A stretch of 64,000 nt of DNA, taken from Octopus vulgaris. Its lineage: Eukaryota. The translations under genes and the position numbers were made by a program. The stretch covers positions 75,578,001 to 75,642,000 of the forward strand of contig OX597827.1 in NCBI GenBank assembly GCA_951406725.2. The letters are read 5' to 3'. Positions 1-64,000 of this stretch are shown in pieces. Every line of letters starts with the position of its first letter. The stretch's first letter is position 1. The notes under the pieces were generated by a model. The model was given only the letters and a program-made list of their open reading frames with translations. It did not search any database and had not been told where the DNA came from.

Positions 1-214
1 GAATCTTTTCACCCCAAATGGACGTATTTGATTGGTTAAAATTGCCAAAATGCTCGATTTTAAAGTGGAAATATGTTACAAACTATAGAATTTTCTCAAT
101 AAAGCCAAGAAAAAATGATGTTTTATAAACATATTCTACCAGAATACGAAGTTTAAAAGTGTTTAGTTTACTAGAAATTGTGTGGACATCTGCCATTCAA
201 AAGGAAAAGATCCC
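1..214. mobile_element. MITE fragment (GGATCTTTTCGGTTTGAACGGCAG-TIR family), right end
   Basis: Ends in ctgccattcaaaaggaaaagatccc; internal sequence matches copies at 17318-17719 and 28400-28792 (inverted). Confidence 0.7.
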
Positions 215-578
215 AGGGTTATAAGGTCAACGTGGTTGTGTGAGGTACACGTAGTGTACAAAAATTCAATTCAAGAATGATAGAATTGTCAGTATCGATT
301 AGACATCTCTCTGAATGTAATCTTAATCCATCGGTCAGTTCAACATCTGACCAATCGGTGTTTTGGGCGGAGCGCCCTCTCTCTTTCTCTGTGGTAAGCA
401 TTCAGACGTGGGCTTCAATCTGAAGAAAATTTGTTGCCGTTAATTTGCGCTGGCTTTCATCCTCTGACAAAACGGTGTAAACATCTCGATAGAAGTGAAA
501 TCTTAACTAGTTAATCTTTCTAATCTTCTTGTAAAATTCTGAATCGCTTTCTATAAACACGGTTACAGACTGGTTTTG

Positions 579-2650
579 TGTGATATGAAGGAGGGAAAAG
601 ACGAAAGCAAAGAGAGAATTGCGCTAGTCTTACCTGTCGGTCCGGAAAGGGTCGCTCACAATGTCTACGTGCTCTCTCTCGATCTGCACCGTCTAACGTA
701 CCTGCTCTCATGCGCTGTCCACCACCAACTGTCTGCTCACGTCTCGCTGACTCCGCATTCCCAACGCGACCCTTCCGGTGGGACCCACAGGACCCACTTC
801 CGGTAGGACATGCCTACTCCCTCACTTCCGGTCCTTCCCTACAACACAGCCTGGCTCATAACACAACAAACCCCACTGATCATTCAACTAACCTGCCCAC
901 ACTCTCTCTTCAACCCTGACCACACGCCTTAACTTGTCTCGTAATCAACCAACCAGTGAGGGGGGCACCGCTCTCTCTGCGATCATCGTGGGACTTCAAG
1001 ACTGGCCTCAGTTCCTGGCATGTTGCTGCCGGCTTCGTCCTCTTGTCCATTACTGTTGGCTCCATCCTCCGTCGCAGTGATGATCCTGTGCACATCCAAA
1101 ACATGACGTGGCATGCCATCTTCGGACACAGTCTATTCCTCAAATTTACTAAGGTTATCATCCCCTTTCCTCACTGTGATATGCACCACGCATTTGGGGG
1201 TTTAACCCACACTTCTTCCCCGACCAGCACAAAAGCATGCTCTTTCTCTTCTGTAGGTTGCGGCGATGCGGTACACGGACGTCTCCACTCATACTTGAAT
1301 ATTGCCCCGTGTGGCACTGACCCCTCTGCCTGTCCCCTCCTGTCCCGTGCTGGGCGTCACATTATACCAAAAAAAAAAACAGCCTCTACTAGTGAGATGT
1401 GGCCCCTATCAGCTATAGTCTTGATGGTGTGATGATGCCTCTCCACAATCCTATTGCTACCTGGCCACTACACAGCCCTGAAGAAACAACTAACAAGCTA
1501 ATTGTTGAGCATTTCTCCCAGCACTTTCAAGCGAAACGCAGTGCCATTGTCCACAAGCAGTCCATCCGCGGTGCATCATTCCAAGAATATCTCATTTAGT
1601 ATTCTTGTAATATCCTCCACGGTTCCCGTCTTCATCTCCCTCCATATGACCAACAACCCCGGTCCGCAGTCGACCATCGGTAGTGCATCACGTCCACTGC
1701 CAATCCTTTCCATTTGTGTTCCACTGCAATGCCTCCTGCCTCATGCACACCCGGAGCGGGGTCAATGGACGGGAACCTGTCGCAGCTCCCAACTACTCTT
1801 TGCACACTCTGCCTGGTCACGCCAGAGTCGACTTTCCTGGCTAGGAACAGGGTCTTGTCCAACCCTATGTGATGCATGGTATGCAATCTCTTCAGCTCCA
1901 AGTCACTCACTAGGTACACTGCAGCCACTCCTTGCTCAAGATCCTCCGAAACCTGCAACCAGGCTTTCTTTACTCTGGCCAGGACGTCCGCTCTATTTCT
2001 TTCAGAGGGCACAAAAACCAAACTCAGCCTCATGTCAAACTCGGCAGCTAGCTCACCCAGAATTCCCAAACTGCGTTTTATCAACATCTCTGCACCGCCT
2101 TGGGTTCGCACCCTCTGCTCGCCCGTGACCACTGATCCCACCCATCTCAGTACAGTGTCCGAGTTGGTCTAGATCTCGATGATACGCAGTCCCCACCTCA
2201 AAGTCAGGTTCAGCCCTTTTACGGCATCCAGCTCCGCTGCGTTGATGTGGCTGCAGTCGTCCTTCTTCCTAAGCCAGGCCGCATCCTCCACCACGACACC
2301 TCTAATTTCCAGGGCAACTTCTGTTGCTATGCCGCTGACATCACACCACACGATCCCATTCTTCAATTTGGATACATACCAGTTTCCTGATACTGGGTCC
2401 TCCGCAATCACTCTCTCCAAGACTTCTTGCATCACGGCGGCTGTCTTCTCGCCCACTTTTTCACTCCACCTCACTTCTTCAGCTTGCCTCTTGATGAAGC
2501 TCCATGCTGTCTAGAGCCATTCTGCAATCGGGTAGTGTCCCAGCAGCTTCCCGCACACAAAAGAGTTCTCGCCTACTTGTCTTGGAGCCCAGTTCTGGGA
2601 TCTCATTCCTCTCCGAAACACCAACGCGCCGGGCTTTTCTCTCCGTAGCT
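579..2650 (-). mobile_element. Degenerate Gypsy/Ty3 LTR retrotransposon, 3' part (RNase H, integrase, 3' LTR at 579-848)
   Basis: ORF pieces VWCDVSGIATEVALE..HINAAELDAV (RNase H), FVPSERNRADVLAR and LHTMHHIG..VVGSCDRF (integrase zinc finger, decayed), broken by frameshifts. LTR 579-848 (TG...CA on minus) is homologous to 27837-28104. Confidence 0.8.
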
Positions 2651-2699
2651 CGAGTCCCTGTGCAGAAGAATCAGGGAGGGGCGAGAAAAAAATGACACG

Positions 2700-3215
2700 G
2701 ACCTTCTGTCACTCTGCCTCTACCACTCTCTCTTCTCTCCCCACGTGACCGGTGTTCGCCCAAGCCTGATCTTTCTTTCTAGGTCCGGACGTCGTCCATG
2801 CAGCATCTATATTCCTCCCTGTGCCTGTGAATTCTTGTACCCTTGCCATAAAGCTTTATTTCCCCACACGTCAGCTTAATTTAATTCGTCCTTAGTCGAA
2901 AGACACCTCTTGTTATGTCCTGTTATTTGTATTTGAGTAACGTCCTCCATTTTTTTCCGTCCTTGTTTTCGTATACATTCGCTGCTTTCTTTCAAAGAAT
3001 CTAATGCTCTTAGCTTAGTTTTTCCTTGGGGCTGGCCAGATTGCAGCAATCTCAAGCATAACCAGCCAAAATTGCAAAGATAATCTGGAACTCGACTGAG
3101 GAAAGCAAACTCCTAAATACCCGTCCTTGTTTTCTTTGTATCGTTTATCTGGATCTTTTGTTGTTTCTTTTTTGTATCACCTAACTGTCTGGATGTTTTG
3201 AGTTCTTGTCCCATT
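2700..3215. mobile_element. Penelope-like terminal-repeat fragment
   Basis: 3015-3215 is the reverse complement of 27170-27390 (gcttagtttttccttgggg..ccagattg); lies next to a Penelope RT fragment. Confidence 0.5.
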
Positions 3216-3216
3216 T

Positions 3217-3260
<44 letters not shown>

Positions 3261-3429
3261 TGCGAGAGAGTTGGTATGTGAAAGCATGTGGCTGGATGTA
3301 TAAAAGACAAAAAAGAGTGAAAAAGCTACTGAAGGCTTGTGTTATATGGTTAAAGAATATATTTAAATCGTTATGTTAGAAAAATGTGATAAATTTTGCG
3401 TATAGTAACATAGTTACTGAATTGCCAAT

Positions 3430-4075
3430 TCTGAATTGTCCAGCCACAACTGAATTATGGGCTAGAGGCAATTCAGTTCTGGTTGGACCAATTTCCGGAA
3501 GAAATACCAAAAAGGATCAGTAAAGAATTCATAACTAAATCGGTTGAATTCATCCTCCGAAATAACCGCTTCATGTTTGACAATACGTTTTACCGACAAA
3601 AATCCGGAATTGCTATGGGTACTAGGGCAGCACCAGTCATTGCGAACCTAACAATGGGCTACTTGGAAGTAATAATATACCAGGAATCTTTATCTACCTT
3701 TGGAAACCCCCTTTCCCAAAACATAAAAGTGAATTGGAAAATATTCCCAGACGACTGTTTCATACTCTGGAATAAAAAAAAAAACACAGATAAACTCCTG
3801 AAATTCAAAAGACTATTGAACAGCATCAACCCAAACATACAGTGCACAATGGAGTACAACCAAAAGGAGCTTCCATTCTTGGATAAACCTAAAAGAAGAA
3901 ACGGACATATTTTACGGAACCACAGACGCTAAACAATATCTACTATTTAATTCATGCCACCCAAGACACACCAAAACAAACATCCCCTTCAACCTTGCAA
4001 GAAGGATATTCACAATAGTGTCAGAACAAAACACCAGAGACTTTAGACTGCAAGAACTCAAAAACACCCTAAAAA
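3430..4075 (+). mobile_element. Penelope-like element reverse transcriptase fragment (pseudogenised)
   Basis: Motifs NRFMFDNTFYRQKSGIAMGTRAAPVIANLTMGYLE, (F)PDDCF, LPFLD, then YLLFNSCHPRHTKTNIPFNLARRI after a frameshift; typical of PLE RT. Confidence 0.8.
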
Positions 4076-4222
4076 AAACTGAAAAATGAAGAAATTGGGG
4101 TCGAGTGGCGTGGAATTTAAATTTAGAAATACAGATTTTTGCAGATTCGGAATATTCGCAATCGCAATAGTCAGTTTCTGTAGAAAACAAAAAACGTGGA
4201 AAAAAACTGAAAGGGAGTACAG

Positions 4223-4393
4223 TCCATGAATTCGTTAAATAAATCCGACATATTCTCATTGTCCTCGGTTTTCACTTGATTTAAAATGATATCGAGTGAT
4301 TTCCGAGATTTATCTTCGGGGGTTTTTTTCTGTTTGAATCTCATTCTTGTTCTCGATCGAAATTAATGAATGACTCAAAAGATGATCAATAAT
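4223..4393 (-). pseudogene. Internal fragment of the CARD-only gene, frameshifted
   Basis: Close copy of about 6578-6746. Translates IIDHLLSHSLISIENKNEIQTEK / PEDKSRKSLDIILNQVKTEDNENMSDLFNEFM, with T7 vs T6 in a homopolymer (frameshift). Cut at 4394 by a MITE terminus. Confidence 0.85.
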
Positions 4394-5357
4394 GCCGTTC
4401 AAAAGGAAAAGATCCCAAAACGGAAAAAACATTGGCAAAAATCGGCATTTCAAAATTTCAATCCCAACTCCATCACACACCCACCCCATTTTGAAATGGA
4501 GATATCGAAAGAGTAAGAACTGAAAACTGAAAGAATCCTTAGTGTTGTTAAAAGACTTCTGAATATTGGAATGTATGACAACGAAATATTTTTATAGAGG
4601 CTGCATCAGATTGATATGAAATATCTCACTTTGTGCTATCGTTTTCAAATACATCAAAATACATCGTCGAAATGCCAATGTAGTGCATATATTTTAGGCG
4701 TGACCGGTGATAAAGTCACAAATAATTTATGATGGCCTGTAATAAAATCACTGGAAAAGGTCACAATTTTGTCTAGAAAAGGGAGTCAGGTAATCAAAGA
4801 AGAATATTCAGCTCAGAAATTATTAAATATTATAAACAATTAAACTAATAAAAGAGAAAATATTTCAAATCAGTTATTAACTGGCAATACATGACTTTTG
4901 CATAATGACTCCACTTTATATATGATGGCATAACATGTGACTTTCTACTTATTTTTTTTTTATTTACGTGGATTCATATTCAGGTACTCATCAATGCAGT
5001 ACGACCTTCATTTACCCTTCACGTTCGCAGATGCATTTTAATGGCTGTTTGTTCCTTCATCAGCATGTAGCATTTATTTAAATATACGGTTCCTGCAATA
5101 AAATTCAACAATTAAAATGACTAACCCTAACATGTTGATAACTAAGTACAGCCAGCATAACTACAAACGACTGGCTTTCATCGTAACTTTCTTTAAAATG
5201 CTTTTTTCTTTTCATGAAATTTTCCGGATACATTTTAGACGATGCGCATTGCAGTTATGACTTAATGGCGGTGAAAAATAAGCTTGTTACATTCTCTTGT
5301 AATAAAAAAGAAACTATTTTAAATCAGTTATTAACTGACAATACACGACTCGTATTC

Positions 5358-5570
5358 TTTTCTACTCTAGGCATAAGGCCCGAAAGTTTAGGGAAAGGAA
5401 CAAATCGATTAGATCGACCCCAGTACACAACTGGTGCTTGATTTATCGACCCCGAAAGGATGAAAAGCAAAGTCGACCTCGGCAGAAATTGAACTCAGAA
5501 CGTAACGGCAGATGAAATACCGCTAAGCATTTCGCCCGGCCTGCTAACGTTTCTGTCAGCGCGCCGCCTT
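5358..5570 (-). mobile_element. tRNA-derived SINE, family B (aaggcggcg..ctgacagaaacgttagc head)
   Basis: Matches copies at 14050-14166, 14735-14930, 44985-45180, 48785-49310, 57338-57710 and 57790-58024; B-box-like gagttcaaattcc. Confidence 0.8.
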
Positions 5571-6495
5571 ATGACTTGTACATATTCAGACTGAATACAT
5601 TTGATGAAATTTTCCAGAGATTCGTTATAGAAGGTGCAGATTACAATGGTCTTGATAAATTTCTTTTCATGAACTTATTCTTAGTCTACACTATTGAAAA
5701 CGTTTTTCTAGAAAACTCCATTAAAGACACACATTTCAAGAAACAACATCGATGGAACACATTCTGTAGCTATGCTAGTACAGTTAAATCCATCATATAC
5801 ACATGTCTGTATCCTAAAGAAAATTCATTGCCGAACCACTTTACCATCAATAAATACCATGTAACATGCCTTTCTATCGTTATCATACTCTGCAACAACC
5901 CAAAGTAAACCTTTATTCACTTAGTGTTTGAAAATTAAAGATTCATCCAACTACATTCACTTACCATCTCAACAGGTTTATTATCATCAATACAGAATAA
6001 TTTCCAAAATATTACATCATTGCGTTGAAGTTCGTTGTTTTCTTAGTGAGTTACCGACAAATAAGACCGTCACTATTTCCAGTTCACTTATAATGATTGA
6101 TATTTTCCATAATCAAACAAAAAAAACAATTATGTTGTTTATCATTAAAAAAAAAATAAAAGGCTTTTTGTCTGAAATACAAATAATGAACGAACGAAAG
6201 TACTGCATACATCCGCATTTGATAAGATGTCACTTAAAGCCGACAACTTTCCAAATTGAAAGGTGAAAGTAATCTGTCCGTTGAAAAGTATTCGATAATT
6301 AAAATATAATGTCTGTTAATAATGCATAATATATATTATATATAAGAAGAAAAAAAACAGCAATGAGCATTTTGTTGATATAAACAAACAACTTTGTCAG
6401 AACTGTGCGGTTTTTTCCCTCTCTTTTTAAAACTATTCAATACATTAAAGTGTCTCATGTGCATCAAGATACGAACCAGATTCATGTCCCCTCTG

Positions 6496-6843
6496 TTACA
6501 TTAGGGCCGCGAGTGTTTCTTCCTCCTCAAGTGTCTCCATCAATGATGCCAAATTTCTGTTGACTTCATTTAGAACTTTCATGAATTCGTCAAATAATTT
6601 CGACTTATTCTCATTGTCCTCGGTTCTCACTTGATTTAAAATGATATCGAGTAATTTCCGAGATTTATCTTCGGGGGTTTTTTCTGTTTGAATCTCATTC
6701 TTGTTCTCAATCGAAATTAATGAATGACTCAAAAGACGATCAATAATCTTTTTTATACCCACACTATCTAAACTCTTCACAAGAACCTCATAATATCGCT
6801 GAATTATCTTTGCATTCGACATTTGCTGTAAGGCAGCCATCAT
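6496..6843 (-). CDS. CARD-only protein (115 aa), paralog of the CARD-DD genes
   Basis: Intact ATG-TAA ORF with CARD pattern IIQRYYEVLVKSL..IIDRLLSHSLISIENKNEIQTEKTPEDKSRKLLDII..FDEFMKVLNE.NRNLASLM. Aligns end to end with the N-terminal half of the ORFs at 21228, 51200 and 52818. Confidence 0.8.
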   Translation of the reverse strand: MMAALQQMSNAKIIQRYYEVLVKSLDSVGIKKIIDRLLSHSLISIENKNEIQTEKTPEDKSRKLLDIILNQVRTEDNENKSKLFDEFMKVLNEVNRNLASLMETLEEEETLAALM

Positions 6844-6913
6844 GCTCCGTGTCTGTTTGTAAAATGTTGGCGGTTGAATTTCTTAACTACACAACTACGC
6901 ATGTGCCTGCACG

Positions 6914-6920
6914 TTTTATA
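6914..6920 (-). promoter_or_regulatory. Candidate TATA box (TATAAAA) about 70 nt upstream of the CARD-only ATG
   Basis: Plus strand ttttata at 6914-6920; position plausible, but the background is AT-rich. Confidence 0.3.
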
Positions 6921-7430
6921 TTTTTCCATATAAGCAGAAAAGAACTGTTTCCTGATTGGGTGAATCTCAAAACTCTTCAATTTCAAATTTTGTTCTTTTC
7001 GGGGGTTTACTTCCCCAATTTTTCTAATATTGTACATTTGCTTCGAAATGGCCTAGTTGGATGCTAACATTCTAGGAAAGTTAACTCGTATCTCTCTTTC
7101 TCCAGTCCTAGCTTTTCTACCGTCAGATTCGGCCCACAACTTCTCTAATAACCAGCATCATGATGGCCTAGTTGGATGCTTCAGAAATGTAAATAAACCC
7201 AATATGTTTCTTAAACAAGGGACATTTTCAACCAGGCTATCCACATGCTAGAAATAACAGCCAAACCTCTCCAAACTGCGATAACAATGCAATCATTTGA
7301 CTCATCTTTCTGCAAAGATTTTTTTCAAAGTAATTTCCCATAGTAATATGACAAAGTAATTCATGTGAAATTAAAGTGGGTTTTTTTTAAAAGCTTCTTT
7401 TCATAATCAGATCTTCCATTACCAAACAAC

Positions 7431-7609
7431 GACAGTCTTCATTTCTATTAAATTTAGGGTTATAAAATATATTTTAAATGTATAGAATTAAATGAAATTA
7501 TAGCGGTTGATACTAAAGCAAAAAGATATATATTTTTATCATAGAAAAATTTTATGTAAATATCAAAAAGTGAAGGGTTTTAGTCGACAATAAAAATAAT
7601 GAAGGAAAG
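7431..7609. repeat. Orphan copy of CARD-DD gene 3' flank
   Basis: Near-identical to 20743-20923 (gacagtcttcatttctattaaatttaggg...taatgaaggaaag), with no adjacent coding sequence of its own. Confidence 0.8.
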
Positions 7610-7614
7610 CTCCT

Positions 7615-7900
7615 TGCTTTTGTTTTAATGATGTTCGTATCCAAGGCTATGTTTTTCTTTCGGCACTTGGCTATCCATACGGCCAAAGCAGCTTCCAAAC
7701 GGATGATAGTTTTATTACGAGCCGTAACCACTCTCTTCGCCGACTTATTAAAAGGTGATGGCAGCCGTCTTCCTGATGTTAGCCTCGTCCATCTTCAACA
7801 CATCCAGAAGTTTCACCTTCTCAGCGATCGTCATTATTCTTCGTTTGCGTTCAGGCTCCGTACCAGCCTTGGAAGAAGCAGCATGCTTGGGAGCCATTAC
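7615..7900 (-). mobile_element. Tigger/pogo transposase N-terminal (CENP-B/psq HTH) fragment
   Basis: MAPKHAASSKAGTEPERKRRIMTIAEKVKLLDVLK resembles TIGD1/Tigger N-termini; frameshifted. Confidence 0.7.
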
Positions 7901-8030
7901 AGAAGATGAAAACGCAAAGAAACAACAACAAAGATCACACACAGCACAGCGTAAAGTAGTACAGTAAATCACTCACCGAGAAAGCCTGGAGCCAAATGGC
8001 CGCGAGAGAGAGGGAGAGGGGGGGACCAGC

Positions 8031-9411
8031 GGAATGTGCTGCAGATCTGAGCATCGGTCAAAGCACCAGTCACAGGCCAAATTACAAAATAGAAAGCTGC
8101 GATTCGTCGTCTCTTTCCATTGCACCAATCACAGCCCGTGTTAACTTCAAATAACCCTGTATATGTTTTTTGCTGTTTTTTTTTGTTGCCATGTTACACT
8201 ACGAAATGATATTTATTATAAATATTTTAAAGGATTTAATCCTCACGAACTGCTTATTTCTCTCTATCGTTATCTTTTGGGCACTTTCACAGAAACTTAC
8301 TGCTACGATAGTCCTGATCGCTACCTCGATCTTCTTTCTGTAGCATATGGTACTTTCATTGACCCCATAATAGCGGCCTACTGCTGCATAACTTTTACTT
8401 TCCCAGAGCATATCTAGCTGTTGTGCCTTCTCAGGGAGCATCCTAACCTCTTTCTGGTGCTTAGGTTCTCTGCCAGAAACCTTCGAAGGTGTAGGGCTTT
8501 TGGGTGGAATCTTAGGGCTTTCATAACCCTGCGATAAACAACACAACAAAACCATCGAGATAACTACTGGACGCAGTTTTTTTCCAAAAATACATACAAA
8601 ACAATCTTCCTTGCTTCTTATATGTGCATAGCACGAATGTGAGATTGAGCAGAGAGTAGAAACAATCCAGGTTTTGATAGATTTAGCTTGTATTACCACT
8701 TGATACAGTAATCTATACTACAATAACGAGAGAGAGACCAGGAAGTAACCTAATTTCAATGAGGCTATATTGGCTCACAACCTTCAAAATAATCCTGTTT
8801 AAATAAACAATGTGTATGGTTACTATAGCAATGATTTAAAAAGAGTGCTGCATTAAAATGTATGTTCAGTCCCTTGTATATATATCTTTGATCTGTCATC
8901 ACTGACCCCAAATAATACTAGTGTGATACACTGTGTGTGTATATATAAATTTATAAAGGAATCTAAAAAAATATTTTTCAAACTTTTTTCCATTACACTC
9001 AAAAGCAAAAATATGGCTTATGAATTTCTTTCTCTTTGAAAGTCTTCTGCCCACCCCTTTGAAAAAACTTTCACCCACAAATTTCATTATAATCATATAC
9101 TATGCCATTGGAAAGGTATTTATATAAAATTTCATTAAAATCTGTCCATTTTCCTAAAAGTTATGAGGGACAAAGTCGGATCATGTGAATTTTTCAGAAA
9201 GCCCTCTCCCAACCCCCGATTCGCTGGCGCAAATGTTTGTTTCCATATTCGTTTAATACACTTTTTTTTTTTGTTTTTGTTTTGGTGGCCAAGAGTTAAA
9301 GTAAATATTAACTCAAACTAGACATATCGTGAATTAGATATTGGCTACAAAGCTAACACTAGAAAATTTGATGGCCAATTCCAATTCAATGAAATGCTGA
9401 AAATGTTCTGG
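8031..9411. repeat. Tandem segmental duplication unit A (Tigger 5' fragment + MITE fragment)
   Basis: Near-identical to 11500-12684 and 12988-14050; the same ORFs recur (8199/11507/13178; 8899/12157). Confidence 0.9.
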
Positions 9412-9791
9412 CCAAAATTGATGTACATCTGTTTCCAGAATGCAAGTATTATTGTAGAGCAATGGGTTTTACGAATGGTTTGGCTTGTAGCAGGTAGTGG
9501 ATTATTAACTGAGTTTGTAAATAGAATCTCAACTACTCTCAGTAATTGGTAAACATTTTAATCCAGGGCCCACCATTATAGGTGATATGTGGATATCATA
9601 TCAAAATTAACAAGATAATATTTAGATGCAAAATCAATCAAGATATCAGGTGTGTCTAAAGGCACAACACCTGTTGATTTGGCTAAACTCATCAAAGAGC
9701 TCAGTTGATTTTTGATTATTCAATTGTAAATAAAAAAAAAAGCAAAAAAACAAAACAATCTAATTTAATGTAAAATAAATCACAATTATTA

Positions 9792-11770
9792 CAGTCATCC
9801 CCCGGTGTTCATGCTTGTTACATTCCCCGAGCTCCCACAAATACTGAAAATGCGTGAATATCGGATGTGGTCTATAAAATGCCTATAAATGTCAAAATAT
9901 AACTTAAAATATTACACACACACCTGCACATAATATTTAATAATGATTTAATAAAGAATGATGTAAAATGTATGTTTACTCACCAATAATGAATGATACT
10001 GATTTAAGACGACGATGAAAATAATAAAGGTAATTACTGCACAGCAAACATTTAAAGCTCTTCTGGTGACGTCCCTTCTTGAGATGTTTTAGGAGATATC
10101 GTATCTTCATGCAAGGTTTTCTTGGTGAGTTTGAGGAACGTTGTAATGGGAAGTTGGTGTCGTTGTTTCTTCAAGATGGTGAGGAGTGTTTTATATGTCT
10201 GCATAGCCACATCGACAGCTTTTTTAAATTGGAGAGACCGAACCATATAGGGATCCCCTGTTTCAGCCTTCCCTTGCAATTCCTTTGCTGTCCTTAAAAG
10301 GTCAGATAAATGTTCAATTGCCAGGCCCACCACATCCTCCTCTTCCTCTGTATCTGGCGCTTCTGCCTCCACTTTGCTGGCAGACTTCGTTAACTCCAAC
10401 ATATCGTTGACCTCTTGTTGCGTGATGTCATCAAAACCTTTCCCAGTTTCACTGCATTGCTGACAGTCTCATGCTGAATATCTTCAGGTGAGAATCTCTC
10501 ATAGTCCTGGACGCACTCAGCCATACCTGCTTCTAGCATGCAATGAGGGTTTCCTTTTACATCTCTTTAAGAGCAGCATGGATGAGTGACAGGCATGTTG
10601 TGGTTGTAAAGTTACGCCAGTACTCCTTTAACTTGAAATTCTCGTCCAAATCTATTATGTCCACAAGGTGTTGGAGAGTGTTCTGAGCGTAAAATGTCTT
10701 GAAGGCATGGATCACACCTTGATCCATAGGCTGGATGGAGGAGGTGGTGCTGACCGGGACAAAATCAACTTGGACTCCCTGGTGATTCAAATACAAAGAG
10801 TGACCACCAGCATTATCCTTCACAAGCAACTCCATGAATTCCATGCATACGTTTTGGAGGTATTCCTTGGCTTGAGGGATGAATTATTGGTGGAACCGAT
10901 TCAGAGTTAGATTCTTGGTAATCCAGGCCTTGGGGTTGCACATCCAGTGGACAGGCAGCAGGTTTTTATTCTTATTTTTGAAGGTCCTCTGGTTTGCAAA
11001 CTTGTAGATAAGTCCTGGTTTCATCATAAAGCCAACAGCATTGCCATACATAATTAGCATCACTTTGTCCTTCTGTGCCTTAAATCCTGGGACTCTGGCT
11101 TTATCCTTCATGGTTTATGTTCTGGAAGGCATCTTCTTCCAGATCAAGCTAATTTTATCCATATTGAAAACCTATTCCAGCTTGTATCCCTTTTTCTCGG
11201 TGATCTGCCTAAAGGTCTCGAGGTACTTCTTGCTGGTTTCTTTGTCTCTTCATGCAGGCAAACACACTTTATTTTAAACCATTTCTGGAAACAGTCAAAC
11301 CATTCCCTGCTGGCTTGAAAATCTTTGGGTGCCAGTACTGTCAATGGTCTTGGTTACAACACTTTGGTGCCTTCAGCTCCCTCTCCTCTGTCAAACTGCT
11401 GGTATAATTTCTGCAATTTCTCACAGATGATGTTACTTTTAAAGGGGATTTTTTTTTTCTTGTCTTCCCTGATTCACAACGCCAAGGCAGATTCCACCCT
11501 GACGAACTACTTATTTCTCACTATTGTTATCTTTTGGGCACTTTCACAGAAACTTACTGCTACGATAGTCCTGATCGCTACCTCGGTCTTCTTTATGTAG
11601 CATATGGTACTTTCATTGACCCCATAATAGTGGCCTACTGCTGCATAACTTTTACTTTCCCAGAGCATATCTAGCTGTTGTGCCTTCTCAGGGAGCATCC
11701 TAACCTCTTTCTGGTGCTTAGGTTCTCTGCCAGAAACTTTGGAAGGTGTAGGGCATTTGGGCGGAATCTT
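9792..11770 (-). mobile_element. Degenerate Tigger/pogo (DDE_1) DNA transposon
   Basis: HTH KSYAAVGHYYGVNESTICYI; FQASREWFDCFQK; PGFKAQKDKVMLI..NAVG; DNAGGH..TTSSIQPMDQGVIHAFKTFY. Ends at TA|CAGTCATCCCCC; many frameshifts. Confidence 0.85.
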
Positions 11771-12684
11771 AGGGCTTTCATAACCCTGCGATAAACAACA
11801 CAACAAAACCATCGAGATAACTACTGGACGCAGTTTTTTTCCAAAAATACATACAAAACAATCTTCCTTGCTTCTAATATGTGCATAGCACGAATGTGAG
11901 ATTGAGCAGAGAGTAGAAACAATCCAGGTTTTGAAAAATTTAGCTTGTATTACCACTAGAAACAGTAATCTATACTACAATAACGAGAGAGAGACCAGGA
12001 AGTAACCTAATTTCAATGAGGCTATATTGGCTCACAACCCTCAAAATAATCCTGTTTAAATAAACAATGTGTATGGTTGACTATAGCAATGATTTAAAAA
12101 GAGTGCTGCATTAAAATGTATGTTCAGTCCCTTGTATATATATCTTTGATCTGTCATCACTGGCCCCAAATAATACTAGTGTGATACACTGTGTGTGTAT
12201 ATATAAATTTATAAAGGAATCTAAAAAAATATTTTTCAAACTTTTTTCCATTACATTCAAAAGCAAAAATATGGCTTATGAATTTCTTTCTCTTTGAAAG
12301 TCTTCTGCCCACCCCTTTGAAAAAACTTTCACCCACAAATTTCATTATAATCATATACTATGCCATTGGAAAGGTATTTATATAAAATTTCATTAAAATC
12401 TGTCCATTTTCCTAAAAGTTATGAGGGAAAAAGTCGGATCATGTGAATTTTTCAGAAAGCCCTCTCTCAACCTCCGATTCGTTGGCGCAAATGTTTGTTT
12501 CCGTATTCGTTTAATACACGTTTTTACACCTATAACACTTTTTTTTGTTTTTGTTTTGGTGGCCAAGAGTTAAAGTAAATATTAACTCAAACTAGACATA
12601 TCGTGAATTAGATATTGGCTACAAAGCTAACACTAGAAAATTTGATTTCCAATTCAATTCAATGAAATGCTGAAAATGTTCTGG
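11500..12684. repeat. Tandem segmental duplication unit B
   Basis: Near-identical to about 8245-9411. Confidence 0.9.
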
Positions 12685-12987
12685 CTCCTAGTTGACTACA
12701 CCTGTGTCAGGTCTATAAAGAATCACTTTATTTGATGTGCATTCCCCTCATAAAATGGTAGAGTGTGGTTTGAGGAAGATTTGGTTGCTATTCTTGTAAG
12801 TTGAATGACCATATAGGGGTTCTCACACTTGGATTATGTTGTTGTTTAACCCCAGGTCAGTCCTGACTGAGTAGATCTGTGATCAAATGTACTGAATAAG
12901 TGACATAGAGTAGGGTGGCAGGAACTCAATCTGAATGCCCTCATGCGACAGATCGGTAGCGTGGCCACCAGCGTTATCCATAAGAAG

Positions 12988-14050
12988 GGAATGTGCTGCG
13001 GATCTGAGCATCGGTCAAAGCACCAGTCACAGGCCAGATTACAAAATAGAAAGCTGCGATTCGTCGTCTTTTTCCATTGCACCAATCACAGCCCGTGTTA
13101 ACTTCAAATAACCCTGTATATGTTTTTTGTTGTTGTTGTTTTTTTTGCTTTGATACACTTGTTTTGTTGTTCCTAGACTACGAAATGATAATAATTATAA
13201 TAAATATATTAATGGATTTCATCCTGACGAACTGCTTATTTCTCTCTATCGTTATCTTTTGGGCACTTTCACAGACACTTACTGCTACGATAGTCCTGAT
13301 CGCTACCTCGGTCTTCTTTATGTAGCATATGGTACTTTCATTAACCCCATAATAGCAGCCCACTGCTGCATAACTTTTACTTTCCCAGAGCATATCTAGC
13401 TGTTGTACCTTCTCAGGGAGCATCCTAACCTCTTTCTGGTGCTTAGGTTCTCTGCCAGAAACTTTGGAAGGTGTAGGGCTTTTGGGCGGCATCTTAGGGC
13501 TTTCATAACCCTGCGATAAACAACACAACAAAACCATCGAGATAACTACTGGACGCAGTTTTTTTCCAAACAAACATACAAAATAATCTTCCTTGCTTCT
13601 AATATGTGCATAGCACGAATGTGAGATTGAGCAGAGAGTAGAAACAATCCAGGTTTTGAAAGATTTAGCTTGTATTACTACTAGATACAGTAATCTAAAC
13701 TACAATAACGAGAGAGAGACCAGGAAGTAACCTAATTTCAATGAGGCTATATTCGCTCACAACCCTCAAAATAAACCTGTTTAAATAAACAATGTGTATG
13801 GTTGACTATAGCAATGATTTAAAAAGAGTGCTGCATTAAAATGTATGTTCAGTCCCTTGTATATATATCTTTGATCTGTCATCACTAGCCCCAAATAATA
13901 CTAGTGCGATACACTGTGTGTGTGTATATATACATAAATTTATAAAGGAATCTAAAAAAATATTTTTCAAACTTTTTTCCATTACACTCAAAAGCAAAAA
14001 TATGGCTTATGAATTTCTTTTCTTTGAAAGTCTTCTGCTCACCCCTTTGA
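12988..14050. repeat. Tandem segmental duplication unit C (truncated by a SINE)
   Basis: Near-identical to 8031-9063; ends where a family-B SINE fragment (14050-14166) begins. Confidence 0.9.
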
Positions 14051-14172
14051 AAGGATGAAAGGCAAAGTCGACCTCGGCGGAATTTGAACTCAGAACGTAA
14101 CAGCAGATGAAATATGGCTACGCATTTCGCTCGGCATGCTAACGTTTCTGCCAGCTCGCCGCCTTTCAAATA

Positions 14173-14620
14173 AGAATATAATTGTCATTTAATGTCCACT
14201 TTTCCATATTTGCATGAGTTGAATGGTGTTTATTCAAGGCAAAAATTTCTTATAGCTAGATGTCTTCCCTGTATCTAACCCTTACCTGTTTCCAAGCAAG
14301 GTAACATCTCCTTATGGAATAGAATTGTTCTCACAGAATATTGGAAGGTAATATTTCCTTATTTTGCAGAATACTGGAAATGAGTGACGCTGCTCCCTTT
14401 GACAGTGACAATCATTTACAATTAATATATGATGTCAAGACAAGGGGACACACACACACACATATGATGGGGATCTTTTAGTTTCTGTCTATCAAATCCA
14501 TTCCAAAGGCTTTAGTCAGTCTGGGGGCCTTGTAGAAAACAAATGCCCAAGTTGCCACACACCAGGACTGAACTCCAAACCATACTGTTGGGAATCAAAC
14601 TTGTTAACACACAGCCATGC
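14173..14620 (-). mobile_element. Old composite SINE copy (family A head)
   Basis: Degenerate match to the ggctgtgtggtaag..cttcccaaccacatggtt head; inverted partner at 45730-46157. Confidence 0.6.
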
Positions 14621-17317
14621 TTTTGCCTATAATATTCTTTAAAGAAAATAAATATTTACTTATTTCCTTCTTATTCTTCTCCTCGTCATCATCATTATTC
14701 CTCTTCTTCTTATTATTATTCTGTTGATTTAGCACAGTTGTTAGCAAGCTGGGCAAAATGCTTGGCAGCATTTTGTCTGGCTTTACATTCTGAGTTCAAA
14801 TTCCACCAAAGTTGACTTTGCCTTTCATCCTTTCAAGGTCAATGAAATAAGTACCAGTGAAACACTGGGGTCGATGTAATCGACTTATCCTCTTCCCTAA
14901 AATTTCATGCCTTGTCCCTTTAGTAGAAAGCATTATTATTAGCAGGGGGTTGTGCAATAAATGTTTCTGAATTAGTCCCAAGGCCCACAATCAATTTCAT
15001 GAAGAATTATAATTCTGTACCATTAACCCCAGTACTTGACTGGTACTTTATTTTATTGAGCACCTGGATGGATGAGGGACAAAGATGAATCCAGAATGTA
15101 AAGGGTCAAGGAAAATAGACAAAGCATTTTCGTCCAACACCCTAAAGATTCTGGTAATTATTATTATTATTATTAATTTTATGACTATTTCTAAGTGCAG
15201 GGCCTTGAAAACCTTTGGGAAAGGGGCAAGTCAATTATATCAACCCCAGTGCATAACTGGTACATAATCTACGCCTTTTGAAATGTATCTGTATAAAATT
15301 TCATTCTAAAGTATATCCATTTTCTCTGCAGTAATGCAATCAGCACCTCTTCCTCTTCATCGCACTGACCTTATTCTCTCTGCTCACCAAATCCTCATCT
15401 CCTCATAGGTGCAACTTTACCTCCTGACATTTTACCTTTCAATATTCAATTGTATCACAAGTGCCTTTCAGTATCGTGTTTCTGATGGGAATGACAGACA
15501 GATTGTTATCTACTATAATAATACTCTTGTGTTTTTCTGTCATGACATATGAATGAGAAAGGAAAGGATAATACATGAATAAGGAAGGAACGGGTGATAG
15601 ACGAATAAGGAAGGAACGGGTGATAGATGAATAAGGAAAGGGTGATGGCAAAGTTGGTTGTGGGATGGTGGAAAAAAAATCAAACAGCTTTTCAACTCTG
15701 TGTGAGTATATGTGTGTGTGTGTGTGTGTAAAAAGGAGGTATGTGAATGTGTGTGTGTTGTCAATGGAAGTGGGATGGTGAACATTGAATGCTGAAAAGA
15801 AAACTCAAACAGCGTTTCAACTTGTGAGTGTATGTGTGTGCGTGTACGAGGGAAGTATGTGAACGTTTGTATTAGTGAACCAGCGTTCTTTCAGTAACAA
15901 ACGATGATCGATGTCCACGCCACAAAACACTAGATTACATTGACCAGTGTATTCATTTGAATCACCATCCATATTCTATCTGTTGTCCTTATCCATTATA
16001 ATAATGCGCTTGTTTAGCAGTCAGTCTCAGTAAGAGTAAAAAAGGGAAGAGACAAAATGGTAATAACAATGAGAGGGGGAGTGATATCAAACAGCGCCTT
16101 TCACCCTCTTTCTCTCAACAAAAGCCTTTTCACTTCATTAATGAGCTCTGCTTCTCTCTCTACAGACGCACGCACACACACTCTCTTTTTCACTTACTCT
16201 CTCTATTTTTCTCTTTCTCTCCCTCCCCCTTTCTCTCTCTTAACAACAACACTTCCATTTCCCTTCGATAAATGCTTTTTTTTCTTTCTGGTAAACATTA
16301 ATAACAATAAATAAGATTTTTGCACCTCAGAATTATTTTTCTGTGTCTCTATGCGATGTTTCACTGTTCTGGAAGACTTTTCTGCTTAAAAAGTAGCGAA
16401 GTTAATAGAATAAGAAGATAAGTAAATAAGTAGTAATTTTTAACTTACAAAATAAAAATATTGTCTTTTGAAAGAAAGTTAAATATGAAAGGAAAGTAAT
16501 AAATATTTAGAAATACTTGCCGATACAGAGATATTTATGAATGAAGAATTTTGCCAAGGCGGTGAAGTTTGTCTTCGAGATCTTGTTTCCATTTCAGGCG
16601 GTAAAAAGTGCAAAAGAGAGACAGACAGACACTGATAGAGAACGTGTGGACGTTGCTGGAGAAAAGTCCGTGTGTATACGGTTAATAGAGGCCTGTCTAC
16701 TTTTGGACTTTGAATGGTTACGGATGAAAAATATAAACAAACTAACGTACACACATATACTCATTTGTTTTGACGTTTGTGTTCCGTTGTATTAAAAATA
16801 CTCATCCATCTGTTATGTAGAATGAATCGGACAGAAGGCGACAGTTAGCCAGAGAGAGAGAGAGAGAGACAAAGGCGAAGAACAGCCAGTTTCACTCGGG
16901 AAGAACTGGACGCAAGAAGATTAAATAATTTATTAAGGTTATTAAATCAGTCACAAGAAGTGAGACAAGAGAGACGAGCGTAAGATGCCAGAAGACGTCA
17001 AACTGAAAAGTAGCACCGAATTGCACAAAGGAGAGATATCCAAAGAGAGAGAGAGAGAGAGAGAGAGCAGCACAAAGGCGGTGAGATGAAAGAGAAGAGC
17101 AAGCAGCAGCGAGAAGAGAATATCCAAGTAGGAGAGCATAGCAAAGGCGGCAAGATGAAATGGAAGAGGCAGCGGCACAAAGGAGAGAACATCGAGGAGA
17201 GGAATTAATTCATACTGAAACCAACCATCCAAAATAAGGCGATCTCATTGCTGGTAGGGTTTTCACTAGAAACGTTCTGCTGAAGCAATTACTGAGATAA
17301 AGGTTGTAATGTTTTTC

Positions 17318-17719
17318 GATCTTTTCGGTTTGAACGGTAGTTTTTCTAGGTGTCATATGAAATTCACATCCATAATTATGACCCTAGTATCAATTTATTG
17401 CCTTTCAATCTATTTTAGGGTTAGAGGATAGGGTATCTTTTTTTCTTCCCACATGTAAATAAACCCAATCTGTTTCTTAAAAAGGGGACATATTCATACG
17501 GTACAGAATGTTTTCACCTCAACAGACGTCAGTGATTGGTTGAAATTGCAGAAATTGAACAAAAAAAACAACAAATATCTTACAAACTATAGAATGTTCT
17601 CAATAAAGCCAAGAGAAAAAGATGTTTTATAAACACATTCTCCCAGGATACGAAGTTTAAAAGTGTTTAGTTTCGTGGAAATTATTTTAAAAACACTGCC
17701 GTTCAAAGCGAAAAGGTCC
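17318..17719. mobile_element. MITE, about 400 bp, with about 25-bp TIRs
   Basis: gatcttttcggtttgaacggtag ... ctgccgttcaaagcgaaaaggtcc; full inverted homolog at 28400-28792. Confidence 0.8.
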
Positions 17720-20700
17720 ATGTTTTTATTTGAATTTTGTTATCCGGAGTAGATCAGTTAGATCAGGTAAAGGCTCTCTCGTTCCCTTCTCACTTGTTGT
17801 TTAGTCCCGATTTGGATCTGATTCAACAGATATGATCAAAGACGTCCCAATTGGGACCATTCCGTCTTTCTACCCAGACATAATGGACTCTACGTGTATA
17901 TCACAGGATAGAGGTTTTTCTATTCGGTATATAAAAAATGTTTGGCTACTTTTTCTAGCAGGTCATGCAACCACATACAGGCTCCGTCGTTGGTTTGTCT
18001 CAGTAATAATTTTGTTGGTATTTAGCCTCATATCAACCCTGATACAGCAAACCTATGTTGCTAAAAGAAAAACATTTCTGGTTATTAAAGAAGGGTTTTG
18101 TTAGGGGAGTGGACCCGGAAGTTATTGTTCACTAACAGCAGCAGTAATTTTCTTCAGCTGAATACACGTCGTTGATTGGTTAAAATTACCCAAATACGAC
18201 AAATTTAAAACGAAATAACTTCTAAAATACAAAATTTTGTCAAAAACGTTAAGAGCAAACCCTGTTCTATGTGACACATTCTACCAATATCCGAAGTTTC
18301 AAAGTGTTTAGTTTTAAAAAATTATGTAAAAAAATCTGTCGGTCAGATTGAAATGATCCCTTTTTTTCAGTGACATTTTTACTACCTGGATTCACATTCA
18401 GGTACTCATCAACGCGGAACAGCCTTCATTTACCCTAACTTTCGCAGATTCTTTTTAATAGCTTTTTGATCCGCCACCGGCATGTCGCATTCATTTTTAA
18501 TACACGGTTCCTACAATAAAGTTGATTAAACGATGAAAATGATTAATCTTAATATATTAATAATTAAGTACAGCCAGCATAACTACAATCGATGGTGTTT
18601 ATGTAAAATTTCATTCAAAGACATCAATCTTCATGAAAGTTATGAGGAAAACAAAAAACGGATCGTGGGAATTTCAGGTATTGTGCATGGACGCTCATAT
18701 TGTTTCATTTTCTGTCAAACCGAAGAGATCCATGTTTTTATTTGAATTTTGTTATCCGGGGTAGATCAGTTAGATCAGGTAAAGGCTCTCTCGTTGCCCC
18801 CTCTCGTTCATTTCTCACTTGTTGTTTAGTCCCGATTTGGATCTTTTTGGTTTTTTCCCGTTAACAGGAGTCAATCTTTATATTAATCCCAATTTTTTTC
18901 TCTCATAACGTTTAGGAAAATGGTTAGCTTTCAATGAAATTTTTATATTTCCAACACTTTTAGTTGTAAAACAGAACATATGAAAAATGAACACTTTATT
19001 TTAACATTTTGCCAGACAAATTGCTATGACCAAACCAAGTTCCTTTCCGAAGTGGTATTTGGTTTTTCGCCGACTTCTTACAACTTTTCTTGTTGCACAG
19101 AAACCTATGCACTGAGTGAGATTTGGCGGCCCGCTTCACTTTCTAAATTTGGCTCAGTATAGTTTTACAAGATGGGCAACGCATTTCTTAGGCTAGATGC
19201 CCAAGTACCTGGCAATAAGTTATTATTTTAACTTTTTTATAATACCTTTTTTTAACGCAGAAAATTTCTCTGAAATTTTATCGCTAAGAAACAAAACCGG
19301 CCAGTATGGCAGTTTTATCGAAGCTCATCCCCAATCGACTCCTAGGCGTATATGCAAAAACTTTTATTAAAAAATATGTGCGAATAAGAGTTTGTGTGAG
19401 AACTGGCTGTTATTTCTAGCATGTGGATAGACTGATTGAAGGCAAATTTAATGTACAGGAAGCGGATGGGTTACGTATCCGCTATGTGCGCCCAATTTTG
19501 ATTTCGAAATGGTAAAGGGAAACGAACAACAGATTCGGGCGGTCCGCATTTTAAAACCGAAAATAAAATTTTAAGAATTCCAAAAACCTTTTCCCCATAT
19601 CACCCCCACCCCATCACAGCTCAACTTCCAAAGTTTCACTTTTTGCGTAGCAGTCAACGCACGTGCAATGACAAAAGGGGTTTCAAAACTTCTAGTTTAT
19701 GCCGTAACTGCGAGGGGAAGGGGGTAATGTTTTCATTTTTTTTTTTTTTTATTTTACAAAAAAATTTTTCAGAATCATAATCTCCGTATTTTCCCACACA
19801 TTTGGTAAAAGATAAAAGTAAATAAAATAATATTTAAACAATTCTTTAATTCTGAAAAAAAGTGACTTATTGAAAAATTGCTGGGAACTGAAATTCTGAA
19901 ATGCCGATTTGGGCCACTTTTTTTTTTTTTTCTAGATTCGTAAACTCTGTACCCGAAAACGGAGGTTTTCATTAAAAAGAATAATTAAAAATTAAATATA
20001 AAGGGGTTTTTTTTTTGGCGGATGAAAAACAAGTTGTTTCGTTTTCTTGGGAGAATCATTTGCGCTTTCCACCAAACTTTGTTAAAATCATACGTTTAAC
20101 GAAATTTTCAAGAGATACGTTATATCTTACAATGGTCTTAACAATTTTTTTAACAATAAATTTATTCGCAATCAACACTATTGAACACGTATTTCTAGAA
20201 AATGCCATTAAAGATGTGCGTTTTAAGAAAGGTATAGGGAAAATCAAAATCGATAGGGCGCCTTCTGTAGCTATCCAGCACAGTTAAATCCATCATATAT
20301 ACATGTCTGTATTCTAAAGGAAATTCATTGCTGAAAGGTTGGTTTTAATGTTGCAGAACCACCTTATCATTAATATCCATCACGTAACACGCCTTTCTAT
20401 CTTTATCATACACTACAAACACACAAAGTAAACCTTCATTCATTTTGGTTGAAAATTCAGATTCATCCAACTACATCCTTACCATTTCAGCAAGTTTATT
20501 ATCAACAATACAGAATAATAGCATAACTTCGGTATAAATACCGGATACATTTCAAGAAAGTGTTTTTTTTTTTTAGAGTTTGTGTTAGGGTTAGTGGTGG
20601 GAGAAAAGGGTTTCTCTTATCTTCAGAAATCTAAACAAAGTCACGTGTGTACCTATACCGAAGGATCGCCCAGAATAAGTTCCAAAATGTTACATCATTG

Positions 20701-21227
20701 CGTTGAAGTTCGTTGTTTCCTTAGAGAGTTACCTCCAAATAAGACAGTCTTCATTTCTATTAAATTTAGGGTTATAAAATATATATCTTATATGTATAGA
20801 ATTAAATGAAATTATAGCGGTTGATACTAAAGCAAAATAATATATATTTTTATCATAGAAAAATTTTATGTAAATATCAAAAAGTGAAGGGTTTTAGTCG
20901 ACAATAAAAATAATGAAGGAAAGAGTCGCATACTTCCGCGTTTGACATGATGTTACTTTAAGACGGCAACTTTCCAAAGTGAAAGTCGAAAGTAATCTGT
21001 CCGTTGAAAAGGATTCAATAATTGGAATATAATGTCAGTTAATAATGCATTATTTCGCTTTTCGCATGTCGATGTTTAATATCAGTCCACAACGTAAGAA
21101 TTATGCCGTTTAGTGTAGGATAATTTCATTTTTGAAGTGTCGATTCTTTATGTCTATATCAAAAAGTGTATCGGTGAAACTGTATTTTTTTTTATATATT
21201 AACATACAACATTGTCAAAACTGCGCG

Positions 21228-21923
21228 TTATTCTTCCATCTCTTCTTTTAAAAAATCCTCAATAGATTTACAGACATCATTCATGTCTATATTGCAATGA
21301 TCAGAAAAGCGATTGATGGCTTTTATAAGTTTTGTTAATGCACCACGCCCATGGGCTTGTTTTTTTCTCCAGGAATTAAATGCCTCAAACTTCTGGTTAC
21401 GTGTGCAGTATGGGTTGTCTTGCCTAACATTATCAATTTTTATGCTCTCAATACCTAATTCAGCAGCAACAGATTCCCATCCAGAGCCCATATGCTTCAA
21501 AATACGATTTAACAGTTTCTCAGACAAATCTATATGTTTAACATGTTCAAGGATATTATTTATGTTAAGTTCGTCATTCGGCACACTTTCGTCATTCGGC
21601 ACACTGTCATCAGCATTTTCCACGGTTGATGCTAAACTCGGGTTATGTTCTCTTAGACATTTCACAAATCCATCGAATATTTTTGACTTATTCTGTTTAT
21701 CCTGGCTTTCCACTTTGCGGTGAATAACGTCTAGTAATTTCCGAGCTTTTTCTTGTTCAGTATCTTCTGCTTGAATTACATTCTTTTCCTCGTCATTGAT
21801 AAACGATTGAGATAAAAGACGATCAACCATGTTATTTATTGTCACATCATCAAGCCCATGCACAAGATCATTACGACATCGTTTAATTTTAATTGAGTTC
21901 CCGAGCTGCTGTTTGTTAGCCAT
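21228..21923 (-). CDS. CARD + death domain adaptor protein A (231 aa, RAIDD/CRADD-like architecture), intronless
   Basis: Residues about 8-102 form the CARD (IKRCRNDLVHGL..VDRLLSQSFINDEE..TEQEKARKLLDVI..FDGFVKCLRE.NPSLA), followed by an acidic linker. Residues about 130-222 form the DD (LSEKLLNRILKHMGSGWESVAAELGI..NQKFEAFNSWRK..LTKLIKAI). Confidence 0.85.
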   Translation of the reverse strand: MANKQQLGNSIKIKRCRNDLVHGLDDVTINNMVDRLLSQSFINDEEKNVIQAEDTEQEKARKLLDVIHRKVESQDKQNKSKIFDGFVKCLREHNPSLASTVENADDSVPNDESVPNDELNINNILEHVKHIDLSEKLLNRILKHMGSGWESVAAELGIESIKIDNVRQDNPYCTRNQKFEAFNSWRKKQAHGRGALTKLIKAINRFSDHCNIDMNDVCKSIEDFLKEEMEE

Positions 21924-22269
21924 CGTGCTCTGAGTATGATTAGACAGTCAGTTTTCTACGTGGATACACTAAAAAAATTTGCCGTTCAACTTCTTTATGC
22001 AGCGACGTCTGCGCATGCACACTGAATGTGTTGACGCTCAAAACTGCTGTAATGTGGGTCAATTTCGCGTATAAATTTCATTTCCATATCATACAACTTG
22101 TGCTCAGCTCGGTGTTATAACGCAAGAACTGTCGTTAAGCCCAAAGTATAAACGTGTATTAAAGTTAATTCAAATAAACATAATTATGTCCATGCATTCC
22201 GACTTTCAGTTTAATCGATTTTAGAGAAGCTAAAACTTTTAGTTTCTGAGTGAATTTCTAAATTACATA

Positions 22270-22655
22270 GGTGCAGGAGTGGTTGTGTGGTAAAAAGCCT
22301 GCTTCCCAACCACATGGTTCTGGGTTCAGTCCCACAGTGTGGCACCTTGGGCAAGTGTCTTCTACTTTAGCCTTGGGCTTATCAAAGCCTTGTGAGGGGA
22401 TTTGGTAGACGGAAACTGAAAGAAGCCCGTCGTATATGTATGAGTTTGTTGTTTGTGTGTGTTTGTCCTCCCACCACCGCTCGATAACCGATGCTGGTGT
22501 GTTAACGTCCCCGTAACTTAGCGGTTCAGCAAAAAGTGACTAATAGAATAAGTACTAGGCTTACAAAGAATAAGTCCTGGGTCGATTTATTCGACTAAAG
22601 GTGGTGCTCCAGCATGATCGCAGTCAAATGACTGAAACAAGTAGAAGAGTAAGAG
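22270..22655 (+). mobile_element. tRNA-derived SINE, family A (ggtgcaggagtggttgtgtggt head, agagta tail)
   Basis: Full-length match to 46233-46592 (-) and 63712-64000 (+); absent from the paralogous block at 52136. Confidence 0.85.
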
Positions 22656-23156
22656 AGTACAAATTAAATGACCCTTTTCTTCTCTTTAAAAACGATTTTT
22701 TTTCAAACTTTTGTGTTCCTAAATAAATATTATTAAAATATAATTAACTTTTATTAAATCTATAAAATAGATAACGTATCAATTCACTGTAACATTCAGT
22801 TATATGCAATTATATAACATAACTGTCTTTAATATATGCGCACTATCTGAAAACTGTGGCGGGAGGAATCGCTTATACGGAACCACGTATTTGACTGATA
22901 TTTTATTTCATCGCCTCTGGAGAGATGAAACGTAAGGTTTATATTGACGAGATTCAACACAGACCAAAGAGAGTCGGATGAAATACTGCATAACATATCC
23001 GACGCTCTAACGCTGGCGCTGATCCAACATTCTGATTTATAGACACAAAGCACTGACACACACTGGAAAGAGTACATCCCTTTTGTTCAATATGAACAAA
23101 TTGATATTTTCTAATCGTTTTCTAGTTGCAACGCAACAAAAACCCCACACTTAACT

Positions 23157-24335
23157 AGGGTTGCCAGATTAGAAATATGGAACATTTTTAAATAGCTCTC
23201 TATATATAAATTTATGCATGCCGACACACCCAGAACAATATATTATATAAAAGTAGAGACAAGGGTTAAAAACATAAAGCAATTATTTTAATGGGTTATG
23301 AGAAAAACAAAAGTAAAATCATTTCAAAATCATTTAATACAAGCTTTAAAAAAATTCTGTAAAGTGAAATAATTTGAAAATATTTCTTTAATACAGAAAT
23401 AAAGAAATAGGCAAAAAAATTCTGTTAGATCGAAATCATTGTAATTTTTTTTATTCAATGACAAATAGAGACAATATGAATAAAAAATCTTTTTGTATGA
23501 AAGCATTTGAATATTATTATTTAATACCGGCAATAAAGATATCTAAGAGAAATACTGAGAAAGTGAAATCATTGCAAAATTCTTATTCAATAGAGACAAT
23601 AGAAAAATGCAAAGGAAAGAAATTAGAAAATTATTATTTAATCCAAACACAGAAAGAGACGAAAAAGTTGTGTTTCATATGGAGAACGTGCAAAGAAACA
23701 AAACTGATAAACTTACATGCAAAATTTTCTCAACAGACCGCATGAGAATTAAACTTGAACCTTTACCTTCAGTTATATTTCACTTTTGTTAACAGGTCCT
23801 TGTTTTCTAACACATGCCTATAAAATGCTTTATACTGACCGTTAAGGTTCCATGTGCATTGTAAGATAGCTTCTACAGTAGCCACACCCAACGTATTTCG
23901 TTCATCAGTCCACTGAACATTCATCCTCGAAAAGACACGCTCATCATTAGCATTTTGTGCTGGTGTGCTAATTAAGAACGGGCACAAAATTAACAACTCG
24001 GAGTATTGTTCTTGAAATTCAATTTGCTGAAGGATAGAGAACAATCTTTCTTTCAGTTTGGTCTCCCATTCATCAGGTTTCATCTGCATCTCTTTGGCAA
24101 GGAATTTTTTAAAATGTTCTGCGTCTTCTTTACGTCTGCCTAGGTTTTGATTATATATTTTTAAAAAAAACGGAAGTGGGGTGTGGTGATGGTCCACCTT
24201 GTCCAACGAAATTTCATTAAACCAGATATGTAACGTGGAAAAATATGGGGATTTTTGCAACAATTTCTACAGTTAAGCCAAATGAACATAGAAAGTGCAC
24301 TTAACATACTTGCTTTAACGAAATTTCCACATTTC
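23157..24335 (-). mobile_element. hAT transposon 3' part (dimerisation domain)
   Basis: ISTPAQNANDERVFSRMNVQWTDERNTLGVATVEAILQ is a hAT C-terminal motif; terminus TAGGGTTGCCA at 23157. Confidence 0.8.
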
Positions 24336-24605
24336 AGTATACGTGTAAAATTGGCGTGTGGGGATAAAAAATTTGAAATTTTCCGGGTTTTTTGGGGTTT
24401 TTTTTTTTTTGCATATTCGTAATCTCTGTCAAGTAAAACCTAAGAATCCCAAAAACCTTTTTCAAAGAAAATGCATTTTTTTTTTCATATTCAGAATCTC
24501 CATCAACGAAAATATAGGAATCCGGTGAAAACAAAAACCGGAAAGGTCGGTTCCGGAGGTTGGGGTGACTGTGCACTGGATCCGCCACTTTGTAATGAAG
24601 TTAGA

Positions 24606-25030
24606 GAATATAACTCTGCTGAAACAGAGATAATTATTTTCAAAAAAGTTGTTCCTCTTTGTATATAAGTACCGACGTAATTGGACATTTTTTTCCCCTC
24701 ATTCCCAAACAATGTTATTCTCAGATCTGAAAGTGATCTCCCTTGAACCGATATATACCGCGCGCGTGTGTGCGTGCGTGTATGCATCTTCTACAAAAAC
24801 ACTTCCTCGATCTGCGAACAAGCAAGACTTACGCTGCCTTGCGGCAATGCAACCAATGCCTGTTCCTCCTCCAAATCCTGTCCGCTCACCAAATCCTTCT
24901 CTCCTCACAAGTGCAACATTCCCTCCTCACGTTTCGACTTTCAATATCGAATTGCAACATTGCAAGTCGCACCACGAGTGCCTTTCACTATAATGTTTCT
25001 ATTGGGAATGACGGACAGATTGTCATCTTA
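24606..25030. repeat. Dispersed non-coding repeat (taactctgctgaaacagag / gtgatctcccttga family)
   Basis: Homologous to 46643-47060 and partly to 15330-15510; a weak inverted copy lies at about 52550-52805. Confidence 0.65.
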
Positions 25031-25375
25031 TGAAATAAAACGCTTGGTTTCGGTCATGCTGTAGGCAGAGAATAGTAAAACAACAGACGAAGTGGCAGTG
25101 GATGGCAATGAAAGACATGATGTTACTTTAAGCTAGAAAGTTTCTCTTTTTCCATCTTTTCTCCCGATTTGAGATTTCTATTTTTAATGTGGTTTTATAT
25201 TATATATGTATCATATATACAGACGCATTATATTCTAATAAATGTGTGTGTATGTGTGTGACTATATATATACAAACGCATTATATTCCAATAAATGTCT
25301 GTGTGTGTATATATATATATATATACGAACGCATTATATTCCAATAAATGTCTGTGTGTATGCACATATATATAT

Positions 25376-26429
25376 TGTTGTGGTTCAATTTGAGGACCGT
25401 TGACGGCGACCTACATTTGGCAATGAATCCATTGTTCTGCCAGATGCGGGTTGATTAATTAGCTCTGGGGAAACTTCCTGACCCCGTCAGGTGAATTAGA
25501 GTTCAGTGTGTGAGAGACAGTGAGAGAAATATTGAGTGCCGAAAAAGACAGATTAAGGAATCTGGGGGCTTGTCATGAGAGATACAGTAGAGTGAGAGGA
25601 TGAAGGGCTGAGAAAGACAGATTAAGGAATCTGGGAGCTGTCATGAGAGATGACAGTAGAGTGAGAGAGAATGAGGGGCAGAGGAAGACAGGCAGAGAGT
25701 ATTGCAGAGCTAAGAGAGAGAGAGAGTGATTGCGACAGAGCTAAGAGAGATTGCGGGTAGTGACAGAGCAAGAGGTTTTTGGGCAGTCGGTATTTGGTAG
25801 TCAAGGCGAGCGGTTGGATTTAGGGGTGAGGATTTGGAATTCAAGGCAAGCGGTTAGCAAGTTGGATTTAGCAGTGCTAAGAGAGATGGGGTACAGTATG
25901 AGACATTGGCTATTATAGTAGGAACTAAGGTACGTGAATTGTGTATTGATATGTGAAGAAAAAGAATCGATGTATTGAAATGTAAAAGAAATGAGACAGT
26001 AAAAAAAGAACAATGTGAACTGTGTAAAGACATTGTGTACAGAGTTGTTGAAAAGAACTGTGTAACGAACATTGAACTGTATATGCTTTTAATGTCCTTT
26101 GAACTGTAACGTTAATGTGATTTGAAACAGAACTGTTGTCTCCGGACAGTTTAAATGCTTTGATCTGTGGTATACCTGTATGATGTATTGAGTTGTTTAA
26201 TTCGACGTGTCCTCTTTAAATGTATCTGATATATATTTGATGTAATAATTAATAGTCATATAAACTAGTACGTTAAATGTGAGCCAATTGCCTTCTTTGT
26301 GTCTCTCTCGGTTGCCTCTGTATCTCTTCTTGCGGCTGCTGTTGTAGTTGTTGTTGTCTCTCTCTCCGAGTTTCCGTGGCGAACATTTGCTGATCGACCG
26401 GGCGACGGCAGGTGGTCCGTAACAATACA
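25376..26429. mobile_element. Possible solo LTR
   Basis: About 1 kb block starting TGTTG and ending AACAATACA, embedded in TA runs, with an internal duplicated gaaaagacagattaaggaatctggg; no ORF. Confidence 0.35.
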
Positions 26430-26834
26430 TATATAATTTATATTTTTATATTATATGATCGAACGCCATGCATCCATTTCCAAGTAAGTTTTATCTTAAT
26501 AATTCTGATGCGGCACTTATATCACTATCTGCCTCTATTCTTTCTTTCTCTCCTACCCTGTCTCTATTTCTCCTCCTCCCCTTCACTGTTCTCTATCTTT
26601 CCCTCACTCTTCCTCCTTGACTCTCTCGTTGCTCACACGTGACCAGCGGCTATCTTGCTTTCTCCTCCTTACGCTACAAGCGACAACACACATTTTTGCC
26701 TGTCTCCTGTCAAAGCTCGTTTCTCCAGTGTTCACCCCTTCACTTCATTATGGCTAAACAGTCCTTACCGTTTGTTTTTGCTGCTTTGTTTTTACTGTCC
26801 TGTTTTTGTTACCACGTTAACCCTCCACAAATCT

Positions 26835-27136
26835 CAAATTTTATTTAATTTGCTTTGCAGGAACGACTGTTTTGATGAAGATGCATCTTGTCCTAAACGT
26901 CCGAAATGCAGAGTAGATAAAACAGAGGGCACTGATGAAGGGATTGTTCTTTAGGTTGCCTGTGTAGTTTCTCTATTTGTTTCTTTCGTAGTTCAAAAAA
27001 AAGTTCGTTTTCCATGTTTTTGTTTATTCATGTTCTCGTTTCTCATGTTGTTCATGTTCTTTTGACATCTTGTACCCATATATGCATGTGTATATACATA
27101 CGTAGGTATGTACATGCATGATGTATGTAGGTTTGC

Positions 27137-27171
<35 letters not shown>

Positions 27172-27390
27172 ATACAAAATGGGACAAGAACGCAAAACAT
27201 CCGGACAACCAGGTGATACAAAAAGGGACAACAAAACATCCAGACAGACGATATAAAATATAAAAATAACAAGGATGGGTCATCATTCGAAGCTGTCTAT
27301 CCTCAGTCAAGAACCAGATCATCCTCGCAATTTTAGCTGATTAACCTTGAGATTGCTCCAATCTGGCCAACCCCAAGGAAAAACTAAGCA
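26835..27390. mobile_element. Penelope-like terminal-repeat fragments
   Basis: 27170-27390 is inverted-homologous to 3015-3215; ctgatgaag..cgaaa motifs. Confidence 0.45.
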
Positions 27391-27393
27391 ACA

Positions 27394-28104
27394 CGAGGCT
27401 AGGACTCGCCATGGAGTGAATATTCGGCAGCTTTTAACTGTTTGTTCCAACGCTTCATCTTTGTATCCCGCAAGTCTGGCCAATCTCCTGATGTGGCAAA
27501 CACGTCGACCTCTTCACTCGTCCACTTTGCTTTCCCCAGTGAACCATATGCCATAAATGACCCTTCCGTAAAAGCCTCTATCAGCCGAACATCTATTTTT
27601 TCTTCGCTTAACTGGTCCTTCTCCTCTATTTCCAGGTATAGTGCCAACGCCGATCCATCGAGGTACAATGGAATGAAACTCGATAGGTCATATATACCGT
27701 GGTGTCTTGCCACCAACTTAATTTTTATCAACCAAGCGGCGGTGTCTCCCTCGCCGCAAAATAGCCTAAACGTCTCGTTCGAAACAGGAACCATACCAAT
27801 CATTTTTTTTTTTTTTCTTTTTGAGCCGAAATAGCTTGTGATGTGAAGGAGGAAAAGACAGAAGCAGAGGGAGAATTGCGGTAGTCTTACCTATCGATCT
27901 GGAAGGGTCACTCACAATGTCCGCATACTCTGTCTGTCGCCGTACCATCTAACAGGTCTGCTCTCGTACGCTATCCACTGCCAACTTACTGCTTACATTT
28001 CGCCAACACCGCATGCCCACTGCGGCCATTCTGGTGGGACCCACAGTCCCCACTTCCGACAGGACATGCGTACTACCTTAGTTCCGGTCCTTCTCTACAC
28101 TACA
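27394..28104 (-). mobile_element. Gypsy LTR retrotransposon 5' LTR (27837-28104) + gag fragment
   Basis: LTR homologous to 579-848; gag-like ORF 27399-27803 (FCGEGDTAAWLIKIKLVA..FIPLYLDGSALALYLE). Confidence 0.75.
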
Positions 28105-28219
28105 GAATCAAAAGGTAATCGATGATTCTTTGTATAGTCACACTTTCAAAACTCTCCACAAGTTCCCTATAACTTCGCTGAATTATAGTTGTATTCAACA
28201 ACTGCTGTATTCCAGACAT
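28100..28219 (-). pseudogene. 5' end of a CARD-family paralog disrupted by LTR insertion
   Basis: Translates MSGIQQLLNTTIIQRSYRELVESFESVTIQRIIDYLLIL* (cf. MAALQQMSNAKIIQRYYEVLVKSLDSVGIKKIIDRLL). 5' flank 28220-28306 is homologous to 21924-21995 and 6860-6898. The stop is supplied by the LTR start. Confidence 0.85.
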
Positions 28220-28399
28220 CGTGTTCTAAGTATGCTTTGACATTCAGTGTTGTATGTGGGTAAACACGGAAATGTTTGCTGGTGAATTTCCTAACTACAC
28301 AACTACATCTGTAGAAAGCTTTGTAGCAGGTATATTTTGAACGGAAATCAACTAGAGTTGTTCCGTGAATATTTTCTTTTGGCGCTAAAATACAAGTTT

Positions 28400-28792
28400 A
28401 GGATCTTTTCGGTTTGACCGGCAGTTTTTTAAAATAATTTCCACGTAACTAAACTCTTTTAAACTTCGTATACTGATAGAATGTGTTTATAAAACATCTT
28501 TTTCTCTTGGCTTTATTGAGAACATTCTATGGTTTGTAAGATATTTGTTGTTGTTTTTCTGCAATTTCAACCAATCAATGACGTCTATTGAGGTGAAAAC
28601 ATTATGTGCCGTATATGTCCCTCGTTTAAGAAACAGATTGGGTTTATTTACATTTCTAAAGAAAAAAGATACCCTTCCCCCTAACCCTAAAACAGATTGA
28701 AATGCAATAGATCGATACTAGGGTCATAATTATGGGTGAAAACTTCATATGACACCGCTAGAAAAAACTGCCGGTCAAACCGAAAAGATCCT
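28400..28792. mobile_element. MITE with perfect about 30-bp TIRs
   Basis: aggatcttttcggtttgaccggcagtttttt ... aaaaaactgccggtcaaaccgaaaagatcct; aagttt(a) on both flanks may be a TSD. Confidence 0.85.
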
Positions 28793-30306
28793 AAGTTTAG
28801 AGAAAGTCTATTTAAAAAAGATTATTTTGATAGGCCTAAGAAAGTATTAGCCGAAACCGTCGCCTAGCAGAGGTAACTGAGGGCGCTTGGTTGTTCCCGT
28901 GCATCAGCCGCGGCAACACTGCAAGTATACTGGCGTACCTCAATAGCCATTAGAGAGGTTTTCCAGTGCCCAAAACTTTCTACTTGTACGAGTAATATGA
29001 TACCGTAACAATTTATTATTGAGTTTCTAAATATGTATGAGAGGTTATTATTGTTAAATTAATTTATCATATATATATATATTTTTACTTATTTAAATTG
29101 TTATTTACAGTATATCCTTCTGTTAATAAACTATAGACCAAAAGTTGTTCTGAAATTAAGTTCCTGGACGCTTTTAGTAATGTCCAAAGTAGCTTATATA
29201 AACCCAGGATTTCCGATATTTTTTTTAGTGACATTTAAGCTGCTGCCGGAGGCTTTGTCACTCACATCTGTATGTCTTGTAGTAATGAATTATGATTCAC
29301 ACTCGTTAAATAGGCATTGCTTTATCTATATTCTCCATCACGACCTTAAGTCGTTTACCTAAATTCTTCCCAGAGTCGGTTGAAGAATTAGTTAAGAAAT
29401 TTGATACTTGTCATTCTTCTCGATAAGTAAATTCTTAGAAGAAAAGAAATTAGGGAAGGCCTTTTTAGCACATGCTTTCTCGTAAGTTCAAAAGTAAACC
29501 AAGGGAGAGCACTCCTGTTACATTTATGATGCTGGATTTGAATTTTAAAAAATAACATTGAACAAAATCTTGCGAGTCAGATTTCTATGATTTCTTTGAG
29601 TATTGGTTTGAAAACAACCTGCGAGTTACTCACGAATAATCTTAATCTCGAAAATATAATAAACAAAGAAAAGGTTAAACATGTTTATTGTTATCTATAA
29701 TACATTAAGAGTCAGTTTGAATATTGCTTGCTTGCATGCAAAGTTACTGAGCCAAACTGGCGCATAATGGGAAAATACTATGAATTAAGCTTACCTTGAA
29801 ATGTTAATATGAACAAAATGAAACAAGTTTCGCGTAAATCAGTAAAGTAGTTCCTGAGATATTAGAGATTTTCGGAATATAAATACCCCAAGCGGTGTAC
29901 AATGGGAAGATGTTCCGAAAATAAGCTTCACCCTGGAAGGGAAGAAACTTTCATCTTTTTATTAGACAGCGAGTTGACAACGAAAAAATATGATTTTTTT
30001 CCTACAGTATTTTCGCCTTTATTGAACACAATATTTGAATCATTTAGAAATATTTTTAAGTGAATGTCTTTACAAAAATGTAAGTTATTTACATTATGTT
30101 GTTCTGTTATATTTTAGCTTTCTTTAAACAGATAATATTTTAATGTTTTTAAAATTATTTTCAGGTGAATTCTATTACAAAAATTATTTTTGGCATATTT
30201 TAAAAATATTCTAAAGTGAAAATGACTTTAAAAATACGGTAAATATTTTATAAAAGACCCGTTCGTAACCTCAGTATGAAATAGTTTTTTTTTTCCATAG
30301 GTTTTT

Positions 30307-31270
30307 GTGAATGGCAAACTGCCAAGCAAGCTGAAGGAGGGAATAATATGCCCAATACATAAAGGGAGAAGTAGAGCAGATGCCAAAAACTATAGGCCTA
30401 TCTCTCTGACTTCACACATCAGCAAAGTCATGGAACGGATAGTCAGAAAGAAACTAATCGCATTCCTTGAGGAAAATAACTTGCTGAGTAATACCCAGCA
30501 TGTAGGAGCTGCCTGACCCAGCTCTTACAACATTATGACTGGGTGTTGAGGCAGTTACTCAACAAATCAAATGTGGACGTAATCTACCCTGATTTTGCAA
30601 AAGCTTTTGACAAGGTGGATCATGGTATGATATGCCACAAACTACGTGACCTCAGCATAGCTGGAAAACTTGGAGTGTGGTTGCATGACTTCCTGAAAGA
30701 TAGGAGTCAGGCAGTAGTGGTTAATGGAGCCAACTCTATGAACACACAAATAGTGAGCGGTGTTCCACGGGGCACTGTCTTGGGACCACTGCTTTTTATA
30801 GTGGCCCTCTCAGATATGCCCTCAAATGCCCGGATAGCCACTCTGGCCAGCTATGCAGACGATACGAAAGTCTCGCAGAAAATACAGAACCCCAGCGATG
30901 TTGCACACCTGCAGCAGGAGTTGGACTCAATCTACAGATGGGCTGAGGATAATAATATGCAGTTTAATGCTGAAACATTCCAGGCCCTGCACTACCAGCA
31001 TCCAAAACTGAATATTAAACTTACAGGATACACCAGTCCACAGGGAATTTCAATCCCAGAGCCTAAGTCTGTGAGGGACCTGGGTATCGACATGAGTGAT
31101 GATACCTCTTTCCAAGTGCACATTACCAGGATGGCGACAAAGTGCAGACGACTGGCTGGGTGGATCCTAAGAACATTAGTCTGGCGGACATTCGTCCTCA
31201 GTCGCCTGGATTACTGCTCACAGCTATGGTCACCCACCAGTGTAAAATTAACAGCAGACCTTGAAGAAAT
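30307..31270 (+). mobile_element. LINE reverse transcriptase fragment (CR1/L2 group)
   Basis: [56 protein letters not shown]; frameshift near 30510. Confidence 0.9.
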
Positions 31271-31313
31271 ATATATATATATACATACATATATATATAC
31301 ATACATACATACA

Positions 31314-31347
<34 letters not shown>

Positions 31348-31353
31348 CATACA

Positions 31354-31387
<34 letters not shown>

Positions 31388-31404
31388 CATACATATATAC
31401 ATAC

Positions 31405-31441
<37 letters not shown>

Positions 31442-31648
31442 CACATATATATATACATACATATATATATACATACATATATATATACATACATATATAT
31501 ATACATACATATATATATACATACATATATACATACATATATACATACATATATATATACATATATATATACATACATACATATATACATACATACATAT
31601 ATACATACATACATATATATATATACATACATACATACATATATATAT

Positions 31649-31681
<33 letters not shown>

Positions 31682-31707
31682 CATACATACATACATACAT
31701 ACATACA

Positions 31708-31739
<32 letters not shown>

Positions 31740-31745
31740 CATACA

Positions 31746-31777
<32 letters not shown>

Positions 31778-32045
31778 CATACATACATATACATACATAT
31801 ATACATACATACATATATACATATATATATACATACATACATATATACATATATATATACATACATACATATATATATACATACATACATACATACATAT
31901 ATACATACATACATATATATATACATACATACATATATATATACATACATACATATATATATACATACATACATATATATATACATACATACATATATAT
32001 ATACATACATACATATATATATACATACATACATATATATATACA

Positions 32046-32077
<32 letters not shown>

Positions 32078-32322
32078 CATACATATATATATACATACAT
32101 ACATATATATATACATACATACATATATATATACATACATACATATATATATACATACATACATATATATATATATACATACATACATATATATATACAT
32201 ACATACATATATATATACATACATACATATATATATATATACATACATACATATATATATACATACATACATATATATATACATACATACATATATATAT
32301 ATATACATACATATATACACAT
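31269..32322. repeat. Compound (TA)n/(TACA)n microsatellite, about 1.05 kb
   Basis: Directly visible; explains the stop-free I/Y/H/T and M/Y/V/C ORFs. Confidence 0.98.
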
Positions 32323-34426
32323 GATTGATTGATTGATTCTAGTTTCAGCTTATGAGCTGTGGCCATGCTGGGGCACCGCCATTTGGTGTTGCTACTTGGT
32401 TTCACTTCATGGAGGCTTTCTAGCAACTGCTATTTGGTGCATGAGAGAGTTCGATGCAGCTGCTCTCATCTGCCCCTCCTGCCGTGAAGTTGGTTCATCT
32501 GGGACACCTGACAGGAAGAGATCCAGCTCCATTTTAAAGACATCTGTATCCACCCCATGCAGGTCTCTCAGGTTCTTCGGGAGGATATTGAAGAGCTGTG
32601 GGCCTCGGAAGCCCAGGCTATCACAGAATCTTGTCCTACATCTTGATGGCAAGTTTGGAGTCCTAGGCACCACGCAGTGGCGCCCAGTTCTGGCATTTGC
32701 GTAACTCTCGATGCCAAAGTTCAGGACACTTCCCTCCAGGATCTTCCAGATGTATATTATGGCATATCTTTTCCGCCTACGCTCCAGGGAATATAATTTT
32801 AATCTCTTGAGTCTTTCCCAGTAGCTTACATTCTGCATAGAGGCTATCTTCTTCGTGTAGCTTCGTTGGATCGCCTCAAGTTCTGTGATCAACTTGACAC
32901 TGGATGGTGACCATAGCTGAGAGCAATAGTCAAAGTGGACAAGTGTCTTCCAGAGGACCATCATGGTTTCTTGTTCTCTTGTTCTAAAGGTTCTAAGAAT
33001 CCATCCAGCCAGCCGTCTGCATTTCATTGTCAGTTTAGCAACATGTACATGAAAGGTCGCGTCATCACTCATGTGAATACCCAGGTCACGCACTGATTGT
33101 GCCTCTGGGATTGCAATCCCTCCGGGTCCAGTGTATTCCTTGGGTATTGCATTCAGTTTTGCATGCTGATAGTATAAAGCTTGAAACTTTCCAGCATTGA
33201 ACTGCATGCTATTGTTTTTAGCCCACTTGTATATTTCGTCCAGCTCACATTGCAGGTGCTTAGTGTCCTCAGGGTTCTGTATTGCCTGTGAAACTTTTGT
33301 ATCGTCTGCATAACTTGTGATCGTGGCTCTCTGCGTGGCTGAGGGCATGTCTGAGAGGGCCATTATGAACAGTAGTGGTCCCAGAACAGTGCCCTGCGGA
33401 ACACCGCTCACTATTTGTGTTTTAATGGAGGTGGCCCCATTGGCTACTACCACCTGACTTCTATCCTTCAGAAAGTCATGAAGCCATTCTCCCAGTTTTC
33501 CAACTATGTTGAGATCACGCAGTTTGTGACATATCATTCCATGATCGACTTTATCAAAGGCCTTTGCAAAGTCGATCATTCCATGATCGACTTTATCAAA
33601 GGCCTTTGCAAAGTCGAGATATATCACTTCCACATTTGAGTGGTTGAGCAGCCGTTTCAGCACCCAGTCATAGTGTTGTAGGAGCTGAGTTAAACAGCTT
33701 CTCCCTGGTCGGAAACCATGTTGGGTGTCGGGCAGCAAGTCATTCTCTTCAAGGAAGGTGATCAGCTTCCTTCTGACTATTCGTTCCATGACCTTGCTGA
33801 TGTGTGAGGTCAGAGAGATAGGTCTATAGTTCTTGGCTTCCGCTCTGCTACCTCCTTTATGAATGGGGCATATTTTACCTTCCTTCAGTTTTCCTGGAAG
33901 TTTGCCAGCTGCAAGGAAGCTCTGAAAGAGGAACTGCAGTGGTCTTGCTAGGACTCTCTTACATGCTTTTAGGAGGATTGCCGGGAATCCATCAGGGCCA
34001 GTAGCTGAGTCTGTTTTCATTTCATCTATAGCCTTCGTTACATCGTCTTCCTTTATATCGATGTAATCTATCGTCGCCGCCTCTGATTTTATATCTGCAG
34101 TGGTAAAAAAGTCAGTTGGATTGGTGATTTGGAGATGCCCAAGGGGTGGAGTGAAAACACTCTTGAATTGCTCATTCAGTATTTCACTTACCCTCATTGG
34201 TTTTCCTGTAAGTGTGCCATCCTTTTCGAGGAGTGGCCCTATTCTACAGTGCACTGTAGCTGTTTCTTTGGCATACCTGTAGAAAGCTCTGGGGTTAGAT
34301 TTTATGTTTTCTATAGCCCAGGCTTCTTTGTCTGCTCTTTCTTTTTCATGGGAGAGTTGCAGACATTTTTCGATTTCCAACAGTTTTATTTTTAGGCGGG
34401 ACTTTTCACTGCTTTCAATCTGTTTG

Positions 34427-34428
<2 letters not shown>
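32323..34428 (-). mobile_element. LINE ORF2 3' half (RT to C-terminus, 3' UTR, (ATCA)n tail), same family as 30307-31270
   Basis: Open frame from about 34428 to 32407 with [57 protein letters not shown]; tail tgattgattgattgatt at 32322-32338. Confidence 0.9.
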
Positions 34429-36820
<2,392 letters not shown>

Positions 36821-36822
<2 letters not shown>

Positions 36823-37216
36823 TAGCAGTATCGCCCGGCGTTGCTCGGGTTTGTAAGGGAAATAACTATATAAGCATTTCTAGAGATGTAAAGTATAATA
36901 GCCATCTCAATATGGCTAACCACAAAGGGGAGGGGTGTTACTGTAGCTTTTTACGTTCTGAGATTTAATAATAAATTTTAGAGAGTTACTTCCCTTATAT
37001 ATGTCAAAAATGGATTAAAAATGGGAAAAATTGATGGTAAATTTTTTTTTAAATCGTAGACTCATCGTAGACGTGCGCTAATACCCAGACGGTCTCGATA
37101 TGAATCACGACTATAAGATACCCGGTTTTGGTTAAACTGCACCGCAAAATGTGGGAGTAGTTAGGAATCTAAATCGTAGGAGACAGACACACAACCTCAC
37201 TTTTATATATAAAGAT
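36821..37216 (+). mobile_element. Non-autonomous Helitron-like element
   Basis: Starts ACTAGcagtatcgCCCGGCGTTGCTCGGG (hairpin) and ends gacagacacac..ttttatatataaagat, an architecture seen in invertebrate Helitron-derived repeats. Confidence 0.55.
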
Positions 37217-37377
37217 TTCCTCTATTTACATAATATTGAGGTCTCTTTCTTTCTTTTGTTATCTTACTGTTTTTACCAATATACATATATATATATATAT
37301 AAATATATATATAGTTACAGAGATGTACTTGCATAGCAAGTGACTTGATCTGAGATCGTGTGCTGGAACGAAAACAG

Positions 37378-37636
37378 TTGCAGCGTTGAAGGTGTTTATA
37401 AGCCATTTAAGAAACACACAAAAACCGTTAGATTCACTTCAACATTTAAATTTAATTTGTCAAAATATTTTCGTCGCTTTGAGACCGCGACCTGTTAGCA
37501 CGATATTTTTGTTAGTGAACAGGTCGCGGTCTCAAAGCGACGAAAATATTTTGGCAAATTAAATTTAAATGTTGAAGTGAATGTAACGGTTTTTGTGTGT
37601 TTCTTAAATGCCTTACAAACACCTTCCACGCTGCAA
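37378..37636. repeat. Inverted repeat, about 119-bp arms, about 21-bp spacer
   Basis: Arms ttgcagcg..cgcgacctgtt and aacaggtcgcg..cgctgcaa; single-arm copies at 39056-39190 and 50075-50260. Confidence 0.9.
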
Positions 37637-38631
37637 TATATATATACACACATATATATATATGTATGTATGTATGTATGTGTGTATATGTGTATGCATG
37701 TATGTGTGTGTGTGTGCGTGTCTGTGTGTGTGCGTGTCTGTGCTTGTGATTGTCCTCCACCACTGCTTGACAACGAATGTTGGTTTGTTTACATCCCTGT
37801 CACCTAGTGGTTTGACAAAGGAAACAGATAGAATAAGTACAATGCTTACAAAAATAAAACTGGAGTTGATTCATTAAACTACAATTCTTCAAGGCATTGC
37901 CCCAGCATGGCCACAGACCAATGGCTGGAAAAAGCAGAAGAATAAAAGAATACATTCTCTGCTTTGGTCTTATGTTCAAGGCATGAGAAAGCTTGAGTTT
38001 ACATGAGAAGGCCTAACAGACCTGGTAGAAACAGCAGCCAAATCTCCCTCAAATCACACCTTACTGTCTTATGTATGTATATATATATATGAGCCAATGA
38101 GGGGGACCTCTACATGGTAGCTAGACCTGGTAGAAATAGCAGCCAAATTTCCCCCAAATCACACCGTATGAGCCTATGAGGGAGACCCCTACATGGCAGC
38201 TAGACATGGTAGAAATAGCAGCCAAATCTCCCTCAAATCACACCTTACTGTCTTATCTTTCTGCTACTTGGATATAGGTCTTATATTCGTCGTAAAAAAC
38301 TTTCCTGTCACACACTCACACACACACACACACACACGCACCCTCACACACACACACACGCGCACACACACACACGCACGTTAGCTTACAATTTTATTTA
38401 TATATTTGCGTGTCTATGTGTGGAAAGAGGAAGTGGGAGGCAGAGTGAAAGAATCACTCACTACAGTAAGTGAATTACTTTCATTTTATTCGTTGCCCAC
38501 TGTGTGTGTGCGTTTGCGTGTGGTGTAAACCAGACTAAGAAAAGCATTTGACACACACACCAGAATGTGAGTTTTCTGTAAATTTTGCTTAATTGGAGTT
38601 TAAATTTTAAAAACTGGACCTGGCATGACGC

Positions 38632-38970
38632 GATGCATTGTACTCTTAAAAATGCTAGGTAAATTGTAATTGAAGAAATCCTATATTGTAGATTTCTATA
38701 ACTCCCAAAGAGAGGCAGATAAAATCTGCCTTTTATAATAAGAGATGCATTGTACTCTTAAAAATGCTAGGTAAATTGTAATTGAAGAAATCCTATATTG
38801 TAGATTTCTATAACTCCCAAAGGGAGGCAGATAAAATCTGCCTTTTATAATAAGAGATGCATTGTACTCTTAAAAATGCTAGGTAAATTGTAATTGAAGA
38901 AATCCTATATTGTAGATTTCTATAACTCCCAAAGGGAGGCAGATAAAATCTGCCTTTTATAATAAGAGAT
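38632..38970. repeat. 3 x 112-bp tandem repeat with terminal hairpin
   Basis: Units start at 38632, 38744 and 38856; each ends aggcagat-aaa-atctgcct-tttataataaga. Confidence 0.95.
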
Positions 38971-39000
38971 ATATACATATACATATATATACATATATAT

Positions 39001-39043
<43 letters not shown>

Positions 39044-39241
39044 CATATATATATAACAATTGCAGCGTGGAAGGTGTTTATAAGCCATTTAAGAAACACA
39101 CAAAAGCCGTTTGATTCACTTCAACATTTAAGTTTAATTTGTCAAAATATATTCGTCGCTAAAATCCGCGACCTGTTCACTGACAAAGTCCGTGCTGCAT
39201 CACACACACATACATACATACGTACATATATATATATAAAT

Positions 39242-39535
39242 GCACAATGGCCCAGTGATTAGGGCAACGAACTCGTGGTCATAGGATCATGATTTCGATT
39301 CCTAGACCAGGCGTTGTGAGTGTTTATTGAGCGAAAACACCTAAAGTTCCACAAGGCTCCATCAGGGGTGGGGGCGATCCCTGCTGTACTCTTTCGCCGC
39401 AACTTTCTCTCACTCTTCCTTCTGTTGCCCTGCTCGCTTATCCAGCAGGGTGGCGTCATTTGGAGGCTAAAACAATGCAAAGCGCATTGTGACCAGTGAT
39501 ATGTAGCAACATCTGATAGCCTGGTCGGTCACGGT
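39242..39535 (+). mobile_element. tRNA-derived SINE (family C)
   Basis: Head tggcccagtgattagggca..tttcgattcc, shared with 61147-61524 (-). Confidence 0.7.
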
Positions 39536-40319
39536 GTTATATATAAGCACATTGCTGTTTCTTCTCTGTCTCTCACTAATACATCAATAATAATTATAAA
39601 TACGAAAGCAACATCAACACATGTCCATGGACAGTGCTTTCTCAAAAAGCGCAGTAAAGACGGACTCATAAGAAAACTAACCAAAAATAAAAATAAAAAG
39701 GAACGACAAGTAGATAAACAGGAATACTATGAAATGGTCGATTTATGATTTACTCACATTCCTATGCAACACTCCTCCAAAAAACTTAAAGGAATAGACT
39801 CATACAGTAAATACCCAATAAAACAAACAGAGCCCACAACATGTGCAATAGTAGTTCGATACCCAACAGAAGAACACAACCTGCACTGCACAAACAACAC
39901 ACAATACAAAAACTAATACAACAAAAGACTGAAACCAAACCCCATAACAAAACATAATCATGCAATACAATATTCCCCCGAGAAAAACAAAATGAAACAA
40001 ACAACTGCACCAACACAAAAGTGCAGCAAGTGATTTGGGTATGTTTAAAGTGACTGAGCAGAGACTAGTAAGATCAAGCTAATGCTATTAAGAGAAGTAA
40101 GTAGATGACAGAATTGGAGGGGGAAGAGAACTGGGGAAGGAAGACCAGGCAGTAGGAAAGACAACAACATAGGAGATACAGTTTGAACCAAAGAAGAATG
40201 TAATGGAAAAAATGAAAATAGTACTACCAGTAAGGAAGAGACAACTAGCACCAGCGATTTAAGTGACTGAAGTGAGGAAGATCAGAAGATTTTAGCTGAG
40301 TTGCAGGAAGTAATGAGTA

Positions 40320-42840
40320 AAGAAGTGAGAAAATGATTGCCAGCATTAAAAGGCTGCAGAAGACATGGTTATGGTTACAGAAAGGAAGGCTGAAGAAGGA
40401 GACAGAAAGTTTGTTAGTAGCAACACAAGATCAAGCATTAAGGACTAATTAGATAAAAACCAGAAGAGACAAAAACCAAGTACAGGAATGGGAAGATATT
40501 CAAAAGGAGGAGGTCACCCTGGCCCTGATAAAGGCCAGCAACTGGAAGTCACTGGGAATAGATCAAGTACCAAACATTTGGATCAAACAACTAGTTGATA
40601 TACATGGAGATATGTCATCAGAGAAGTCATGAAAAACCCAGAAAATAGCCCAGACTGGTTGACACAAGGAGTGACATACCTAATACCAAATACAAATGAC
40701 ACAGAAAACCGAGAGAACTATAGACCAATCACCTGTCCTCCACCAACAATGTATAAAATATTATCATCTGTAATCACTGAAACAACATACACATTCTTAG
40801 AAGAAAACAACCTGCTACCACCAGAACAAAAAGGTTGTCGAAGAGGGATCTACGGATGGAAGGACCAATTGCTGATTAACAAAATGATCCCTGAAGACTG
40901 CAAAATGAGGAAAACGAACCTGAGCACATGGATCAACTATAAAGAGGCGTTTGATGGTGTACTTCATTCATGGATTCTGAAAGTGATGGAAGTATACAAA
41001 GTATCCCCAACTCTCATCAAGTTTATGAAACACAGCATGAATACATGGGAAACTACGTTGATGCTGAACCATTCCAGTGGATCAATAACAAGCAGACCAA
41101 TCAAAATCAAAAGTGGTATCTTCCAAGGGGACTCGCTGTCACCCTTAATATTCTGCTTGGCACTGGCACCACTAAGTACCAAGCTCAACAAAACCGGGTA
41201 TGGATACAAGATCAATAAAAAAGGAAGTCATCTGTTCTGCATGGATGATGTGAAAATGTACTAAAAAAATGACAAACAACAAGAAGGTCTACTTGCTACG
41301 GTTAAAAAGTTCAGTGATGATATCAGGATGCAGCTTGGACTGGAGAAATACGCGAAAGCCACTTCCATAAGAGACAAACTGGCATCTTCTGTGGATATCC
41401 ACATAGATACATAAGCAAGGATCCGAGCACTGGACCAGGAGAAAGCATATAAATGCCTTGGCAAAGACAAAAGTAACAGCATAAAACATTCAGCAATGAA
41501 AGAGAAGATTAGAAAAGAGTACTACAAGAGAATACGGTTAGTAACAAAGACTGAACTCAATGCTGCAAACAAAATAGAAGCCATTAACACTCTTGCAGTA
41601 CCAATCGTAGCTTACAGTTTCAACATAATCAACTGGCAAATGAGCGAATTAAAGAAGCTAGACTCCAAGACCAGAAAACTACTGACCATGGCTCGAATGA
41701 ACCACCCAAAAGCGGCCGTGAACAGGATTTATTTACCGAGAAGCATGGGAGGAAGAGGACTAACTCAATTAGAATTATCTTACAAAACCACCACTGTAGG
41801 ATTAAATACATATCTTGAGCTGTCAAAAGATCCTCTCATGAAGCTTGTGCACCAGCATGATAAAGTAAAGAAGCTATACTCGGTATACAAAGGATCTGTA
41901 CAGCTTAAGAAACAACTGAAGATGGAGGAATCTAGGGTGAAGGCGAGTGAGAAAGTAACCCAGTTTGCTAAAAGAGTTAAGGAAGAGATGAAAAAACAAG
42001 CCCAGAAGAAGGGCAAATAAGAATGGCTAGAAAAACCAATGCATGGCCGATACCCATGTAGAGTGAAAAAACCAGACATAGAAAAACGAGACACTCATGT
42101 ATGGATGAAGAGCTCAGGACTGAAGGGTTTATCATAGCAGCACAAGATCAAAGCTTGGCAACCAGGGCTTACTACAACAAAATAATGAACGATGGAACTG
42201 ACCCAATGAGCAGGATGAAACAGTGGACCACAGCTTAACTGGATGCACAGCGCTTGCAAAAACTGAATATATTCATAGACATGATAGAGTAGCGCAATAT
42301 ATATGTAAACACTACCAGCTTCCAACTTCAGAAAGATGGTACCAGCATAAACCTGAAACTGTGACGAGAAAAGATGATGTAACACTACTCTGGGACATGC
42401 CAATGAACACCAATAAAGAAATCAAGGCAAACAGGCCGGACATAATCATCAAAGATGGGAAGAATAAGAAATGCTTAATGATAGATGTGACAGTACCATC
42501 AGAGAGAAATGTGTCCATTAGAGAAGTTGAGAAGTTATATAAGTACAAAGACCTAGAAATAGAAGTGACCAAGATGTGGGGAATGAAAAGCAGCACAGCA
42601 CCAGTGGTGATTGGAGCATTAGGGCTAATTAAAAAGGGCCTTGATAAGCAGCTCCATAAACTCCCTTGCAGTGTTAATGTAGGAGAACTTCAGAAAATAG
42701 TGTTGCTAGGTTCCGCATACATTTTACGCCGTGTACTCTCCATGAGATGAGGACCTGCTGTGACCCTAGGGTCAAGGGATGACCCTGGCTCAGCAGAAGA
42801 CAATGGACTATATTTTATTTTTAAAAAATAATAATAATAA
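40320..42840 (+). mobile_element. R4/Dong-like non-LTR retrotransposon (RT + restriction-like endonuclease), degenerate
   Basis: ENYRPITC, EQKGCRRG, GIFQGDSLSPLIFCLAL, HLFCMDDVK, LPRSMGGRGL, HSLTGC..YIHRHD, RPDIIIKD..IDVTVP..EKLYKYKDL; (TAA)n tail. Confidence 0.85.
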
Positions 42841-43362
42841 TAGCACAATGCAAGTACAAAAGCCGCCATGACAATGTGCCAAGAATGATCCATTGGGAAC
42901 TTTGTGGAAGTCATGGCCAACAAAGAATCAAGACGTGGTATGAACAAACTCCAGGAGTCACCAAAAATTGCAAATTCCTGTGGGATGCAATGATCCAGTG
43001 TGGTCATCTGTCCAGACATCAGAAACCAGACATTGTTGTGGCGAATGAAAAAAGAAAGAACATGTATGATAATCGACAAAGCATGCCCTGGTGACTACAG
43101 GATCAAAGAGAAAGAAGAAGAAAAAATAAACAACTATGACGATTTGAAGTGGGAAATACAAAGTCTGTGGTCAATGAAGAGAGTAGACATGATACCAATA
43201 GTAACTGGTGCCCTTGGAAGTATCAGCACTCAACTACCAACATGGCTGAGAATGGTGTAAGTGTGAAGGTAGAACAGCTAGAAAAATCAGCATTGCTTGG
43301 AACTGCAAGAATTCTTTGCAGGGTTCTTGAAGCATGACCTGTAATAATAATAATAATAATAA
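42841..43362 (+). mobile_element. R4/Dong-like 3' fragment (REL endonuclease)
   Basis: FLWDAMIQ..KPDIVV, IIDKACP..EKINNYDDLKWEI..IPIVTGALG; ends in (TAA)n. Confidence 0.75.
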
Positions 43363-44170
43363 AGTTAGATTAATATTGAAAACAGAACTCAAAGAGAAAA
43401 ACAAGATAATAGATATCAACGCTGTAGCTGTCCCAGTTATAAGTTACAGCTACAATATTCTTAACTGGACTCTAAATGAACTAATCAAAATAGACAGGAA
43501 AACAAAAAATATGACCAAATTTAGGATGCACCACCCAAAATCTGAAATAGAAAGCCTGTATATGCAATGTACTGAAAGTGGTAAAGGCCTTATACAGCTA
43601 GAAAACTATTATAAAGTTACCACCATAAGACTATAGAAACACCTACTTCAGAAGCAAGGAAAACTAATACAAATTGTCACAAAACACAAGCAAAACAAAA
43701 AATTGTTTTCTGTCTTTAAGAAAGTTGAAAAATACAAATAAAAAGTCATAGTACCTAAAAACTATGAAGAAAAAGAAGAAACAACAAAAGCTGTAAAATA
43801 ACTGAAATTCAAACTAAAACTGGGACAACAGCAAATCATAAAACAATGGCAAATATTGGGTTGAACTAAAGATAAATAGACAAAGCAAAATCCCAACAAT
43901 GGCTGAGAGGCTCAGGACTCAAAACAGAGACTGAAGGATTTTTAATGGCAGCACAAGATCAAAGCCTTCCCACCAGAAATCACTGAAAACAAATAATGAA
44001 AAGAAATACAACTGAAGAATATGTGGTGATGGGGAAGAAGCAATAAATCATATCGTCTCAAGCTGCCCAGTCCTGGCTAAGAAAGAATATATTCACAGAC
44101 ATGACAGAGTTGGGACCTACATACACTGGAAGCTATGCCAAAACTATGAAATGACAAAAGAAAAATGATG
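43363..44170 (+). mobile_element. R4/Dong-like internal fragment
   Basis: LILKTEL..NAVAVPVISYSY..MHHPK; later [16 protein letters not shown] and HIVSSCPVLAKKEYIHRHD. Confidence 0.75.
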
Positions 44171-46232
44171 GTAAAGGCACATTAGGTATGATAAAAAAAC
44201 AAAACATTCAGACAAATGCATAACCCAGACACCAGGACTTACAAGTGTATGTAACACAAAAAACAGCACCAGTAGGCACCACACACATCCAATGTAAAAC
44301 ACTTTCAATACAATGAAACTAAAACCACCACAACAAACCACAGCACATACCCAAGGCACACAGAGCAGCACTCAGTAGTGCAGTGAAAGTACATGATAAA
44401 AATAAGACTACTGAATAATGATGATGATGATGATGGAATACCTAGCACTGGCTCTCCTGGCTTCTGATCTTAATTGATATTGAAAGTGTTATCATGTACA
44501 TGTTTTGTCTTGGTATAAAAGATGGGCTACAGAAAATATTCTGCTCAGTACTACAGATTTTCTTGTCAGTTGTTTGACCTTAACCAGTTGAGCAAGTCCC
44601 TGACAATATGTGCATCTCTGATCACGAGCAGAAGTAGAGAGGGAGCATCATAGCCATGTGTTGAGAGGAATTCTTTGGAGTGTAAATAATTTACCATTGG
44701 AAACTTGGGTTCTTTGTTCAACATCCTTAAACAAGCCTCATTCAGGAACCTTTTGAATAGAATGGGATATTCGACCTGAAGAAAATTCTAACTGGGCCCC
44801 ACCTGCAAGATCATGCGCTGTTTATCTTGATATGAGATCACCATGTCATGCACAAATGGTTGTGATGCATGTGCCTCGTGTACGCTTATCAAACAGGTAG
44901 TCATGATGGGTATTCTGGGCTTCATACATCTATACCTCAGTGTCACTTTGATGGCATGCACTGTTCTCTCACTCAATAATAATAATCCTTTCAGTTAGAG
45001 GCACAAGGCTTGAAATTTGGGGGAGGGAGATAGTCAATTCCATCAAACCCAGTACTCAACTGGTACTTATTTTTGTGACCCCAAAGTGATGAAAGGGACA
45101 GTCAACCTCAGCGTAAATTAAACTGAGAATGTAAAGACAGACGAAATTCCACTAAGCATTTTGGCTGCTCACCACCTTACTCAATAATAATTATATGGCA
45201 AAATGCAAGCAAGAGAAATAATATTCTTAAGATTATAAACCTGGAAAAGTACAGGACAAGTTAATACACTTGGAAAAGTATAGAACAAGAAAATTTTTAC
45301 TCAAAATATTGCAGCTAAGGATAAAATTTCAAATAAAATATTTAGATTTAGAAAATATTAGCTTTTATTAATACTAAAAAATTTATTGCAAGTTATTACT
45401 TCCGTTTGTTATTATTTGTTACCTCTATTATTAAAAAAAATAACTCGAAATATTTTTTTGCATTTTAAAAACATTTTTTAATTATTAATTAATAATTAGA
45501 AATTTGAAAATAGGTTATAAAAAAAGTTGTACATAATTAGTGAGTACAATAAATAGAATAATACAAAAATTAGTTCTATATTACAGTAGAATCTACCTAT
45601 AACAACAAATTCACAGTAAAATTTGCTTGAGTTCTTGCTTAAGTTACTGCCAAGTCTTCACATTTTTAGTCGTGACCCAATGCCTAATTATATACCATAT
45701 ATACTATTCTACTTTGCATAAAACTTTTGATATGGCTCTGTGATAAGAAGTTTAATTCCCAACCACATGGTTTTGGGTTCAATCCCAGAGTGTGACAACT
45801 TAGGCCCCTAACAGACCAAAGCCTTGTAAGTGGATTTGATAGACAGAAACTAAAAGATCCCCATCATATGTGTGTGTGTGTGTGTCCCCTTGTCTTGACA
45901 TCGTATATTAATTGTAAATGATTGTCACTGTCAAAGAAGCAGCGTCACTCATTTCCAGTATTCTGCAAAATAAGGAAATATTACCTTCCAATATTCTGTG
46001 AGAACAATTCTATTCCATAAGGAGATGTTACCTTGCTTGGAAACAGGTAAGGGTTAGATACAGGGAAGACATCTAGCTATAAGAAATTTTTGCCTTGAAT
46101 AAACACCATTCAACTCATGCAAGTATGGAAAAGTGGACATTAAATGACAATTATATTTGCTAATCATGTGTTCATTAAAATTGTCGGTAAAGGAATGGTA
46201 ATGAAATGATCTATTCTGACAGAACAGATATG

Positions 46233-46592
46233 TCTCTCTTTACTCTTTTACTTGTTTCAGTCATTTGACTGTGGCCATGCTGGAGCACCGCCTTTAGTCG
46301 AGCAAATCGACCCCAGGACTTATTCTTAGTAAGCCTAGTACTTATTCTATCAGTCTCTTTTGCCGAACTGCTAAGTTACAGGGACGTAAACACACACATA
46401 CACACATACATATATACATATATATACGACGGGCTTCTTTCAGTTTCCGTCTACCAAATCCACTCACAAGGCTTTGGTTGACCCGAGGCTATAGTGGAAG
46501 ATACTTGCCCAAGGTGCCACGCAGTGGGACTGAACCCTGAACCATGTGGTTCGTAAGCAAAGTTACTTACCACACAGCCACTCCTACGCCTA
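46233..46592 (-). mobile_element. tRNA-derived SINE, family A
   Basis: Reverse-complement match to 22270-22655. Confidence 0.85.
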
Positions 46593-47199
46593 TGTCTATT
46601 GAGTTTATTAGTTTTCTACGTCCATAAATAAGTTTAAAAATATAACTCTGCTGAAACAGAGATGACTATTTTCGAAAAAGTTGTTCCTCTTTGTATAGAA
46701 GTCGCGCCAACATTACTGAATGCTATTCTCAGTGCCAAGCGATGTTATTACCAGAAATTAAAGTGGTCTCCCTTGAACGCATGCCTGTCGCAGCTGTGCG
46801 TGGGCGCGTCTTTTACAATAACACTTCCTTGATCTGCTAACTGGCAAGACGGATGCTATCCTACGGCAATACAATCAATGCCAGTTCCTCTTCATCTCAC
46901 TGACCTTATTCTGTCCGCTCACCACATCCTGATCTCCTCATAAGTGCAACATTCCTTCTTAACTTTTCACAATTCAATAGCAAATTGCAACATTCCAAGT
47001 CGTACCACGAGTGCCTTTCAATAAAATATTTCCCGTGAGGATGGCGAACAGATTGTCAAGTCTAACATAATTTAGATAGTTTAACATTATTAAACTTTCC
47101 AATTACAATGCAGAAGCCAAAATCGATTTGTTGATCAGTGGGGTTATCAGTTTGAGAACCTGTGTCTCAATCCCAGAAATCAATTACAATAGAGCGATA

Positions 47200-47436
47200 A
47201 AAATTACATTATTTACATTTGACGAATATTTGTCCTCATCTTGTTTGTTGTTAACACGTTTCGGCTGATATACCCTCCAGCCTTCATCGGGTGTTTTGGG
47301 GAAATTTCGAACCTGGGTTCTCATTCCTAACGTATTTTTCGGTGTTGTTATTATTATCGTTATTATTCAGGTCACTGCCTGGAATCGAACTCGGAATCTT
47401 GGGGTTAGTAGCCCGCGCTCAACCGCTACGGCATAT
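47200..47436 (-). mobile_element. tRNA-derived SINE (family D)
   Basis: Minus-strand head tgccgtagcggttgagcgcgggctactaaccccaagattccgagttcgattcc with A/B boxes, followed by a non-tRNA body. Confidence 0.6.
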
Positions 47437-47438
47437 GC

Positions 47439-48439
47439 TTAACACCCGACCACCAAAACAAAAAAAAATCGCAATAAGTATGAAAAAAAAATGTGAATTA
47501 AAGGAATATGAGAACAAAAATTTGTGCCAACGAATTGGAGGTGGGGGTGAAAGGACTTTCAGAAAATTCACAAGATCCGAATTTTTTCCCTCATAACATT
47601 CAGGAAAATTGATATCCTTGATTGAAATTTTTATACAAATACATTTCAAACAGTATGAAGAAATTTGTGGAGAAAAATTTTTTTTCCGAGGTAGTGGGGG
47701 TGGACTTTCGGAAAATTCACACGATCCGATTTTTTACCTCATAACTTTTAGGAAATTGGATCTTTTAATGAAATTTTATATAAATACCTTTCAAATGGCA
47801 TTGATTAAGATTATAAAAAAATTTGTAGGGGAAAGTTTTTTTTTTCCGAGTGGGTGGTCAGAGGACTTTCGAAGAGAAAGTTCTAAAATATTTTTACGCT
47901 TGAGCGTAATGGAAGTTTTAAAAAAAATTAGATTCATTCATTTTTCGTTTGAGTAATAGAAAAAGGTTTTTAAAAAGATCCCATGTATTATGATGGGAGA
48001 AACAAATTCATAAATACGGTGTTGAATATAGTTTCACTATGGAAAAATGTTAAGGGCAATTTAGCACATCCCTACCGTTGGGATCTTTTTTAAAACCTTT
48101 TTCTCAAACGAAAAATAAATAAATCTAAAGATTTACCCAATTTTTTTTCAAACTTTTTTCTATTACACTAAAGCTAAAAAAATCATCTCCCCACTCCCTC
48201 CGAAAAAATTTTCCCCACAAATTTCTTTATAATCGTAATCTATGTCGTTTGAAAGGTATCTACATAAAATTTCATGAAAAGATATCCATTTTCCTAAAAG
48301 TTATAAGGCAAAAAATCGGATTTTGTGAATTTTCCGAAAATCCTGTCCCCCCCCCCCCGGGTCGTTGGCGCAAATTTTTGTTTTCATATTCGTTTAAAAC
48401 ACCTTTTTTTTTTTTTTTTTTTTCGTGGCCGAGTGTTAA
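47439..48439. mobile_element. About 1-kb fold-back MITE bounded by TTAA
   Basis: TTAAcacccgaccac ... gtggccgagtgTTAA with long imperfect inverted arms; one-arm copies at about 8960-9300 and 12220-12572. Confidence 0.65.
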
Positions 48440-48784
48440 AGTAAGCATTAATCCGATAAAGTGCTTTTGAAAACAAGAATGAAGATACGACAGATACTGA
48501 AACAGAAACAATCCCCAGTTAGTGTTATTAAAAGACTTTTGGCTGTTAGAATGTATGACAACGAAATATTTTTTTTTAAAGGCTGTATCAGATGGATATG
48601 AAATATATCACTTTGAGCTATCCATTACAAATATATCAAAATATATCGAGGAAATGCTAAACTAGTGTATACATTCAGGTACTCATCTACGCGGGACAGC
48701 ATTCATTTACCCTAACTTTCGCAGATTCTTTTTAATGGCCTTTTAATCCCTGACCGGGATGTCTAATACACAGTTCCTATAATA

Positions 48785-49310
48785 CTTTCTACTATAGGAA
48801 CAGAGCCTGAAATTTTGCGTGAGTCGATTATATCGACCCTAGTGCATAACTGGTATTTCATTTATCGACCTCGAAAGGATGAAGGACAAAGTCGACTGGG
48901 CAGAATTTGAACTCAGAACGTAGCGGCAGACGAAATACCTATTTCTTTACTACCCACAAGGGGCAGAGGGAACAAACAAGGAAAGACAAACGGATTAAGT
49001 CGATTATATCAACCCCAGTGCCTAACTGGTACTTATTTAATCGATCCTGAAAGGATGAAAAGCAAAGTCGACCTCGGCGGAATTTGAACTCAGAACGTAG
49101 CGGTAGACGAAATACTTATTTCTTTACTACCCAGAGGGGGCTAAACACAGAGGGGACAAACGGATTAAGTCGATTACATCTACCCCAGTGCGTAACTGGT
49201 ATTTAATTTATCGACCACGAAAGGATGAAAGGCAAAGTCGACCTCGGCGGAATTTGAACTCAGAACCTAGTGGTAGACGAGATACCGCTAAGCGTTTCAC
49301 TCGCTGCTTT
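48785..49310 (-). mobile_element. SINE family B with internally triplicated body and about 17-bp TSD
   Basis: Three tandem bodies; flanked by acacagttcctataata / acacggttcctataata; the empty site is visible at 18502. Confidence 0.8.
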
Positions 49311-50274
49311 ACACGGTTCCTATAATAAAGGTGATTAAACCACGAACATGATTAACCTTAATATGCTGATAATTAAGTATAGTCGGCGTAACTACAATCG
49401 TCTTTGTTTCCCATAACTTTCTTTAAAATGCATTTTTTACTGAAATTTTTCAGATGGTGAACATTACAATTATGGGTAAATGGCAGATGAAAAACAAGTC
49501 GTTTCGTTTTCTTGGGAGAATCATTTCCGCTTCCCACCGAACTTTATTAAAATCATGCGTTTAACGAAATTTTCAAGAGATACGTTATATCTTACAATGG
49601 TTTTAACAATTTTTTTAACAATAAATTTATTCGCAATCAACACTATTGAATACGTATTTCTAGAAAATGCCATTAAAGATGTACGTTTTAAGAAAGGTAT
49701 AGGGGAAATCAAAATCGATAGGGCGCCTTCTGTAGCTATCCAGCACAGTTAAATCCATCATATATACTTGTCTGTATTCTGAAGGAAATTCATTGCTGAA
49801 AGGTTGGTTTTAATGTTGCAGAACCACCTTATCATTAATATCCATCACGTAACACGCCTTTCTATCTTTATCATACACTACAAACACACAAAGTAATCCA
49901 GCCTTAATTTTGTGTTTGAAAATTAAGATTCCTCCAATTACATTCACTTACCATTTCAGCAAGTTTATTATCAACAATATATCGTTGCGTTGAAGTTCGT
50001 TGTTTTCTTAGTTGCCTCCAAATAAGAGTCTTCATTTCTGATAAATTTATGGCTTGTTGTAGCACAGAATTTTGTCAGTGATCAGGTCGCGGTCCCAAAG
50101 CGACGAAAATATTTTGGCAAATTAAATTTTAATTTTGAAGTAAATCTAACGGTTTTTGTGTGTTTTTTAAACGGTTTTCAAACACCTTCCGCGCTGCAAT
50201 TGTTTTGGTTTCAGCACACGATCTCAGATCAGGTCATTTGCTATGCAAGTACATCTCCGTAATATAAATATATA

Positions 50275-50607
50275 AAGGGTAAAGACCCCCTTCGGTCATG
50301 AATGACCATGGGATTGCACCTAGAAAGTTACCCTCCTAGACACAAGTCCGGGCAAGGTTGTTTATGGAAGACCAGCAGTCGCCCATGCATACCGGATTCC
50401 CCTCTCCACGCCACCAGTGTTATCCAAGGGAAAGACAAAGGTCGATACAGCTTGGCACCAGAGACGTCGCAACTCATTTCTAAGGCTGAGTGAACTGGAG
50501 AAACGTGAAATAAAGTGTCTTGCTTAAGAACACAACACGCAGCCCGGTCCGGGATTCGAGCTCACAACCTCACGATCGTAAGGTCGACGTTCTAACCACT
50601 GAGCCAT
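50275..50607 (-). mobile_element. tRNA-derived SINE
   Basis: Minus-strand head atggctcagtggttagaacgtcgacc..gagctcgaatcccggacc. Confidence 0.7.
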
Positions 50608-51199
50608 ATATATATATATAAAGATTATATACAACCGGTGTTTAGCATTAGGGTTACGCCGAAAACGGGTGGTGTGTGTATTCTTTACCTCCGTATTCTT
50701 TACGCCATATATGTGTGTGTGCGCGCGCGTATATATATATATATACATATGAAATTATACTGATTGATACTATCCGTAACTAAAACAAAAAATATATATA
50801 TTTATGATAAAAAAATTTATGTAAATATCAAAAAGTGAAGATTTGTAGTCGACAATAAAAATAATGAAGGAAAGAGTCGCATACTTCCGCGTTTGACATG
50901 ATGTTACTTTAAGACGGCAACTTTCCAAAGTGAAAATCGAAAGTAATCTGTCCGTTGAAAAGGATTCAATAATTGGAATGTAATGTCTGTTGATAATGCA
51001 TTATTTCGCTTTTCGCATGTCGATGTTTAATATCAGTCCACAACGTAAGAATTATGCCGTTTAGTGTAGGATAATTTCATTTTTGAAGTGTCGATTCTTT
51101 ATGTCCATATCAAAAAGTGTATCGGTGAAACTGTATTTTTTTTTATATATTAACAAACAACATTGTAAAATCTGCGCGTTATTCTTCCTTCTTTTCTTT

Positions 51200-51856
51200 T
51201 TAAGGGTCTTCAATACATTCAAGTATTTTATTCATGTTGAAATTGCAATGAACAGAACAGTAATTGATGGCTTTTATAAGTTTTGTTAATCCACCACGTC
51301 CAAGGGTTTCTCTTTGCCTCCAGAAATTAAATATCTCAAACATCTGGTTTCGTGTGCTGTGTGGGTTGTTTGCCTTAGCAATACTAATTTTTACGCTATC
51401 AATATCTAATTCGGCAGCAACAGATTCCCATCCAGAGCCTATAAACATCAAAATACGATTTAACATTTTCTCATTCAAATCTATATTTTTAACACGTTCA
51501 AGGATATTACTTTTGTCACTTTCGTCATTCGGCACACTGTCATCAGCATTTTCCACGGTTAATGCTAAACTCTGGTTATGTTCTCTTAGACATTTCACAA
51601 ATCCATCGAATATTTTTGACTTATTCTGTTTATCCTGGCTTTCCACTTTGCGGTGAATAACGTCTAGTAATTTCCGAGCTTTGTCTTGTTCAGTCTTTTC
51701 TGCTTGAATTACATTCTTTTCCTCGGAGGTGATAAACGATTGAGATAAAAAATGATCAACCATGTTTTTTATAGTCACATCATCAAGCCCCTGCACAAGA
51801 TCCATACGACATCGTTCAATTTTAATTGAGTTTCTGAGCTGCTGTTTGTTAGCCAT
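51200..51856 (-). CDS. CARD + death domain adaptor protein B (218 aa), recent paralog of A
   Basis: Intact ORF collinear with 21228-21923; CARD KARKLLDVI..FDGFVKCLRE and DD IGSGWESVAAELDI..NQMFEIFNFWRQ. Confidence 0.85.
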   Translation of the reverse strand: MANKQQLRNSIKIERCRMDLVQGLDDVTIKNMVDHFLSQSFITSEEKNVIQAEKTEQDKARKLLDVIHRKVESQDKQNKSKIFDGFVKCLREHNQSLALTVENADDSVPNDESDKSNILERVKNIDLNEKMLNRILMFIGSGWESVAAELDIDSVKISIAKANNPHSTRNQMFEIFNFWRQRETLGRGGLTKLIKAINYCSVHCNFNMNKILECIEDP

Positions 51857-52817
51857 CGTGCTCTGAGTATGATTAGACAGTCAGTTTTCTACGTGGATAC
51901 ACTAAAAAAGTTTGCCGTTCAACTTCTTTATGCAGCGACGTCTGCGCATGCACACTGAATGTGTTGACGCTCGAAAATGCTGTAATGTGGGTCAATTTCG
52001 CGTATAAATTTCATTTCCATATCATACAACTTGTGCTCAGCTCGGAGTTATAACGCAAGAACTGTCGTTAAGCCCAAAGTATAAACGTGTATTAAAGTTA
52101 ATTAAAATAAACATAATTATGTACATGCATTCCGACACGCTATCTGAAAACTGTGGCGGGAGAAATCGCTTATACGGAACCTCATATTTGACTGATATTT
52201 TATTTCATCGCCTCTGGAGAAAAGTTAATATTTTCTAATCGTTTTCTAGTTGCAACAAAAACCCCACCTAACCAACACATTTTCACCTCGTTGATTTAAT
52301 CTATCAGGTGGAATTTTGTTCTTGTACACTAAAAACACAGTTGTTTGGGTTGGTCTACCCTATATACACTTATTTTCCCCCATCTAAAATTGCTAGTTAT
52401 TTAGTCCAGAGAGAAGAGACCATATCCATAACGTTTGCATACCCTTAAGTCACTGAGACGATGCGGTTGTTGATAGTTGCAGGTAAAATGCGGATAGAAA
52501 ACGTTACAGTTGTAAGGAAAGATAGTGAGAAGAAAGCAAAGGGCGGGAATTTGTAGATGAGAGAGAGGGTAGGAGTGGTATAAGAGAAACGGGTGAATTC
52601 AGTTTATAACAGGATTTTCGGAATAGTCACGTGCCCTATGAGAACAGAAAAGAATACCCTTCCACTTTGCAGCGAGTCATTCCTAAACATCGCCTACTGG
52701 AGATGTATAACGCACGGTGTCCTGGATGGGAGAACCAGGAAGTGTTACGCGAGAAGTGCTCGAATGTTTGTAACTAACATAAACTCAAGGGAGATCACTC
52801 TCAGTTCCGGTAAGGAA

Positions 52818-53501
52818 ATGGCTGACACACAAGAAGTTTTCAATGGGAACAAAATTCAACGAAGTTACAAACAACTTGTGGACGGCATCGATGAAGTAGT
52901 TATAGGGTCAATACTTGATTACTTCTTTGCAAGTTCAATCTTCATTCCGGAGGAAGTGCATACTGTTGAAGCAGAGCCAATTATAGAAAGAAAAAATCGA
53001 TGTTTTCTCAATTTCCTTCTTGAGAAAATGAAACATGAGGACAGAAGTAATATTTCTAGGATATTTGATGAATTTTTGAAGTGTCTGAGAGAAAGCGAAT
53101 TAGATTCTTTGGCCACACTCGTGGAAGAAACTGACAATTCACCGTTGGTAGACCTAGAAGTGGATGCCATTATTGATAGTACTAAAGATTTAGATCTAGA
53201 CGAGAAAATGCTTGCTCGTGTCTTAATGCATGTGGCTAGTGGTTGGGAAGCTGTAATTATCGAATTAGGTCTTGATTTTGTGAAAATTACTGACGCTAAG
53301 GAAACTGATAATGAGTTCATACAGAAGTTCAAAGTATTTAATACCTGGAGACAAGCAGACGGTCTCTTGCCTGGTGCAGTAGTAAAACTTTTGACAGCGC
53401 TCAGAGAATTTCCAGAGATTGTAAACTGGAGCAAAATGAAGAACACTATTGCCATAGTTCACCGAGAAATGGAAGCTGGTTCAAGTACGAGTCCTTCTTA
53501 G
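52818..53501 (+). CDS. CARD + death domain adaptor protein C (227 aa), divergent paralog
   Basis: Start placed by homology (MADTQEVFNGNKIQRSYKQLVDGI). CARD ..FDEFLKCLRESELDSLATLVE and DD LDEKMLARVLMHVASGWEAVIIELGL..QKFKVFNTWRQ..VVKLLTAL. In-frame upstream ATGs at 52638 and 52764 cannot be excluded. Confidence 0.82.
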   Translation: MADTQEVFNGNKIQRSYKQLVDGIDEVVIGSILDYFFASSIFIPEEVHTVEAEPIIERKNRCFLNFLLEKMKHEDRSNISRIFDEFLKCLRESELDSLATLVEETDNSPLVDLEVDAIIDSTKDLDLDEKMLARVLMHVASGWEAVIIELGLDFVKITDAKETDNEFIQKFKVFNTWRQADGLLPGAVVKLLTALREFPEIVNWSKMKNTIAIVHREMEAGSSTSPS

Positions 53502-55049
53502 AAATCTAATGCAAAATTCCGATGGTCTTGTGCTTATATCACCTTGCAGAAACTCTTGATAATTGAGAAATTTTCTTCACGTCGCTTCATCATTATATAT
53601 TTTGATCGTCTTTGATTTCCTTCCGTTCTTAAGCCTGTATGAGGCTTAATCCCTAAATTTGTTTCATTGAAATTTTCGATTAGCTTTGATATTATTCCAC
53701 ACAGAATCGTGGGTGGGACACAATGAATAATATTTACTGCGTATTTGATTTTGAGAAAAAATATTTATTTTTATACAAAAACCATATCAGCCGAGAAATG
53801 ACTTTCTTTAAGGCATTAAAAACACGATAACATTCAGAACACTATTCTCCAGAATTACATTTGATAAAAGACTCATACACATCAATGTCCATCCTTAGAT
53901 ATCAGAAATACCACAAATATTTAAGATTTTTAGGTCAAACGAATGAGAAGTTATTGAAATTAACTGTTACTCATTTTGCCCCACTCGTGTTTTATTTCAA
54001 AAAAAATTTTTTGAAAATTGAAAGTGATCAAATTAGATATGGGGAATTGACTCAGAATCCAACCGCGAAAAGAATATTGATTGATAAACACCAAAAATTA
54101 ACAAGATATTTTATTAACGACCTCAATTACAATCACGTCAAATTTGAGGAGAAAAGTTTTGGAAAGAAAATTACTTGTCACCTGATTATGTTTTCAAATT
54201 CTCTTAAATTTCAGCAACACCAATAATGCTAACGAAGCTTCACTCCCGAAGATGAAGCAAGATGACAAAATAATGATGGAGTACTCGAAATGTAATGATT
54301 TAAAACAGGCAGGGAAAAAAATAACAAGAAATCAGAAATTATTCACTATGCCCTGCCCCCTATCTGCATAATAAGTGTGTATTTTGTTTGTATTTTATTT
54401 ATCATAACTACTGATAATTTCTTACTTTTTAATGCTGTCTATTATTGATTAACTATTAAACCTGTCATCTACAATTTAATTTTAATTCATAGTCCTTTCC
54501 TGAACGATGATTTTCAATAAGCTGTGGTACTTTTGATGTGAACCTGTTGGGAGTCCTTGATCAATTTTTTTTTTTCTTTACTTAAATAATAATAGTTCTG
54601 ATATTGTTTTATCATTAGTACATCAAATAAAATACCTTGTGGTATTTATTTCAGCTTTTTGCATTTGTCATCATCATCATCATTTAACAGCCATCTTCCA
54701 TGCTTGCATGGATAACCCCCATCCTGAGATCAACTTTCTTCTTTCAAACGTCAATAATGCACCAATTTCTCTTCCTGTCTAAACAATAGGAAAAGACTCA
54801 TTTCTGTACAGTAAATATATTATTTTTGTTAATTTATGCCTACATGTGTTGTTTTTATTCAAATCAAATTTGATCTCCTATGTCCGACATAATTCTTAAC
54901 TTGGTTTTTTTCTTCAAAGTTTCTTGCATGCAACCAACAACCATAGTGCTTTTAGACAAGGGCAGAAGTTCAACACTCTTGTGAAAAATGCTTTCTAGAT
55001 TATCTGTTTGTGTTGAGTGTGGAATCGGTAAACAATGGTTTCAAACTTC

Positions 55050-55960
55050 AGCAACAGCAACAATGGTGACCAAGTTTTACTTGCAAAGATGATGCAACAT
55101 TACGAAATTGTCTATGTTGAGCGTGGAATCTGTAAAAAATGGTTTCATTTGTGTATTCTATAGTATATGCACTGTATGATGCAGTAATTTTCCAGTTTCT
55201 GAATTATGGAGCCTACCACAAAATATCATCCTTTGATGTGAACTGTGTTCCATTATCAGACAATGTCTGGGATGCTAAATCACGCAAAAAGTTCATCCAG
55301 AAATTCCATTGTTGCTTTGGAGGTTGACTTCCTACATTTACATATTTCCAGCCATTTCATTTAACTACCCACAACTATTAGATAATACCCTCCATTTAAC
55401 AGTCCTGCAAAGTCTATGTGTAATCTGGACCAAGGTATGTCTGTCTTGGGCCAAGGCTGAATTTTTGTTGGTGGTGCTTTTGCTGCCAGGGCACAACCCC
55501 TGCAGGCTTTCACCAATTTTTCAATATCCTGATCCATATTCAAACAGTAGACGTAGCTCGTCATCAGTGTTTCCATCCTCAAGATTCCTGGATGTCCCAT
55601 GTGGAATTCTTTTAGCATATGATTTTGCAAACAAACAGGTATTACAATCCTCTGAGCATACATAAGTACATTATCACCTATCGAATACTATTTCGAAACT
55701 GTTACACTCAGTTATGTGAATTTTTGTATTTGTTTCTGACTTCACTATTTTTTGCATTTTTATTCTGAACACATCCTTCTCCGCTTTTTATTTTTCATTT
55801 CCTCTAAAGTAACAGGTAGTTTGCGAACTACTATTACTACTATTACTGTGTCCTCTAATGGTTCACTGTATTTAGGTATCATTCTTGACAGCCCATCTGT
55901 ATGTCCCAGTTTTTTCGATGGTAGAAATTCCATCTTAAGTCATAATTTAGCAGGATCATC
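55050..55960 (-). mobile_element. Gypsy integrase fragment
   Basis: RIVIP..LKEFHMGHPG..M..YVY..MDQDIEKLVKACRGC..WPKTDIPWSRLHIDFAG, i.e. the H2C2 zinc finger plus the start of the catalytic core. Confidence 0.85.
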
Positions 55961-57337
55961 CCCACCCCCCAGTGCTGCAATCGGTTGGTTGTATATGTGA
56001 GGCTACTCTTTTTCTAAATCAGTAACAAACTTATATCTCTTCTCAACTTCCACGACTGCCTTCACAAATGCAAATGCATACACCACTCTGTATCTCACAC
56101 TGTCAGTATGCATGCACCTTTATTAAGTTTAGGACAGTTCACTTGCTATCCCACAGGGGTGTCAGTTGTTTACCACAACAATAGGATTCTCTGCTTCCCC
56201 ACAAAAACAGGCTAAGGACTATGCCACTGTTGCAAATTAGTATTTACGACTGAACTTTTATATTTGCTGTCATCAGTTAGTGAATAGGGAACATAGTGAC
56301 TATGTCCCTTTACAAAGCCTCACAAAAAGGGTGGAGAAATGTTTCCTTTCACCAAAGATTTGATTGAAATACTTGCAACAGAGAGGACTCTATTAAAGCC
56401 TCGCTATGCTGCAATGATCAGAATAAGTCTTCCACCCAAGGAGGAGGAAACTGCAAGATTTGAACTGAGAACGCAAAGGCTGAAACAAATACTCAAGGCA
56501 TCCTGTCCAGTGCTCTAAAGATTTCTCCAGTTCACAGCCCTTGACCAGCACCCTATTGACCCTGGATGGATGAAAGACAAAGTTTGACCTCAGAAGGTAA
56601 AGAGCTGGAATGAATATCACAACTACTTCACTCCCCTGCTGCCTGTCACGTAATTACTCAGTTAAGAACAAGAATTGTGATTGTCTCCCTTGTAATTTGC
56701 AATTTCATCCAACTCGTACGAAATGTCGATGACTTTATATCAAAAAGAAACATAACTTCTTGCATTCCTGCAACGTTCCATGACAAAATACTTATTAACT
56801 TCTTCACCCTCCACATAATTGTCGCCATTGAAAGGTATGAAACACAATCAAGTGTACATTTCATCTTCTCTTGTATCTAAAACAGCATAGAAATTGAAAA
56901 GTTCCTCTATTTTCAGTCCTTTTTTTATAATGATAACAATCTTTTAGCAGGATTGTTGTTGTTTAAACTTTGGTCAGCCATGAAGTTCACTGCTGGAAGA
57001 CCTTTGATCAAAGGTCTTCCAGCAGTGACCATCCCATTTTTATGACCCAATATGTCTTTGTTAGCCATTTAGCTGCAAAATTGAATTTCATGTTCATTCG
57101 ACTAAAGAATTGGTATTTATGCCTCAATAAAGCTGACAAACCCTGGCAAGAAATAGTTTCTAACATGACATACCTTAACGATATATTGATTGGTTTTTGG
57201 AAAATTGGTTGCTAAATCTAGTAGGTCTAACCACCACTCAAAGGCTCCCATATTGGCTTATCAATAAGCACATTGTAGTATACCTACCTTCTTAAATGTT
57301 TATTTAAGAAGGTAGGCATACTACTGCTTATTTAGTA

Positions 57338-57712
57338 AGGCAGCAAGCTGGCAGAATCGTTAGCACTCCAGGCAAAATGCTTAGCTGTATTTCGTCTGCC
57401 GTTAGGTTCTGAGTTCAAATTCCGCCGAGGTCGACTTTGCCTTTCATTCTTTTGGGGTCGATTAAATAAGTACCAGTTACGCACTGGGGTCGATATAATC
57501 GACTTAATCCGTCTGTTTGTCCTCTCTGTGTTTAGCCCCTTGTGGGTAGTAAAGAAATAGGTATTTCGTCTGTCTTTATTTTCTGAGTTCAAGGAAACTT
57601 TGCCTTTCATCCTTTCGAGGTTGATAAATTAAGTCCCAGTTGCGTACTACGGTTGATCTAACCAACTGGCCCTCTCCCCCAAAATTTCAGGCCTTGTGCC
57701 TACAGTAGAAAA
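57338..57712 (+). mobile_element. SINE family B (duplicated body)
   Basis: aaggcagcaagctggcagaatcgttagc head. Confidence 0.8.
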
Positions 57713-57789
57713 GAATATCAGTTTATTTAGTGACTAAAACCATATTTCCTTTATGATCTAGAAAATACAAAATTTTTACCTACATTTTA

Positions 57790-58024
57790 TATATTTCTTT
57801 ACTACCCACAAGGGGCGAAACACAGAGGGGACAAACAAGGACAGACGAAGCGATTAAGTCGATTCCATCGACCCCCAGTGCGTGACTGGTACTTAATTTA
57901 TCAACCCCAAAAGGATGAAAGGCAAAGTCGACCTCGGCGGAATTTGAACTCAGAACGTAACGGCAGACAAAATACCACAAAGCATTTCGCCCGGCGTGCT
58001 AACATTTCTGCCAGCTCGCCACCT
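57790..58024 (-). mobile_element. SINE family B with TSD
   Basis: Flanked by ttttacctacattttata at about 57774-57791 and 58024-58041. Confidence 0.8.
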
Positions 58025-58990
58025 TTTACCTACATTTTATAGTTGTTGTTTAACCCTGGGCAACCCTGGCTGAAAAAACCTATGATCAAAGGCATTGAAG
58101 CCATGACCACCCTATTCTTTTATCAGATGTTATATATTTAGTATTACCCCATCTAATGTGAACCTTTTTTTTTGAAGGTAGAAGACTGATTTAAAGGAGA
58201 GTTTGCTGATGTTTTTAGCATATCAATCAATCACACTTTGGTTGCTACGTATAGTTTGAATATGGGATATTTTGCAAGAAATTATATTCTCACTTTACAA
58301 TGAAATAATTTTGATGTTATAAGCCCAAGAGAGAATACATTCAGATCCTACAACCAAAGAGTCGGGATTTCCATCAAACTGAATCTCATCTATTATTGTA
58401 ACATTAAAAACAGACATTTTCCTTCAATAATCAAGTTTCTCTCTCAGACTCTCACCCCTCCCCTGTCTCACTCACTCCCTTCCTCTCCGCCCCTCCCTTT
58501 CTGTCTCTCATGATTTTCTGTATTTTTTTCCTTCGTTCTTATATTTCTTTTTCCATGCTAGCATGAGTAAGGGTTAGCCGTAATATTATCAAGGCATTCA
58601 TAACTGCCAAATGGCCTTTTTGTCACTAACCCTTACCCATTTTTTTTTTTTTGTAAGGCATCTCTTATTCCACACATCTTTGAAGGCACAAAGACAACAG
58701 GTGATTTGTTGAACACTCGTAGTTCAGCAATTTTCAAAGAAGCAAAAATGTAAACAAATACACGCATGCACACACACACACACACAGATAAATAAAATCC
58801 AGGCAGTCATCTTTGTAACACTTCATTCAAGAACCTACCTAGCTTACTATTCAAATTGTGGTTTAAAGGTTATGTTTTGTAAAGGTTAATTGCTTATACT
58901 TCGGTGAGGTACTACAGGTATCCCAGATTTGTATATCAAATATATATATATATATATATAGATAGATAGATATATATATAGATAGATAGA

Positions 58991-59149
58991 TATAATCAAA
59001 ATAAGCAACATGGATATCCAAAGGTTGTGTAGTACAATTGTTTCATGCTACTTGATTTAATTAAACAATGTAGGTTTAATTAAGTGAAGTAGCATGAAAC
59101 GATTGTACTACACAACCTTTGGATATCCTTGTTGCTTATTTTGATTATA
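58991..59149. repeat. Inverted repeat, about 75-bp arms
   Basis: tataatcaaaataagcaac..ttcatgctactt / aagtagcatgaa..gttgcttattttgattata. Confidence 0.9.
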
Positions 59150-59260
59150 ATCACCCCATTTGATTTATATGGATAATACCATACCAAATTCTGGTACCTT
59201 TAACTTAAGTACCATATTCATCTGAATCTAAATTTTTGCTGAACATACATACACACACAC

Positions 59261-59304
<44 letters not shown>

Positions 59305-59736
59305 CGGTTATCAGTTGTCCATAAGTCAGAAATGAAAATTCAGTCCAATATAAGTAATCAAGTGGATAATATATTTTTTATCATCAGACAATATATCACA
59401 ACTTATCCTATGGTTGGGACAGTATTATGTCACATGAAATATTAAAGCTACACTATATTGTTACCGCTGTAGGTATGCTGGCTTGAAACACATAACCTAG
59501 ACACTACTGAACACACATATACAAGTTATATGTTGTTTGGGAATAAAAACATATGTTATCATATCATCGTCATCATATGTGCATTTTCCATGTTGGCTTG
59601 GGCTGGATGGAGTGAGCAACTATTTTGGGGGCACTGTTTGCCTAAATGGGTTAGAAAACCTCATCTCACTTGTACTTTTTATTTGGCTTGGTATCTACAG
59701 CTAGATACCATACTTAAAACTAAGCACTTTACAGAC

Positions 59737-59768
<32 letters not shown>

Positions 59769-59865
59769 GATGTGTGTATATATATATATATATATATACA
59801 GACTGTGTGTGTGTAAATATATATATATATATACAGACTGTGTGTGTATGTATATATATATATAT

Positions 59866-59935
<70 letters not shown>

Positions 59936-61146
59936 ATCCAAACAAGAAAACACAAAAAAAACACAACAACACGAGGATGTGGAACAAATATAGTATTATT
60001 GGACGTTCAGGAAAGGAGGGTTTAACGTTTCGAGCGGAGCTCTTCGTCGGAAACATAGGAGAAGGGAAGACAGAGGAAAAAAAAATTAACAACGGTACAC
60101 ACGAGGTCACATTTATACACATACACACACATATGTATATACAAATATATATATCTATTATATAAAATCCATTCTGTCTGTCTGTGTGTCTTCTAGGATC
60201 TCGGGCATCCTCCATCTAATTGCGCTCAAATTTGATATGCAGATACCCATGGTATCAGGGTGTGCATAAGTCTTGAAAAAATTACAAAAATCGATTCCAG
60301 GTGAGAATGCAATCGATAAAGCCGTGGGAACGTGCATTTGTACAGGCAAGTACATCAGCTGTTGCGATCGATACTACACGTATGCATGAAAATGCACAGT
60401 CTCTCAAATTTAGGTTGAATCATCATCATCGTTTAATGTCCGCTTTGCATACTAGCATGGGTTGGATGATTTGACTGAGGACTGGCGAACCAGGCTCCAA
60501 TCTTGATCTGGCAGAGTTTCTACAGCTGGATTCCCTTCCTAACACCAACCACTCCGAGAGTGTAGTGGGTGCTTTTACATGCCACTGGCACGATGGCCAG
60601 TCAGGCAGTACTGGCAACGGCCATGCTCAAATGGTGTTTTTTATGTGCCACCTGCACAGGAGCCGGTCCAACAGCACTGGCAACGACCTCGCTCGAATGT
60701 TTTTTCACATGCCACTGGCACAAGTGCCAGTAAGGCGACACTGTTAACAATCACGTTCGAATGGTGCATTTATGGTTTTGGCATTTATAAGCAGCCATCT
60801 TTTCCTTTTTCTGGTGAGGATGTAGTCAATTTGACTAGTGTGTCTGCCAGAGCAGTAGGTGACTGGCAGGTTTTCTGAAGTTAGTATTGCAGACCGTAAG
60901 ATCATTTGCATCACACATATATGTGTGTGTGTGTGTATGTATGTATGTATGCATGTGCAATTATTTAGAAGCAAGGCTGGAAATATTTTCTGATGCAGAC
61001 CAAAATTCATAAACTCTATCATGTATTATATTCGTTTTATTTATTTTTTTCACTAACATAACTAAATCTCTGCATCACAGAGTGATATATTCTGGGTATT
61101 AACTGGTATATAAAAACAATCTGACTTCAAGACCATGTGTGATTGT

Positions 61147-61524
61147 TGAGGAAGCATTCCGTCGGTTACGACGACGAGGGTTCCGGTTGATCCGATCAAC
61201 GGAACAGCCTGCTTGTGAAATTAACGTGCAAGTGGCTGAGCACTCCACAGACACGTGTACCCTTAACGTAGTTCTCGGGGATATTCAGCGTGACACAGAG
61301 AGTGACAAGGCCGACCCTTTGAAATACAGGTACAACAGAAACAGGAAGTAAGAGAAAGTTGTGGTGAAAGAGTACAGCAGGGATCACCACCATCCCCTGC
61401 CGGAACCTCGTGGAGCTTTAGGTGTTTTCGCTCAATAAACACTCACAATGCCCGGTCTGGGAATCGAAACCGCAATCCTACGACCGCGAGTCCGCTGCCC
61501 TAACCACCGGGCCATTACGCCTCC
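61147..61524 (-). mobile_element. tRNA-derived SINE with 56-bp direct flanking repeat
   Basis: Head gaggcgtaatggcccggtggttagggcagcgg; 61091-61146 equals 61525-61580 with one mismatch. Confidence 0.85.
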
Positions 61525-63711
61525 TCTGGGTATTAACTGGTATATAAAAACAATCTGACTTCAAGACCATGTGTGGTTGTAGCCACATAACAAGCTAATG
61601 AGAGCCAACTTGGACGCTCTCGAGAATATACCTCAAAAATTGCTTAAGATCAAATTATATTTGAAAAATCCTCTTCAACTTGCATTTAAAGCAAAGTCTT
61701 TGATCAGATCCTCCCTATGACATGAAGAATACTTCGAAATTATAATTCTGTTCATACAAACCACTACAAATATTATTTTAGCTGAAAGTGATTTATTTCG
61801 TGTTGTTAACCATTTGCCATTCCTCTGGTGCCTCCAACCAATTCCCTTGATGCCTTAACCCTTTAATGTTCAGATTATTCTATCAAATATAATGCTTATT
61901 GATTCACATTGATTTGAATTAATCATGCATTGTCTCATATCTTCAAGATTTTGATGGTGTAATTACTTAATGTAGAATAACATTGTAGGGTAGGTGTGAG
62001 GGCCTGGATCTGGTCAGTTTGAACATAAAACAGATTAAATATTTTAGCCGGATATGGCCGGTTTAAATACTAAAGGGTTAAGCATGTGCTTATTTTTGTT
62101 AATGGTTAATCCAGCACTGAAGACTACATACAAAATAAAAAAAAAAAACAGGTCAACTGACGAATCGGCACGAAAAAAATTCACCAACTCACTCCAGCCT
62201 CTGACCCACACATACATGCTCCATTCTGCCTTTTTTACTGCTACTTTTGTGGAATGGGCTACAGGTGTGATCAGGAGAGTTTGAATGTATGATAGTATGT
62301 GTGGTGTGTGTTGTGTGCAGGGAATGGTAGTGAGATTGAAGAGTTTTAACTAATAATAGAAAACAAAAACAGCCCTCAACTAGATTGAGGTGGCGAGACT
62401 TAGTATATCAGTAGTCCTTGATCTGTTTTACCAACAAATTACAATCAATTCACCTGATAAACCTAAGGTAGTTCACACAAGGATCTCATCAAATCAGTCC
62501 TTCAGGTCATGTGAAAACAAAGATGAAAATTCTTTCTCTTGGAGAAGTTTTGTACATGCCTCCACCACACCACCCTATGCCTCCGCTCACTGTCTCACGC
62601 TGGTTCTAAACAAACCACCTGAATATTCATTTCCCTTTCCTGGGACACACTCACACAATTTAGCTTCTACATTTTACCAGCTGAATAACAACAGTGAAGC
62701 TCCCTCATGGAGTGTTTGTATTTATCCTGGCTCATTGAACTGGGTAGGATCAAATGACCAGTTCAGACTCAGTTAAGTACTTTAAGGAGACATGAACCAT
62801 AATTCTTCATGAGCTAGAGGTCCAATAATGTATCTACCCTCTCACCATATCAAAACATAGTTGTGGTTGTTGTTATTGCTGATGTTGCAGCTACTGTTGT
62901 TGTTGATCCCCATCTCAATTCTGACACAGCATCTGATCAAATGGAGTCTAGTTATGCTTTAACCCATCTTTATTTTATTCATAATCTATCTGGGGCTGCA
63001 TTATCTAATATTAGTGTAGTTGCTACAGTTTAGGGAAATACTTCCACCCGTCCATCCACCCCGCCCCCCATTTTCTCCAAATTTCTTCTTTTTTTTTCCA
63101 AAAATCCCCGTTTTCGGATACGGAGGTTTGGGAAAATTGCCAAAAATCGGCATTGTGAAAATTTACATCACCCCCTTTCCCCTGCAACTTCTTCAATTTT
63201 GGCTTTTTTCCGCAACACTAACCCTAAAACCCTAACTGAAAGTACAGAAATGTTTTGAAATTTTTGTCCGAATCTTGATGTCCGTATTTTTTCGCACAAT
63301 TAAAAAAGAAAAAAAATTCTTAATAAAAAAATTTTACAAAGATTTTGGGAAATTTTTTTCAGAATCATAATCTCCGTATTTTTCCGCATATTTTAAGTAA
63401 AGAAAAAATTCTGAAAAAAAGTTTAAAATGAAGGAAGTGGGGGTGGGAGGTGGAAATTTAGAAATGTCGGTTTTTGCCAATTTTTTGGCAGATTCGTATT
63501 CCCCGTAGCCGAAAAAAATTTTTTTAAAGGGTGGTTGGAGGGGCAGACGGAAGTCTTGCCCAGTTTAGTTTATAATTACGAGCTACATTATTCAATAAAT
63601 CTTTCCTTTTTCTAAGACAGTTAAACGTAATTTGAAAGAGATTTGATTATCTCTCAGTAAAAGAAGCTTCTCTCGCTAATTATGTAAAGATAGATACTTT
63701 ATAACTCAATG

Positions 63712-64000
63712 TACCTTGGGCAAGCGTCTTCTACTATAGCATCGGGCCGACCAAAGCCTTGTGAGTGGATTTGGTAGACGGAAACTGGAAGAAGCCCGTC
63801 GTATATATGTATATATATATATATGCGTGTGTGTGTGTGTTTGTCCCCCTTGTATTGCTTGACAACCGATGCTGGTGTGTTTATGTCCCCGTTACTTAGC
63901 GGTTCGGCAAAAGAGACCGATAGAATAAGTACTGGGCTTACAAAAGAATAAGTCCCGGGGTCGAGTTGCTCGATTAAAGGCGGTGCTCCAGCATGGCCGC
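63712..64000 (+). mobile_element. SINE family A, 5'-truncated, runs off the window
   Basis: Matches 22345-22620. Confidence 0.85.

Follow-up and report, generated by a model that had tools for sequence, protein, structure and literature searches.

The presence of several neighboring genes for a small death adaptor in an octopus genome raises the question of what these genes are, how they multiplied and which function they may have. The window analyzed, a stretch of 64,000 nucleotides that is part of a chromosome-scale contig of Octopus vulgaris, holds three intact single-exon ORFs for a CARD and a death domain (DD), named A, B and C, together with a CARD-only ORF, D, and two dead fragments. 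All six features had been located in an earlier note on this DNA, and each was confirmed at its position.

Gene content and structure of the cluster

Gene A (21228..21923, minus strand) encodes 231 aa and has a counterpart, gene E, to the left of the window. Gene B (51200..51856, minus strand, 218 aa) lies head-to-head with the divergent gene C (52818..53501, plus strand, 227 aa), which is 62–63% identical in amino acids to its paralogue H, located outside the window on the left. The start of C is uncertain because in-frame ATGs occur 18 and 60 codons upstream (52764 and 52638). The 961 bp between B and C (51857..52817) are a probable shared promoter region, and a second head-to-head pair, G/H, was found left of the window. 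In pairwise blastp comparisons, A and B were 74% identical, C was 38–40% identical to A and B over about 200 aa, and D about 50%.

Gene D (6496..6843, minus strand, 115 aa) has lost the DD-coding part by deletion, and its 3′ flank retains homology to A and B. A counterpart that is likewise CARD-only exists in O. sinensis (XP_029645552, 93% over 102 aa), the form being intact and retained in both; D may act as a decoy. One of the dead fragments (about 4223..4393, minus strand) is an internal piece of a D-type CARD that lacks both ends and carries a one-base frameshift. The other, stub F (28100..28219, minus strand), is a 39-codon N-terminal stub in which 37 family-like codons are followed by a repeat insertion; the interrupting repeat (27837–28105) is similar to 579–849, and the 37 residues were found again left of the window.

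The cluster runs on for about 92 kb left of the window and comprises at least seven intact CARD-DD genes across about 145 kb, together with four dead fragments; another contig holds a frameshifted copy. Nine of ten genome matches fell within this one cluster, and relatives of the family were present in O. sinensis, O. bimaculoides and Argonauta. Therefore, both the tandem expansion with dead copies and the octopod distribution that had been proposed for the family held. No immune-type gene was seen among the flanking ORFs, of which 114 of 432 were left after a repeat filter and were inspected by eye.

Contigs of a run tentatively taken to be RNA spanned both the start and the stop of B, as well as the stop of C, reaching about 1.2 kb of 3′ sequence, and no splice joint at these three sites was among the joints listed. 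In-frame stops were located 8–13 codons 5′ of A, B and D. The upstream stops, the clustered copies and the contigs without a listed joint argued against exons of a larger gene and passengers of a transposon, in agreement with ORFs that stand alone. Consecutive O. bimaculoides accessions named 'isoform X1/X2' suggest a shared 5′ exon with alternative coding exons; no such splicing was found among the joints listed around B or C. Three exact motifs of the cluster were looked for among 538 transcripts tabulated as changing on Aggregata infection, and none was present. A founding retrocopy, also suggested previously, was unsupported: no intron-bearing parent gene was found in the genome with two CRADD-like queries, K, which diverges most from the other members, is interrupted by an intron after codon 6 but has its CARD and DD together on one exon, and the genome contains many caspase domains encoded by a single exon. 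A retrocopy may nevertheless have arisen as early as the cephalopod ancestor.

Relationship to CRADD/RAIDD

Every intact gene encodes a CARD and a DD joined by a short linker, and nothing else. Both Pfam domains were above cut-off in A (CARD 9.9e-13, Death 7.5e-8), B, E and G, and D matched the CARD. The domains expected from Pfam were thus recovered for A, B and D and missed for C, whose CARD was just below cut-off (20.9 vs 23.9 bits) and which had no Death match; C aligned with a CRADD-like profile over 192 columns and both domains (E 2.5e-15). H gave a sub-cut-off CARD only, and K neither domain. The AlphaFold model of B contained the two anticipated helical bundles (pLDDT 86), and the Foldseek search with this model returned nothing at E ≤ 0.001. 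In a structure comparison, the model matched CARDs with Z 13.0 (rmsd 1.5, 87 aligned), and its best DD fold match was the RAIDD death domain (Z 12.2, rmsd 2.2, 91 aligned); its CARD was closer to Apaf-1, caspase-1 and NLRC4 (Z 12.8–13.0) than to the RAIDD CARD (Z 9.4). The CARD-DD architecture rests on Pfam in A, B, E and G, on the profile alignment for C and on the model of B.

The likeness to RAIDD/CRADD claimed in the earlier note was borne out by the fold match of the DD and by a collinear full-length profile match of the family, C-terminal helix included (hhalign E 2.6e-27, 210 columns), to a comparison set of mostly unnamed proteins judged CRADD-like from their architecture and Atlas neighbors. 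Among solved structures, the top sequence match of B was the CRADD DD (E 1e-6), and all of the top five genome matches of a CRADD-like query lay in this cluster; with a vertebrate CRADD-like query, the FADD DD ranked first. E and one O. bimaculoides copy are auto-annotated 'CRADD' in public records. The cluster is most likely a divergent, expanded octopod CRADD/RAIDD.

Alternatively, these CARD-DD adaptors, whether repurposed CRADDs or an independent fusion of CARD and DD, could signal to NF-κB or antiviral transcription, or to a RLR-, RIPK- or Bcl10-type CARD partner, without caspase activation. The best solved relatives of the family profile are the RIPK1 DD (4.6e-9, ranked before the CRADD DD at 3.9e-5) and the NLRC4 CARD, the genome holds several non-caspase CARD arrays, and the octopod clade is only 18–26% identical to CRADD-like proteins and long-branched in a tree built without outgroup and with mostly unnamed rows. 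The collinear homology over two domains and the RAIDD fold match argue against such signaling, which we consider unlikely, as does the outcome of genome searches with two CRADD-like queries, which turned up no further CRADD candidate with both domains.

Duplication, recombination and selection

A segmental duplicate of about 20 kb (9628..30255, plus strand) carries A and stub F and duplicates a region that lies between 30.7 and 4.4 kb from the left edge of the window, outside it, the two being about 98% identical (blocks 96.7–98.9%). Coding differences between A and E amounted to 77/657 (11.7%) vs 19/739 in the adjacent flanks (p 9e-12). A true A/E duplication, not a false haplotype duplication, is favored because N gaps were absent from the window and from 20 of the 20 flanking stretches counted, and the copies are about 14 kb apart; the coding divergence would hold even for an allelic A/E pair.

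Recombination has made mosaics of A, B and E (37 runs vs 76.5 expected, p ~1e-4), and the CARD and DD trees were in conflict (AU p 0.008 and 6e-13, for tree groups named only after sliding-window identities had been inspected). The same DD types recur in different species, whereas the CARDs are homogenized; near-identical CARDs occur with old, distinct DD types because neighbors swap segments. The cluster grew by segmental duplication and inversion, and some copies were lost when a frameshift, a nonsense change or an inserted repeat disrupted them. Recent duplicates stand beside pseudogenes and lineages are common to several species, the marks of birth-and-death evolution, although the CARD half also evolves in concert.

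Moreover, amino acid changes outpace silent ones in A/B/E, mainly outside the core. The dN/dS was about 2.2 for this subgroup (LRT p 0.003–0.006) and 2.7 for the A–E pair (p <0.01). Omega was obtained with an M0 script whose likelihoods matched those of IQ-TREE to about 0.1 for three-sequence sets; its four-sequence star fit, about 10 units worse than IQ-TREE, was set aside. A weaker, count-based test gave omega 1.3–1.8, with p 0.14–0.008 depending on the assumed kappa. Variable sites were 68/156 outside the core vs 13/62 in the hydrophobic core (p 0.002). GC-biased conversion was rejected as the source of the high dN/dS, with 43 weak-to-strong vs 45 strong-to-weak changes. Both domains diversify in A/B/E/G, and omega was about 0.7 for C/H. 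The idea of a variable DD on a constant CARD, which followed from the earlier note, is too simple because the CARDs also have dN/dS above 1; distinct DD types maintained across species were supported by the comparison of CARD and DD trees.

Largely neutral turnover would leave one or two copies to do the CRADD job and the others redundant under relaxed constraint at an unstable, repeat-rich locus, with high dN/dS and mosaicism as by-products of gene conversion. The dead fragments, the frameshifted copy on another contig and the borderline count-based test fit this explanation, and the expansion would be a genome-wide habit because octopus also has large tandem arrays of single-exon caspases. 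It is made quite unlikely by a pairwise omega significantly above 1, by the spared hydrophobic core and by the retention of DD types and of the CARD-only form across species. It is improbable that the fast A/B/E/G are decoys or guards absorbing or sensing pathogen effectors that target death domains, with the slower C/H/K signaling: the difference in pace and the two head-to-head pairs of fast and slow types would suit it, but A/B/E/G have better Pfam scores than C/H/K.

Candidate partners, proposed function and known systems

As candidate partners, the octopus genome contains a caspase-2 locus, a tandem array of caspase-Y-like CARD caspases and an ankyrin-DD array, and its most PIDD-like DD lies 10 kb behind an LRR-Roc-COR ORF. 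A PIDD1 locus was not found in a non-exhaustive genome search, and the PIDD autoproteolysis domain had no match in the genome; six ZU5 matches occurred at four loci, three of which were inspected. A CARD array (C24) was discarded as caspase-2 genes, a caspase search giving no match at that array, and a multi-exon caspase (C7) had no CARD in about 93 kb upstream.

With modest confidence, these analyses suggest that the genes are tandem-expanded octopod descendants of CRADD/RAIDD that would couple sensors carrying a DD to caspases carrying a CARD, while D would serve as a decoy. By analogy with the PIDDosome of vertebrates, a DD-bearing sensor acting upstream would nucleate helical oligomerization of the adaptor through its DD, and the CARDs of this assembly would bring in a CARD caspase, either caspase-2 or the caspase-Y-like array, and activate it by proximity. 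Different sensors may be answered by different DD types, and D could compete for the caspase. Pathogen conflict, or partners that expand and co-evolve with the adaptors, may underlie the surface diversification, and there are hints that the fast-changing copies make the connection from danger sensors to caspases more diverse. It seems doubtful that the cluster goes further and forms a recombining repertoire in which old DD types on fresh CARDs link expanded sensors to caspase-Y, inflammasome-like and replacing PIDD/APAF-1. The sensors would then be the ankyrin-DD array and the LRR-Roc-COR-DD, each wired by a different adaptor. If true, a repertoire of immune death adaptors would have evolved in octopods from what is a lone activator of CARD caspases in molluscs.

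According to one account, molluscs have no CARD-caspase activator other than CRADD, which is conserved for that reason (PMC11463336); another reports that squid and octopus lack it (PMC9389742), and the two disagree. Because of the public 'CRADD' names and a paper that lists O. bimaculoides as CRADD-bearing, the gene is not undescribed, as had been thought possible for the module; what does appear to be undescribed is the cluster, together with the way it evolves, no description of this cluster having been found in the literature. The A/E coding divergence inside a ~98% identical duplicate, the A/B/E mosaics with high dN/dS and the CARD/DD tree conflict are new. Diversifying selection on some copies is unusual for an adaptor, and the cluster may be relevant to how molluscs, without APAF-1, activate initiator caspases. 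Because different DDs have been swapped onto near-identical CARDs, the cluster offers a limited number of well-defined natural variants for a direct test of partner specificity. It may also matter for immunity and senescence in cephalopods.

Like CRADD/RAIDD, the octopus proteins have an N-terminal CARD, a short linker and a C-terminal DD in about 200–230 aa with no other domain, and they share full-length profile homology and the best DD fold match with it. Vertebrate CRADD has an intron between CARD and DD, whereas the octopus CARD-DD lies on one exon in a genome where no PIDD1 was found. Unlike Aplysia, for which one copy is reported (PMC9334734), octopus has at least seven intact copies; these are recombinant and positively selected, whereas lophotrochozoan CRADD is described as conserved (PMC11463336). 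Gene D is a CARD-only derivative inside its parent cluster, derived from an adaptor through internal DD deletion and not from a caspase. In the first respect it resembles ICEBERG, COP and INCA, the CARD-only proteins of the caspase-1 cluster, and in the second it differs from them. MyD88 of oysters is expanded, with truncated forms. Bivalve IAPs are an expanded death/immune family (PMC8917759). The octopus cluster is like these bivalve families in being a tandem-expanded set of molluscan signaling or death regulators with truncated members, and unlike them in its adaptor, its lineage and the exchange of DD types onto homogenized CARDs.

Genes of the cluster

All six features given in the earlier note for a tandem RAIDD-like family were found in the window, which occupies 75,578,001-75,642,000 on contig C14 in a genome of 2.8 Gb. 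Three are intact genes coding for a CARD and a death domain (DD), A (21228-21923, minus strand), B (51200-51856, minus) and C (52818-53501, plus); D (6496-6843, minus) is a CARD-only gene, and a frameshifted fragment (4223-4393) and F, a 39-codon stub (28100-28219), are dead copies. Pfam, one of the checks proposed there, recognised both domains in A and B and the CARD of D. For C it gave a CARD hit below threshold and no other, yet C aligned to a CRADD-like profile over both domains (E 2.5e-15). The structure predicted for B (pLDDT 86, pTM 0.52) comprised two helical bundles joined by a loose linker. The first resembled CARDs, among them that of Apaf-1 (Z 13.0, rmsd 1.5, 87 aligned); for the second, the RAIDD DD was the top match (Z 12.2, rmsd 2.2, 91 aligned).

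The extent of the cluster was analyzed by tblastn across 75.43-75.73 Mb of the contig (C14). Four more intact CARD-DD genes were detected left of the window, E (75,559,996, minus), G (75,540,95x, minus), H (75,544,700, plus) and the divergent K (75,486,2xx, minus). The same side holds a D-type copy interrupted by three stops and another copy of stub F. In total, seven intact CARD-DD genes lie within about 145 kb, G/H and B/C being head-to-head pairs, and the cluster further includes a single CARD-only gene and four dead remnants; a further copy, on contig C8, is frameshifted. The record CAI9733328.1, "domain-containing CRADD [Octopus vulgaris]", corresponds to a paralogue neighbouring the window. 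Between K and G (75.513 Mb; L015:5204-5461) lies an exon that weakly matches uroporphyrinogen-III synthase (HEM4, E 8e-4, below cut-off), a possible synteny anchor.

In-frame stops lie 8-13 codons 5' of the ATG in A, B and D, and C has two in-frame ATGs upstream. A splice-donor-like GTAAG was observed a few bases 5' of the ATG in C (52810-52820) and H (L018:6690-6702), and an unnamed relative, P0012, reads through this type of site. An identical 16-base motif, which resembles an NRF1-type promoter site, lies about 85 bases 5' of the B and A starts (51938-51953 and 22005-22020) and is partly retained in G and D. Elsewhere, 8031-14052 contains internal repeats of about 1 kb that are 93-96% alike, carry degenerate DDE transposase frames and recur in the left duplicate, and very long AT-rich microsatellites (31269-32317 and 34428-36821), next to LINE-like reverse-transcriptase frames, give rise to spurious long ORFs.

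The B/C stretch was present in 20 of the 24 listed sequencing runs, none recorded as RNA. In the four runs compared, X1 contigs spanned the B stop (50846-51284) and start (51730-52257), and the C stop was spanned by contigs of X1 (53063-54746) and X10 (53062-54561). No splice joints within the B or C coding sequence were among those listed for these runs, in which paralogues cross-map at 90%. These contigs provide moderate evidence for unspliced expression of B and C. An infection transcriptome (PMC4199593) was searched for three exact cluster motifs, none of which occurred in the listed rows of its two supplementary tables. An O. vulgaris skin-mucus proteome includes "death domain-containing protein CRADD" (PMC11431876).

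Duplication, mosaicism and selection

The cluster is real and richer than the earlier note described, being a recombining, partly positively selected set of CRADD-like proteins that, by analogy, would function as adaptors. The region lying 30.7-4.4 kb left of the window recurs within it at 9628-30255 (96.7-98.9% identical), so that A and E occupy corresponding positions. Over bins of 200 bases, divergence in the flanks was 0-1.5% across most of the block, except for 4.5% in the bin adjoining the stop and 3.5-4.3% at the far end, compared with 7-13% in the coding bins; 77 of 657 coding positions differed, against 19 of 739 in the neighbouring flanks (p 9e-12).

Sites informative for the comparison of A, B and E lay in blocks (37 runs versus 76.5 when shuffled, p ~1e-4). 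The O. sinensis protein XP_036365012 is A/B-like over its first 150 columns and then 97-100% identical to G. In the DD tree, G, XP_036365012, O. bimaculoides XP_052828591 and an unnamed protein formed a clade (97/98) that the CARD rejected (AU p 0.008), and the CARD tree united A, B, E, G and XP_036365012 (79/99), a group rejected by the DD (AU p 6e-13); these p-values are optimistic, since the groups were chosen once sliding-window identities were known. An internal deletion removed the DD from D, whose CARD-only form also occurs in O. sinensis. Over 51009-51501, contigs of other animals combine A-type with E-type letters, hinting at further recombinant alleles.

Codon models gave an omega of 2.2 for A/B/E (p 0.003-0.006), 2.7 for A-E (p <0.01), 2.3 for B-E (p ~0.02), 1.9-2.1 for A-B (p 0.03-0.06) and 0.7 for C-H, and omega = 1 was rejected for the CARD by itself (p 0.003-0.005). 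A count-based test gave a weaker signal (omega 1.3-1.8, p 0.14-0.008). Changes were rarer in a hydrophobic-core proxy (13/62 versus 68/156 outside, p 0.002), and no GC bias of changes was seen.

Origin of the family

Judged by sequence, the cluster probably descends from CRADD. The family could be aligned with CRADD-like proteins over its entire length (E 2.6e-27), the closest solved structure to B by sequence was the CRADD DD, the Atlas neighbours of B were CARD-DD and CRADD clusters (0.88-0.90), and a CRADD-like query of the genome ranked this cluster first. Two results weaken this assignment: the family profile favoured the RIPK1 DD and a vertebrate-like query the FADD DD.

The vertebrate CRADD gene has an intron, and a retrocopy had been suggested as founder. 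This origin, although conceivable, is unnecessary, since genome searches with two CRADD-like queries found no intron-split parent, K carries CARD and DD on one exon after a start codon on a separate short exon about 10 kb upstream (GT/AG ends), and caspase domains on contigs C5, C19, C26 and C28 are single-exon too.

Named relatives came from O. sinensis, O. bimaculoides and Argonauta hians. In a tree of 28 rows, they grouped with several unnamed proteins in a clade of 20 (99/99). K paired with an Argonauta protein (100/99), and the multi-copy state is therefore older than that split. The clade includes proteins without an assigned taxon, so the family may, but need not, be octopod-specific as previously proposed.

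Candidate partners and known systems

Candidate partners of the cluster proteins were sought in the same genome. One caspase-2 locus was found, on C3. An array on C26 (33.70-33.81 Mb; L060, L138-L142) gave 23 single-exon caspase matches, many with a CARD and, by eye, like caspase-Y of the PMC11463336 supplement; several of those read lack the catalytic cysteine. No PIDD1 locus was found by a search for the PIDD autoproteolysis domain or among the ZU5 loci inspected. The DD most like PIDD (6e-9; best solved match PIDD1 DD) lies 10 kb behind a 1068-codon LRR-Roc-COR ORF on the same strand (C10:44.437-44.451 Mb; L106, L107), a candidate upstream partner. The DD array on C29/C31, also a candidate, encodes ankyrin-DD proteins, a family expanded at C29:27.9-29.4 Mb, C31:2-10 Mb and C30:19.16 Mb; one transcript whose level rose 4.9-fold in haemocytes infected with Aggregata (PMC4199593 Table S2) resembles this DD by eye.

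Tandem single-exon caspase-domain arrays were also observed at C5:54.15-54.52 Mb (25 matches), C28:6.29-6.38 Mb and C19:7.04-7.13 Mb. The stretch C24:38.85-39.06 Mb (L031-L041) holds a tandem series of at least 11 exons, of two alternating types, encoding a CARD that scores highly and follows an acidic region, with no caspase domain matched there. Tandem long single-exon ORFs at C26:30.94-30.98 Mb (L050, L053, L055, L058, L059) encode an N-terminal CARD and repeated units of about 130 aa, for which the one ORF scanned gave no Pfam match; a single-copy relative lies on C20 (L042).

No description of an octopus CARD-DD cluster was found by full-text searches of literature outside subscription journals. 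In published accounts, O. bimaculoides is marked as CRADD-bearing and CRADD described as the only CARD activator, and conserved (PMC11463336); CRADD is given as absent from squid and octopus (PMC9389742); Aplysia has one CRADD (PMC9334734); and bivalves have PIDD and CRADD annotations (PMC8917759, PMC7836458). In passages from PMC4346834 and PMC10959488, nothing further on the subject was found.

The PIDDosome, as described in PMC11463336, serves as the model for the proposed octopus mechanism. An upstream DD protein would nucleate the DD of the adaptor, the CARD of which might then activate a CARD caspase. Caspase-1 decoys offer a comparison case for the CARD-only form, and oyster MyD88 is a further case for comparison.

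Follow-up and report, generated by a model that had tools for sequence, protein, structure and literature searches.

A CARD-only gene carrying a death-domain scar in a tandem array of octopus CARD-DD genes: a candidate decoy

How a tandem array of two-domain death-fold genes came to hold a transcribed copy encoding one domain only, and what such a copy might do to its neighbours, are the questions raised by a locus of Octopus vulgaris. The window analysed is a 64,000-nucleotide stretch of DNA (G000:C14:75578001-75642000), and the gene, here termed X, is a 115-codon open reading frame (ORF) on its reverse strand (6843-6496), a CARD-only member of an array of single-exon, CRADD-like genes that otherwise encode a CARD followed by a death domain (DD). 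Its product matches the Pfam CARD family (E = 2.6e-9) and has no Death match, and an AlphaFold model built on an eight-row alignment (mean pLDDT 71.8) has six helices; together with an unspliced mRNA ending at 5961, these describe a lone six-helix CARD. Translation likely begins at the second ATG (6840), which aligns with the starts of the paralogs, the first ATG being missing in one sequencing run (X16).

The array was examined over 264 kb, consisting of the window and 20 further stretches, and includes seven CARD-DD-type genes: paralogs A (21228-21923, reverse strand, 231 aa), B (51200-51856, reverse strand, 218 aa) and C (52818-53501, forward strand) within the window; D, E and F upstream of it; and the divergent G approximately 91 kb upstream. 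Pfam identifies both CARD and Death in A and B, which thus have the N-terminal CARD and C-terminal DD of CRADD/RAIDD adaptors, unlike X. Paralog C has only a CARD match below the cut-off, yet aligns over its full length with A and B; D is protein P0003, named CRADD in the NCBI entry for O. vulgaris. The pairs B-C (window 51856/52818) and E-F (L004/L005) are each arranged head-to-head, possibly sharing bidirectional promoters. Alongside these genes lie X and four broken relatives: psiX1, a full-length copy around 1.5 kb before the window start with three stops and 77% amino acid identity; psiX2 (4225-4393, reverse strand), an internal piece of the CARD that carries a frameshift and shares 95% identity with X; H1 (28105-28306, reverse strand), a 5' fragment of an X-like gene comprising some 37 codons and the 5' flank, 74% identical to X and followed by unrelated sequence; and H2, a second 5' fragment of the same type. 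The D/H2 and A/H1 regions are recent segmental duplicates of one another, with 96-99% identity. One and the same insertion (27399-28104 at H1) interrupts both H1 and H2 after some 37 codons; it includes a 134-aa ORF that has no Pfam match and looks retrotransposon gag-like. Reverse transcriptase-like frames, presumably LINE-like, are found at 30627-36856, broken up by long TA/CA microsatellites, and a 190-nt piece upstream of X (7422-7609), which shares 96% identity with the 3' UTRs of A and D, is a displaced UTR fragment. In a genome search the 3' end of X was single-copy, and neither the 115-aa nor the 114-aa form of its product is present in the protein collection.

Transcription of X was assessed using sequencing runs, of which 24 were listed: 17 had the stretch or part of it and six at least half of its words, none being recorded as RNA. 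Contigs from eight of these were aligned to the window, and their RNA status rests on poly(A) and oligo ends in run X6 and on gene-limited cover in runs X7 and X10. In run X6, an X-type contig (seven differences in ~365 nt) has a 21-nt poly(A) at 5961, a site that is not A-rich and lies below an AATAAA signal (5982-5977), and a 5' loose end at 6858 in this run is presumably a template-switch oligo motif. Runs X7 and X10 cover approximately 5962-6884 in pieces, with most unique flanking bins empty, and run X2 provides one 940-nt contig over 6017-6898. In runs X1 (30/30 bins covered) and X2 (27/30) there is background cover, and neither served by itself as evidence of expression. A spliced connection to an exon further downstream was rejected, as no splice joint is listed at X and the 940-nt contig is continuous. 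X is transcribed as an unspliced, polyadenylated mRNA, with expression, which an earlier, sequence-only reading of the locus had proposed to check, established at the mRNA level only. The 3' UTR extends over 6495-5961 on the reverse strand. Run X6 also includes the 3' ends of paralogs, and so X and its paralogs occur in one library. Transcript 5' ends fall at 6858-6898, downstream of a TATAAAA motif (6920-6914), in a segment (6858-6920, reverse strand) resembling the 5' flanks of H1, H2 and E, not those of A, B and D; no strict NF-kB site is claimed upstream of X, where the sequence was read by eye.

The region beyond the stop codon preserves what was lost. The sequence-only reading had interpreted a shifted frame there, NLVRILMHM (6456-6482, reverse strand), as a relic of DD helix 1, now within the 3' UTR. 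This holds: its score against a DNA profile of six paralogs was reached in none of 2000 dinucleotide shuffles, and the best register, +32, has a score of 7.6, the runner-up reaching -5.8 and the colinear register -9.6. The relic matches gene C at 19/27 nt over its codons and at 18/24 over the last eight, the latter as originally stated. A protein profile was marginal, its score being equalled by 80 of 3000 shuffles and by 40 of 3000 random local windows, around one third of which were the paralogs themselves. Directly adjoining the relic, again as claimed, is the end of a full-length gene (6370-6455, reverse strand), comprising its final codons, its former stop (6429-6427) and the proximal part of its 3' UTR, homologous to B and D; 6370-6451 is 76% identical to the last codons and 3' flank of B (E = 5e-10). 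Relative to B, X is colinear through the CARD; the displacement is 32 nt at the helix 1 relic and 243 nt at the last codons and beyond. The deletion of roughly 250 bp of DD first proposed is therefore close in total, but 211 nt, between relic and last codons, are DD, the other 32 nt, between CARD and relic, being linker and the start of the DD. The junction (6455-6458, reverse strand), at which approximately 3 nt fit either side, is bridged at 6455/6456 by contigs from six of the eight runs aligned (X2, X6, X7, X10, X15 and X16), leading to the rejection of an assembly artefact; run X17 is without cover there and run X1 without a piece among those listed.

The stop codon has a history separate from the larger gap. 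It lies at 6498-6496 on the reverse strand, 40 nt upstream of the 211-nt gap, which consequently cannot have created it. A single in-frame deletion of 243 nt, with the DNA after the stop colinear to B, was likewise rejected, given the scores of the colinear and +32 registers. The copy psiX1 ends at the same place, reading L-N-stop where the paralogs have K-N-I-D-L, and its next letters encode I-D in a shifted frame. The stop of X thus probably arose through a separate loss of 2 nt at the N-I-D motif of the paralogs, a comparison of around 9 nt that is not significant alone; we infer, from few bases, that this loss combined with a linker shorter by 30 nt would account for the 32-nt shift. The relic portion of psiX1 alone gave no significant alignment, and as the DNA of psiX1 past the first bases of the relic has been replaced by other sequence, this copy does not date the large loss. 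The original proposal, that a CARD-only gene formed by internal deletion of the DD, survives in one half: X does derive from a CARD-DD gene, because the outgroups, Argonauta (P0013) and other molluscs, have that architecture. The other half requires amendment, the gap not being the source of the stop, and a fusion of two tandem genes may apply in place of a deletion.

Such a fusion, between the 5' half of an H-type gene and the 3' end of a downstream A/D-type gene, would replace the internal 211-nt deletion at the junction; we regard it as a tentative alternative, short of even odds, that concerns origin only and is independent of function. The 5' flank of X matches those of H1 and H2 (86-89% over 37 nt) and E, not A, B or D, whereas in the 3' UTR and flank X is separated from A, B and D by a mere ~0.20 substitutions per site (~83% identical in aligned columns). 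Synonymous sites of the CARD differ at 28/61, a contrast with the flank that gives a Fisher P of 5e-6, or 0.01 after calibration on E. A and D have H fragments upstream of them that share their orientation, and the helix 1 relic is not nearer B (20/45) than C (26/45). Yet the dN between the CARD of X and that of B (0.39) equals that between the DDs of E and B (0.39), and their UTR distances are alike (0.20 and ~0.23), such that one split around the time of E also fits. Moreover, A, B and D may have acquired a new 5' flank later, and the 3' half of an H gene was not found in the 264 kb. The mosaic could alternatively go back to a single ancient split, after which promoters changed and A, B, D and E underwent gene conversion with one another. 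The CARDs of these four genes are homogenised (dS 0.02-0.12, dN/dS 1.3-4.3), their DDs differing more, and in the O. sinensis protein P0004 an A/B-type CARD is followed by a C-terminus of E type; both observations suggest gene conversion and diversifying selection of the kind seen in immune genes.

An orthologue of X is present in O. sinensis, where RefSeq protein P0001 has the same CARD (93% identity across 89% of the query) and ends in the same way, and the name eIF4G-like is a misnomer; the ORF is thus intact in a related species, the kind in which the sequence-only reading had proposed to check its conservation. In a tree of CARDs, the X clade is sister to A, B, D and E together with O. 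bimaculoides B-type proteins, Argonauta falling outside; the supports are 93/93, 89/94 and 87/96, none of them starred. The position of X within the family has a support of 93/93, again not starred, and the array on C14, the tree and the DD relic all place its duplication next to its parent. This topology suggests that the lineage of X predates the split from O. bimaculoides, placed at ~34 Mya in PMC10700109, which gives 2.5 Mya for O. sinensis. No orthologue outside the O. vulgaris/O. sinensis group was found in protein searches, including those of O. bimaculoides proteins. Judging by shared position, the stop dates back at least to the duplication that gave X and psiX1 (11% nucleotide divergence), several times the divergence between alleles. 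A longer X-type protein with an intact DD was sought without success among 435 candidates, which is weak evidence, and among the best 150 of 184 profile matches by length and score, of which 15 sequences were read. Two distant relatives among ENA or representative proteins, P0040 and P0046, likewise show a CARD and no Pfam DD; the sequence of P0040 diverges from that of P0015, a CARD-DD relative, exactly at the start of the DD, which may represent a parallel truncation in another lineage or a gene-calling artefact.

Alleles of X vary in the length of an EK-rich tail, composed of KKEAEEKA units and located at helix 6 of the model (6509-6543, reverse strand). The window allele is without it, whereas insertions of 57 nt occur in runs X2 and X6 and of 51 nt in run X16, contigs of runs X7, X10 and X15 break at the site, and O. 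sinensis P0001 has an additional 69 aa including nine units. The product consequently ranges between 115 and 184 aa, these tail lengths being minima, as short-read contigs can collapse repeats. All three measured lengths are in frame, which is expected anyway since the repeat units are multiples of three. No stop or frameshift was among the variants listed in X-type contigs, and the stop codon itself is TGA in six runs, as in psiX1, and TAA in run X1, as in the window, run X17 being without cover.

Evidence of selection on X is mixed. Comparison with psiX1 gives a dN of 0.11, a dS of 0.11 and a dN/dS of 0.98, and allelic changes number 11 nonsynonymous to two synonymous (sites 241:59), as neutrality predicts. 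The dN/dS check suggested at the outset therefore shows no sign of constraint, yet the 12 changes assigned to the X branch favour less conserved columns than random missense changes (0.42 vs 0.58, P = 0.004), as do 12 allelic sites (P = 0.034); eight missense changes on the psiX1 branch, its three stops left out, do not avoid conserved columns (P = 0.23). This test was post hoc, chosen after dN/dS had been seen, and where columns are variable the assignment of changes to branches is uncertain. Simulated neutral survival of an intact ORF was 0.01-0.43 depending on the assumed indel rate, and 0.01-0.09 once indels and allele lineages were counted. As the intact CARDs of A, B, D and E also exceed a dN/dS of one, a value near one is no mark of decay in this family. 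We infer that the fold of X is kept under weak purifying selection, and on balance X is probably functional.

The function that we favour, with a probability of roughly 45%, is that of a decoy or modulator of CARD signalling in the array, X likely binding the CARD partners of its full-length paralogs without providing the DD link. In mammalian RAIDD, as outlined in PMC9162469, the DD links PIDD1 and the CARD links caspase-2, and the octopus CARD-DD genes are assumed, by analogy, to work similarly. A 2-nt frameshift at the DD start would have made the stop, the DD remnant being lost before or after, and the CARD of X would then occupy a CARD partner without itself being recruited to a DD scaffold, such that the pathway would be damped or tuned. 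Candidate partners would be the paralogs' CARDs or a CARD-caspase (the C26 cluster; L053). The EK tail may extend helix 6 as a charged helix and might set spacing or solubility. Single-exon transcripts avoid junction-triggered decay, and the layout of X would let its mRNA escape in this way; X likely yields a CARD-only protein, which would compete with its full-length neighbours much as primate CARD-only inhibitors do. In favour of a decoy are the derived CARD-only state, the poly(A) mRNA, the frame open in both the window and O. sinensis, the changes avoiding conserved columns and the three stops of psiX1; against it stand the X-psiX1 dN/dS, the 11:2 allelic ratio and a post hoc test resting on our own polarisation. 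Furthermore, X is only 44-48% identical to the CARDs of A, B, D and E and may therefore not share their partners.

The same data bear on two rival functions, or the lack of one. X may be a duplicate that, though transcribed, has no function, in an array with rapid turnover; it would have kept its promoter and poly(A) site and not yet acquired a stop. This we consider unlikely, although the dN/dS around one, the four broken relatives nearby, a neutral ORF survival of up to 0.43 and the greater number of CARD sites differing between X and its O. sinensis orthologue than between F and P0005 speak for it. The avoidance of conserved columns, the retention of a stop through a TAA/TGA change, the lower survival range of the fuller simulations and the dN/dS values of the intact A, B, D and E CARDs all weigh in the other direction. 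That X might instead be a positive signalling module seems quite unlikely; its free CARD, to which most alleles add a charged helical tail, would then nucleate or extend CARD assemblies or have a partner other than that of A and B. Deep divergence of its CARD from those of A, B, D and E (dS 0.72-0.85, dN ~0.4) would fit this, as would conserved charged positions matching filament-forming CARDs in the family profile alignment, and accounts in PMC7555848 and PMC7830601 have COP-1 and ICEBERG self-associating into filaments and overexpressed CARD16 able to activate NF-kB. However, X is without a second signalling domain, and a tail that is missing in the window allele and freely variable in length argues against its being essential.

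Further CARD loci lie elsewhere in the genome. G000 has 34 CARD matches, including CARD-caspases on C20 (L053) and C26 (L061 and probably its neighbours); the family profile scores 20.4 bits against L061 and 6.0 bits against L053, which is only a lead. Both of these are single open frames, NTCQ in L061 standing at the QACR position of L053, and several tandem CARD matches are found near L061 (G000:C26:33.73-33.81 Mb). Elsewhere, eleven tandem CARD exons (L032-L042, G000:C24:38.85-39.06 Mb) constitute a second expanded array; L051, L054, L056, L059 and L060 (G000:C26:30.94-30.98 Mb) are CARD genes followed by a repeated domain of ~130 aa, with open frames of up to 1840 aa; and L044/L048 (G000:C20:71.93 Mb), a 216-aa open frame of two tandem CARDs alone, is the best match to the array CARD profile.

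Among known systems, X resembles the human CARD-only proteins (COPs) CARD16/COP, CARD17/INCA and CARD18/ICEBERG in being a single CARD that arose through local duplication inside the parent cluster. These are described as decoys 53-92% identical to the parent CARD (PMC7830601, PMC7555848) and, according to PMC7555848, have been reported only in humans and higher primates. At 48%, the identity of X to its parent is close to the 53% of ICEBERG, for which PMC7830601 relates contradictory inhibition data at a similar divergence. ICEBERG was also the second-best PDB sequence match of the family CARD profile (E = 1e-6). By contrast, the parent of X is a CARD-DD adaptor and not caspase-1: its closest relatives are octopus CARD-DD genes and not the primate inflammatory-caspase cluster. 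X is also molluscan and single-exon, with a DD remnant in its UTR and a variable EK tail, and any inhibition by it is putative. Going by these sequence comparisons, X is not a member of the CARD16/17/18 family, being instead COP- or POP-like in architecture and origin. POP1/ASC2 is, by analogy, the nearer architectural counterpart, as a one-domain copy of a two-domain adaptor, ASC, adjoining the parent gene; it is presented as a PYD-only copy, 63-64% identical, and a negative regulator (PMC7555848, PMC7830601). POP1 differs in having kept a PYD, which faces the sensor; the domain retained in X is the one that in RAIDD faces the caspase. The array paralogs share their CARD-DD order with RAIDD/CRADD, after which databases name them, but their DD matches those of RAIDD (E = 8e-4) and RIPK1 (E = 1.3e-3) about equally, their CARD matches those of NLRC4, ICEBERG and caspase-1 and not that of RAIDD, and the octopus genes are single-exon and tandemly expanded. 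A CARD-only inhibitor of apoptosis outside primates is GIV-CARD of a ranavirus, which differs from X in being a viral gene resembling caspase-1 CARDs (PMC4457926). A search of the ESM Atlas returned generic CARD clusters only (0.88-0.90), and the open-access literature searched contained nothing on octopus CARD-only proteins or, under broader topics, on this array; a CRADD-named protein is noted in PMC11431876 to change in octopus skin mucus, its gene not being identifiable from that text.

X is easily missed, being absent from the protein collection and misnamed in O. sinensis. It would offer a simple test system, with a readable DD scar, broken sister copies as controls and natural alleles of tail length. 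The boldest interpretation, to which we attach only slim odds, is that a CARD-only brake on the expanded array of death adaptors arose independently in the octopus. The length of its charged helical tail would be set by a minisatellite within the coding sequence, and this variable spacer would tune how X inhibits or assembles; an invertebrate would thereby have converged on the COPs and POPs of primates. Host decoys consisting of a death fold alone have been described mainly in primates. If X does act as a decoy, a cephalopod case derived from a CARD-DD gene would show that the braking of death-fold signalling by decoys evolves repeatedly.

Follow-up and report, generated by a model that had tools for sequence, protein, structure and literature searches.

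Organization of the locus

The window, that is, the whole stretch of 64,000 nucleotides of Octopus vulgaris DNA analysed here, contains two intronless open reading frames on the minus strand, each encoding a CARD followed by a death domain (DD). Gene A (21228..21923) encodes 231 amino acids and matches both domains in Pfam (CARD, E 1e-12; Death, E 8e-8), and gene B (51200..51856) encodes 218 amino acids and likewise has Pfam domain matches. Both are embedded in a block of homology that extends from 20789 to 22203 on the A side and from 50732 to 52136 on the B side. In A, the CARD occupies codons 1-105 (21609..21923, minus strand), the DD core codons 144-203 (21315..21494, minus strand) and the end of helix 6 positions 21228..21314 (minus strand); the DD core of B lies at 51266..51445 on the same strand. 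The linker of A carries an 18-nt tandem duplication (21570..21605, minus strand), which is absent from B and present in contigs of a second organism. In the predicted model, the protein forms two helical bundles. The TAA of B (51200-51202) is found seven codons earlier than the stop of A. The same stop is used in D, a neighbouring copy, and in one contig of run X1, and the O. bimaculoides protein P0004 ends at the same residue; thus, A has a seven-codon read-through tail. About 100 bases before the ATG there is a 12-base motif (22009..22020, minus strand) that A, B, D and E share without change within a flank that is otherwise 40% diverged; it is likely a promoter element.

A and B belong to a cluster that comprises at least seven copies of the CARD-DD type and, in addition, CARD-only copies, and the nine matches of a genome search all fall within it. 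G, an older CARD-DD paralog (52818..53501, plus strand), is arranged head-to-head with B, with 962 bases between the two ATGs, and gene F pairs with E in the same manner. Nearer the start of the window are the CARD-only paralog C1 (6496..6840, minus strand) and a fragment that is 95% identical to the CARD of C1 (4225..4393, minus strand). The cluster also includes a broken CARD copy, the reading frames of A, B, D and E are all intact, and none of seven candidates for shorter homologs scored. D and E are neighbouring copies just outside the window; they were overlooked in the initial annotation and make the whole gene a mosaic. No earlier description of this cluster was found in the literature outside subscription journals.

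A lies within a segmental duplicate (9628..30255) whose twin, just before the window (G000:C14:75547264-75573570), holds D. The twins differ at 179 of 19,216 non-coding sites (0.93% over about 19 kb, repeats included). Alleles could differ to this extent, as would be expected if A and D were two haplotypes of a single locus that the assembly placed in tandem and their CARD difference a balanced polymorphism. We give this reading hardly any credence. In run X2, word depth is about twice as high over sequence common to A and D as in B-type contigs (143-151 vs 75), and pieces of the A, B and D types are of similar depth. Word depth does not measure copy number, however, and X2 and the assembly may not be independent of each other. 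The comparison of A with B does not depend on whether A and D are haplotypes.

Relationship to CRADD/RAIDD

A, B, D and E consist of an N-terminal CARD and a C-terminal DD, both above the Pfam cut-off, and no other domain. The DD is closest in sequence to that of RAIDD (E 1e-6), whose structures 2O71 and 2OF5 rank first among 48 matches for B, and 2O71 is also the best single-DD fold match of the predicted DD (TM 0.85 by target length, E 0.015). The RAIDD CARD (3CRD) is missing from these 48 matches and from a second set of 34, in which the CARDs of NLRC4 and APAF1 are placed higher, and a gastropod relative misses 3CRD too. Within the genome, a gastropod CARD-DD protein finds its best match in gene B, and all six genome matches of Haliotis P0030 fall in this cluster, which forms a clade of 22 rows beside other molluscan CARD-DD proteins in a midpoint-rooted tree built without vertebrate RAIDD. 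P0001 and P0004 are named CRADD by their sources.

The octopus genes share with the CRADD/RAIDD adaptor, known from the PIDDosome and, in lophotrochozoans, from PMC11463336, the CARD-linker-DD order, a length of about 220 amino acids and a DD nearest to that of RAIDD. They differ in having at least seven CARD-DD-type copies as well as CARD-only copies, and in being intronless, mosaic and of a CARD dN/dS of about 2.7. In lophotrochozoans, CRADD has been described as a unique, conserved activator (dN/dS 0.91), and, since neither APAF-1 nor PIDD turned up in molluscs, the molluscan protein has been put forward as the sole activator of CARD caspases (PMC11463336). The octopus cluster does not fit the description of a single copy under purifying selection. 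Papers disagree about a molluscan PIDD; an exon-by-exon search with the 33-position PIDD1 model PF10461 gave no match among 127 candidates. CARD caspases are present in the genome. The CARDs of caspase-Y, a candidate partner, have a dN/dS of 0.90, not above 1, so that their co-selection is unsupported, and 11 CARDs on C24 were rejected as caspase partners since no caspase domain match is nearby. A-, B- and D-type pieces also occur in runs guessed to be RNA, which were not counted as evidence of expression.

Divergence between A and B

The initial annotation proposed that the coding sequence diverges far faster than its flanks, with a hypervariable DD. The alignment reproduces its flank counts (6/280 differences on the 5′ side and 11/357 on the 3′ side) and those for CARD codons 1-105 (19/315 nt, with 13 replacements and one purely synonymous codon). 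Outer non-coding pieces are similarly close (23/495 at 20016-20510 and 3/81 at 22843-22923). The DD is indeed strongly diverged, and more so than the flanks (Fisher p 2e-15), and the patches of change and the two invariant stretches named in it are as described. Its figure of 42 replacements in 106 residues was too wide, as linker or post-stop residues were counted in; the aligned count is 38 replacements in 102 codons, with 58/330 nt changed in the DD region. It had also left uncounted six purely synonymous DD codon differences (6/38.5 sites = 0.156).

These silent changes bear directly on how the DD diverged. The dS of the DD is 0.13-0.15, against a non-coding divergence of 2-5%, and its silent rate (8/59) exceeds both that of the flanks (17/637, p 6e-4) and that of the outer non-coding pieces (26/576, p 0.009). 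It is thus quite improbable that the DD of recently duplicated copies went through a recent burst of positive selection, which was the first idea of the initial annotation. The dN/dS of 2.2 for the A-B DD core alone, the location of changes on known interface helices and their concentration on the A/D side (see below) are in its favour. However, a dS of three to five times the non-coding distance goes largely with the outcome that had been named in advance as speaking against selection, a DD dS as high as dN, even if dN/dS point estimates remain at 1.35-1.95. These are not significantly above 1, either between A and B (1.5-1.95, p 0.12-0.2) or across four copies (1.35-1.58, p 0.06-0.26). Silent DD codons show no deficit (6 vs 9.3 expected under neutrality, p 0.17). 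The site model M2a is nominally significant for the DD (p 0.034), but 2 of 23 neutral mosaic replicates matched its value, and this evidence was dropped. Episodic selection may have acted at the time when the DD types arose.

Mosaic structure of the cluster

The segments of A, B, D and E are a patchwork of one another. Their 34 informative coding sites are arranged in blocks that represent all three topologies, with nine switches (p<5e-5), and an odd-one-out test of A, B and D at the codon level gives the same p (<5e-5). For instance, the CARD of A is near those of B and E and 31 residues from that of D, while its DD core is of the A/D type, 4 residues from D and 22 from B. At the end of helix 6, B and D are alike and A is unlike both. 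In E, a CARD resembling that of A (24/315) follows a 5′ flank that is 40% diverged, and O. sinensis P0003 combines the DD start of D (0 differences) and the DD core of E (one difference) with an A/B-like CARD.

The initial annotation had offered replacement of the DD by gene conversion as its alternative to selection. Both processes are found, although not in the form proposed, and its interpretation is partly supported overall. In particular, there is no support for a DD swapped in from some other paralog that still exists, as all DNA matches to the DD of A (4/4) are to the copies A, D, B and E, with no further donor in the assembly and none there for its helix-6 end. A one-off event could still be imagined, in which A/D and B stem from a recent duplication and the DD core was acquired from an old paralog or allele, now lost or missing from the assembly, with no selection to keep the types distinct. 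The high DD dS and the non-significant DD dN/dS agree with this, as does a DD variant with a 12-base deletion, found in runs X5 and X6 and absent from the assembly, which implies that unsampled donors exist. We nevertheless consider a one-off swap unlikely, given the lack of a donor among the four matches, the near-constancy of the types in the second organism, the greater divergence of the DD than of the CARD in the E-B and F-G pairs as well, and a CARD dN/dS above 1 that it leaves unexplained.

Stability of the death domain types

By contrast with the label "hypervariable", the DD types are almost unchanged in the second organism. The B-type core shows 0/210, 1/215 and 1/215 changes in three of four runs (raw counts, not scaled to the neutral distance from the reference), and A/D-type pieces occur in all four. 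At the DD peak, copies from different organisms have 0-1 differences, compared with 32-36 between paralogs. Similarly, the DD of F is identical between O. vulgaris and O. sinensis (0/122), and the DD cores of E and O. sinensis P0003 differ by one residue. In contigs of run X9, several diagnostic sites show no A-type letters, and in those of run X6 no B-type core is seen; contigs cannot show absence, so that presence/absence variation is unproven.

At the 32 A-B DD differences, O. bimaculoides agrees with B at 18, with A at 7 and with neither at 7, which places most of the change on the A/D side; the core of B is the more ancestral type. In segment trees, the grouping of B with O. bimaculoides is weak (support 38-50), and a clade of A, B and D is not rejected for the DD core (p-AU 0.11), so that the trees do not firmly place the DD split before O. 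bimaculoides. The changes affect 7 of 10 positions in helix 3 and none of 7 in helix 2. By sequence mapping, they include the equivalents of RAIDD R147, Q169 and R170, which are contact residues (PMC4332690, PMC6169973); B keeps those of Q169 and R170. Changes are more frequent outside than in the hydrophobic core (29/68 vs 8/31), a trend only (p 0.12), based on a hydrophobicity proxy. Taken together, the DD types are stable, likely old and likely kept distinct by selection.

Selection on the CARD

A per-domain estimate of dN/dS, suggested in the initial annotation, gives a value significantly above 1 for the CARD and not for the DD. Across the nucleotide sequences of A, B, D and E, only four and all taken from a single assembly, CARD dN/dS is 2.47-2.83 (p 0.006-0.02) under three codon-frequency models, and none of 207 neutral mosaic simulations reached 2.68. 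Single-base sites comprise 27 replacements and 1 silent change (p 0.0017), and the M2a likelihood-ratio statistic of 17 was reached by none of 48 neutral replicates. Between A and D, 31 CARD residues differ with no purely silent codon change. The signal is smaller with A, B and D only (2.27, p 0.06) and not significant for the A-B pair alone (1.3). Two of four second-organism runs contain D-type CARD pieces whose differences number 26 and 28, precisely as expected. The initial annotation overlooked this signal in the CARD. On the best reading of these codon comparisons, it is the CARD that carries the excess of amino-acid change and that appears to diversify adaptively.

It is far less probable that constraint on redundant copies has been relaxed and that the flanks are held by UTR and promoter function. 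Such relaxation would suit the almost complete lack of a purifying class among paralogs under M1a, the promoter-like motif, the broken CARD copy and the 3′ flank of E, which is 24% diverged against 32% in its DD. Yet four reading frames are intact, CARD dN/dS is above 1 rather than equal to it, the types are conserved across organisms, and A and D differ at 78/654 coding positions against 0.9% over about 19 kb of non-coding sequence, repeats included.

Proposed mechanism and known systems

The explanation that we favour, with reasonable though not full confidence, is that of a CRADD/RAIDD-like tandem mosaic cluster in which conversion keeps flanks alike and selection preserves old DD types and favours CARD change. 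Repeated gene conversion would likely reshuffle the copies and homogenise their flanks, as judged indirectly from the flanks in O. vulgaris, while selection likely holds a few old DD types apart and appears to favour amino-acid change in the CARD. Each protein may act as a two-ended adaptor, whose DD would pick an upstream platform and whose CARD would recruit a CARD caspase, both putative partners; module shuffling could then create new input-output pairings. Host-pathogen conflict is a likely, putative driver. A bolder version, which we hold to be doubtful, is that the single CRADD adaptor has become a combinatorial immune switchboard in octopus: a few ancient DD inputs and fast-evolving CARD outputs would undergo germ-line recombination and segregate across species as MHC variants do, and their partners would be an enlarged array of caspase-Y enzymes and catalytically dead decoys.

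The evolutionary mechanism itself is already well known. A divergence peak under gene conversion has been modelled (PMC3924837), and red/green opsins share with the octopus genes near-identical paralog flanks, a peak that includes silent sites, and a greater likeness of orthologs than of paralogs at the peak. The octopus cluster differs in having at least four copies, several separate tracts and a second, diversifying domain. MHC and plant R-gene clusters (reviewed in PMC3924837) similarly consist of tandem copies with pseudogenes among them, exchange sequence in a patchwork, and show variants common to different organisms and an excess of replacements; these genes encode ligand-binding receptors, whereas the octopus gene encodes an intracellular signalling adaptor with no known pathogen ligand.

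Implications

The cluster contradicts the published absence of CRADD from the octopus genome (PMC9389742). Several discrete, conserved DD types together with positively selected CARDs also contradict the view of molluscan CRADD as single and conserved (PMC11463336), and the CARD excess is unexpected for an adaptor so described. Natural variants of the A/D, B, E and 12-base-deletion types may serve as baits for the missing partners. The surprise is that diversification would be located at the adaptor and not at the receptor.

Cluster composition and divergence of its copies

The window corresponds to G000:C14:75578001-75642000. Genes A (21228-21923) and B (51200-51856), both on its minus strand, are single-exon ORFs with Pfam CARD and Death domain (DD) matches. 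A genome search with A gave nine matches, every one inside 150 kb. Seven are of CARD-DD type (A, B, D, E, F, G and H), and the other two are a gene with a CARD alone and a broken CARD copy; H is counted as CARD-DD type though it has no Pfam match. E/F and B/G form head-to-head pairs. The cluster genes are alike to RAIDD in architecture, strict orthology with it appears likely, and the neighbouring protein P0001 carries the name 'domain-containing CRADD [Octopus vulgaris]'. No earlier description of the cluster was found in the literature listings searched; the accessible text of PMC4346834 names CRADD in legends only. A distant CARD-DD relative on another contig (L036:1411-2081, G000:C8) is split across two reading frames, and P0022 is an unbroken relative.

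The initial annotation held that coding sequence diverges faster than its flanks between A and B, and alignment reproduces its counts: 6/280 differing bases in the 5′ flank, 19/315 in the CARD, 58/330 in the DD region and 11/357 in the 3′ flank. The stop of B, shared by D, lies seven codons earlier than that of A, and O. bimaculoides P0004 agrees with it in length; the ORF of A thus runs on into a tail, and its linker contains an 18-nt repeat. A and D sit within a segmental duplication whose two units differ at 179 of 19,216 non-coding sites. Despite these near-identical surroundings, 78 of 654 coding bases and 56 of 218 residues differ, and thus the pattern is stronger still in A-D, a pair invisible from the window because D lies just outside it.

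Several repeats accompany these genes. A multi-copy SINE-like repeat (22265-22657) lies upstream of A and D, not of B, and breaks A-B homology. Three to four related repeats of 0.8-1.2 kb, 93-96% alike, occupy 8031-14052 and hold what we take to be transposase-like ORF remnants. At 30492-36879 there are two presumably reverse-transcriptase-like (LINE) remnants, broken up by AT/AC microsatellite runs of about 1 and 2.4 kb, and further pieces at 40599-42750 are presumably LINE-like too.

Selection signal and probable exchange among copies

Positive selection had been proposed for the DD; the selection signal lies in the CARD instead. With tract-wise topologies for A, B, D and E (the latter also just outside the window), dN/dS is 2.68, 2.47 and 2.83 in the CARD (p 0.011, 0.020, 0.006), and 1.35-1.58 in the DD, not significantly above 1 (p 0.06-0.26). 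None of 207 neutral mosaic simulations reached the CARD value of 2.68. The M2a LRT is 16.8 for the CARD (matched by 0/48 replicates) and 6.8 for the DD (2/23). Removing multi-base columns (16 in the CARD, 33 in the DD) leaves single-base sites with replacement:silent counts of 27:1 in the CARD (p 0.0017) and 39:11 in the DD (p 0.36). Under the flank mutation spectrum, no silent codon occurs among 42 A-D CARD changes (p about 0.0025), and a silent-change deficit is absent from the A-B DD (p 0.17). The CARD from A, B and D alone gives p 0.06, and dN/dS for the A-B CARD pair alone is not significant. As read from four sequences, the selection signal sits in the CARD.

The odd copy out also changes along the gene, being D in the CARD, B in the DD core and A in helix 6. 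The 34 informative coding sites fall into successive blocks AE|BD, AB|DE, AD|BE and AE|BD, with nine topology switches (permutation p<5e-5). E and A are 7.6% apart in the CARD and 40% apart in the 5′ flank, and in O. sinensis P0003 an A/B-like CARD precedes the DD start of D and the DD core of E. We infer that the copies underwent repeated interlocus exchange. The pattern agrees both with a divergence peak of the kind known under conversion and with the MHC or R-gene patchwork, as reviewed in the accessible part of PMC3924837.

Age and stability of the DD types

Replacement of the DD from another genomic paralog had also been suggested, but the assembly yielded no donor, and the A-B DD difference is probably old. 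Its dS of 0.13-0.15, or six silent changes over 38.5 sites when counted in unchanged codons, exceeds non-coding divergence in the flanks first compared (2.7%, p 6e-4) and in outer blocks (4.5%, p 0.009). At the rate of 0.0036 per Myr in the accessible text of PMC13282606, coarse dating would put the DD at roughly 20 Myr, the A-B flanks at 6 and A-D at 1.3. At 32 A-B DD differences, O. bimaculoides equals B at 18, A at 7 and neither at 7; trees do not place the A/B DD split before this species.

Eight of 24 sequencing runs were compared, all as contigs, four from each of two organisms. In organism A, B-type DD pieces occur in 4/4 runs and, among the pieces listed, D-type CARD pieces and exact or near-exact A-type DD pieces each in at least three. 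In organism B, A/D-type pieces occur in 4/4 runs; among the pieces listed, the B-type core occurs in at least three (differing at 0, 1 and 1 of 210-215 bases), and D-type CARD pieces (26 and 28 differences, exactly as expected) and pieces with the 18-nt repeat each in at least two. Named proteins agree on stable DD types: E differs from P0003 once in the DD core, and F from O. sinensis P0005 at 0/122 DD residues. The DD, previously called hypervariable, is instead divergent between types, which stay near-unchanged in organism B.

Runs X5 and X6 contain a DD variant, not present in the assembly, that has lost 12 bases in helix 3 and mixes A and B letters (window 51384, 21419-21446). Compared with its O. 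sinensis ortholog, gene H (L009:1465-2064) is different at 16/102 residues of the CARD region and 8/98 of the DD, a much larger divergence than that of F (4/108, 0/122).

DD structure

A model of A has two helical bundles (pLDDT 81, pTM 0.49), and its DD matches RAIDD DD 2O71. A-B changes number 0/7 in helix 2, 7/10 in helix 3, 5/15 in helix 4 and 6/11 in helix 6. The accessible text of PMC4332690 names R147, Q169 and R170 in DD-DD contacts. In a RAIDD-numbered alignment anchored on G128, F164 and R170 (from the accessible part of PMC6169973), the Q169/R170 equivalents are kept in B and are K/K in A and D, and that of R147 is I in B and N in A. Such substitutions suggest a partner change between DD types.

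Pathway context

CRADD bridges an upstream DD platform and a CARD caspase. In the accessible text of PMC11463336, molluscs have CRADD with no APAF-1 or PIDD found, CRADD-caspase-2/Y pairs are proposed, and a dN/dS of 0.91 is given for CRADD; that of PMC9389742 reports Pidd1 in squid and Cradd in neither squid nor octopus, and that of PMC7836458 cites PIDD homologues in clams. A domain search of 127 candidates, taken exon by exon with a 33-position model (PF10461), found no PIDD-specific domain. There are 83 caspase-domain matches in the genome. Of these, 25 form one array at G000:C5:54.1-54.5 Mb, and more arrays lie on C19 and C28. In ten stretches of another array (G000:C26:33.70-33.82 Mb, L058-L067) there are at least 16 caspase ORFs, all intronless and 15 of them carrying a CARD; by eye they resemble caspase-Y in the accessible supplement of PMC11463336. 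Six have Tyr at the catalytic Cys position and are possible decoys. dN/dS in this array is 0.90 for the CARD and 0.66 for the catalytic part, and the former does not support co-selection with the CRADD-like CARDs. Separately, G000:C24:38.85-39.06 Mb (L046-L056) has eleven CARD exons of two types (minimum replacement:silent counts 20:2 and 4:0), with no caspase-domain match nearby.

A CRADD-annotated protein, copy unspecified, is reported from octopus skin mucus in the accessible text of PMC11431876. An immune driver of the diversification is a plausible hypothesis. The cluster feature is real and striking, with its selection signal in the CARD and a DD difference that is probably old.
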